A stretch of 45,996 bases of DNA from Deferrisomatales bacterium (GCA_033551855.1 JAWSUI010000031.1:1-45996); one strand, 5' to 3'; shown: positions 1-45,996, counted from the stretch's first letter. The notes: generated by a model from the sequence alone, not told the origin. Numbers and translations are program-made.

Positions 1-226
1 AGTCACCGCACGAACCCGGCCGATACCCGACTGCTGCAATAACCTAACCGGACAACGCTGGTCGGCAGCGATTCTCGATCAAGGGACGAGCGGCGCGCGG
101 GAGCCCCGACTGCCCCCGGGCACTCCGCGGCGCGTCGCGCCGTGACGGCTCGGCGGATTCCGGTCGGGCGGCAATCGCCCAGGCGGCGGGAACGGAGGGC
201 CGAAGGGGTCTTTCGGCGTGATCGGT

Positions 227-255
227 TTGACAGGGAAGACAGGGCCTTCCACAAT
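227..255 (+). promoter_or_regulatory. sigma70-like promoter of the MNT-HEPN operon
   Basis: TTGACA-N17-CACAAT upstream of a GGAGG SD and GTG at 289. Confidence 0.65.
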
Positions 256-288
256 GCGGGCAGGACTGCGAGCGGGAGGATCCTCTTC

Positions 289-780
289 GTGCTCAAAGAA
301 GTTTTCGACGAGATTTTGCAGCACGTCCTCCGCGCTTGCCGCGAGGAGTACGGCGCACGCCTGGTGAGCCTCGCCGCCTTCGGGTCCGTGGCCCGAGGCA
401 CCATGGGGCCGGAATCGGACGTGGACCTGCTGCTGGTGGCCGATCCGCTCCCGCAGGGGCGCATGGCCCGGGTTCGGGAGTTCGAGGCCGTGGACCGGAG
501 TCTCGCCGTGCTGTTGCGGGCCGCGGCCGCACGGGGCGTCCACACGGTCCTCGCGCCGGTCCTGAAGACCCCCGAGGAGGTCCGTTTCGGAAGCCCGCTG
601 TTCTTCGATATGACACGGGAGGTCCGCATCCTTGCAGACCAGGACGGCTTCCTGCGAGGGTACCTCGACGGCCTCGCCTCGCGCCTCGAAGCCCTCGGTG
701 CCCGCCGAATCGCCAAGGCCGGCGGCTACTACTGGCTCCTCAAGCCCGATCTCGAGCCCAGGGAGGAGATCTGCCTGTGA
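289..780 (+). CDS. Minimal nucleotidyltransferase (MNT), putative antitoxin
   Basis: FGSVARGTMGPESDVDL matches GS-X10-DXD; GTG at 289 follows GGAGG; GTGA overlap with the next gene. Confidence 0.85.
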   Translation: MLKEVFDEILQHVLRACREEYGARLVSLAAFGSVARGTMGPESDVDLLLVADPLPQGRMARVREFEAVDRSLAVLLRAAAARGVHTVLAPVLKTPEEVRFGSPLFFDMTREVRILADQDGFLRGYLDGLASRLEALGARRIAKAGGYYWLLKPDLEPREEICL

Positions 781-1190
781 CCTCCACCACCTTGGCCCAG
801 AGCTACCTCCTCAAGGCAAGCACGCGGCTGCGCGTTCTCGAGGTTCTGATGGAGGAAGAGGCCTGGTCCGACGTGGTCCGGGAGGCACAGGAGCTCGTCG
901 AGTTGGCACTCAAGGGCATGCTCCGCCAGGTGGGCATCGATCCGCCCAAATGGCACGACGTCGGGCCCATCCTCGAGGAGCACGCAGCCCGCCTTCCCCC
1001 GGAATGCCGCCTGGACCTCCCGGCGTTGGTCGAGACTTCCCGGTGGCTCCGGCGGGAGCGGGAGTTCGCCTTCTACGGCGACGTCGATTTCATCCCGACC
1101 GAGGAGTACCGCTCGGAGGACGCCCTCCGCGCCCTGGAGGGCGCCCGGCTCGCTCTGGACGCCGCCCGGCGCCTGATCCCGGCCCCTTGA
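777..1190 (+). CDS. HEPN domain protein, putative toxin partner of the MNT
   Basis: AQELVELALKG, PPKWHDV and REFAFYG motifs; coupled to the MNT stop. Confidence 0.85.
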   Translation: MTSTTLAQSYLLKASTRLRVLEVLMEEEAWSDVVREAQELVELALKGMLRQVGIDPPKWHDVGPILEEHAARLPPECRLDLPALVETSRWLRREREFAFYGDVDFIPTEEYRSEDALRALEGARLALDAARRLIPAP

Positions 1191-1263
1191 CCCCGGCGGC
1201 CCGGGGGTTTCGCGTCCCGACCCCTGTACTGCGCCCGTATCTCCCTTGCCGCCGGGACCATCG

Positions 1264-1467
1264 TCACGGCCGGCGCGGGGGACCTTCGTGACGGCTTCCG
1301 GGGCCCGGCGATTCCGAACGGTAGAGGTGGTAGGCGCAGTCCGGCCCCACGAGGGGGCGCGCTGCCTCCGCGGGAAGCCGCAGGCGTCCCCGCAGGACGA
1401 GGGTGCGGTAGAGGTGACGCAGGCGGGCCTCCTCGGCCCGGGGGTTCTCGAACACCGGCGGGCTCAC
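1264..1467 (-). CDS. Small hypothetical protein (67 aa), coupled to ybaK
   Basis: GTG overlaps the ybaK TGA; GGAGGA 9 nt upstream; G/C-rich third codon positions. Confidence 0.5.
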   Translation of the reverse strand: MSPPVFENPRAEEARLRHLYRTLVLRGRLRLPAEAARPLVGPDCAYHLYRSESPGPGSRHEGPPRRP

Positions 1468-1922
1468 GCGGACAGGTCCTCCGCCCGTGCCCCCAGGGCC
1501 AGCACCAGGTCGGCCGGGCGGAGGAAGACGATCAGCCCCCGCCGGCCCCCGTTGACGCCGATCGTCGCGAAGGCCCGGAGCGGCGCGTGAAACCAGACCG
1601 GCAGGGCCTTCCGGGTCCCGAAGGGGCTGATCCCGCCGACCTGGTAGCCGGTCAGCTTCTCCGCCTCCTCCGGCGCGGTCATGCGCGCGGACTTCACCCC
1701 CGCCAGCCGGGCCAGGTTCTTCAAGCTGAGCTCCGCGTCCCCCGGGAGCACACACAGGCAGTGGGAGCCGTCCGAGAGGGCCACCACCAGCGTCTTCGCC
1801 ATGCTCTCCACGGGCCAGCCCAGAGCCTCGGCCGCGTACTCCGCACCCTTGACCTTGTGCTCGTACTCCCGGGCCTCGTGGGGGATCTTCTGCTGCCGCA
1901 GAGCGCGCAGCGCGCTCGTCAT
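1464..1922 (-). CDS. ybaK: YbaK/EbsC aminoacyl-tRNA deacylase
   Basis: AKTLVV, TGYQVGGISPFG and NGGRRG motifs; alternative GTG start at 1928. Confidence 0.9.
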   Translation of the reverse strand: MTSALRALRQQKIPHEAREYEHKVKGAEYAAEALGWPVESMAKTLVVALSDGSHCLCVLPGDAELSLKNLARLAGVKSARMTAPEEAEKLTGYQVGGISPFGTRKALPVWFHAPLRAFATIGVNGGRRGLIVFLRPADLVLALGARAEDLSA

Positions 1923-2045
1923 CGACACCTCGACACCTCCGCCCCCGGATGCCGCTGCGGTTCCCTCCTCCGCGACGCGTTCCGCCGTCCCTCGACACGT
2001 CGGACGTCGGGGATCCCGGGCCCGCGCGGCGGCCCGGGATCGGCA

Positions 2046-2168
2046 GCCCATAAAGAAACGCACCTTCCTTGAATCCCCTCTCCCCCCGGGAGAGGGGCCT
2101 GGGGTGAGGGCGACCGGCCCGCGACCGGTCGGCGTTTCATCCCTTGGGGTGACCCGAAGGTCATGGGC
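2046..2168 (-). repeat. Repeat B, 123-bp element with short terminal inverted repeats
   Basis: Reverse-complement match to 10563..10685; ends GCCCATAA...TCATGGGC; internal CCCCTCTCCC...GGGAGAGGGG palindrome. Confidence 0.85.
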
Positions 2169-2171
2169 AAC

Positions 2172-3638
2172 TCAGAAGAGCTGGCGGCGGCCGGAGGAGG
2201 GGAGGATGCCCAGGCTCTCGCGGTACTTGCTCACCGTTCGCCGAGCGATCTTCAGGCCGAACTCGTGGGAGAGGATCTCGGCGATCTGGAGATCGCTCAG
2301 GGGGTTGCGGATGTCCTCCTTGGCCACGATCTCACGGATGCGGGCCTTCACGCTGCGGCTCGCCAAGTCGTCGCCGTTACGGCTCTGGATCGCGCTCGAG
2401 AAGAAGAACTTGAGCTCCACGGTGCCGTGGGGGGAGTGCATGTACTTGTTGGTGGTCACCCGGCTCACCGTGGACTCGTGCATCCCGATGTCGTCGGCCA
2501 CGTCCTTCAGGATGAGTGGACGCAGGTGTGCAACACCCCTGTCGAGGAACTCGCGTTGGAAGCGAACGATCGACGACGCGACCTTGTAGAGGGTCTGCTG
2601 CCGCTGGTGGATGCTCTTGATCAGCCACAGGGCCGCCTGCATCCGCTCCTGGATGTAGCCCTTGGCCTCCCTCCCCTCCAGACTCTGGTCTTGGAGAAGG
2701 CTCTGATAGTATCGGGAGACCCGGAGGCGAGGCACACCGTCCTCGTTGAGCCGGACCACGTACTGGTCACCCTCCCTGGTGACGAACACGTCGGGAACGA
2801 CATAGTCCACCCGGGTGCTGGCGAAGCTGCGGCCGGGGCGGGGCTCCAACCGGGCGACCTCGCTGGCCGCCTCGAGCACCTCCTCGAAGGTGAGGTCGAG
2901 CTCCTTGGCCAAGCGCTTGTAGTTCTTCGTCTCCAGGTGCTTGAGCCCGTGGGAGATCACTCGGACCACCGTCTCCTCCAGGGCGTGCTCCCGGGCTTGC
3001 CGCAGCAGGCACTCCTGGAGGTTGCGGGAGGCGACGCCCAGGGGATCGAAATCCTGGACCACCGTGAGGACCGCCCCCACCTCGTCCTCGGGGACCTCGG
3101 AAGCCGCGGCGATTTCCTCCACGCTCGCCCGCAGGTAGCCGTCTTCATCGACGTTGCCGATGATATGCAGACCGATCCGTTTCTGGACGGCGTCGAGGCG
3201 TGCCAGACGAAGCTGCCAGAGCAGATGGTCCTGCAGGGTGGCCTCTGGAGCGAGGAAGCTTTCGTAGGACGGGCGCTCGTCGTCCGTATTCGCCGGCAGG
3301 TCGGACGCGCTGCCCGAGTCGTAGTAGTTGAGGTACTGCTCCCAGTCGATCTCCGGGGTGGCCGGCTTCTCGCCCTCGCCTTCCGTGGGACGCGACAGCT
3401 CGCCGGCGGGCATGTCCTCGGAAGGCTCGGGGTCCCCCGCTACGGCGGCTTCCGGCGCGTCCTCCTCCCGAACCTCCTCGAGGAGGGGATTCTCTTCGAT
3501 CTCCTGCTGGACGCGATCGACCAACTCGAGGCGGGAAAGCTGGAGCAGCTTGATCGCCTGCTGCAGCTGGGGGGTCATCACCAGCTCTTGCGTCAGGCGC
3601 AGGTCCTGCCTCACATGCTGCCGGATCTCAAGAGCCAT
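2172..3638 (-). CDS. rpoN: RNA polymerase sigma-54 factor
   Basis: Region I PQLQQAIKLLQL; HESTVSR helix-turn-helix; RpoN box ARRTVSKYR. Confidence 0.97.
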   Translation of the reverse strand: MALEIRQHVRQDLRLTQELVMTPQLQQAIKLLQLSRLELVDRVQQEIEENPLLEEVREEDAPEAAVAGDPEPSEDMPAGELSRPTEGEGEKPATPEIDWEQYLNYYDSGSASDLPANTDDERPSYESFLAPEATLQDHLLWQLRLARLDAVQKRIGLHIIGNVDEDGYLRASVEEIAAASEVPEDEVGAVLTVVQDFDPLGVASRNLQECLLRQAREHALEETVVRVISHGLKHLETKNYKRLAKELDLTFEEVLEAASEVARLEPRPGRSFASTRVDYVVPDVFVTREGDQYVVRLNEDGVPRLRVSRYYQSLLQDQSLEGREAKGYIQERMQAALWLIKSIHQRQQTLYKVASSIVRFQREFLDRGVAHLRPLILKDVADDIGMHESTVSRVTTNKYMHSPHGTVELKFFFSSAIQSRNGDDLASRSVKARIREIVAKEDIRNPLSDLQIAEILSHEFGLKIARRTVSKYRESLGILPSSGRRQLF

Positions 3639-3644
3639 GGCGTC

Positions 3645-4379
3645 TCAATCGAGGCGGAATCCCTCTCCCAGGTAGACGGAACGCGCCTTCGCGCTTCGGA
3701 CGATGGCTTCTGGCGGACCCTCCTCCAGAATGCTGCCCTGGCTGACGATGTAGGCGCGATCACAAACGCCCAAGGTTTCCCGGACGTTGTGGTCACTGAG
3801 TATGACACCGATCCGCAGGGCTTTCAAATGCAAAATCTGGTCCCGGAGCTCGGAGATGGAGATCGGATCGATGCCGGCGAAGGGTTCGTCCAGTAAGATG
3901 AACGCCGGGTCGGTGGCCAGGGCCCTCGCGATCTCGACCCGGCGGCGCTCGCCCCCGGAGAGCAGGTGGGCCCTCCTGTCCTCGATGTGGCGGATCGAGA
4001 GAGCCTCGAGGACTTCCTCCGTCCGGGCCTGGGCCGCGTCCCGATTCGCGCCCCGGGCCTCGAGTACGGCGAAGACGTTCTCCCACACCGTGAGGCGCCG
4101 AAAGACGCTGGCTTCCTGTGGCAGATACCCCAGGCCTCGGCGCGCACGCTCGACCATGGGCAGCCGCGTGATGTCCTTCCCTCCCAGCCGGATGGTCCCC
4201 CCGTCGGGCCGGACCAGCCCCACGACCATGTAGAAGCTCGTGGTCTTTCCGGCGCCGTTGGGGCCGAGCAGGCCCACCACCTCGCCGCGCTCCACCCGCA
4301 GGTCGATCCCCGCGACCACGGCCTTGCCCCCGTAGCGCTTCACGAGGCCCCGGGCCTCCAGGACGTCGGGACCCTCCAT
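3645..4379 (-). CDS. lptB: LPS export ABC transporter ATPase
   Basis: GPNGAGKTT, LSGGERRRVEIARAL, LDEPFAGIDP; directly upstream of rpoN. Confidence 0.95.
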   Translation of the reverse strand: MEGPDVLEARGLVKRYGGKAVVAGIDLRVERGEVVGLLGPNGAGKTTSFYMVVGLVRPDGGTIRLGGKDITRLPMVERARRGLGYLPQEASVFRRLTVWENVFAVLEARGANRDAAQARTEEVLEALSIRHIEDRRAHLLSGGERRRVEIARALATDPAFILLDEPFAGIDPISISELRDQILHLKALRIGVILSDHNVRETLGVCDRAYIVSQGSILEEGPPEAIVRSAKARSVYLGEGFRLD

Positions 4380-4948
4380 CAGCGTCCTTCCTCGGGGGGC
4401 GGCCCCGGAAACAGCACGGCCCGGGCCCCCTCGACCACGCTGCGGTCTTCTGCGAGGTAGAGGGTGATGCGGTCTCCGGCGACCACGTCCCGGTCTCGCC
4501 AGACCTTGGGGTCCCCGGTGAGCACCAGGACGCCCGACGCGGCGTCGTAGGAGGCCTGATCGGAGGTTGCCAGGAGATCCCCCCGGCTGATGCGCACGGC
4601 GCCCCGGGCCAAGGCGGAGCGCAACCCACGGGTCTCGGCGTCGATCCCCACCTCCAGGCGGTCGGCTTGGAGCACCAGGTCCCCTTGCCGCGCCACCACG
4701 TCTCCCTCGAAGACCACCAAGCCGTCGGCCCCTCGCGCTTCGAGGCTCTGCGAATCCACCTGGAGGGGCTCGGACCCCTGGGTCCAGGGGGCAATTCCCT
4801 CCGGGGGCTGGCCCCTCGCCCCGTCCGGGCCCCCCAGGGACACCAGGGCAACGGCCACCGCTGCACCCAGCAGCCTGCCCACCCCGATCCCGGCCCGCGG
4901 GCCTCCCCCCCCGCGCACGCAAACGGGAACCGGTCGCCGGGGGCTCAC
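4379..4948 (-). CDS. lptA: LPS transport periplasmic protein LptA (OstA-like)
   Basis: VFEGDVVARQGD...LTGDPKVW...GDRIT pattern; signal-like N-terminus; start uncertain. Confidence 0.85.
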   Translation of the reverse strand: MSPRRPVPVCVRGGGGPRAGIGVGRLLGAAVAVALVSLGGPDGARGQPPEGIAPWTQGSEPLQVDSQSLEARGADGLVVFEGDVVARQGDLVLQADRLEVGIDAETRGLRSALARGAVRISRGDLLATSDQASYDAASGVLVLTGDPKVWRDRDVVAGDRITLYLAEDRSVVEGARAVLFPGPPPEEGR

Positions 4949-5472
4949 GGGGAGACCCCGCGGATCTCGGCTCGCACGTCGCGGTGCACGCGTGCCGTCC
5001 GTCCCTCCACGTTTACTTCCATTCCTTCGCCCTCCACCTGGAGCCCCGGCCCCTCCAGCAGCACCGGACCCTTCGACGTGACGAGCCCCGTGCCCCGGCG
5101 GTACTCGGCATGCTCCACTTCCGCCTGGTAGTCGTCCCACCGGACCACTACCTCCTCGGAGAGGTAGATCACGTCGAGCTCCCCCACCTCCCCCCGCCCC
5201 GCGTCCAGGAAGACCGCCCGCCCCCCTCGCCGGATCTCCCCGTGCACCTCTCTGAGGTCTCCGGTGCCGACACCCTCCCAGCCGGCCCCTTCCGCTGCCG
5301 TGAGCCGCCACCAATCCCCCTCGGCCTCCTGCTGGACGAGCTCCACCCCCTGAAAGACCGAGGTCGGCAGGTCGTCTCTCGCCACGGGCGTCCCGGAGTC
5401 CCAGTCCCGACACCCAAGGGGCCCGAGTCCCAGGGCCGGCCCCAGGAGGGCCGCCGCGAGGACTCGGGCCAC
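4945..5472 (-). CDS. lptC: LPS export protein LptC-like
   Basis: Position between kdsC and lptA; hydrophobic N-terminus; beta-rich body; GTG at 5472 has an SD (alternative start 5520). Confidence 0.7.
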   Translation of the reverse strand: MARVLAAALLGPALGLGPLGCRDWDSGTPVARDDLPTSVFQGVELVQQEAEGDWWRLTAAEGAGWEGVGTGDLREVHGEIRRGGRAVFLDAGRGEVGELDVIYLSEEVVVRWDDYQAEVEHAEYRRGTGLVTSKGPVLLEGPGLQVEGEGMEVNVEGRTARVHRDVRAEIRGVSP

Positions 5473-5527
5473 GCACCGCCCTCCACGACGACCTCGCCGG
5501 CGTCCCGGCCCTCCCGTCACGGCCCGC

Positions 5528-6061
5528 TCACTGCCTCTCGGGGGAGAAGTACTTGGCGGTGACCCCCTCCCAGGCGCCCCTCGCCCGCAGCAGGGCCTCG
5601 CAGACCTCCCGGACCGCCCCTCGGCCCCCGGGCCGTTCCGTCACCCAGTGCACCCGTTCCCGCACGCAGGACGGGGCATCCGGGACGCTGACCGCGAGGG
5701 CCGCCTGGAGGAGGACGGGCAGGTCCACCACGTCGTCCCCGACGTAGCCGAGGCGGTCCGCGGTCAACCCCCGCCGGGCCAGGATGGCCCGGACCACCGG
5801 GAGCTTGTCCTTCACTCCCTGGTGCACCTCGCAGATTCCGAGCTCTCGGGCCCGGTGCTCCACGACCCGGCTTCGGCGGCCCGTGACCAGGCCCACTTCC
5901 ACGCCGGCCCGCTGGAGGAGCTTGAGACCGTGGCCGTCGGTGACGTCGAAGGCCTTGGTCTCCACCCCGGCGTCATCGATCATGATCCTGCCATCGGTGA
6001 GGACTCCATCGACGTCGAGGAGGAGCAGCTCTACCGCGGCCAGGCGTTGTTCCAAGGTCAT
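5528..6061 (-). CDS. kdsC: KDO 8-phosphate phosphatase (HAD family)
   Basis: LDVDGVLTDG, GDDVVDL, GGRGAVRE. Confidence 0.93.
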   Translation of the reverse strand: MTLEQRLAAVELLLLDVDGVLTDGRIMIDDAGVETKAFDVTDGHGLKLLQRAGVEVGLVTGRRSRVVEHRARELGICEVHQGVKDKLPVVRAILARRGLTADRLGYVGDDVVDLPVLLQAALAVSVPDAPSCVRERVHWVTERPGGRGAVREVCEALLRARGAWEGVTAKYFSPERQ

Positions 6062-7022
6062 CGCAGTCCCGCCTTGACGAGGTCGTGGATGTGGACCACC
6101 CCCTCCACCCGCCGCGACCCCTCCTCGGCCACGACGAAGAGGCTTGTGATGGCGTGGGCCTCCATGAGTCGCAGCGCCTCCACGGCGAGGGTCCCCCGCG
6201 AGATGCGCTTGGGGTCGGGGGTCATCACCTCCCCTGCTGTGAGCTCGAGCAGTTCGGTCCGGCGCTCCAGGCCGCGGCGCAGATCTCCGTCGGTGATGAC
6301 CCCCGCCAGGAGCCCCTGGGTGTCGAAGACCCCGGTGAGCCCGAGGCGTTTGGAGGTCATCTCGAGAATAGCCGCCCGCAAGGGCGCGCCCAGGCCGACT
6401 CGGGGTACCGCGTCCCCCTCGTGGAGGAGGTCGTCCACCTGGAGGGTGAGTCGGCGGCCGAGAGGCCCGGAGGGATGGAAACGGGCGAAATCCTGCGCCG
6501 AGAACCCACGCCGCTCCATGAGCGCCGCCGCGAGGGCGTCGCCCAGCGCCAGGGTCGCCGTGGTGGTCGCCATGGGGGCCAGGTTGAGGGGACACGCCTC
6601 CCGCTCCACCCCCAAGGCAAGCACCACGTGGCTGCGCCGGGCGAGGGTGGAGCGGCGGTTGCCCGTGATGGCGATGAGGCCCAGGTCCAGGCGCCGGATC
6701 ACGGGGAGGATCTCCACCACCTCCTCGGTCTCTCCGGAGTTCGACACCGCCACCACGACGTCGCCCCGGGCCAGGATGCCCAGGTCGCCGTGGACGCCCT
6801 CGGCGGGGTGAAGGAAGAACGCGGGCGTCCCGGTGGAGGACAAGGTCGCCGCGATCTTCCGGCACACGATCCCGCTCTTGCCCATGCCGGTGAGGATCAG
6901 CTTGCCCCGGCAGGAGAGCACCAGGTCTAAGGCGGCCTCGAACTCGGCCCCCAGGTTCCGGGCCAGGCCCTCCAAAGCCTCCGCCTCGATGCGGAGCACC
7001 CGCCGGGCGGTCTCGAGGGCGC

Positions 7023-7026
<4 letters not shown>
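6058..7026 (-). CDS. kdsD: Arabinose-5-phosphate isomerase (SIS + CBS domains)
   Basis: GMGKSG, HPAEGVHGDLG, SNSGETEE, C-terminal CBS pair. Confidence 0.95.
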
Positions 7027-10337
<3,311 letters not shown>

Positions 10338-10369
10338 GCGGCCTCCTTGTGCGGCCCGAGAAGGGCGGT

Positions 10370-10399
10370 ACGATACTCGGCGGCTTTCGGGGGTGTCAA
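10370..10399 (-). promoter_or_regulatory. sigma70-like promoter of kdsB
   Basis: TTGACA-N18-TATCGT. Confidence 0.55.
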
Positions 10400-10465
10400 G
10401 GCGCGGGGGAGACCCTGCAAATCCCTGTCGGCCCGGGTATCGACCCCGGGAATTGGCTCCCCGGA

Positions 10466-10786
10466 ATCCGCCACCACACTGTGGGGCGGAGTCCGGGAGC
10501 CCAGGAGTGCAGCCCCGCACCGCATCCACCGACTCGACGAGGCGGGCGCAAGCGGGTGAAGTGCCCATGACCTTCGGGTCACCCTGAGGGATGAAACGCC
10601 GGCCATTCGCGGGACGGTTGCCCTCACCCCAGGCCCCTCTCCCGGGGGGAGAGGGGATGCAAGGAAGGTGGCTTCGTTCATAGGCCCGGCGCACCGGGGA
10701 CCGCCGGGACACCTCTTCCAACGGCCGCGGGTTGCGGGGCGAAACGCAGGGGCTCCCGGACTCCGCTTGCCGACCAGCCGGAGGAT
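10466..10786 (+). repeat. Repeat A copy (198 bp) interrupted by repeat B (123 bp)
   Basis: Collinear with 15164..15361 and 25170..25367; length 321 = 198 + 123. Confidence 0.9.
10563..10685 (+). repeat. Repeat B nested inside repeat A
   Basis: GCCCATGA...TCATAGGC ends; TGACC-TTCG-GGTCA hairpin; matches 2046..2168. Confidence 0.85.
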
Positions 10787-10804
10787 CCAGGCTCCAGAAA
10801 TCGC

Positions 10805-10833
10805 TTGACCTTCGCACGGCACTCCGGTAAAAA
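10805..10833 (+). promoter_or_regulatory. sigma70-like promoter
   Basis: TTGACC-N17-TAAAAA, 18 nt after the repeat A end. Confidence 0.5.
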
Positions 10834-10922
10834 CGCTTCCCTTTTCCTTCCGGCGGGGATTCCCTTCCCCCTGGCGACCAGGACACCCGCGCCGGCAGAG
10901 CCCGGCGAGAAAGGACGAGACG

Positions 10923-11471
10923 ATGAGACCGACGGACGTGACCCTCTTCAGCGGAGGCGCCCGGGGGGCCGAGGAAGCCTTCGGGGAGGCAGCCGCCGCC
11001 CACGGGGTGGCCGAAGTCCACTACACCTTCGAGGGCCATCACATCCAGCGGACCGCCGGCCACAGGACCATCGCGCCGGCCGACCTGTCCAAGGGCGACG
11101 TGAGCATGGCCGAGGTCTCCAAGCGCCTGCACCGCGACTATTCCACGCGGCCCTGGATGCGGCAGATCCTGCAGAGCATCTGGCACCAGGTGAACAGCGG
11201 CTACCAGGTCTTCGTGGTGGGGGAGATCCAAGGGGACGGAACGGTGAAGGGTGGAACCGGCTGGGCCGCAGAGCTCGCCAAGATGTGGAACCGCCCCCTG
11301 CACGTCTTCGATCAGGAGAAGGGGCACTGGTTCACCTGGCGTAACGACACCTGGGTGGAGGAGGTGCCCGTCGTCTCGCGGAACACCCTGTGCGGGACCG
11401 GCACGCGGAGCCTCAACGAGGCCGGCCGACGCGCGATCGCGGACCTCTTCGCGCGCTCGTTTCCCAAGTAA
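10923..11471 (+). CDS. Hypothetical protein, probable SLOG-superfamily Rossmann-like fold
   Basis: N-terminal SGGARGAE, KGGTGWA and GTR motifs; strong coding bias. Confidence 0.7.
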   Translation: MRPTDVTLFSGGARGAEEAFGEAAAAHGVAEVHYTFEGHHIQRTAGHRTIAPADLSKGDVSMAEVSKRLHRDYSTRPWMRQILQSIWHQVNSGYQVFVVGEIQGDGTVKGGTGWAAELAKMWNRPLHVFDQEKGHWFTWRNDTWVEEVPVVSRNTLCGTGTRSLNEAGRRAIADLFARSFPK

Positions 11472-11752
11472 GGCTCTGACACGGAGCAGCCGTCTCAGCG
11501 ACGGGCGTCGAGGCGCCTGACCGGCGAGGCGCGACGACGCGGAACAGCCCAGCCGTTGCAGGGAGGAGCAACGCCGCCGGTCGGGATGCATCGGCGCCCG
11601 GAACGACACGGCCATTCCGTGTCGGGCCCCAACCTACCGAACCTCACCGCCCGAACGGCAACGGCCGTCCGGGCCCTGCGGGCCACGGACGGCCTTCTCA
11701 TTTGCCGCAAGGGTCGAGGGTCCAGACGCCCACGCGGACCCGCCCCGGAGTG

Positions 11753-12496
11753 CTACGCCCAGCCCCCCTCCGAACGGATACGGTCGTAGGCCTGTTGCAC
11801 CTCCAGGAACTTCCGGTTGGCAAGCTCCCGGAACTCGTCCCCGAGGTGGGATACCCGGTCCGGGTGGTACTTCTTGACCAATTCCCGATAGGCCCGCTTG
11901 ACCTCCTCCGCGGTGGCCGAGGGGGGAACCCCCAAGACCTCGAAGTCGGCATGGGGGCGTGCGCGGGCCCGCAGGTTCACGACATCGGCGGCCGAGATCC
12001 CCAGCAGCGCCGCCGCCCGCCCAAAGACGGCCTCCTCCGGTGGGGTCATGCGGCCGTCGGCCAGGGCGACGTCGAGCATGCACTCGACCAGGAGGAGCCG
12101 AGTGGCGTAGTCGGCGCGGCGGGCGAAGTCGAGACACAGGGCGTCGAAATCGACCCCCTCCCGCAGGAAGCGCTTGATCAGTTCCCGTACGATCTCCAGG
12201 GATTCCCCCCGATAGCCGAGGCGCTCGGAGAAGAACGTCCGGACCGCCCGGACCTCCTCCGGGCGGATCTCGCCGTCGGCCTTCATCATGGCCGTCAGGA
12301 CGCCGACGAGGCTGGCCACGAAGTGCAGCTCTTGCTGCTGCTGGCGAACCCGGGGGTCGGCCTCCGGCCGCAGGGGCGCCCCGCCGGGGGAGGCGTCCTT
12401 GACGTAGTGGCCGATGACGCCGCCCAGGACGGCGCCCAGGGGCCCTCCCAGGAAGTAGCCGATCCCGGCGCCGAGGAGCTTGCCGCTGAGACCCAT
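11753..12496 (-). CDS. DjlA-like co-chaperone (TM + TerB-like + J domain)
   Basis: GKLLGAGIGYFLGGPLGA N-terminus; MKADG; C-terminal J domain with HPD. Confidence 0.88.
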   Translation of the reverse strand: MGLSGKLLGAGIGYFLGGPLGAVLGGVIGHYVKDASPGGAPLRPEADPRVRQQQQELHFVASLVGVLTAMMKADGEIRPEEVRAVRTFFSERLGYRGESLEIVRELIKRFLREGVDFDALCLDFARRADYATRLLLVECMLDVALADGRMTPPEEAVFGRAAALLGISAADVVNLRARARPHADFEVLGVPPSATAEEVKRAYRELVKKYHPDRVSHLGDEFRELANRKFLEVQQAYDRIRSEGGWA

Positions 12497-12499
12497 GGC

Positions 12500-13717
12500 T
12501 CACTGCAACCGGTGGAGCACGGCACCGTTCGACAGGAAGAGCACCCCCCCCCCGAACACCAGCGGTTGGGCGTGCAGCCCAGGCCCGGGGGCGTACCGCC
12601 CCCGCACTTCCCCGTTCGCTGCGTCCAGACTGAACAGACTGCCCTCCGAGGCTCCGACCACGACGCTCCGCCCCGCCAGCACGGGGGAGGTCGGCAGCCC
12701 TCCGTCCAGGGGGGTCCTCCACTGGACCTTCCCGTCCTTGCGGGAGAGGGCCGCCAGCTCACCGCCGGCCGTGCCCACGTACAGCCGCTCGTCTCCCACG
12801 GCGAACCAGCCCACCGCCTCGACCGGCTGGCTCCAGAGCTCCTCCCCGGTGGCGGCGTCCAGACACACCGTCGGCCCGCGAAGCGCGCCGGCGTAGACCC
12901 TTCCGTCCCGGAAGGAGGGCCCGGCGGCGACGTCGCCGAAGAGGGCGGCGGCTCCCAACTCGACCCGCCAGACGACCCTCCCGAGGTCCTCTTCCAATGC
13001 CACCAGGTGACCGTCGGCGAAGCCCGCGTAGACCCTGCCGTCGCCGTAGCTCAGGCCCAGGCTCCGCCACAGGCTGTCTCGGCGCGGGAACCCGCGCCCG
13101 TACTGCCACAGCGGCCTGCCGGTGAGCGCCTCCAGGCAGAAGACGTTCTGGTCCGCCACCGCGATGTACACGCGGCCGCCTCGGACCAGGGGGGCCGACA
13201 CCACGGGGTAGCCCGTGGGGAAGGTCCAGACCTCCCGACCGGACAGGTCCAGGGCCCGCACCGTGCCCTGGTCGTCCCCGACGATCAAGAGGCCTCCGGC
13301 GTAGGCGGCCGTGGCGTACACGCGGCCTTCGGTCGGCACGCTCCAAAGGAGGGTCCCGTCGAGCCGGCGGGCCTCGAAAACCCGGCCGGAGTGGCCCACG
13401 TAGATCACCCCGCCCACAATGAGGGGCATCGCGTGCTCCGTGGGCTTGTAGCCCGGGCGCGCCTTGAGCGGGATGGTCTGGGAGACGGTCCACTCCCCCG
13501 GGGCCCGGTCCGGCGCCCGCGAGGTACGACCCGGGTCTCCCGCCTCCATGGTCCACGGAGGGGGCTCGGGAGCCGGCGCCTGCTCGGCGACCCGATCCAT
13601 GGAGAGCGCCCCGCACCCCGCGAGGAGCGCCGCGGCGAGAGCGGGAAAGAGTGCCGCGGCCGCGACGCATCGGGACCGCCCGCCCCCGACTCCGCCCTCT
13701 CGACGCCGGCGCGTCAC
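12500..13717 (-). CDS. PQQ-like beta-propeller lipoprotein (BamB-like)
   Basis: LLAGC lipobox; repeated TG..LW blades; start uncertain. Confidence 0.8.
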   Translation of the reverse strand: MTRRRREGGVGGGRSRCVAAAALFPALAAALLAGCGALSMDRVAEQAPAPEPPPWTMEAGDPGRTSRAPDRAPGEWTVSQTIPLKARPGYKPTEHAMPLIVGGVIYVGHSGRVFEARRLDGTLLWSVPTEGRVYATAAYAGGLLIVGDDQGTVRALDLSGREVWTFPTGYPVVSAPLVRGGRVYIAVADQNVFCLEALTGRPLWQYGRGFPRRDSLWRSLGLSYGDGRVYAGFADGHLVALEEDLGRVVWRVELGAAALFGDVAAGPSFRDGRVYAGALRGPTVCLDAATGEELWSQPVEAVGWFAVGDERLYVGTAGGELAALSRKDGKVQWRTPLDGGLPTSPVLAGRSVVVGASEGSLFSLDAANGEVRGRYAPGPGLHAQPLVFGGGVLFLSNGAVLHRLQ

Positions 13718-14370
13718 GGGGAGCCCCCTTCGAGGCCGGCCAGCCGCTCCATGTTCCGCCGCAATGCCTCGTACTCGGCCTCGGTCAAACCTGCCCCCCG
13801 CGCCACGATCCGGGCAAAGGTCTCGGGGATGAGATCCCCGGGGGCATGGGCATCGGTGTTGAGCACGAGGGGCGCGCCGGTCCGGCGGGCCATCGAAGCG
13901 ACGTGGCCGTTGGCCAGGCTGTGCCCCTTGCGAGCCGAGATCTCCAGGTGAACGCCGCCCTCCGCCGCCAGGCGGGCCTCCTCCTCCGTGATGAGGCCGG
14001 GGTGGCTGAGGATGTCCGCGCCCGCCTCGATGGCCGCCCGGTTCGTCCCGGGTTCCACGGGCTCCACCGGGCTTTCCCCGTGCACGACCACCAGTCGCGC
14101 GCCCAAGCCCCTCGCCTCGGCCACGTAGCGGCCGATGAGGGCCGGGGGCACGTGGGTGATCTCGACCCCGGGGATGCAGCGGATCGAACGGGCGTGGGAG
14201 TTCTCCTCGCACGCACGGATCAAACGGGGCACGATCCAATCGAGGGTCGACATGTCGGCGTGGTCTGCCAGCGCAATGGCTCGAAGACCCACTGCCTGGG
14301 CCCGGCGGACCAGCTCGGAGGGCACCAGCTCGCCGTCCGAGAAGAGGGTGTGGGTGTGCAGGTCGATCAT
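13714..14370 (-). CDS. PHP-domain phosphoesterase (histidinol-phosphatase-like)
   Basis: DLHTHT, ADH, GVEITH and NTDAH metal ligands. Confidence 0.88.
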   Translation of the reverse strand: MIDLHTHTLFSDGELVPSELVRRAQAVGLRAIALADHADMSTLDWIVPRLIRACEENSHARSIRCIPGVEITHVPPALIGRYVAEARGLGARLVVVHGESPVEPVEPGTNRAAIEAGADILSHPGLITEEEARLAAEGGVHLEISARKGHSLANGHVASMARRTGAPLVLNTDAHAPGDLIPETFARIVARGAGLTEAEYEALRRNMERLAGLEGGSP

Positions 14371-14419
14371 CGTCTCCTCGAACGGCTTGAGGGCGCCCGA
14401 GGCGCCCTCAAGGGGTGTG

Positions 14420-14968
14420 TCACGCGGCGGGGTAGCGGTTCCAACGGACGAACTGGGCACGCTCCTTTCGGGGCGGGACCTTGGTCTCCCCGGCGGGATA
14501 ACCCAGAGGGGTGAGGGCCACCACGTCCACCTCCGGCGGCGCCTGGAGTACGCGCGCCGCCGCGGCCGCATCGAACAGCCCGACACAGACGGTGCCGAGC
14601 CCCTCCGCCCGGGCGGCGAGCATGAAGTTCTCCATGGCCAATCCCACGTCGAAGAGCAGCCAGTCGCCGCGGGGAGTGGCCGCCTCGCCCTTCTTGAACC
14701 CGGCGCGCCCCCTTCGGCCGCAGAATGCCAGGACGAGGGGGGCCTCCGCCATGGCTCGGTAGGCCGGGTTCGTTTCGGCGAGGGTGTGTTGCAGCGCCTG
14801 CTTGACCGCGGGATCCGACACCGCGACCACCTCGCAGCACTGGGTGTGGGCCCAGCTCGGTGCCCACTGGGCGGCCTCGAGAAGCCGATCCAGCACGTCA
14901 TCGGGCACCGGGTCGGACAAGTACTTCCGGGCGGAACGCCGGTCCCGGATCGCCTGGTAGAGCTCCAT
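14420..14968 (-). CDS. Nitroreductase family protein
   Basis: RRSARKY, APSWAHTQ, GLGTVCVG, LGYP. Confidence 0.9.
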   Translation of the reverse strand: MELYQAIRDRRSARKYLSDPVPDDVLDRLLEAAQWAPSWAHTQCCEVVAVSDPAVKQALQHTLAETNPAYRAMAEAPLVLAFCGRRGRAGFKKGEAATPRGDWLLFDVGLAMENFMLAARAEGLGTVCVGLFDAAAAARVLQAPPEVDVVALTPLGYPAGETKVPPRKERAQFVRWNRYPAA

Positions 14969-15163
14969 GGCCTACTCCCCGATTGCGCAAGCGCACGGCA
15001 AAAGCCCGTCGATTCGGGCTTCCCGTATCTACCACGGTGCACCGAGCAGCGTCAACACAGGCCCCGGACACACAGGCCCCGGGCGGAGAAACCGTCGGGC
15101 CGGGGCCTTCCGGCCGTTCCGGGGGGTGGGCAGCCGGTAGCCGCCGCAGCCGACCCTCCCGGA

Positions 15164-15361
15164 ATCCACCACCACCTCGCGGGGCGGAGGCCGGGAGCCC
15201 CGGAGAGCGGCCCCGTACCGCATCCACCGACTCGACGAGGCCTGCCCAGGGGGGTGAAGCCCGGTGCACCGGGGACTGCCGGGACACCTCTTCGAACTGC
15301 CGCGGATTGCGGGGCGAAACCCAGGGGCTCCCGGACTCCGCTTGCCCACCCGCCGGGGGAT
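15164..15361 (+). repeat. Repeat A, full-length copy (198 bp)
   Basis: ATCCACC...GGAT ends; collinear with the copy at 25170. Confidence 0.9.
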
Positions 15362-15380
15362 TCGGGACGAGGGTTCCCGG

Positions 15381-15409
15381 TTGGCGTCCCGAGCGGATTG
15401 TTGCAGAAT
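15381..15409 (+). promoter_or_regulatory. sigma70-like promoter
   Basis: TTGGCG-N17-CAGAAT, 19 nt after the repeat A end. Confidence 0.45.
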
Positions 15410-15451
15410 GAATCGCCTAGATCCTTCGTGCGCCCTTGCCCCCAGAGCACC

Positions 15452-16417
15452 ATGAGCCCCATCCCGAGCCCCTCCCGAACGGCCTCCTCCCCCGCGGGCG
15501 CCCCCCCGAGAGCCTTGGGCGCGGCGGCCCTGCTCGCCTTCTGCCTGGCGGCCCTGGCGGCCGGCCAGGCGGTCTCCGTGGCCGTCACCGGCAAGGAGGT
15601 GTGCCTCGGCGAAGGGTGCGCCATCGTGGGGAGGCTGACCAGAATCTCGCCCGGGTGGTTCAATCTCCTCGGCGCGGTCGTCTTCACGGCAGCGGGGGCC
15701 CTGGCGCTCCGGGCCCGCCGATCCGTTTCCCCCGTGCCGCTGGCTCTTCTGGGAGCCGTGGCCGGCGCGGCCCTGGCGGCCGAGGGCGTCCTCTTCGCGT
15801 ACCAGGCCCTGGTTGCCCGGGCCTGGTGCCCCTTCTGTCTTCTCATCCTGGCCGGGGTCGCCGGCCTCAACCTGCTGCTGGGCCCGCGCGCGGCCCTGCG
15901 GGGGGCAGCCGGCTTCACCGCCGTTGCGCTGATCTTCTCCCTGCTGACGTTCCTCCCGCCGGATGCGACGCTCGCGGACGGGACGCTGGCCGTGCGGCCC
16001 GGCACGGAGCCGGGAAGAGGGGCCGATCTCGTCCTCCTGTTCTCGGAGGACTGTCCCCACTGCACCGCGGTCGTCGAAGCCCTCCGGGCGAACCCGCGGT
16101 GCACCGTGCGCCTCAACCCCGTGTCCGAGCTCTCCCCTTCCTACTGGCCGGAATTGGGCCGGGAGCCCTCCTATGATCCCGGGGTCAACGTCGCCGCTGC
16201 CCGGCTCCTGGGGATCGACACGATCCCCATCGTGATCGCCCGGGAGGCCGGCACCATGAGGGTCCTGACCGGAGAGGCTCCGATCCTCCGGTACATCGAG
16301 GAACACTGCGGGGAGCCCCGGGCGCCGGTCCCGGACCCGCTCCGGGTGCCGTGGGGGGGCGGATCCCTGCTCGGTCCGGCCGAGGACGGCTGCGGTCTGT
16401 TGCTGGAGTGCGACTAG
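15452..16417 (+). CDS. VKOR-like membrane protein fused to a thioredoxin-like domain
   Basis: TM helices, loop C-X4-C, WCPFC, then FSEDCPHC. Confidence 0.72.
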   Translation: MSPIPSPSRTASSPAGAPPRALGAAALLAFCLAALAAGQAVSVAVTGKEVCLGEGCAIVGRLTRISPGWFNLLGAVVFTAAGALALRARRSVSPVPLALLGAVAGAALAAEGVLFAYQALVARAWCPFCLLILAGVAGLNLLLGPRAALRGAAGFTAVALIFSLLTFLPPDATLADGTLAVRPGTEPGRGADLVLLFSEDCPHCTAVVEALRANPRCTVRLNPVSELSPSYWPELGREPSYDPGVNVAAARLLGIDTIPIVIAREAGTMRVLTGEAPILRYIEEHCGEPRAPVPDPLRVPWGGGSLLGPAEDGCGLLLECD

Positions 16418-16600
16418 CAGGCTGCGTGCGCCCCGGGGAGGGGGCGCCGAAATACGGCGCTCGAAGAGCATGGTGATTCCTGGGGGTTCGAAGGGGCCGT
16501 CCCCGAGAAGATTTCCCGGGACTGGGGAATCGGACGCGCCGCCGGCGCGCCGCGAGGGCGAGCCCCGGGACCGGGAGAGTCAACCCGCAGCGGAAGAACC

Positions 16601-16815
16601 GGCTCATCCGGGAAATGACCGGGTACGCGTGTCCGGGGACGACCGGGCGGGCCCGGCCACGCAGGCGCACGGCCGCCCGACGGGAGCACCCGCTTCGGGA
16701 GTCGCGATGCCGCAAGGATTCCTGACGCGGCGGGGGACCGCACCTGCCGCACAGTCCGGCATCGTCCGGCGGAGGGGGCGGGCCCACCCGGTCGTTTACC
16801 GGAAGAACCGAAAAA
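16601..16815 (+). repeat. Repeat C copy
   Basis: Collinear with 37970..38177; shared GGGCCCACCCGGTCGTTTACCG. Confidence 0.85.
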
Positions 16816-16926
16816 CCCATGGGGGGGCTTTCAGCACCCTGCGAGACGTCCCGGGGAGAAGCGCCCCGCGGCAGCCAACCGCGAACCCGTCCACGTGGGA
16901 CGTCCACCGCATCCCATCCCCTCTCG

Positions 16927-16970
16927 ATCGGCATCGGCATCGGCATCGGGATCAGGATCAGGATCGGATT
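16927..16970. repeat. Hexamer tandem repeat (ATCGGC/ATCGGG/ATCAGG)n
   Basis: About 7 units read directly. Confidence 0.85.
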
Positions 16971-16999
16971 CCCCACGGGAACCCCGACCCGGGGGCAGA

Positions 17000-17088
17000 G
17001 CGCATCCCGCGGGCTCGCGCCCGCGGCGAGGGCGCGGCGCATGGGGACCTCTCGGCGCAGGCGCATCCCGCGGGCTCGCGCCCGCGGC
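17000..17088. repeat. Two direct 28-bp REP-like palindromes
   Basis: GCGCATCCCGCGGGCTCGCGCCCGCGGC at 17000 and 17061. Confidence 0.85.
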
Positions 17089-17102
17089 CCCGCCGCGGCG
17101 TC

Positions 17103-17726
17103 TCACCCCCGCGCCAGATCCTTGCCGATCTCGAAGGCCCCCCGGTTCCCGGGGAAGTCCGGCAGGCGCTCCCGGATCACCTCGAGGAGCGTCCCCTCGG
17201 AGACGGGCAGGTCCCCCAGCTCCGAAGCCAGCCCGAGGGCAACCACGTTGACCCGTTTGAGGTTTCCGAACCGCTCGAGGCAGGCCGCTTCCATGGCGAC
17301 GGGGTGGACGCGGGGCGTGACCTCGCGCAACATCTCCCACAGGGCCCCCAGGGGCGGGTAGACCGCCGAGCCGAGTCGGACCGCCGTGGGGATGCGGGGA
17401 GAAACCTCGGAGATCACCACGGAAGACGGGTTCACGTACGGGAGGCACCGGGCCGCCTCCAGGGGCTCCAGGCTCAACAGCAGGTGGGCTCCCCCCGGAG
17501 GGATGGCGCCCCCGAAGGGTGCGAAACGGGGATCCCCCGGCTCGGCCTCCTCGTGGACCCGGTAGCGCACGTTCGAGGTGACCGGCCCCTCCCGCTGGGC
17601 CCCTCCCCGCCGCTCCGCACCCGCTACCTCCAACCCCTGCCGCAGGCCGGCGAGCTTGAGCAGGGTGCCGAGGGTCACCACGCCCTGACCTCCGATCCCC
17701 GCCAGGACCACGTCGCAGCGTCTCAC
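17103..17726 (-). CDS. iorB: Indolepyruvate:ferredoxin oxidoreductase beta subunit
   Basis: AGIGGQG, GAQREGPVTSNVR, LEPLEA, NVVALG. Confidence 0.85.
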   Translation of the reverse strand: MRRCDVVLAGIGGQGVVTLGTLLKLAGLRQGLEVAGAERRGGAQREGPVTSNVRYRVHEEAEPGDPRFAPFGGAIPPGGAHLLLSLEPLEAARCLPYVNPSSVVISEVSPRIPTAVRLGSAVYPPLGALWEMLREVTPRVHPVAMEAACLERFGNLKRVNVVALGLASELGDLPVSEGTLLEVIRERLPDFPGNRGAFEIGKDLARG

Positions 17727-19624
17727 CCCGAGGCCCTCCGCAACACGCGGGTCCGAGTGATGGCGGAGTTCGGGCACAGGGCCTCGCACACCCCGCAGCG
17801 CTGGCACAAGGCCTCGTCGATGCGGTACCGGGCCTCCGCACCCTCCCCGGCCTCTCGGATCGCCGGGCACGCCAGCTCCCGGTAACAGCGATGGCAGCGC
17901 TGGCACCTCTCGGCGTCCAGGTCCACGTACTCCTCCGGGCCCGGCGGCCCGGCGGCGGTGCGCCGCTCCGCCTGGAGCGCGCACTCCCCCTCCACGACGA
18001 TCACCCGCACCCCCGAGACCTTCAGGGCGTCGCGGAAGAGGTTCTCGAGGGCGACGGGCCGAAAGGCGTCGGCCCGTCGCACCCAGCCGACGCCGAGGCT
18101 CTTCACCAGACCCGCCAGATCCGCCGCGGGGCGAGGGGTGCCGTCCAGCAGCCTCCGGGTGGTGGGGCTCGGCTGGTGCCCGGTCATCGCCACCCAGCCG
18201 TTGTCGAGGATGAGCAGGAGGAGGTCCGCCCCGTTCTGGACCGCGTTGACCAGTGCGGGCACGCCGGAGTGGAAGAAGGTCGAGTCGCCCACCAGGGCGA
18301 CCACGGGTTCCCCCGTGACCCGGGCCACGGCCTGGCCTGCCCCGGAGCCGCAGTTCATGCAGGTGACCCAGTCCGACACCTGGAAGGGGGGAAGGACCGA
18401 GAGGGTGTAGCAGCCGATGTCGCCGGCGTAGACCACCTGCCGGCCGGCCGCCCGGAGCAGGGCGTAGGCCGTGGCCCGGTGGGGGCACCCGGGACAGAAG
18501 GCTCCCTGCCGGGGGGGGAGCTCCCCGGCGTGGGCCGCCAGGACCTCCGCACCGCGCCGCCGGGAGGCCGGCACCGGCCGGGCGAAGGCCTCGGACAGGC
18601 CCCCCAGGACCAGGTCCACCCCAAGCTCCCCGGCTGCCGGGAAGAGCTCCTTGCCGACCACGGGCGTGCGCAGGCCCGCCTTGTAGGCAGCCGCCTTGGC
18701 CTGGAGCTCGAGGAAACCCTCGGCCTCCTCCACCACCACCACCCGGTCCACCGAGGCGAAGAAGTCTCCCACCGCCCGGGGATCCAGGGGGTAGCTCATC
18801 CCGATCTTGAGGATGGGCACCCCGTCGATGCCGAGGATCTCCAGGGCCTCGAGGACCGCAGGGACGTGGAGCCCCGAGGTCAGGACACCGGTGCGGCCCG
18901 GGCCCGGCAGGACCCGGTCGAACCCCAGGGTCGGCGCGTCGCGGCGCAGCCGCTCCACGTTGGACAGGGCCAGGCGGTGGTTGCGCACCGCCGCGTCGAA
19001 GAGATTGAGAAGGCGCGCAGGGTTGCGCTCGAACCGCCCCCGGTACCGCGGGGCGGCCGGGAGCGGCCCCAGGGTGAGGGTGCCCATGTTGTGGCACAGC
19101 TTCGAGGGGGCGTTGACCACCACGGGGAGGTCGTACGCCTCGGAGACCGCGAAGGCCCGAGCCGCCCAGTCCTTGGCCTCCTGGATGCCGGAGGGCTCCA
19201 GGATCGGCAGGTGGGTGTGCAGGCTGTACCACCGGTCGTCCTGCTCCCCCGTGGAGCTCGAGGCCCCGGGGTCGGACCCCACGATCACCACGACCCCGGC
19301 CCCCACCCCCGTGTACCCGGCGAAGTGCAGAGGCTCCGCGGCCACGTTCATGCCCACGTGCTTCATCGAGACCACCGAGCGCACCCCGGCCCACGAGGCG
19401 CCCAGGGCCCCCAGGGCCGCCACGTGCTCGTTGGTGCTGATCTCGGTGTAGAGCCCGGGGAAGTTTCCCCGCAGGTCCTCCAGCACCGTGGCGATCTCCG
19501 AGGCCGGCGTGCCGGGGTAGGTGGAGAAGTACCCCACACCCCCCTCCAGGGCGCCCCGGGCCAGGGCCTCGTTTCCCAGGGCGAGGACTCGGCTGCCGGC
19601 CTCCCGGCCGGCCAGGGGGTTCAC
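17723..19624 (-). CDS. iorA: Indolepyruvate:ferredoxin oxidoreductase alpha subunit
   Basis: GNEALARG, YPGTPASE, MKHVGMN, CPGCPHR, GDSTFFHSG, C-terminal 2x[4Fe-4S]. Confidence 0.92.
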   Translation of the reverse strand: MNPLAGREAGSRVLALGNEALARGALEGGVGYFSTYPGTPASEIATVLEDLRGNFPGLYTEISTNEHVAALGALGASWAGVRSVVSMKHVGMNVAAEPLHFAGYTGVGAGVVVIVGSDPGASSSTGEQDDRWYSLHTHLPILEPSGIQEAKDWAARAFAVSEAYDLPVVVNAPSKLCHNMGTLTLGPLPAAPRYRGRFERNPARLLNLFDAAVRNHRLALSNVERLRRDAPTLGFDRVLPGPGRTGVLTSGLHVPAVLEALEILGIDGVPILKIGMSYPLDPRAVGDFFASVDRVVVVEEAEGFLELQAKAAAYKAGLRTPVVGKELFPAAGELGVDLVLGGLSEAFARPVPASRRRGAEVLAAHAGELPPRQGAFCPGCPHRATAYALLRAAGRQVVYAGDIGCYTLSVLPPFQVSDWVTCMNCGSGAGQAVARVTGEPVVALVGDSTFFHSGVPALVNAVQNGADLLLLILDNGWVAMTGHQPSPTTRRLLDGTPRPAADLAGLVKSLGVGWVRRADAFRPVALENLFRDALKVSGVRVIVVEGECALQAERRTAAGPPGPEEYVDLDAERCQRCHRCYRELACPAIREAGEGAEARYRIDEALCQRCGVCEALCPNSAITRTRVLRRASG

Positions 19625-20283
19625 CCGTCCCCCCGTAGACGGAGAGCCAGGTCCCGGGCTGCCCGGCCCTTGCCCGGACCCACCTGGAGGAGGAGATCCC
19701 CCTCCCCCGCCGGAACCGTCCCCGCCGCCCACTCGGTTTCGGACACCCACGCCGCCGCGGCGAGGCCCGCCCCGTCGGGCGCCGGCTCCCCGGCCCCCCA
19801 CGGCACGAGGCAGCGGGCGGCGCCGGCTCGGGACAGGGCGGCCAGTCGGCCCCGCTCGGCTGGGGTCTCGCAGCGCCCCGCGACCCAGAGGTCGATCCCC
19901 ACTCCGTGCTCGCGCAGGTAGCGCAAGAGTTGAGAAGGGTCGAGATCGTAGACGGCCCGGGCTCGGCTCCCGGGCTCCAGGCGCCCGGCCAGGAGCAAGA
20001 GCCCCCCGGCCCCCAGGACCTCGGCCGAGCGGGCCTCCCCGAGGAGCGCGGTGCGGTTGGCGTCGCGGCACACCAGGGGCAGATAGAACGGAACGCCCCG
20101 GAGGGCGGTGCGCAACTCCCCGGCCAGGGCGAGGGGGCGAAGGGCGTCCCCCGGGTCCAGGAACACGAGGCCGCTCACCGCCGGCCGGGCGCCGTCGCCC
20201 GTCAGCGCGTGCACATCCTCCCGGACTGCCCCCAGCAGCCCCGGAAACACGGGGCCGATGCCGGCGAAGACCTGCCGCGTCAC
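19621..20283 (-). CDS. Short, divergent methylenetetrahydrofolate reductase (MetF)-like protein
   Basis: CRDANRTAL and VYDLDPSQLL resemble MetF motifs; only about 220 aa; coupled to metV and iorA. Confidence 0.6.
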   Translation of the reverse strand: MTRQVFAGIGPVFPGLLGAVREDVHALTGDGARPAVSGLVFLDPGDALRPLALAGELRTALRGVPFYLPLVCRDANRTALLGEARSAEVLGAGGLLLLAGRLEPGSRARAVYDLDPSQLLRYLREHGVGIDLWVAGRCETPAERGRLAALSRAGAARCLVPWGAGEPAPDGAGLAAAAWVSETEWAAGTVPAGEGDLLLQVGPGKGRAARDLALRLRGDG

Positions 20284-20936
20284 GGGGCACCCCCCCTCGT
20301 CCGAGTGGTACGCGGCCGCCCCCAAGGCGACGCGTCCGGGGCCGGGCGAAGAGCGGCGAACGACGCGGCGCGCCCTTGCTCCGCCAGCCTCGCGTGGATC
20401 CGCTCCCAAGCGCACGGGTCCTCGGGGTTCGCGTCGCACCGCCCGCCCCGGCTTCCTTCGCAGGGGCCGTTGCGCAGTCCCTTCGGGCACAGGGCCACCG
20501 GGCAGAGGCCACCGGTGTGGTTCAGGACGCAGTCCCCGCACAGGGAACACTCCTCGTGGAACACCCCCAGCCGCTCCACGGTACCCAGGAAATGGCTGTC
20601 GAGTCCCGCCACCACCGGGAGGCCCGTCACGTCCGCCACGGCCTGGGCGCCGCCGCCACAGGCCAGGCACAGCACGCCGTCGGCCTGCCCGAGCTCACGC
20701 TCCACCCGGTGGAGATCCCGGCGGGTGAGGCGGCGGTCGCAGGGGGAGGCCAGGCTCACCGCGGCCGGGACCGTCTTGCCCCTGGCGACAAGCTCCTCGA
20801 CCATCTCCTCCACCTGGACCGAGCCGCCCGTCTGACAGACGGCAGCGCACTCGGCACACCCCACTACCACCCAGGCCCGGCGAGACCCCAGGGCCTCGAG
20901 GATCTCTTCGAGAGCCTTGCGTGTCGTCACCACCAC
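20280..20936 (-). CDS. MetV / MTHFR C-terminal-domain Cys-rich protein
   Basis: GCAECAAVCQTGG, ACGGG, CSLCGDC, CPKGLRNGPC, CAW. Confidence 0.88.
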   Translation of the reverse strand: MVVTTRKALEEILEALGSRRAWVVVGCAECAAVCQTGGSVQVEEMVEELVARGKTVPAAVSLASPCDRRLTRRDLHRVERELGQADGVLCLACGGGAQAVADVTGLPVVAGLDSHFLGTVERLGVFHEECSLCGDCVLNHTGGLCPVALCPKGLRNGPCEGSRGGRCDANPEDPCAWERIHARLAEQGRAASFAALRPAPDASPWGRPRTTRTRGGAP

Positions 20937-21011
20937 GAGCCCCACCCCTCCTTCCTCCAGCGCACAGCGCCCCCCCTCCGGCCGACGGCCCGGAACACCG
21001 GCGGCCGCCCG

Positions 21012-21052
21012 TTCTTAACACCCGGGCGGGGGCCGGTCAACCGGCCCCCGCC
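21012..21052 (-). promoter_or_regulatory. sigma70-like promoter of the metV operon, with a 13-bp inverted repeat over the -35
   Basis: TTGACC-N17-TAAGAA; GGCGGGGGCCGGT-CA-ACCGGCCCCCGCC at 21025..21052. Confidence 0.5.
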
Positions 21053-21205
21053 ACGGATCTCGCCTCCCCTGTGCCCACCCACACCGGGCCCGCCCCAAGC
21101 CACCGCCACCTGTCGGGCGGGACCGGGGATGCCCGGAGTCGCCGCGACCCCGCCTCGACCGAGGCACAGAAACCCTGCGGGAACGGTAACGCCTCGTCCG
21201 GATAT

Positions 21206-21266
21206 CGCGGATTGCGGGGCGGAGCGGAGGGGCTCCCCGACCCCGAGCACCTGCCAACCGGAGGAT
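21206..21266 (+). repeat. Repeat A, right-arm partial copy
   Basis: CGCGGATTGCGGGGCG...GGGGCTCCC...CCGGAGGAT. Confidence 0.8.
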
Positions 21267-21285
21267 CCAGGACCCGGCGAGCCCC

Positions 21286-21313
21286 TTGACGCGCAGGCCG
21301 CGGGGCATACAAT
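21286..21313 (+). promoter_or_regulatory. sigma70-like promoter of the ktr operon
   Basis: TTGACG-N16-TACAAT, 19 nt after the repeat A end. Confidence 0.7.
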
Positions 21314-21355
21314 GGCGGAAGCCCGCCCCACCCCGCACCGGAGGGAGGACACGCG

Positions 21356-22741
21356 ATCGTACGGTTCGCTTCCCTCGGGCTCCAACTGGAGCGCACCCTC
21401 CGCCCCGCCCAACTCCTCACTCTCTCCTTCGGCGGGGTGATTCTCGTCGGTACCTTCCTGCTCATGACTCCCGCGGCCGCCGCCGGAGCGCCGCTCGGGT
21501 TCGTGGACGCCCTGTTCACCGCCACCTCGGCCACCTGCGTGACGGGGCTCGTGGTGGTCGACACCGGCACGGCCCTGTCCCCCTTCGGGCAGGCGGTGGT
21601 GCTCGTCCTGATCCAGGTCGGCGGCCTGGGGATCATGACCTACTCGAGCATCTTCCTGCTCGCCCTGGGGCGCCGCCTCTCCTTCCGGGGCGAGGCCCTC
21701 CTGGAGGACACGATCGGCCGCAGGGAGCGCACCTCCGTGGGGCAGCTCGTGCGGGACGTGGTCCTGTTCACCCTCGCCATCGAGGCCGTGGCGGCCCTGC
21801 TGCTCGCGGGGGCCTTCGCCCGCACCCTGCCGGCGGCGGAGGCCCTCTACCACGGGCTCTTCCACAGCGTCTCCGCCTTCTGCAACGCCGGCTTCTCCCT
21901 CTATTCCGCGAGCCTGACAGAGCATCGCGGGAGCTGGTGGGTGAACGGGACCGTGATCGGGCTCGTGACCCTGGGGGGGCTCGGGTTCGTCGTGTTGGAG
22001 GACCTGAAGGGTGCCTGGGCCGACTGGCGGGCGGGACGGGCGGTTCGCCTGCGGCTGCACTCCAAGGTCGTCTTGGCCGGGACCCTGGTCCTGACGGTCG
22101 CGGGCACGGCCGGGATCTGGCTCTTCGAGCGGGGCAACGCCCTGACCGGGCTTCCGCCGGGGGAGGCGCTGCTGGCCTGTCTCTTCCAGGCAGTAACCCC
22201 GCGCACGGCGGGTTTCAACACCCTGGACTACGCCGGCCTCACCCACACCACCCTCTTACTCACCCTGCTGCTCATGTTCGTGGGGGCGAACCCGGGGTCC
22301 TGCGGAGGGGGCATCAAGGTCACCACGGCAGCCCTGGTGGCCGCCCTGTTCCGCGACCGCCTGCTGGGGCGGCGCCGGATCAGCCTCTTCCGGCGCACCG
22401 TACCCGACCCCACCGTGGCCCGGGCCGTGACCATCCTGCTTGCCTCCTTCCTCTTCGCCACGGCAGCCGTCTTCGGCCTCCTGGCGCTCGAGGTGGGGCC
22501 CGTGCCCCACACTGCTGCCGGCGGGGCCTTTCTCGACTACTTCTTCGAGGTCGTCTCCGCCTTCGGCACCGTGGGACTCTCCACGGGGGTCACCCCCTCG
22601 CTCTCGCCGCCCGGACGGCTTCTCCTGACGGCCGTGATGTTCGCAGGCCGACTGGGCCCTCTGACCTTGGCCATGGCGGTGGGGATGCGCGAAGAGCGCG
22701 ACCGGGTCTCGTATGCCCAAGAAAATCTGATGGTGGGGTGA
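21356..22741 (+). CDS. KtrB/TrkH potassium uptake membrane subunit
   Basis: FTATSATCVTGL, SAFCNAGF, PRTAGF and SAFGTVGLS pore loops; probable ATC start at 21356 (first canonical start GTG at 21437). Confidence 0.92.
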   Translation: MVRFASLGLQLERTLRPAQLLTLSFGGVILVGTFLLMTPAAAAGAPLGFVDALFTATSATCVTGLVVVDTGTALSPFGQAVVLVLIQVGGLGIMTYSSIFLLALGRRLSFRGEALLEDTIGRRERTSVGQLVRDVVLFTLAIEAVAALLLAGAFARTLPAAEALYHGLFHSVSAFCNAGFSLYSASLTEHRGSWWVNGTVIGLVTLGGLGFVVLEDLKGAWADWRAGRAVRLRLHSKVVLAGTLVLTVAGTAGIWLFERGNALTGLPPGEALLACLFQAVTPRTAGFNTLDYAGLTHTTLLLTLLLMFVGANPGSCGGGIKVTTAALVAALFRDRLLGRRRISLFRRTVPDPTVARAVTILLASFLFATAAVFGLLALEVGPVPHTAAGGAFLDYFFEVVSAFGTVGLSTGVTPSLSPPGRLLLTAVMFAGRLGPLTLAMAVGMREERDRVSYAQENLMVG

Positions 22742-22745
22742 CGCG

Positions 22746-23399
22746 ATGCGGCACGTGGGAGTGATCGGGCTGGGAAACTTTGGGATGGGGCTCTCTCTGG
22801 AGCTCTCCCGACTGGGCCTGCGGGTCACGGCGGTGGACGCCAACCCCGAGAAGGCCCGGGACGCCCAGGCCCACGTGGCCCAGGCTCTCGTGGCCGACGC
22901 CACCGACGCCGCTGCGGTGGCGGCCCTCGGGGTGGAAAGGATGGCCGCGGTGGTGGTGAGCCTGGGTGGACACATGGAGACCTCGATCCTCGCGGTGCTC
23001 CACCTGTCCCGGCTCGGCGTTCCGGAGATCGTGGCCAAGGCCCTGGGGGAGGACCACGCGGAGATCCTGTCGCGGGTGGGGGCGACGCAGGTCGTCTTCC
23101 CGGAGAAGGACATGGCCCTGCGCCTCGCCCTGCGGCTCAGCTCCCAGACGGTGCTGGACTACCTGTCCCTCACCTCCGGGCTGAGCGTGGTGGAGCTCGC
23201 CCCCACCCGGGAGATGACGGGCAAGACCCTGGCGCAGCTCGCCCTGGGGAGAGAATCCGGGATCCAGGTGCTGGCCGTCCGGGAGCTCGTCCCCGACCGG
23301 GTGATCATCGCCCCTCGGGCCGAGCAGGTGGTCAAGGACAGCGACATCCTCGTCGTCATGGGCCCGGAAGAGCGGATCGCCCGGCTGAGGGAGGGGTGA
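22746..23399 (+). CDS. KtrA/TrkA RCK regulatory subunit
   Basis: IGLGNFG, VVFPEKDMA. Confidence 0.92.
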   Translation: MRHVGVIGLGNFGMGLSLELSRLGLRVTAVDANPEKARDAQAHVAQALVADATDAAAVAALGVERMAAVVVSLGGHMETSILAVLHLSRLGVPEIVAKALGEDHAEILSRVGATQVVFPEKDMALRLALRLSSQTVLDYLSLTSGLSVVELAPTREMTGKTLAQLALGRESGIQVLAVRELVPDRVIIAPRAEQVVKDSDILVVMGPEERIARLREG

Positions 23400-23400
23400 C

Positions 23401-24072
23401 ATGGTGCGCCGGCGGTTCGTCGTCGTCGGGCTGGGGAGCTTCGGTTACCACGTGGCCCGGGCGCTCTACGAGAGGGGGCAGGACGTGCTCGCCGTCGACC
23501 ACCACCGCCTGGCGGTGGAGGCCATCACCCCCCACTGCTCCCGCGCCCGGCAGGCCGACGCCGCGGACCGGGAGGCCCTGGAGGAAACGGGCGCCGGAGA
23601 GGCGGACGTCGCCATCGTGGGGTTGGGCACGCGCATCGACGCCTCGATCCTGGCGACCCTCTTCCTCAAGGAGCTCGGCGTGCCGGAGGTGGTCGCCAAG
23701 GCGGTTTCCCGCGACCACGCCCGCATCCTGCAGCACATCGGGGCCACCGAGGTGGTCCAGCCGGAACGGGAGATGGCGGCCCGCCTGGCGCAGCACATGG
23801 CCGAGCCCGACGTGCTGGAGCGGTTCCCGTTCCTGGAGGGCTACGCCCTGGTGGAGATTCGGGCGCCCCGCTCCCTCTGGGGCACGCCTCTCTCCGACTC
23901 CCGGCTGCGCCGGGAGCACCGGCTCTCGGTGGTGTTGCTCAAGCGAAGGGAGGGAGGCCGGGAGGTGGCGGTGCCCGCCCAGGGGGACACCGAGATCCGC
24001 GAGGGGGACATCCTGGTGGTGCTGGCCAAGGGGGAGGACGTGGACGCGTTTCGGCGGGGCCGGCCCGGGTAG
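23401..24072 (+). CDS. Second KtrA/TrkA RCK regulatory subunit
   Basis: VGLGSFG, LKELGV, VVQPEREMA. Confidence 0.92.
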   Translation: MVRRRFVVVGLGSFGYHVARALYERGQDVLAVDHHRLAVEAITPHCSRARQADAADREALEETGAGEADVAIVGLGTRIDASILATLFLKELGVPEVVAKAVSRDHARILQHIGATEVVQPEREMAARLAQHMAEPDVLERFPFLEGYALVEIRAPRSLWGTPLSDSRLRREHRLSVVLLKRREGGREVAVPAQGDTEIREGDILVVLAKGEDVDAFRRGRPG

Positions 24073-24119
24073 GTGCCCCGGGAGAACAGGGCCGCGCCCC
24101 AGCGGGGAGAACGTACCGC

Positions 24120-25064
24120 TCAGAGCCGTTCCGCCCGGAACGTCCCCACGAAGTCGGCCAGCCGCCCCACCCCCTGCCCCGCCAGGTACTGACCGATCCC
24201 CGCGGCGATCTCCTGGCCGGCCCAAGGCCGGACGAAGCTCACGGTCCCGATCTGCACCGCGCAGGCCCCGAGGCAGAGGAATTCCAGGGCGTCCCTCGCA
24301 TCCCAGATCCCCCCGAGCCCGATCACCGGCACGCTCACCTCCTGGAGCACCTCCCACGTCAGGCGCAGGGCGATGGGCTTCACCGCCGGTCCGGAGAGCC
24401 CGCCGGTCACGTTCGCCAGCGCCGGGCGGCGGCGGTCGAGGTCCACGGCCATGCCCGTGAGGGTGTTGATGAGGCTGAGGGCGTCGGCGCCGCCGTCCAC
24501 GGCGGCGCGCGCCAGGGGGCGGATGTCGGTGACGTTGGGGGAAAGTTTGACGATTACCGGCAGCTCCGTCGCGCGGCGCACGGCACGGACCACACCGCGG
24601 GTGAGCTCCGGGTTGGTCCCAAAGGCGATCCCGCCGGCCTTCACGTTCGGGCAGGAGATGTTCATCTCCAGCGCGGCCAGCCCCTCCAAGGCGGACAGGC
24701 GCTTCGCGCACTCCCGGTACTCGTCCTCGGTGTTGCCGAAGAAATTGGCGATCACGGGGACACCGAGTTCCCGCAGCACGGGCATCTTGTCCCGCTCGAA
24801 GGCCTCCACCCCCACGTTCTGGAGGCCGATGGCGTTGAGCATGCCCCCCCGGGTCTCCACGATTCGGGGGACGGGGTTGCCGGGTCGGGGGGCGAGGCTG
24901 AGGCCCTTCACCGCCACCGCGCCGAAGGCAGCCAGGTCCACGTAGGGCGCGAACTCCTCGCCATACCCAAATGTTCCGGAGGCCGCGATGACCGGGTTGC
25001 GCAGGGTGAGGGGCCCCACCGTCGCGGTGAGATCCACGGGGCAGGCGGGGGGGACTGAGGGCAT
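24120..25064 (-). CDS. pyrD: Dihydroorotate dehydrogenase, class 1B catalytic subunit
   Basis: ASGTFGYG, NISCPN, KLSPN, GGLSGPAVKP. Confidence 0.95.
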   Translation of the reverse strand: MPSVPPACPVDLTATVGPLTLRNPVIAASGTFGYGEEFAPYVDLAAFGAVAVKGLSLAPRPGNPVPRIVETRGGMLNAIGLQNVGVEAFERDKMPVLRELGVPVIANFFGNTEDEYRECAKRLSALEGLAALEMNISCPNVKAGGIAFGTNPELTRGVVRAVRRATELPVIVKLSPNVTDIRPLARAAVDGGADALSLINTLTGMAVDLDRRRPALANVTGGLSGPAVKPIALRLTWEVLQEVSVPVIGLGGIWDARDALEFLCLGACAVQIGTVSFVRPWAGQEIAAGIGQYLAGQGVGRLADFVGTFRAERL

Positions 25065-25169
25065 GAAACGCCTCGGCTGGCTCGGGAGCGGGGAGCCGGG
25101 ATTCTAGCGTCCTGCCGCGTCCCGAGGCAAGGGCGGCCCGGCGCCCGGTCCGGGGTCCCGGCCCACAGA

Positions 25170-25367
25170 ATCCACCACCACATTGTGGGGCGGAGTCCGG
25201 GAGCCCTGGAGTGCAGCCCCCCACCGCATCCACCGACTCGACGACGCCGGCGCAAGCGGGTGAAGCCCGGCGCACCGGGGACTGCCGGGACACCTCTTCG
25301 AATGGCCGCGGATTGGGGGGCGAAGCGCAGGGGCTCCCGGACTCCGCGTCCCAACCAGCCGGTGGAT
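25170..25367 (+). repeat. Repeat A, full-length copy (198 bp)
   Basis: ATCCACC/GGTGGAT termini; perfect 17-bp inverted arms GCGGAGTCCGGGAGCCC / GGGCTCCCGGACTCCGC. Confidence 0.9.
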
Positions 25368-25385
25368 GCTGGGCCCGATTCCCTC

Positions 25386-25414
25386 TTTACACCCCCCCAC
25401 TGCCCTGCTATAGT
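25386..25414 (+). promoter_or_regulatory. sigma70-like promoter of the rimP operon
   Basis: TTTACA-N17-TATAGT with extended -10 TG, 18 nt after the repeat A end. Confidence 0.75.
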
Positions 25415-25439
25415 CCCGCCCTTCGTCCGGGTTCGCAGC

Positions 25440-25465
25440 AAAAGTGGGTACCAACCCACTTTTTT
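25440..25465 (+). promoter_or_regulatory. rimP leader hairpin (attenuator-like)
   Basis: AAAAGTGGG-TACCAA-CCCACTTTTTT just before the rimP start. Confidence 0.75.
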
Positions 25466-25474
25466 CATTTCGAT

Positions 25475-25951
25475 ATGGAACGTGCCAAGACCATCCAGGC
25501 GATCGAAGCGGTTCTGCAGCCCGCCGTTGAAGGACTCGGCTACGAGCTCGTGGCGGTCCAGCTCAGGCCGGAAGGCGGCAGGCTCGTGCTGCGGCTGCTG
25601 GTGGACCGCCCCGGCGGCATCACCCTGAAGGAGTGCGCGGGGATCAGCCGGGAAGTGGGGCCCCACCTCGACGTGGCGGATCTGATCCCGTCGCGCTATT
25701 CGCTGGAGGTCTCGTCCCCCGGCATCCAGCGCCCCCTGGTCCGGCCGCAGGACTACCAGCGCTTCCGGGATGCGCGGATCGTCCTCAGGACCCGGGGGCC
25801 GGTGGACGGGCGCAAGACCTTTCGCGGGGTCAACCGGGGCCTGGACGAAGAGGGCCGCGTGGTGGTGGACGACCGGGACAGCGGCTGCCGGCACGCCATC
25901 CCCCTGGACAAGGTGCGGGAGGCGCACCTCGACCCGGAAATCCAGTTTTGA
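25475..25951 (+). CDS. rimP: Ribosome maturation factor RimP
   Basis: YSLEVSSPGIQRPL; upstream of nusA. Confidence 0.95.
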   Translation: MERAKTIQAIEAVLQPAVEGLGYELVAVQLRPEGGRLVLRLLVDRPGGITLKECAGISREVGPHLDVADLIPSRYSLEVSSPGIQRPLVRPQDYQRFRDARIVLRTRGPVDGRKTFRGVNRGLDEEGRVVVDDRDSGCRHAIPLDKVREAHLDPEIQF

Positions 25952-26000
25952 GCGGGAGCTTCGGCACGCCGGGCCTTCCCCCTTCGACGGACAGCGAGAC

Positions 26001-27353
26001 ATGAAAGACCTCAATCGAGTCATCGATCAGGTGGTACGAGAGAAGGGCATCGACCGGGAGATCCTCATCGACGCCCTGGAGCAGGCCATGGCCACGGCGG
26101 CCCGGAAGAAACTGGGCAGCCGCAATCTGGAGGCCCACTACGACGAGGAGGCGGGCCGGATCAACGTCTTCGAGTACATGACCGTCGTAGAGGAGGTCGA
26201 GGACTCCTACACCCAGATCAGCATCGAAGAGGCCCGGGAGAAATACGATCCCGGCTGCGAGCTCGGAGACGAGTTGGGCATCCCCGTGGAGCTCGGGGAC
26301 CTGAGCCGGATCATCGCCCAGGTCGCCAAGCAGGTGATCATACAGAAGGTTCGCGAGGCCGAGCGGGACATCGTCTACAGCGAGTTCATCGACCGCCGGG
26401 GAGAGGTCATCAACGGGATCGTCCAACGCATGGAGAAGGGAGACCTCATCGTCAACCTCGGGCGGACCGACGCCGTGCTGCCCCAGGGAGAGCAGATCCG
26501 GAGCGAGCACTACCGGCAAGGCGACCGGGTCCGCGCGCTGCTGCTGAAAGTGCAGAAGGAGAGCCGCGGCCCCCAGCTGATCCTGTCGCGGACCCACCCC
26601 GAGTTCGTGAAGAAGCTCTTCGAGCTGGAAGTGCCCGAGGTCAGGGAGGGGGTCGTGGAGATCAAGGCCTGCGCCCGGGAGCCCGGGGAACGGGCGAAGA
26701 TCGCGGTCATCTCCCACGATCCGGACGTGGACCCGGTCGGAGCGTGCATCGGGATGCGGGGCAGTCGGGTCCGGGGGGTGGTACAGGAGCTCCGGGGCGA
26801 GCGGGTCGACATCGTGGTGTGGAACGACGACCCCGCCATGTATGCCGTCAATGCCCTCTCGCCGGCCCAGATCTCCCGGGTCCTCATGGACGAGGAAGAG
26901 CACGTCATGAGCGTGATCGTGCCCGAGGAACAGCTCAGCCTCGCCATCGGTCGCCGAGGGCAGAACGTCAAACTGGGGGCGAAGCTCATGGGGTGGAAGC
27001 TCGACATCATCAGCGAGGAGGAGAGCCGGCGCCGGGAGGCGGAGAAGGGCAAGATCCTGCGGCTTCCCGGGATGGACCCCCTGAAGGTGTCCCGCTTGGG
27101 CCGGGCCGACGTCCATTCCCTGGAGACGCTGGCGAACGCATCCCCGTCGCTTCTTTCCGAGGTCCTCTCCCTCGGCGAGCCGGAGGCCGAGAGCCTTCGT
27201 TCTGCCGCCCGCGCCGCCTTCGAGGCCGAAGTGATGGCTGCTACGGGGGGCCAGGAGGCCGAAGACGTCGAAGGGGACGCCGACGCTCCGGCACCGGACG
27301 AGGAGCGCGGGGAGGAGACGACTTCGGGAGAGAGCCCCGGCAGCGAGCGCTGA
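26001..27353 (+). CDS. nusA: Transcription factor NusA
   Basis: [15 protein letters not shown]1/KH domains, [10 protein letters not shown]. Confidence 0.97.
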
Positions 27354-27456
27354 CCGGAGGAAAACGACGGGCCCGAGCCGGGCGAACACGGGCCGTGTAT
27401 CGGATGGGCGCAGGGACATCGTGGGCCCCTCCAGGACATCATCCAGGAAGAAGGGC

Positions 27457-29904
27457 ATGGCAAAGGTTCGAGTGTTTGAAGCGGCGAAAGACAGCGGCCA
27501 CGAGGTCCAGGACCTCCTGGCAGCGCTGACGAAGTTGGGGGTAAAGGTCCGCAGCCACCTGAGCCCGGTGGACGAAGAGGACATCCAGCAAGCCCTCAAG
27601 ACGCTGGGAGGCGCCCTCAAGGCGGCGCGAAAGGGCGTCGAGTCCGGCGAAGCCACCGCGAAGCCACAGCCCGTGGTCCGGAGGCGCCGCAAGGCCGCGG
27701 AGCCCGATGAAGTCTCGCCACAGGCGGAAACCCCCACGGCGGCACCCGAAACCGCGGAAGCGGCAGAGCCGGGCGCTGCAGGACCTGTTGCCGAGGAGCC
27801 CCGCCACGGGGCGGACGCGGCGCCCCTCGCCCCGGGCGCCGAGCCCGACGTGCCCGAGGCAGCCGCCGAAGGCGCGGCGGAGCCCGCCGAGGCTCCGGCC
27901 CCCGAAGCCAAGGAGACGCCCGAGCCTGCCAAGGACGAGTTCGGGCTGAAGGTGGTGCGCTTCATCCACCCGCCGCCGGAGGAAAGGGCCCCCGCGGCCG
28001 CCCCGGTGTACCACATGAACAAGCAGGAGCGGGAGGCCAGCCGGGCGGCCCGCAAGTCCAAGAAGAAGAAGGGCCGCCGGGAGGCCCCCATGGCCGCCAG
28101 GCCCGACCTCCTGCGCACCCCCCAACGCACCCAGATCACGGTTCCCAAGGCGAGCAAGCGCCGTATCCGGATCACCGAGGTGATCGCCCTCTCGGACCTC
28201 TCCCAGCGCATGGGGGTCAAGGCCACCGAGCTGATCAAGAAGCTCATGTCCCTGGGGGTCCTGGCCACGATCAACCAGACCGTGGACGCCGACACCGCCG
28301 CCCTGGTCGCCGCGGAATTCGGCTACGAGGTGGAGAACATCGCGGTCGCCGAGGAGGAGTTCCTGGCCCGCTCGGAGGATCGTCCCGAGGAGTTGGAGCA
28401 CCGGCCGCCGGTGGTCACGGTCATGGGCCACGTGGACCACGGAAAGACATCGCTCCTCGACGCGATCCGAAAGACCCGGGTCGCCGCGGGCGAGGCCGGC
28501 GGCATCACCCAGCACATCGGCGCCTATGCCGTGGAGACCTCCCGGGGCCCCCTGGTCTTCCTGGACACACCGGGTCACGAGGCCTTCACGGCGTTGCGGG
28601 CGCGCGGCGCGAAGCTCACGGACATCACGGTGCTCGTGGTCGCCGCCGACGACGGGATCATGCCCCAGACGGTGGAGGCGATCGACCACTCCAAGGCGGC
28701 CAAGGTGCCGATCATCGTGGCCGTCAACAAGATGGACAAACCGGAGGCCGACCCGGACCGGGTCAAGCGAGGCCTCACCGAGCAGGGCCTGGTTCCCGAG
28801 GACTGGGGGGGCGACGTCATCTGCGTGCCGGTCTCGGCCAAGCAGGGAATGGGGATCGACCAACTCCTCGAGATGATCGCCCTCCAGGCCGAGATCATGG
28901 AGCTGACGGCCAACCCCAAGAGGCCGGCCAGAGGCACCGTGATCGAGGCTCGTATCGACCGTGGCCGCGGGGCGGTGGCCACGGTCCTGGTCCAGGAGGG
29001 CACCCTCAAGGTCGGGGACATCCTGCTCGCGGGGATGTATTCCGGGCGCATCCGCTCGCTGACCAACGACCAGGGGAAGCGGGTCAAGGAGGCCGGGCCG
29101 AGCACGCCGGTGGAAGTCACAGGGATCGACGGCGTCCCCACGGCCGGAGAGGCTTTCCTGGTGGTGGACAGCGAGCGCGCGGCCCGCGAGGTCGCAGGGC
29201 GGCGGGCCGAGAAGAGCCGCGACGAGGAAATGGCGAAGGCCCGCAAGGTCACCCTGGCGGACCTCCATACCCGGATCTCGGAGGGCGAGATCAAAGAGCT
29301 CCCGGTCATCGTGAAGGCCGACGTCCAGGGCTCGGTGGAGGCGCTGGCCCAAGCCCTGGAGAAGATCGCCACCTCGGAGGTCAAGATCCGGGTGATCCAC
29401 GGCGCGGTGGGTGGCATCACCGAGAACGACGTGAACCTGGCCCATGCATCCCAGGCCATCGTCGTGGGGTTCAACGTGCGCCCCGAGGCCAAGGCGGCCG
29501 CCATCGCCGACCAGGCCGGCGTGGACGTGCGCCTGTACAGCGTCATCTACGACGCCACCGACGATCTCCGGAAGGCCCTCGGCGGGCTTCTCGCCCCGAC
29601 CCGCCAGGAGCGCGTCCTCGGGCGCACCGAGGTGCGCCAGATCTTCAAGATCCCGAAAGCGGGCACCGTCGCGGGGTGCTACGTCACCCAGGGCGTCGCC
29701 CAGCGCAACGCCCGCGTGCGCCTGCTGCGAGAGAGCGTGGTCATCTACACCGGAGAGCTCGCCAGCCTCAAGCGGTTCAAGGACGACGTCCGGGAAGTGC
29801 GGGAGGGGTTCGAGTGCGGCCTCTCGATTCAGAACTACAACGACGTCAAGGAAGGGGACGTGGTGGAGTTCTTCGTGATCGAGGAGATTGAGCGGACGCT
29901 GTAG
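27457..29904 (+). CDS. infB: Translation initiation factor IF-2
   Basis: [29 protein letters not shown]. Confidence 0.98.
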
Positions 29905-29926
29905 GCAAAGGGGGCGGCGGAGCGCG

Positions 29927-30214
29927 ATGGTCGTGGGCGTGGCAACCGTTGATCTCTACCTGGAAGGGATTCACGGGCTGAAGGAGAAGCGCGGCATCGT
30001 CCGGCGTGTGCTGGAGCGCACCCGGCATCGCTTCCCGGTGAGCGTGGCCGAGGTCGACAGTCTGGACCTCCACCAGAAGGCCACGATCGGCTTCGCCGTG
30101 GTGAGCAACGACGCGCGCCTGGCCGACTCGATTCTCAACAAGGTCATCGATTACGTCGAAGAGCTCCACCTGGCCGAGATCACCCGGGCAGACCTGGAGA
30201 TTCTCCACGTCTGA
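29927..30214 (+). CDS. DUF503 (YlxP-like) protein
   Basis: LKEKR, VSVAEV; conserved position after infB. Confidence 0.88.
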   Translation: MVVGVATVDLYLEGIHGLKEKRGIVRRVLERTRHRFPVSVAEVDSLDLHQKATIGFAVVSNDARLADSILNKVIDYVEELHLAEITRADLEILHV

Positions 30215-30273
30215 GGGTCCGTGAAGGGATCGTCCCAGGCGGCGGGCGCGCGAGGCACCGGCGAGGACCGGCC

Positions 30274-30636
30274 ATGGACACCAAGAGAGCGCAGCGGGTG
30301 GCGGACAGCCTCCTCCACGAGGCGGCGCAGATCCTCCAGAAGGACGTCAAGGATCCCCGCATCGGCTTCGTCACCCTGACCGCCGCCAGGGTCTCCCCGG
30401 ACCTCCGGGCGGCGAAGATCTACTACACGGTCCTGGGCGCCGAAGAGCACCGCAAGGCGAGCGCCCAGGGACTGGCGAGCGCCCGGTCTTTCATCCGAAG
30501 GGAGCTGGGTCAGCGCCTGCGGCTCCGCGTGGTGCCCGACGTCCGCTTCGTGTACGACGACGCCCTGGCGCAAACGCTGCACGTGCAGGAGCTCCTCGAG
30601 GATCTCGCCCATGGATCGAAAGAAAGCGATCGCTGA
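30274..30636 (+). CDS. rbfA: Ribosome-binding factor A
   Basis: KDPRIGFVT, SPDL, LRVVP..FVYD. Confidence 0.95.
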   Translation: MDTKRAQRVADSLLHEAAQILQKDVKDPRIGFVTLTAARVSPDLRAAKIYYTVLGAEEHRKASAQGLASARSFIRRELGQRLRLRVVPDVRFVYDDALAQTLHVQELLEDLAHGSKESDR

Positions 30637-31612
30637 GGTTCGGCAGGCGCTCTTGGCGGGCCGCAGCTTCCTCCTCGTTTCCCACCAGAACCCCGACGGC
30701 GACGCCATCGGCTCGTGCCTGGCCTTGGCGGCCGGCCTCTCGGCCCTGGGCAAGCACTGCGACGTTCTCAGCGCGGACGGGGTGCCGACGAACCTCTCGT
30801 GGATGCCCCTGGCGGAGGGCGTGCAATTGACCCCTGCCGACGGAACGCATTACGACCGCGTGGTCCTCCTGGACTGCGGCAGCGCCGACCGGACCGGTTT
30901 CGGCGATGAGGTGTTCGCCCCGGGCCGCCTCGTGGTCAACATCGACCACCACCCCGGAAACGGCCACTTCGGGTCCGCCAACCTGGTGGACGCGGGAGCC
31001 TGCGCCACCGCGGAGCTCGTCTACGACGTGCTTCAAGCACTGCCCGCCCCCATCGGCTACGGCGCCGCCACCGCCATTTACACAGGGGTCCTCACGGACA
31101 CCGGGTGCTTCCGCTTCTCGAACACCAACTCCCGGGCCTTCGAGATCGCCTCTCGCATGGTCGGAAAGGGGGTCAATCCCTCCTGGGTCTCCCAGATGGT
31201 GTTCGATCAGCAACCCGTGGCCAGGCTGCGCCTGCTGAGCCGCGTCCTCGAGACCCTGGATCTCTCGCCCCGCGACAAGACGGCCTGTGCAGTGGCGACC
31301 CTGGCGATGCTCCGCGAGACCCAGACGGGCGTGGAGGACGTGGAGGGTTTCGTCAACTACCCCCGCTCCATCTGTGGGGTCGAGGTCGGCCTCCTCTTCC
31401 GTGAGGAGGCGCCCGGGCGCTACCGGATCGCCCTTCGCTCCAAGGGAAGGGTCGACGTCTCCAGGATCGCCCGGGAGTTGGGGGGCGGCGGGCATCACAA
31501 CGCCTCCGGCGCCACGGTGGAGGGGTGCCTGGAGGACCTCAAGCGCCGCCTCTTCGAGCGGGTCGAGGAAGCCCTCGACGAAGAGCTCTTGCACAGTCGA
31601 GAGACCGGCTGA
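30611..31612 (+). CDS. nrnA: DHH family oligoribonuclease/pAp phosphatase (NrnA-like)
   Basis: HQNPDGDAIGS, IDHH, DTGCF, GGGHHNASG. Confidence 0.88.
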   Translation: MDRKKAIAEVRQALLAGRSFLLVSHQNPDGDAIGSCLALAAGLSALGKHCDVLSADGVPTNLSWMPLAEGVQLTPADGTHYDRVVLLDCGSADRTGFGDEVFAPGRLVVNIDHHPGNGHFGSANLVDAGACATAELVYDVLQALPAPIGYGAATAIYTGVLTDTGCFRFSNTNSRAFEIASRMVGKGVNPSWVSQMVFDQQPVARLRLLSRVLETLDLSPRDKTACAVATLAMLRETQTGVEDVEGFVNYPRSICGVEVGLLFREEAPGRYRIALRSKGRVDVSRIARELGGGGHHNASGATVEGCLEDLKRRLFERVEEALDEELLHSRETG

Positions 31613-31703
31613 GGGCCCGTGAAGGAATCGTCGCGAGCAGACCGGAGTGCAAGGCGCGCGTGAGCGAACGACGAGACCTGTCCAGCAGATGGGCGAGGAG
31701 TGG

Positions 31704-32645
31704 GTGAGTGCGCAACGGAGAGATTCGGTCGCGCAGCAGCTGGTTGCACGGGCCCTGAAAGTGTTTGGGGAGCCCTGGGGCCTCCTGGTCCTGGACAAGC
31801 CCGAGGGGATCACATCACACACCGCGGTGCAACGGGTGCGTCGCGCCCTTGGGGCATCCCGCGCGGGCCACGCCGGCACCCTCGATCCCCTGGCCACCGG
31901 CATTCTCCTCGTGGGGCTGGGGCGGGCCACCCGGCTCCTCGAGTACCTCGTCGGCCACGAGAAGGAGTACCGGGCGAGGGTGCGCCTGGGGGAGCGGCGC
32001 GACACCTTGGACCGCGAGGGCCGCCTCCTGGAGACGCGGCCGGTGCCGGACCTCGGCCGCGCCCGGGTGGAGGACGCGCTCCGCGCGTGGCGGGGCACCC
32101 GCGTCCAGGTGCCCCCGGCCTACAGCGCCGTGAAGATCGCGGGCGTCCCCCTGCACCGGAGGGCGCGGCGGGGCGAGGAGGTGGCGCCCCCCCCTCGCAC
32201 GGTGGAGATCCGTGAGCTGGAGCTCCTCGACCTCTCGGTGCCGGACCTGGTGCTCCGCATCGTCTGTTCATCGGGCACCTACGTGAGATCCCTCGCCCGC
32301 GACCTCGGGGATGCCCTGGGAACCGGGGCGATCCTGTGGGAGCTCACCCGGACCCGCTCCGGCCCTTTTGGCCTGGAAGGTGCCCCTTCCCTCGGCCAGG
32401 TGGAGGAGGCCGGCCCCCTGGCCTGGTCCTGGGTCCTCCCTCCGGGCCGCATGGTCGAGGCGCTTCCCCGCCGGAACCTCTCCGCGGACGAGGTCCGGGA
32501 CGTGTGCCGAGGCCGGGCCGTGCCCGGGCGGGCTCCCGAGCCCGGTCCGGTGGGGCTCTTCGACCCCGAGGACAACCTGGTGGCGGTGGCCCGCGAGGAG
32601 GCGGGGTGCCTACAGCCGCTGAAGGTCTTCGGCGGTTCCGGGTAG
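31704..32645 (+). CDS. truB: tRNA pseudouridine(55) synthase
   Basis: GHAGTLDPLATG, PPAYSAVK, SGTYVRSL; start uncertain. Confidence 0.95.
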   Translation: MSAQRRDSVAQQLVARALKVFGEPWGLLVLDKPEGITSHTAVQRVRRALGASRAGHAGTLDPLATGILLVGLGRATRLLEYLVGHEKEYRARVRLGERRDTLDREGRLLETRPVPDLGRARVEDALRAWRGTRVQVPPAYSAVKIAGVPLHRRARRGEEVAPPPRTVEIRELELLDLSVPDLVLRIVCSSGTYVRSLARDLGDALGTGAILWELTRTRSGPFGLEGAPSLGQVEEAGPLAWSWVLPPGRMVEALPRRNLSADEVRDVCRGRAVPGRAPEPGPVGLFDPEDNLVAVAREEAGCLQPLKVFGGSG

Positions 32646-32729
32646 GGCTTCGCCGGTTCGACGGGCTTGGGCGGCGGCCGACCACGCGCCTGCCGGGGTC
32701 GGGCGTCGAAGGCGACCGGCATCCGTCGC

Positions 32730-32828
32730 CGCACCGGGGAATCCGCCGGGACGCCCCTTCGACGTGCCGGGGTTTGCGGGGCGAAGCGGAGGGGCTCCCC
32801 GACCCCGAGCACGTGCCAGGCAGTGGAT
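32730..32828 (+). repeat. Repeat A, right-half copy
   Basis: CGCACCGGGG...TGCGGGGCGAAGCG...GGGGCTCCC...GTGGAT. Confidence 0.8.
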
Positions 32829-32847
32829 CCGGGAGGCGCCTGGCTCC

Positions 32848-32877
32848 TTTACGCCGGCGCTCCATTCGTGTTAGAAA
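32848..32877 (+). promoter_or_regulatory. sigma70-like promoter of rpsO-pnp
   Basis: TTTACG-N18-TAGAAA with extended -10 TG, 19 nt after the repeat A end. Confidence 0.5.
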
Positions 32878-32960
32878 GGTCGATCATTTGGGGGCCGGAC
32901 GGCCCGAGCCGCCCCGCCCCTGCCCTGTCAGACGAGAGAGCAGCGAGGAGGATAGACACC

Positions 32961-33230
32961 ATGGTGATGACCCCGGAGAAGAAGCAGGAAGTGATCGACC
33001 AGTACCGGATCCACGAGAACGACACGGGCTCCCCGGAGGTCCAGATCGCGCTGTTGAGTGAGCGGATCAGCTATCTGACCGAGCACTTCAAGCTCCACAA
33101 GAAGGACCACTCCTCCCGCCGCGGGCTGCTCAAGCTGGTCGGCCAGCGCCGGCGCCTTCTCGACTACCTAAAGAGCAGCGACGTCGAGCGGTACCGGACC
33201 GTGATCGACCGGCTCGGTATCCGCAAGTAA
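32961..33230 (+). CDS. rpsO: 30S ribosomal protein S15
   Basis: [23 protein letters not shown]. Confidence 0.98.
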
Positions 33231-33289
33231 CGAGACCTGCGAACGGCCCCCGGGCCGCTTCATCCACCCAAAGACGGGAGAGTGCTGCA

Positions 33290-35452
33290 TTGTTCGATGT
33301 AAAGACCGCCACATTGGAGGTGGGGGGGAAGACCCTCACGCTGGAGACGGGCCGCATGGCGCGACAGGCCCACGGCGCCGTGCTCGTGACCTATGGGGAG
33401 ACCGCCGTCCTCGTCACGGCCGTCGCCGAGGCCGAGGGGCGCGAGGGAATCGACTTCTTTCCCCTCACGGTGAACTTCCAGACAAAGACCTTTGCCGCCG
33501 GCAAGATCCCCGGCGGGTTCTTCAAGCGGGAGGGCAGGCCGCCCGACTCCGACACCCTGACCTCGCGGCTCATCGACCGCCCGATTCGCCCGCTGTTCCC
33601 CAAGGGATTCACGAGCGAGACCCAGGTCATCGCCACGGTGGTCTCCCACGACACCGAGAACATACCTGACGTGGTGGCGCTGGTGGGGGCTTCGGCCGCC
33701 CTCTCCATCTCGGACATCCCCTTCCACGGACCCATCGCGGGGGTCCGGATCGGGCACGTGGACGGCTCGTTCGTCGTCAACCCGACCCTCAAGCAACTCG
33801 AGACGAGCCGCCTGAATCTCATCCTGGCCGGCACGAAGGACGCCGTGACCATGGTGGAGAGCGGCTCCAAGATGCTCAGCGAAGCGGAGATGCTCGAGGC
33901 CATCGAGCTCGGCCACGGCGAGATCAAGCGCCTGGTGGAACTGCAGGAGGAGTTTGTCCGAGCCGCCGGCATGCCCAAGCGCGAGATCCCCGCCGCTCCG
34001 GAGCCGGACCCGGCAGTGCAGGAAAAGGCCGCCGCCTACTTCGCGGACTTGGGGGCCAAGGCCTATCAGGAACAGGACAAGAAGGCGCGCTCCGTAGCGG
34101 TCCGAGCCGCCAAGGCCGCCCTGGTGGCGTCCCTCGGGGACGAGGAGAGGCTCCGGGAAAAGGACTTCAAGGCAGCCTTCGAGAGCGTGCAGAAGAAGTA
34201 CGTGCGACGCACGATCCTCGAAGAGGGCGTGCGGATCGACGGTCGGGGGCTCGAGGACGTGCGCCCGATCGACTGCCAGGTGGGGATCCTGCCCCGCACC
34301 CACGGGTCTGCCCTCTTCACCCGGGGGGAGACCCAGGCGCTCGTGGTTCCGACCTTGGGAACCTCCAGCGACGAGCAGCTCATCGACGCCATCGAGGGCT
34401 CCTACTACAAGCGCTTCATGCTCCACTACAACTTCCCGCCCTTCTGCGTGGGGGAGGCCCGCTTCCTGCGGGGCCCGGGCCGGCGCGAGATCGGCCATGG
34501 GGCCTTGGCCGAGAGGGCCCTCGAGGCCGTGCTGCCCGCCCACGAAGACTTCCCCTACACGATCCGGCTCGTCTCGGAGGTGCTCGAGAGCAACGGGTCG
34601 TCCTCCATGGCCACGGTCTGCGGCGGAAGCCTCGCCCTCATGGACGCCGGGGTCCCGGTCTCGGCGCCGGTCGCGGGCATCGCGATGGGCCTGATCCTCG
34701 AGGGCGACCGCTTCGCGGTCCTCTCCGACATCCTGGGCGACGAAGACCACCTCGGCGACATGGACTTCAAGGTGGCCGGCACCCGGGAGGGCATCACCGC
34801 CCTCCAGATGGACATCAAGGTCCAGGGCATCACGGTCGAGATCATGCGCACGGCGCTCGAGCAGGCCCGCAGGGGGCGCCTGCACATCCTGAACTGCATG
34901 GAGCGCGCCCTCGGCACCCCCCGGGAGAGCCTCTCCCCCCTGGCCCCCCGAATCACCGTCATCCACGTCAGCACCGAAAAGATCAAAGACGTGATCGGCC
35001 CCGGCGGGAAGAACATCCGCAACATCATCCAGGTCACACAGACCAGCGTCGACATCGAGGACGACGGCTCCATCCGGATCGCCAGCACCAACGAGGCCCA
35101 GACCCAGCAGGCGATCAAGATGATCCGGGACCTCACCCAGGAGGCCGAGGTCGGGAAGGTCTACGAGGGGATCGTCCGGAAGATCATGGATTTCGGCGCC
35201 TTCGTGGAGATCTTCCCCGGCACCGACGGCCTGCTCCACATCAGCGAGATCGACAAGGAGCGGGTGGCCAACGTGACCGACTTCCTCAAGGAAGGCGACA
35301 CCGTGCCCGTCAAGGTCATCAACGTGGAGTCCAACGGGCGGATCAAGCTCTCCCGGCGGGCTGCTCTCTACCCCGACGAGCCGGGCGCCGCACCGCGGGA
35401 GGGCCGCAGTCCGCCCCCCCAGCGCCGGGACCGGGACCGGCGGCGGGGCTAG
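33290..35452 (+). CDS. pnp: Polyribonucleotide nucleotidyltransferase (PNPase)
   Basis: [36 protein letters not shown] + S1 domains. Confidence 0.98.
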
Positions 35453-35522
35453 TACCAGGGACCGTAGCGAGAACGGGCGCGGCGAGAGCCGCGCCCGTTG
35501 CCGTTTCCCCTCCGGCCCTCTT

Positions 35523-37277
35523 CTACCCGGGGTGCGCTTCCCCCGCCTCCCCGTCCCCGGCCACGCACCGGTTGCACCGGTCCCCCACCTCCAGGGGTTG
35601 ACCCGTCACCGACCCGTACCGGTAGAGGGTCACCCCCTTGAGGCCCAGGGCGTGGGCTTCCCGAAAGATCCGGGCCACCGTCTCCCGAGAGCTCTCCTGC
35701 GGGAGGTTGACGGTCTTGGACACCGCGTTGTGGGTGTGTTCCTGGAAGGCGGCCTGCATCGCCAGGTGGTCCTCGGGAGGCAGCTCGAACGCGGTGGGGA
35801 AGAGCCGGCGCACGGATTCCGGGATCTCCGCGAGGTGCCCCAGCCGCCCCTCGGCCTGCACCCGCGCCTCCACCGACGCCGGCGAGACCCCGCGTGCCTC
35901 GAGGGCGGGCCCCAAGAGGGGATGGATCCCGAAGCTCACCGCCCGGTCCTGGATGCGGCGGGTGTAGGCCAGGCTGAACAGGGGCTCGATGGAGCCCGAG
36001 ACCCCGGCCAGGATCGCGATGGAGCCGGTGGGCGCCACCGTGGTCACCGTGGCGTTTCGCATCGCCGGGAATCCCCTCTTCTCCCAGATGCTGCCCGCGA
36101 ATGCCCCGAAGCTGCCCCGCCGCTCCCCCAGGGCCCGGGACGCGGCGACCCCTGCCGCCTCCAGGCGGGCCATGATATGACGCCCCAACGCCCGAGCCTG
36201 CTCGCCGCCGTAGGGAATGCCCAGCATCACCAGGGCGTCCGCGAACCCCATGACCCCCAGCCCCACCTTCCGGGTGCGCCGGTTGGCGAGTCGGATCTGC
36301 TCCACCGGAGGCTCGGAGACCTCGAGGCAGTCGTCGAGGAACTCCACGGCGAGGGCGGTCGCGGCCTCGAGCTCGTCCCAGGCCAGCCCGCCCGCGCGCA
36401 CGAACCGCGTGAGGTTGAGGGATCCCAGGGTGCACGACTCGTAGGGCAGGAGGGGCTGCTCGCCGCAGGGGTTGGTGGCCTCCAGCGCCCCGAGCCCGGG
36501 CACCGGGTTGGCTCGGTTCACGGCGTCCAGGAACACCGCTCCCGGATCGCCCGTAGCCCAGGCGCCCTCCACCAGGGCGGCGAAGATCTCCTGCGCCGGC
36601 ACCCGGCTCCACACTCCCCCTCCCCGGGGGTTCCGGAGCGCGACGTCCTCCCCCCGCGCCAGGGCCCGGGCAAAGTCGTCCGTGAACCCCACCGAGAGGT
36701 TGAAGTTCCCGAAGGCGCCCTGGAGCTTTGCCCGACAGAAGTCCAGGATGTCCGGGTGGTCCACCCGCAGGACGGCCATGTTCGCCCCCCTGCGCCGCCC
36801 CCCCTGCCGAATCACCCGGGTGGAGGTGTCGAAGAGCTCGAGAAACGAGAGCGGCCCGGAGGCGGCGCCGCCGGTGCTCGCCACCACGTCGCCCCGCGGG
36901 CGGATGCGGGAGAAGCTGAACCCCGTGCCGCCCCCGCTCTTGTGGATGAGGGCCATGTGCTTGAGGGAATCGTAGATGGACTCGATGGAGTCCTCGAGGG
37001 GAAGGACGAAGCAGGCGGCGAGTTGGCCGACGGGGGTGCCGGCGTTCATCAGGGCCGGCGTGTTGGGCAGGAACCTCAGGCTGCGCAGCAGGTCGTGATA
37101 CCGCTCCGCCTTCGGCTCGGGCCGCCCGCCGAAGCGGGTCTCGGCAGCCGCCACCCCGCGGGCGACGCGATGGAAGAGCTCCTCCTCTCCCTCGGCAGGC
37201 TCGCCGTCGGGTGCCCGCTGGACATAGCGCAGCGCCAGCAGTTCCCGGGCCTGGGGTGTGAGCTCCGGATAACCCAT
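35523..37277 (-). CDS. nrdJ: Class II (adenosylcobalamin-dependent) ribonucleotide reductase
   Basis: PNTPALMN, AACF, TNPCGEQ, APTGSI, SKTVN; C-terminal CNRC. Confidence 0.9.
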   Translation of the reverse strand: MGYPELTPQARELLALRYVQRAPDGEPAEGEEELFHRVARGVAAAETRFGGRPEPKAERYHDLLRSLRFLPNTPALMNAGTPVGQLAACFVLPLEDSIESIYDSLKHMALIHKSGGGTGFSFSRIRPRGDVVASTGGAASGPLSFLELFDTSTRVIRQGGRRRGANMAVLRVDHPDILDFCRAKLQGAFGNFNLSVGFTDDFARALARGEDVALRNPRGGGVWSRVPAQEIFAALVEGAWATGDPGAVFLDAVNRANPVPGLGALEATNPCGEQPLLPYESCTLGSLNLTRFVRAGGLAWDELEAATALAVEFLDDCLEVSEPPVEQIRLANRRTRKVGLGVMGFADALVMLGIPYGGEQARALGRHIMARLEAAGVAASRALGERRGSFGAFAGSIWEKRGFPAMRNATVTTVAPTGSIAILAGVSGSIEPLFSLAYTRRIQDRAVSFGIHPLLGPALEARGVSPASVEARVQAEGRLGHLAEIPESVRRLFPTAFELPPEDHLAMQAAFQEHTHNAVSKTVNLPQESSRETVARIFREAHALGLKGVTLYRYGSVTGQPLEVGDRCNRCVAGDGEAGEAHPG

Positions 37278-37369
37278 GCCGGCCCTCCACTTCCGCCGGA
37301 AGGAGCCTCGACGGCGGGCCCCGGGGGGCCCCTCTCCCTCCCTCGGGGTGCCCGAAGCTCACGGGACCG

Positions 37370-37897
37370 TCAGAACTCGATCCCGCGCTGTGCCTTGACG
37401 CCCTTGCGGAAGGGGTGCTTGACCTCGCGCATCTCCGTGACGAGGTCGGCAGCTTCCACCACCTCCGGGGGCGCGTCCCGCCCGGTGAGCACCAGGTGCA
37501 CGGCGGGGGGCTTCTCCCGGATGAGCGCCAGGATGCTCTCCACGTCCAGCAAGCCGTAGCTCGCCGCGTAGTTGACCTCGTCGAGGATCACCAGGTCCCA
37601 GTCCCCGGAGAGCACCCGCTCCCGCGCAGCGGCGAAGGTCTCTCGCGCCAGAGCCAGGGCTTCGGTGTTCGCCTCCGGGCTGCCCAGGTCCACGAAACCG
37701 CGCCCCATGGGTCGGATCTCGAAGCCCGGGAGCAGCTCCGGGGCCCGGAGCTCCCCGTACTTCCAGGACCCCTTGATGAACTGGATCATGCTGACCTTCA
37801 GGCCCTGCCCCACGGCACGAAGGGCGAGGCCCAGGGCCGCCGTCGTCTTTCCCTTGCCGTTGCCCGTGTGGACGATCACCAACCCTTGCCGCGCCAT
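37370..37897 (-). CDS. cobO: Cob(I)alamin adenosyltransferase (CobO/BtuR)
   Basis: TGNGKGKTTAA, QFIKG, LDE, LTGR, KHPF..G...GIEF. Confidence 0.95.
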   Translation of the reverse strand: MARQGLVIVHTGNGKGKTTAALGLALRAVGQGLKVSMIQFIKGSWKYGELRAPELLPGFEIRPMGRGFVDLGSPEANTEALALARETFAAARERVLSGDWDLVILDEVNYAASYGLLDVESILALIREKPPAVHLVLTGRDAPPEVVEAADLVTEMREVKHPFRKGVKAQRGIEF

Positions 37898-37910
37898 CGA
37901 CTCTCCTCGC

Positions 37911-37959
37911 GTGACGGGTCACGGATGACGGAAGACCGGTAAACGGTGACGGGTGACCC
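37911..37959. repeat. Degenerate heptamer tandem repeat (GTGACGG) x7
   Basis: gtgacgg gtcacgg atgacgg aagaccg gtaaacg gtgacgg gtgaccc. Confidence 0.75.
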
Positions 37960-37969
37960 GTTCCAGACG

Positions 37970-38177
37970 GGCTCGTCCGGGGAACGACGGGTCTCCGTGA
38001 CCGAGGGCGGCCGGGGGGGTCCCACGGCGCAGGCGGACGACCGCTCGACGGGAGCAACTGCTTCGGGAGCAGCAATGCCGCGAGGATTCCGGATGCGGCG
38101 CGGGAGCGCACCTACCTTACAGCCCGGCATCGTCCGCCTGCGTAGCCGGGCCCACCCGGTCGTTTACCGAAAGAACC
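37970..38177 (+). repeat. Repeat C copy abutting the ybaB stop codon
   Basis: Collinear with 16601..16815. Confidence 0.85.
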
Positions 38178-38495
38178 TCAAAAGAGCCCGGGGATGTTCA
38201 GGCCCATCCCACCCGCGATCTTGCCCATCTCCGAGGCCACCATCTCCTGGCTCTTCTTCACCCCCTCGTTCACCGCCGCCAGAACGAGATCCTGCAGCAT
38301 CTCCACGTCCTCGGGGTCGACCACCTCCCGGTCCACGGTCAGGGAGAGGATCTCCTGCTTGCCGTTCACGGTGCAGCGCACCATCCCCCCCCCGGAGCTC
38401 GCCTCCACGGTCCGCGAGGCCAACTCCTCCTGCATCTGGGCCATCTTCTTCTGCATCTGCTGCGCTTGGCGCATCATGTTCCCGAGCCCCTTCAC
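38178..38495 (-). CDS. ybaB: YbaB/EbfC nucleoid-associated protein
   Basis: MMRQAQQMQ, SGGGMV, EMLQDLVLAAVN. Confidence 0.95.
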   Translation of the reverse strand: MKGLGNMMRQAQQMQKKMAQMQEELASRTVEASSGGGMVRCTVNGKQEILSLTVDREVVDPEDVEMLQDLVLAAVNEGVKKSQEMVASEMGKIAGGMGLNIPGLF

Positions 38496-38532
38496 TCCCG
38501 CACCTCCTCTCGCCGACTCCTGAGCCGCTCGG

Positions 38533-40266
38533 TCAGGGCTTGAGCACCCGGACCTCTTCCACATCGCCTTCGAAGATCTCCATGGCCTCGCGCACCAGGG
38601 GGTGCTCCAGGGCCTCTCGCTTGGCGCTTCGCGCCCGATCGGTCTCCCGGGCCCCATCCCGACCCCGCCCCCGCCCCTGCCGCGCCTCGAACCGGAGCTC
38701 CACCCGGGCACCCGGACCCGCCGCCTCGGCCAGGATCCGGGTGAGCAGCTCGAGCTTGGAGCGGACGAAGAACTCGTGCCCCGGGTCGTCCAGGACCACG
38801 GCGGCCACCTTCCCGTCGGGGTCCCAGGCCTCCAGCCTCCCGTGGGCCCGAAGGACGTGCCAGAAGGGCCGGTTGGCCCCCTCCGCCCCCCGGAGGAGGG
38901 CCTCCCAGACCTCCGCCTCCCCCCGGGGCACCGGAGCCTCGCCGGCCGGGACGGCCGCCACGGCCGCGGAGGGAGCCGCCGCAGCTTCTGCCGAGGCCCC
39001 CGCAGCTCGATCCCCCGGGCCCGGGTCCCGGGGCGCCGGGTCCGCGGTCTTCCCCGCCGCGGCCTCCACCCCGGTGTGCCCGGAGGCCGACGGCCTCCCC
39101 CCGGCGCCTCCTCCTCCCCCTTCGCCCGCCCCCGGGCCGGCGCGCGCCCGGGCCAGGACCTCGGAGAGCGGGAGCACCGGGGGCAGCTTGGCCATCTTGA
39201 GCAGGGTCATCTCCAGCAGGGGCCCGGGCCGCGAGGCGCCGCGAAGGGTGTCGATCCCCCGGCTGAGGATGTCGAACAGGGCGTGGATCTCCTCCCAGGA
39301 GGTCGGGACCAGAAACTCCCGGGCGGCCGCCACCTCCTCGGCGGCGAGGTCCACCAGATCCTCCGCCTCCCCCAGGGCCTTGATCACCGTGAGGTCCCGA
39401 AAGACGTCCAGCAGATCGTGGCCGAACCGCCGCACGTCGTACCCGAAGCGCTCCGCCTCGGCCAGCGCCTCCACCACCCGGCGGGCGTCGCGCTCGACCA
39501 CCGCGCGGGCCACCCCGAACAGGAGGTCGCGGTCCACGACCCCCAACACGTCGCGCACGTCCTCGTAGGTGACGGACTCGCCGGCATAGGAGAAGACCTG
39601 GTCGAGCAGGCTCTGGCCGTCCCGAACGCTCCCTTCCGCTTCCCGGGCCAGCGCCGCCAGGCTCTTCTCGTCCGCCGCGATCCCCTCGGCGTGCGCCACG
39701 TCGGCCAGCAGCGCCGTCATCTCCCTCAGCGACAGGCGCTTGAAATCGAACTGCTGGCAACGGCTGAGGATGGTAACCGGGATCTTGTGGGGGTCGGTCG
39801 TCGCCAGGACGAAGACGACGTGGGCCGGGGGCTCCTCCAGGGTCTTCAGGAGGGCATTGAAGGCCGCCGTGGAGAGCATGTGCACTTCGTCGATGATGTA
39901 CACCCGGTGGGGGCCTCGCACCGGCGGATAGCGCACCGCCTCCCGCAGTCGCCGCACGTCCTCCACGCCGGTATTGGAAGCCCCGTCGATCTCCAGGACG
40001 TCGCCGGAGCGGCCCTCTGTGATCTCGCGGCAAGAAGGGCACGCGTTGCAGGGGGTCGGCGTCGGGCCCGAGACGCAGTTGAGCGCTTTCGCCAGCACCC
40101 GCGCCGCCGACGTCTTGCCCACCCCGCGAATGCCGGTGAACAAATACGCGTGGGCGATGCGTCCCGAGGAGATCGCATTCCGGAGCGCCCGGACGATGTG
40201 GTCCTGTCCCCGGATCGCCTCGAAGGTCTGGGGACGCCACTTCCGCGCTAGGACGAGGTAGGACAT
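38533..40266 (-). CDS. dnaX: DNA polymerase III subunit gamma/tau
   Basis: LARKWRPQTF, GVGKT, IIDEVHML, LKTLEEPP, SRC. Confidence 0.97.
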   Translation of the reverse strand: MSYLVLARKWRPQTFEAIRGQDHIVRALRNAISSGRIAHAYLFTGIRGVGKTSAARVLAKALNCVSGPTPTPCNACPSCREITEGRSGDVLEIDGASNTGVEDVRRLREAVRYPPVRGPHRVYIIDEVHMLSTAAFNALLKTLEEPPAHVVFVLATTDPHKIPVTILSRCQQFDFKRLSLREMTALLADVAHAEGIAADEKSLAALAREAEGSVRDGQSLLDQVFSYAGESVTYEDVRDVLGVVDRDLLFGVARAVVERDARRVVEALAEAERFGYDVRRFGHDLLDVFRDLTVIKALGEAEDLVDLAAEEVAAAREFLVPTSWEEIHALFDILSRGIDTLRGASRPGPLLEMTLLKMAKLPPVLPLSEVLARARAGPGAGEGGGGGAGGRPSASGHTGVEAAAGKTADPAPRDPGPGDRAAGASAEAAAAPSAAVAAVPAGEAPVPRGEAEVWEALLRGAEGANRPFWHVLRAHGRLEAWDPDGKVAAVVLDDPGHEFFVRSKLELLTRILAEAAGPGARVELRFEARQGRGRGRDGARETDRARSAKREALEHPLVREAMEIFEGDVEEVRVLKP

Positions 40267-40288
40267 GGCCAGGCCCAAGGAAGGGAGG

Positions 40289-40429
40289 GACGGAGGTGGG
40301 ATCCAGGGATGGCTAGGCTGCCTGCGGCGCCCGAGGGGCGTGGCTGCCGCTGCTTCCTTCCGGACCTGACGGGGTTCACCGCGCCTTCGTCGCGCAGGGC
40401 CCAGCCATCCCTGCAACCCACCTCGCCCG
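40289..40429 (-). ncRNA. ffs: Signal recognition particle RNA
   Basis: Helix 8 GUCAGGUCCGGAAGGAAGCAGC inside a long closing stem; ends approximate. Confidence 0.93.
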
Positions 40430-40567
40430 GAGGCGGGACAACACCGGAATCCCAGGGGCCGGTTCCGCGGCTTCCGCCCCCGCAGCTCCGAGGAGCGGCC
40501 CCCGCCGGACGCTCGCCGCGTCACGGGGGCTACCCGCCCGGAACGGCGCAGCCCCCGGGGAAAAGAC

Positions 40568-40657
40568 TGGCGGAGAGGGAGGGATTCGAACCCCCGGTAC
40601 CCGTAAAGGTACAACAGATTTCGAGTCTGCCGCCTTCGACCTCTCGGCCACCTCTCC
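40568..40657 (-). tRNA. tRNA-Ser(CGA)
   Basis: GGAGAGG acceptor stem, anticodon loop CU-CGA-AA, long variable arm, GGTTCGAATCC, encoded CCA. Confidence 0.97.
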
Positions 40658-40665
40658 GCGAACGT

Positions 40666-41115
40666 TCAGGACTCGGGTTCCCCGCCGCACCGCCGGCGGC
40701 GGAAGAACCGCCGCATCAGGTCCGCAGCCTCGGCCTCGCGAACCCCCCGGACCACCTGGACCCGATGGTTGAGCCGCGGGTCGTCCGACAGATCGAAGAG
40801 GGTGCCCGCCGCGCCGGCCTTCGGGTCCGCCGCCCCGTACACCAACCGGGGCACGCGGGCCTGGAGCAGCGCCCCCATGCACATCGGGCAGGGCTCCAGC
40901 GTGACCACCAGCGTGGCTTCCTCCAGCCGCCACCTTCCCAGGAGCCGCGAGGCCTCGCCGATCGCCAGGCACTCGGCGTGCGCCAAGGGGTCGGCCCGGG
41001 CCTCCCGGAGGTTGTGGGCCCGGGTGAGCACCCGCTCCCCCCAGAGGAGCACCGCCCCCACCGGCACCTCCTCAAGGGCCAGGGCCGCCTCCGCCTCGGC
41101 TAAGGCCAACCCCAT
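40666..41115 (-). CDS. tadA: tRNA adenosine(34) deaminase
   Basis: EVPVGA, HAE, EPCPMC; promoter-like TTGCAA-N17-TATCTT at 41168..41140. Confidence 0.93.
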   Translation of the reverse strand: MGLALAEAEAALALEEVPVGAVLLWGERVLTRAHNLREARADPLAHAECLAIGEASRLLGRWRLEEATLVVTLEPCPMCMGALLQARVPRLVYGAADPKAGAAGTLFDLSDDPRLNHRVQVVRGVREAEAADLMRRFFRRRRCGGEPES

Positions 41116-41304
41116 CACCTCGCCGATAAGAGGGGCGCGAAGATAGCACGAGGCCTGCTCGGTTGCAACGGAACGGGAGGCAAGCACCATCGGAACACAC
41201 ACGGGTCTGGGGGGGCCGGGAGCGGGCCGGAGGGCCTTCGGGCCGGCTGCCCGCTTCCGGGCATCCGCCGGATAGGACTGTAGCACCGGGCGGAAGGAGC
41301 GGGC

Positions 41305-41425
41305 AACCAACCGCCCCGGCACGTGCCCGGGGCCGGGGAGCCCCTCCGCTCCGCCCCGCAATCCGCGGCCATGCGAAGGGGTGTCCCCGCAGGCTCCGGT
41401 GCGCCGGGCTTCACCCGTTTGCACC
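41305..41425 (-). repeat. Repeat A, right-half copy on the minus strand
   Basis: Reverse complement GGGTGAAGCCCGGCGCACCGG...GCCGCGGATTGCGGGGCGG...GGGGCTCCC. Confidence 0.85.
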
Positions 41426-41562
41426 GGGGGCGGAGGGCAGGACGCACGGACACCGGTGGCCACGCACACGGTGAACCCAGGGAAACCGCCCCCTGCGGCG
41501 CAGGTCGATGCGACATCTCGGGCCGGGGCGGTCGGGCCCGCCCCCTCCAGAAGGAAGGTGCC

Positions 41563-42033
41563 ATGGCGCTCCCTTGCCACCCCGACGACGCTGTGCCCGA
41601 CCTCACCGTCCTCCTCCCCGAGGGTTCGCCCGCGTCCCCGGCGGTCCCGGAGGACGTCCGTCGGCGGTTCGGCACCTGCTGGAAGGCCCTCCGGGACCAA
41701 GGGTTCGACATCGAGGTGCGCCGGAACTCCGTGCGCGTTCGCCACGCCGGCCAGGGGTTCGAGCAGGTGATCCAGCTGTCCGGCGAGGACGACCTGGGGG
41801 AGAAGAGGGAGCTCTTCCGCGCCTTGCGGTCGGCCTTCGGGGGCTTGGTGGAGCGATGGCTTCCCCACATCGTCCAGCCGAGCCCCACGGTGACGTGGCC
41901 CTACCTGAACCTGAAACAGGTCATCGAGATCTGTCAGTGCGTGCGGGCCCTCCGGAGAAGGAGCGCCGCGGTCGGCGCGAAGGGCTTCCGTCCGCGAAAC
42001 GGTGCGGCGCCCTCCGTGCCGGCTCCGTGGTAG
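41563..42033 (+). CDS. Hypothetical protein
   Basis: AAGGAAGG SD, ATG, coding-like third positions; no family recognised. Confidence 0.65.
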   Translation: MALPCHPDDAVPDLTVLLPEGSPASPAVPEDVRRRFGTCWKALRDQGFDIEVRRNSVRVRHAGQGFEQVIQLSGEDDLGEKRELFRALRSAFGGLVERWLPHIVQPSPTVTWPYLNLKQVIEICQCVRALRRRSAAVGAKGFRPRNGAAPSVPAPW

Positions 42034-42058
42034 GGCGGCCTCCCCAAGGTGTCGTGTC

Positions 42059-43621
42059 CTACCCGCCGAAGAGGATCAGCCCGGACTGCACCCCACCGAC
42101 CAGGGCACCGAGAACGCCTCCCCACCACGTGATCATGCGCAACTCCCGCCCGGCGACCGCCAAGATCACGTTCTCGACCTCTTCCGGGGAGAAGGCCAGG
42201 ATCTCGCGCTCGATGAGGCTCTTCACGTCGACGATTCCGAGGATCGCAGGCACCTGGGCCGAGATCACGGGCATGAGGTGATCGAGGCCCAGCCCGGTGA
42301 CCTCCGCCAGGAGCGCGCGGGGCACGTGCCGGTCCAGGCGTCCCAGGGGGGCCCGGAGGGAGGCCTCGATCAGGGCCGGGGCCTCACGCTCGACAAAGGC
42401 CCGCAGCCGGCCGGCACCGGCGCGGGCCGCGAGGTGCTCGGCCCACCCCCGGGCGCCCTCGGCCTCGACCCCTGCCGCTCGAGCCAGCTCTCCGAGATTG
42501 GTCCGGAACAGCGCGCTCAGCTCCCGGTCCAGCACGAGAGCCAGGGCCTGGGCGACCTGGGGCCGTCGCAACTGGCCGCAGACCCATTCCGTGGCCTGAT
42601 CCCAGAGGCGATCGACGGCCTCCCTCGGCAGTGCCTCCAGGAGCTGCGCGGGCGTCCGTCCGAGGACCCGGTCCAGGGCATCCGTCACCCCCTGCTCCAG
42701 CCGGGCTCGATTCTCCTGCTGGTACACCAGCTCGCCGAGGCGGTGGAGGTTGGCGTCCACGATCTCGTCCGCCTCACGAAAGATCCTTCCCCGGCCCATC
42801 AGGGCCGCCTGGCGCACCAGGTTCTTCACCACCCCCCCCTCGGTTTCCAGCAGGTATGCTTCGATCCCCCCCCGCACCGCGGTCTTGATCTTCTCGACGT
42901 TGGCGCGGGACAGGAGGGCCTCCTCGAAACGGCGCAGCAGCGCCGGCACGGCGGAACGCACCGCCGCCACCCCGGCGGCCCGCACCCCGTCCGGCAGGAG
43001 GCTCGCCAGCGGGGCGTCCGTGTTCGCGAGGGCAACCAGGGCTCGGGCGACCCCCGGGCGCAGCCTGGCTTCCAGGTCGCCCGCCGCCAGCAGCTCCGCG
43101 GTCTTGCCCAGCGCCAACTGCACGAACCACCGCTCCTCCCCCCGCAAGAGGTCGGCCGCGCTCCGCCGCAAGAGAGCCTCCAGGACATGCTCCAGGAACC
43201 CGATCCCCTCGGGGGTGCCGAGCCACTGCTCCGCGGCGGCCCCCGCCTCCTGTGCCACCCGGAGCAGGGCCTTTCCCAGGGCCTCCTCTCTCTCGGGGCC
43301 CAGGGCACCGGCGAGGCTCGGGTACTCCCGGCCCAGGTAACGCTCCAGGAGGTCCGAGATCATGGCCTGGAGGGCAATGCGCACTTCGGGCCCGGCAAGG
43401 CGCTCTGCCACGCTCCGCTCCCGGAGGAGCTCCGACACCACCGTGCGCGAGACGGTGGCGGCGATCTCGGCCTTGCGGCGGGGCACCATGCCGTGGAAGC
43501 GCAGGCCCAGGATCCGGATCTCCCGGTAGGGCCGAAAGAGCATGCGGATGGCCAGGGCATTGGTGGCGAACCCGATGAGGAAGCCGAAGGCCGGCGGGAG
43601 GGCGACGCGCAGGAGGTCCAT
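42059..43621 (-). CDS. DUF445 family membrane-anchored protein
   Basis: IGFATNALAIRMLFRP N-terminus; ELRMITWWGGVLGALVG C-terminus. Confidence 0.88.
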   Translation of the reverse strand: MDLLRVALPPAFGFLIGFATNALAIRMLFRPYREIRILGLRFHGMVPRRKAEIAATVSRTVVSELLRERSVAERLAGPEVRIALQAMISDLLERYLGREYPSLAGALGPEREEALGKALLRVAQEAGAAAEQWLGTPEGIGFLEHVLEALLRRSAADLLRGEERWFVQLALGKTAELLAAGDLEARLRPGVARALVALANTDAPLASLLPDGVRAAGVAAVRSAVPALLRRFEEALLSRANVEKIKTAVRGGIEAYLLETEGGVVKNLVRQAALMGRGRIFREADEIVDANLHRLGELVYQQENRARLEQGVTDALDRVLGRTPAQLLEALPREAVDRLWDQATEWVCGQLRRPQVAQALALVLDRELSALFRTNLGELARAAGVEAEGARGWAEHLAARAGAGRLRAFVEREAPALIEASLRAPLGRLDRHVPRALLAEVTGLGLDHLMPVISAQVPAILGIVDVKSLIEREILAFSPEEVENVILAVAGRELRMITWWGGVLGALVGGVQSGLILFGG

Positions 43622-43734
43622 GGCCTACTCCAGGTGGGAAGGGCCGCGCGCCGGGGGGGCGCGGCGCGGCCGAGGGCGCAGGCTCCGGGACACCCCTCTT
43701 CGCAGTGGGCTCGCGTCCGGCGAGGGTCTTGCCC

Positions 43735-43970
43735 TTGACAGACCCCGAACCATCCGCCTACTGTCCTGGGTCATCGATCCGCTGCGATACCGAAGCCGCC
43801 GATGCACCCGTTGCGCAAGGCGCGAGATCGTTCTTTCCCCTGACGGACCCACTGAGTTTCCGGCAGGGCCCCCTCCCCCGAGACATCGATCCGCGGGCCG
43901 GGGCGCGGGGGCGCCGGCGTCACACCGGCCGCACAAATAGCGACTCCCCCGGAGGAACCGGGGGAGTCGC
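43735..43970 (+). ncRNA. Candidate sRNA unit (coordinates include the promoter)
   Basis: TTGACA-N18-TACTGT, no SD-led ORF, ends at a strong hairpin. Confidence 0.35.
43933..43970 (-). terminator. Intrinsic terminator-like hairpin
   Basis: GCGACTCCCCCGG-N5-CCGGGGGAGTCGC, followed on the minus strand by TATTTGT. Confidence 0.7.
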
Positions 43971-44024
43971 CGAACCTTCCTGGCACGCTTGCTACAACGC
44001 GGGGTCGCCGCGGGCAGTTTCCCG

Positions 44025-44093
44025 TCATGCCCAGGACCGTCTAGGGCACCCCTCGCTGCAGTGGGCGACCCTCGGGATCATGAAGCGCTTCAT
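44025..44093 (-). CDS. Candidate 22-aa small protein MKRFMIPRVAHCSEGCPRRSWA
   Basis: Strong SD AGGAGAGGAGGTGA; own promoter TTGACA-N17-TACTCT (44170..44142); downstream terminator. Confidence 0.45.
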   Translation of the reverse strand: MKRFMIPRVAHCSEGCPRRSWA

Positions 44094-44156
44094 GGACTCT
44101 CACCTCCTCTCCTGTTGCCGTGATTTTGTGACACGTAACTCAGAGTAAGCAGCACT

Positions 44157-44966
44157 GTGGACCCTGTCAAGCGGCCGGCCCCGGTCATCGCCCTTACCAC
44201 CGACTTCGGCCTGGTGGACCCGTACGCCGGCATCCTCAAGGGCGTCCTGCTGGGTCTGTGCCCGGAGGCCCGGGTCGTGGACCTGACCCACGGCGTTCCC
44301 CCCCAGGACGTCCTCGCCGGCTGCCTCGCCCTGGAGGCGGCACGCCCCTACTTCCCGCCGGGCACCATCCACCTGTGCGTCGTGGACCCGGGCGTGGGAA
44401 CCGGGAGGCCCGCGGTGGCGGTCAGGACCCGGCGAGACGTCTTCGTCGGCCCCGACAACGGCCTGTTCTCCTTTCTTCGGGGCGACGAGATCCTCGAGGT
44501 CCGCTCCCTGGAGAGCGCGGCCGTCCGCCTGCAGCCGGTCAGCCGCACCTTCCACGGGCGCGACGTCTTCGCCCCGGCTGCCGCCCACCTCGGCCGGGGC
44601 CTGCCGTGGGCGGACCTGGGGCCTTCCCGGCCACTTCTCGGCCCCTCGCTCCTCCCGGAGGCCGAAGTCTGGGCCCAGAGGATCCGGGGTGTCATCCTGG
44701 GCTTCGACCGCTTCGGAAATGCGGTCACGAGCATACGCGCAGAGCGGGTGCCGTGGACGCCCCGGCGGGTCCTCGTGGGCGGCGCGGTGGTGCCCTACGC
44801 CTCCACCTACGGGGACGTGCCGCCCGATGCGCCCCTGTGCCTCGCGGCGTCCTCGGGCCGCATCGAGGTCGGCGTGCGAAACGGGAGCGCCCGGCGGCGA
44901 CTCGGCCTTGCGCGGGGGACCCCGATCGTCCTGGAAGCGCCGGAGGGGGAGCCGGGGGGGCCCTGA
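44157..44966 (+). CDS. SAM hydroxide adenosyltransferase / chlorinase family (DUF62)
   Basis: LTTDFG, VVDPGVG, GPDNG, TFHGRDVF, DRFGN. Confidence 0.92.
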   Translation: MDPVKRPAPVIALTTDFGLVDPYAGILKGVLLGLCPEARVVDLTHGVPPQDVLAGCLALEAARPYFPPGTIHLCVVDPGVGTGRPAVAVRTRRDVFVGPDNGLFSFLRGDEILEVRSLESAAVRLQPVSRTFHGRDVFAPAAAHLGRGLPWADLGPSRPLLGPSLLPEAEVWAQRIRGVILGFDRFGNAVTSIRAERVPWTPRRVLVGGAVVPYASTYGDVPPDAPLCLAASSGRIEVGVRNGSARRRLGLARGTPIVLEAPEGEPGGP

Positions 44967-45016
44967 GCGTAGCCGCGCCCCGCATCGATGGAGGCGCACG
45001 CGAACCGCTGGGGATC

Positions 45017-45127
45017 GGTAAGGCCTGCGCACCGGGGCCTCGCCCGGGATGCCTCAGTCGCCGTGCCGCGGAATGCGGGGCGGAGCGGCGGGGCTTTCGG
45101 ACCCCGCTCGCCGACCATCCGGTGGAT
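45017..45127 (+). repeat. Repeat A, diverged right-half copy
   Basis: GCGCACCGGGG...GCCGCGGAATGCGGGGCGG...CCGGTGGAT. Confidence 0.75.
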
Positions 45128-45146
45128 CGAGGGCGTTGCCGCTCGC

Positions 45147-45175
45147 TTGACACTGCGGGGGGGAGCGTTTAGATT
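45147..45175 (+). promoter_or_regulatory. sigma70-like promoter
   Basis: TTGACA-N17-TAGATT, 19 nt after the repeat A end. Confidence 0.75.
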
Positions 45176-45239
45176 CGCTTCTTTCAACCGCACAGGACAC
45201 GGATTCGCGGCGTGTTTCGGGAGTAAAGAGGAGGACCCC

Positions 45240-45827
45240 ATGTCGAACCAGGACGACAACCTGCTCAAGAAGACCCAGCGGGGTCTCTCCATCCTGGCCT
45301 TCGAGACCACGAAGCAGAGCCGCATCCTCAAGAAGCGGATGCGCACCGCGGCCCTGCAGAAGGAGATCAAGGCCGACCTCCGGGACCTGGGGAACCTGGT
45401 GTACAACGCGGTGATCCATGACCAGCCGGGAATCCTCGCCGAGGAGGAGGTCAAGATCCTGGTGGAGAACATCCGCCAGAACAAGGACGAGGTGGATCAT
45501 CTTCGCGACGCCATCGCCCGCCTGAGCCGCACGAAGAAGCACTTTCCCGGCGCGGAAGAGGAGGGCTTCGAGGGGCCGCCGGAGCCCGGCCTGGACGAGC
45601 CCCCGCTGGTGGCCGTCGAGCCGAGCGCCGAAGCCCCTCCGGCGGCGGAAATGGGGGAGCGCACCGAACCGGAGGCCAAGGCCGACGCGCCCGACGCCCC
45701 GCCCCCCGAGGCGGATGCGCCCAAGAAGGCCGCGAAGAAGCGCGAGGGAGCCGCACCGGCCGTCCCGCCCGCCCCCGGGACCGACCCCGAGCACCCGTCC
45801 GAAGGGGAACCGAGCCCCGAAAAGTAG
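45240..45827 (+). CDS. Hypothetical protein, coiled-coil N-terminus and acidic Pro/Ala-rich tail
   Basis: GAGGAGG SD, ATG at 45240, heptad-like pattern followed by low complexity. Confidence 0.75.
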   Translation: MSNQDDNLLKKTQRGLSILAFETTKQSRILKKRMRTAALQKEIKADLRDLGNLVYNAVIHDQPGILAEEEVKILVENIRQNKDEVDHLRDAIARLSRTKKHFPGAEEEGFEGPPEPGLDEPPLVAVEPSAEAPPAAEMGERTEPEAKADAPDAPPPEADAPKKAAKKREGAAPAVPPAPGTDPEHPSEGEPSPEK

Positions 45828-45843
45828 GCGCATCCGGGGACTG

Positions 45844-45915
45844 ACCCGGCATTCGACTCCAGGGACGATCGCGTGGGCGGGCCCACCCGGTCGGTTTACC
45901 GGAGGAACCGAAAAG
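45844..45915 (+). repeat. Repeat C, partial right end
   Basis: CCCGGCAT...GCGGGCCCACCCGGTCGGTTTACCGGAGGAACCGAAAA. Confidence 0.75.
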
Positions 45916-45996
45916 CGGCGGACGGGGAACGCGGGGCGAGCCCTGCGACCCTTCCCCTAGGCACACGAGCGAGGGCGGCCCCCGGGCCGCCCTCGC

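Follow-up and report, generated by a model that had tools for sequence, protein, structure and literature searches.

Repeat A in the window

The window, a 45,996-nt stretch of DNA from a Deferrisomatales bacterium (genome G000, 4.24 Mb), contains full-length and shortened copies of a dispersed repeat, repeat A, six of which are followed on the same strand by a promoter predicted from sequence (Table 1). Repeat A is a MITE of about 208 bp without coding capacity. The genes downstream of the window copies are mutually unrelated. An Rfam scan of the window at gathering thresholds recovered SRP RNA and a tRNA only, with no family on repeat A.

The first-pass annotation listed six copies with GGAT ends, followed by -35 hexamers after gaps of 18, 19, 19, 18, 19, and 19 nt and by a -10-like hexamer 16-18 nt beyond each -35; all of these were found as described, the -10-like hexamer at all six sites. 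The GGAT motif lies inside the terminal inverted repeat and the element extends 5 nt beyond it (..GGATCCAGG), so that the -35 in fact follows 13-14 nt after the element end. The gap and promoter sequences had been judged not to belong to the element, and this held: no position is conserved among copies in the 13-14 nt separating element from -35, and the target duplication precedes the -35. The minus-strand copy, already singled out as an exception, is an internal fragment that lacks the spacing because its right terminus has been deleted.

Table 1. Copies of repeat A, associated repeats, and predicted promoters in the window.
Feature	Position	Strand	Description
MITE copy 1	10461..10791	+	Two halves, model 2-102 at 10463-10563 and 98-205 at 10682-10789 (nhmmer); alignment to empty G001 site
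MITE copy 1 target duplication CTCC	10457-10460 and 10792-10795	+	
Repeat B, small repeat of ~118 nt	10564..10681	+	Nested in the middle of copy 1, splitting its halves
Promoter 1 (predicted)	10805..10833	+	-35 TTGACC 10805-10810, 17-nt spacer, -10 TAAAAA 10828-10833; 13 nt past element end
MITE copy 2, full length	15159..15366	+	nhmmer model 2-204, 186 bits
Promoter 2 (predicted)	15381..15409	+	-35 TTGGCG, 17-nt spacer, -10 CAGAAT; 14 nt past element end
MITE copy 3, full-length but diverged, shortened	21093..21271	+	nhmmer model 4-205, 51.6 bits
Promoter 3 (predicted)	21286..21313	+	-35 TTGACG, 16-nt spacer, -10 TACAAT; 14 nt past element end; upstream of TrkH-type gene
MITE copy 4, full length	25165..25372	+	Sequence inspection; nhmmer 204 bits
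MITE copy 4 target duplication GCCC	25161-25164 and 25373-25376	+	
Promoter 4 (predicted)	25386..25414	+	-35 TTTACA, 17-nt spacer, -10 TATAGT; 13 nt past element end; upstream of rimP
MITE copy 5, right arm only	32729..32833	+	nhmmer model 105-204
Promoter 5 (predicted)	32848..32877	+	-35 TTTACG, 18-nt spacer, -10 TAGAAA; 14 nt past element end; upstream of rpsO
MITE copy 6, internal fragment	41334..41427	-	Model 82-175; upstream of tadA-like deaminase gene
MITE copy 7, left terminus missing	44948..45132	+	nhmmer model 27-205
Promoter 7 (predicted)	45147..45175	+	-35 TTGACA, 17-nt spacer, -10 TAGATT; 14 nt past element end

Repeat B, which interrupts copy 1, has an inverted match at 2046-2174 of the window and 28 BLAST matches in the genome, and is nested at one model position in five MITE copies.

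Comparison with two sister genomes, G001 and G002, supplied the empty orthologous site that the first-pass annotation had proposed to look for. The element is absent from G001 at the locus of copy 1, where TTGACC and the -10 of Promoter 1 are conserved. Promoter 2 is present in G002 without a copy at that position; an inverted copy lies at the divergent promoter instead. Promoter 4 is conserved in both sister genomes, and diverged MITE remnants are present at the rimP promoter in each.

Copy number and anatomy

Across G000, nhmmer returned 228 matches to repeat A (219 non-redundant), and 91 copies of the set were full length. The model is 206 nt long, the family length is 206-208 nt, too short for a transposase gene, and the unit beside which target duplications lie is 208 bp. 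Terminal inverted repeats are present (left, CCAGAATCCACC; right, read inwards, CCTGGATCCACC), with termini that read 5'-CC(A/T)G(A/G)ATCCACC... and inverted ends CC...GG. The arms of 58 nt are 72% complementary, making repeat A a long palindrome able to form a hairpin, as was found for the arm pair in the window.

An exact 4-bp target duplication was found beside 35 of the 91 full copies, against fewer than 1 in shuffled pairings. Duplications of 5-9 bp, tested on the full copies, gave a poorer fit than 4 bp; an exact 9-bp direct repeat was found in 0/91 full copies at the 206-nt model ends and in at most 1 at any boundary shift tested. Subfamilies have only their termini in common, and the median identity of two copies picked at random is 74%. 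Internal deletions, nested insertions, and stacked copies all occur in the family. In 11 head-to-tail pairs the members are parted by the target duplication alone, and in 5 of the 8 pairs measured they are just 71-89% identical, resembling random pairs. Together, the target duplications, the empty site, and the stacked copies of differing subfamilies support the mobility of repeat A.

One-armed remnants retain the right arm (43) more often than the left (23). The statement that shortened copies always keep the promoter-proximal arm was thus correct as a bias and too strong as a rule. Such a bias is also to be expected since deletions on the right side would take the promoter away.

Spacing and orientation relative to promoters

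For the 154 right ends that had 70 nt of flanking sequence, we counted offsets from the end of the 206-nt model. A TTG started at offset 14 in 54 of them and at offset 15 in 28 (82/154), with just 0-6 starts at each remaining offset between 0 and 44; this is the peak that the genome-wide histogram suggested by the first-pass annotation was meant to reveal. Left ends read outwards had a TTG at offsets 14 or 15 in 11 of 128 cases. Among right ends without an adjoining further copy, a TTG was present at offsets 13-16 in 94 of 143 and absent in 49. A stricter promoter rule, requiring -35, spacer, and -10 together at offsets 13-16, was satisfied by 29 of 143 right ends and 3 of 128 left ends; in the controls the mean remained below 1, at 0.1 (max 1) for shuffled flanks and 0.38 (max 3) for random upstream anchors matched for their distance to a gene.

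By a crude gene caller, 144 of 153 copies had their next downstream gene on the same strand, a median of about 100 nt away, and nearly all copies were intergenic in a genome that is approximately 85% coding. In G001 and G002 taken together, 29 of 40 right ends obeyed the spacing rule, against 1 of 19 left ends. The rule of spacing and orientation holds in three species. At element-free promoters, tandem duplications of the flank were too scarce to support a call: each boundary offset close to the -35 had 1-3 among 235.

IS1380-family relatives

No IS1380-family transposase gene above the cut-off was present in assembled G000, where the sole match scored 23.5 bits, and a search of the draft for an autonomous partner through left and right partial matches, inverted-repeat pairs, and long elements found none. 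The first-pass annotation had suggested searching for a transposase gene flanked by the same ends; G000 yielded none, and a candidate came from G002. Contig G002:C7 encodes an IS1380-family transposase fragment, the C-terminal portion (NF033539, E 1.7e-11), which scores just 44 bits because it is interrupted by a run of N. About 220 nt past the transposase stop codon lies the terminus ..AGGCGGTGGATCCTGG, followed after a gap of 13 nt by TTGACG-17-TAAATT. The right end of this element matches the MITE right ends exactly across 14-17 nt, the likeness being confined to the termini.

On the NCBIfam model NF033539 (cut-off 180), full-length IS1380 relatives elsewhere reached 212 and 209 bits; they also matched Pfam DDE_Tnp_1_4. 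The ends of insertion sequences in this clade are CCYTGATYCACC and CCTAAATCCACC. A TTG was found 12-15 nt past the right end at 18 of 22 genome loci (10 of these 22 right ends were positioned by eye) and at 40 of 51 metagenome loci, being absent from the other 11. Where both ends were located, 32 of 44 right ends and 5 of 43 left ends obeyed the rule. Two copies of one insertion sequence in one genome (L098, L121) adjoin different promoters, and in AT-rich organisms transposase-bearing relatives share the spacing despite quite different internal sequence. In one case, the IS1380 element of G005, which ends ..GGATTCAGG, a TTG was absent at 13-14 nt. These loci indicate that transposase-bearing IS1380 elements of many other organisms obey the spacing rule of the MITE.

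Target duplications of the full-length insertion sequences were clean (TTAA and GTAT) at 2 of the 4 genome loci with a recognisable left end. Exact 4-bp duplications were found in 3 of 43 metagenome contigs (shuffled, 0.2); these contigs are short and possibly chimeric, and the element is multicopy.

The three DDE_Tnp_1 genes of G000 were considered as possible helpers and rejected, being single-copy and without MITE termini. ORFs adjoining shortened copies were likewise set aside as transposase candidates; they are ordinary genes (hydrolase, PFK, flavodoxin-like, aminotransferase). One ORF beside an internally deleted mini-copy matched no family in Pfam or NCBIfam.

Proposed mode of insertion and alternatives

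Repeat A is very likely an IS1380-type MITE, mobilised in trans, with oriented transposition beside sigma70-type promoters. An IS1380-family transposase, whose own elements bear the same termini, would move repeat A in trans. Insertion in this transposase lineage is not random: the right inverted repeat comes to lie on the upstream side of a sigma70-type -35, 13-14 bp before its first T, which puts the 4-bp staggered cut approximately 10-13 bp ahead of the hexamer, near -50 to -46 relative to the transcription start. The orientation of the element is nearly always the same, probably as a consequence of its unequal left and right inverted repeats. That an IS1380 enzyme moves this MITE we infer from a shared sequence of only 14-17 terminal nt, no such gene being assembled in G000. 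With the core promoter left intact, copies accumulate before unrelated genes. Surviving insertions must also be shaped by selection against insertions elsewhere, a contribution that sequence alone cannot separate from target choice.

The first-pass annotation had offered two readings, and the first, a non-autonomous mobile element at a fixed position upstream of promoters, stands in this form. The recognition of RNA polymerase that went with it we infer with less assurance: our guess leans by a little toward contact with promoter-bound RNA polymerase holoenzyme and away from a transposase that reads the TTGACA box directly. The point of contact with holoenzyme would be sigma region 4 or the alpha C-terminal domain, as proposed for TnGBS.

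The second reading was a co-opted regulatory module, with the right arm selected for a binding site (activator, insulator, or terminator hairpin) needed near -50 to -60. In E. coli, upstream activators and alpha-CTD contacts are located where repeat A sits; the hairpin-forming palindrome, the excess of right-arm-only remnants (43 vs 23), and the age of some insertions, such as those that left diverged remnants at the rimP promoter of both sister genomes, fit this reading as well. However, sister species have the same promoters without the element, subfamilies resemble one another in their termini only (random pairs, median 74%), and the family tolerates nested insertions, stacking, and internal deletions. 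The genes that follow the copies are unrelated to one another, transposase-bearing relatives in AT-rich organisms keep the spacing with a different interior, and the right-arm bias is also to be expected from promoter loss in right-side deletions. We regard a co-opted module as unlikely; it has little support and is not needed.

A lower probability still attaches to random insertion followed by purifying selection that spared only harmless copies just upstream of promoters. Most random insertions would indeed be lost from a genome that is about 85% coding by the crude caller, and the copies are nearly all intergenic, but selection would permit any site upstream of the core promoter, not a peak 2 nt wide. 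It would also leave unexplained the skew in orientation (82 vs 11), the stacking of different subfamily members in the same 4-bp target, and the 29 of 143 right ends satisfying the stricter rule against 0.38 for position-matched anchors.

Very improbable, too, is mobilisation by a Mutator-like transposase of the ISKra4/ISLre2 type, with the IS1380 link a coincidence of short termini. Spacing and orientation are much like those of the p-MULT 3/4 elements, including the terminal base C (main text of PMC3942029), and G001 has an ISKra4-family transposase at 239 bits, above the cut-off. Against this, the target duplication of the MITE is 4 bp, not 8-9; models for the IS256, ISKra4, and ISLre2 transposases (PF00872, NF033572, and NF033529) hit nothing in G000 or G002; the ISKra4 element of G001 does not resemble the MITE, and its inverted repeats are unrelated; and it is the IS1380 elements that bear the MITE termini and the same 13-14-nt spacing.

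Least credible of all is a mobile unit that reaches beyond the GGATCCAGG end and carries the promoter, on the model of the outward promoters of ISEcp1 and ISPme1 and the mobilisation of DNA past the right end reported for IS1380 members (in the portion of PMC9330008 that deals with them), because the target duplication sits between element and -35, spacer and promoter differ among copies without a single conserved position, the empty G001 site has kept its promoter, and two copies of one insertion sequence adjoin different promoters.

Comparison with known elements

So far, promoter-adjacent landing had been described only for transposons unrelated to IS1380. TnGBS, ISLre2, and ISKra4-group elements insert in a fixed orientation 15-17 bp upstream of sigma-A -35 boxes, according to the main text of PMC3942029, and the first-pass annotation, to which no described bacterial repeat with such spacing was known, is corrected on that point. 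These p-MULT 3/4 elements resemble repeat A, in that same text, in their short fixed distance upstream of the -35, a right inverted repeat on the promoter side, an intact core promoter, and an orientation attributed to unequal inverted repeats. By our computation the midpoint of the duplicated target would, in both systems, precede the -35 by approximately 11-12 bp (15-17 bp with the 8-9-bp repeats given there, vs 13-14 with 4). The transposase families are unrelated, IS1380 (Pfam DDE_Tnp_1_4) vs Mutator-like in that account; the duplication is 4 bp vs direct repeats of 8 or 9 bp, and the distance 13-14 bp vs 15-17. Repeat A is moreover a non-coding MITE, a word absent from the main text of PMC3942029, and its host is a GC-rich member of the Thermodesulfobacteriota, unlike the TnGBS/ISLre2/ISKra4 case. 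Repeat A behaves like the p-MULT 3/4 promoter-targeting elements and is not a member of that group.

Repeat A has CC-initial termini, like the IS1380 family (ISEcp1, ISPme1), and its target duplication is short (4 bp). The ISfinder entry for the family gives a target duplication of 4-5 bp and CC ends. Members are described as carriers of outward promoters and mobilisers of adjacent genes (the relevant part of PMC9330008), and the portions of the IS1380 literature found give no account of homing to host promoters, unlike what we observed in this clade. The clade is distant from plasmid-borne members: tblastn against a plasmid collection gave 4 weak actinobacterial matches to it, and no ISEcp1 at E 1e-10. 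A literature search, with ISfinder, TnPedia, and the supplements of PMC3942029 outside its scope, found no report of promoter targeting by IS1380 or by a MITE.

Like ordinary bacterial MITEs such as the Correia elements of Neisseria, repeat A is small, non-coding, multicopy, intergenic, and hairpin-forming, with terminal inverted repeats and target duplications. Correia elements bring promoter parts themselves and do not land beside promoters, and we know of no classical MITE with a fixed distance or orientation to a promoter. Yeast Ty3 (and Ty1) also integrate at a fixed position beside the host transcription initiation machinery, an analogy drawn by the TnGBS authors in the main text of PMC3942029; they differ in being eukaryotic retrotransposons without homology to repeat A, with integrase contacts to Pol III factors where the contact proposed for repeat A is hypothetical.

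A second, unrelated transposase family and a first MITE would thereby be added to the few bacterial elements that choose promoters as landing sites, and promoter-finding by transposases becomes comparable between families. Such landing would account for some 200 copies in a compact genome without gene breakage. In uncultured bacteria, the copies could flag real sigma70 promoters at no extra cost, and such an enzyme might be developed as a promoter-tagging tool. In annotation, caution is advised, as copies of repeat A are neither RNA genes nor regulatory motifs.

Promoter homing may be inherited throughout a very large IS1380 clade as a general trait, a proposition to which we give somewhat better than an even chance. 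Were this true, integration guided to about -50 of sigma70 promoters would have evolved at least twice, in unrelated transposase families, and the tandem duplications of 11-16 nt, which span exactly the interval between the element end and the first T of the -35, would be footprints of a protein (sigma or the transposase) whose boundary lay at the -35 during transposition.

The IS1380 clade has thousands of members, distributed among Thermodesulfobacteriota, Shewanella, Chlorobium, Syntrophales, and many uncultured organisms.

Spacing of repeat A relative to promoters

The spacing of repeat A relative to promoters in the G000 draft genome (4.24 Mb, G+C ~70%) is real and far beyond chance. The first-pass annotation had described six copies whose GGAT ends lie 18, 19, 19, 18, 19, and 19 nt upstream of −35 hexamers, each with a plausible −10. 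All of these ends, hexamers, and gaps proved exact, and a −10-like hexamer was found 16–18 nt past each −35 (6/6). GGAT, however, is not the end of the element but lies inside its inverted repeat; the true distance between element and −35 is therefore 13–14 nt.

A 206-nt profile made from 33 full-length copies gave 228 matches in G000, of which 219 were non-redundant and 91 full length. In the genome-wide distance histogram that had been proposed as a check, TTG was found at offset 14 (nt from the last model position) in 54 of 154 right ends, the termini facing the downstream promoter, and at offset 15 in 28; every other offset from 0 to 44 held 0–6. Among the 143 right ends without a following copy, TTG occurred at offsets 13–16 in 94 and was absent in 49. 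Left ends, read outward, carried TTG at offsets 14 or 15 in 11/128 cases. Under a stricter rule requiring −35, spacer, and −10 at offsets 13–16, 29/143 right ends qualified versus 3/128 left ends; shuffled flanks, a control by which the original claim could have been refuted, gave a mean of 0.1, and distance-matched anchors in front of random genes gave 0.38. As judged by a crude custom gene caller, 144 of 153 copies share their strand with the next gene, which lies ~100 nt away. As first described, the gap sequences differ between sites: no spacer position is conserved except the first G and the C preceding TTG.

The profile search missed a solo right-end remnant on contig C71, and landing events are therefore truly more numerous than the 219 matches. 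An internally deleted mini-copy (L084) lies 13 nt upstream of TTGACA-17-TAGGAT and precedes a 373-aa ORF in which no Pfam or NCBIfam family was found. Elsewhere, we found at least 41 copies in sister genome G001, at least 29 in sister genome G002, four weak matches in G005, and none in G003 or G004 with the same query. In 40 loci fetched from other species, TTG was present at offsets 13–16 in 29/40 right ends versus 1/19 left ends.

Mobility of repeat A

Repeat A has conserved left (CCAGAATCCACC) and right (GGTGGATCCAGG) termini. The best fit was a 208-bp unit with a 4-bp direct repeat, exact in 35 of the 91 full copies as against fewer than one in shuffled pairings; duplication lengths of 5–9 bp fitted the same copies more poorly. 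A preceding G and a following C are favoured. At the first copy in the window the duplication is CTCC, and G001, of the same genus, supplies the empty orthologous site that had been sought: it lacks the element there and conserves both TTGACC and the −10. In the next intergenic region, the G000 copy precedes the promoter of the plus-strand gene, while G002 carries an inverted copy of a different subfamily at the divergent promoter; each promoter is element-free in the other species. All three genomes retain the rimP promoter, with decayed right-arm-like remnants upstream of it in G001 and G002, so some insertions are old. Eleven head-to-tail pairs have only the duplicated target between their members. 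In five of eight pairs measured, the members are 71–89% identical, like random pairs (median 74%), and different subfamily members thus entered the very same position; in two of the eight, identity is ~99%. Together, the duplications, the empty site, the swapped copies at the divergent promoters, the old remnants, and the stacked pairs show that repeat A is non-coding and mobile, and that the promoter, rather than local sequence, determines where it lands.

A candidate helper transposase

Neither a Mutator-like transposase nor a gene enclosed by the MITE ends was found in G000. G002 contig C7 carries an IS1380-family transposase gene that is cut by a run of N, so that its C-terminal portion is left. 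Some 220 nt past its stop codon lies a terminus, ..GACAGGCGGTGGATCCTGG, followed by 13 nt and then TTGACG-17-TAAATT; its last 14–17 nt are identical to many MITE right ends, with no similarity further inward. Of 401 genomes sampled from the phylum, 25 encode relatives of this transposase, and full-length ones (~506–530 aa) scored 212 and 209 bits against the IS1380 model (cut-off 180). With 5756 of the 8000 scored proteins at E 1e-30, this clade is very large; its source names read 'IS1380 family transposase', and its hosts include Shewanella, Chlorobium, and Syntrophales.

Elements of this clade have the right terminus ..AGGYGGTGGATTYNGG. In genomes, an end and its flank could be recognised at 22 loci, 12 of the ends being located by pattern and 10 by eye; TTG follows 12–15 nt on in 18/22. 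A metagenome scan added 80 loci, 68 with the end motif and 51 with at least 45 nt of flank; TTG stood at 12–15 nt in 40 of these 51 and was absent in 11. Where both ends were found, TTG accompanied 32/44 right ends versus 5/43 left ends, and TAnnnT followed at 16–18 nt in 18 of those 32. The right flanks resemble complete promoters, and the spacer is not conserved. In one genome, two copies of one IS each face a different promoter. A weak point is the target duplication of the IS, clean in 2/4 genome loci and exact in only 3/43 contigs from metagenomes; these contigs, assembled from a multicopy element, may be chimeric. Past the right end of one clade member (L122, G194:C79), a TTGACA/TAAGAT promoter starts after 13 nt and precedes a tRNA-like gene; if that gene is a tRNA, promoters of RNA genes would be targeted too.

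Tandem duplications of 12–16 nt begin 0–4 nt past the MITE end in 6/143 right flanks versus 1/128 left flanks. In the clear cases (C60, C99, C17, and C4), the duplication extends from the end of the element precisely as far as the first T of the −35. A further three, with small indels, were spotted by eye. Like duplications adjoin the −35 at a few promoters that lack the element, among them the window's divergent promoter (~15056–15085). Right-end read-through is described for IS1380 members in PMC9330008; our guess is that the tandem duplications reflect such read-through followed by re-insertion at the same promoter.

Mode of targeting and known systems

The insertions show the right inverted repeat, in a fixed orientation, 13–14 bp upstream of the −35, with a 4-bp stagger and an intact core promoter. 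The duplicated target would thus fall near −50 to −46 of the predicted promoters. In E. coli, the alpha C-terminal domains touch DNA near −50 to −46.

The first-pass annotation knew of no such spacing rule, yet promoter-targeted insertion is a published habit of TnGBS, ISLre2, and the ISKra4 group (PMC3942029). TnGBS-type elements insert 15–17 bp from the −35 with 8–9-bp repeats, and their authors attribute orientation to unequal inverted repeats and, drawing a parallel with Ty3, propose that the initiation complex is contacted (PMC3942029). The calculated target midpoint, ~11.5 bp upstream of the −35, is the same for repeat A and TnGBS-type elements. A transposase that itself reads TTGACA directly is the slightly less likely mode; somewhat more likely, following the TnGBS proposal, the repeat A transposase would touch the promoter initiation complex.

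Membership of repeat A in the TnGBS/ISLre2/ISKra4 group was considered and rejected: its duplication is 4 bp rather than 8–9, its ends are of IS1380 type, and no Mutator-like transposase accompanies it in G000. A literature search, with ISfinder and TnPedia outside its scope, found no paper in which IS1380 members or a MITE are reported to target promoters. The targeting of promoters by repeat A is a real feature, in which an ordinary MITE shows a variant form of a known behaviour. Separately, an ISKra4-family insertion sequence was observed in an AT-richer stretch of G001; its ends are unrelated to those of the MITE.

Other repeats and genes

Coordinates of repeats, remnants, duplications, and RNA genes
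Feature	Location	Strand	Remarks
Solo right-end remnant, ~30 nt	G000:C71 5171-5200	minus	13 nt upstream of TTGACG-18-TACAGT
Internally deleted MITE mini-copy, ~75 nt	L084 (G000:C34) 140-215		both termini kept
Tandem duplication	G000:C60 7286
Tandem duplication	G000:C99 2696
Tandem duplication	G000:C4 40258
Tandem duplication	G000:C17 50482
Tandem duplication	G000:C74 1467
Tandem duplication	G000:C59 19433
ISKra4-family insertion sequence	L027 (G001:C79) 1110-2767		transposase 239 bits; 26-nt inverted repeats
Repeat B, ~107-118 nt	window 10564-10681; ~2046-2174 (reverse-complemented)		28 BLAST matches in G000
Third abundant repeat, ~206-210 nt	window 16600-16810, 37967-38177, 45875-45914		ends in ..GGGCCCACCCGGTCGTTTACCGGAAGAACC...
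Signal recognition particle RNA	window 40308-40406	minus
tRNA gene	window 40571-40657	minus

Repeat B is nested in the MITE at the same model position (~98–102) at five loci (C31, which is the window, and C14, C23, C47, and C3), which suggests that it has its own target preference within repeat A. The third repeat gave 136 BLAST matches in G000 and many in G002. The long ORF at 40666–41868 matches a tadA-like deaminase in its last 150 residues only, and the part that extends upstream across the MITE fragment is therefore non-coding.
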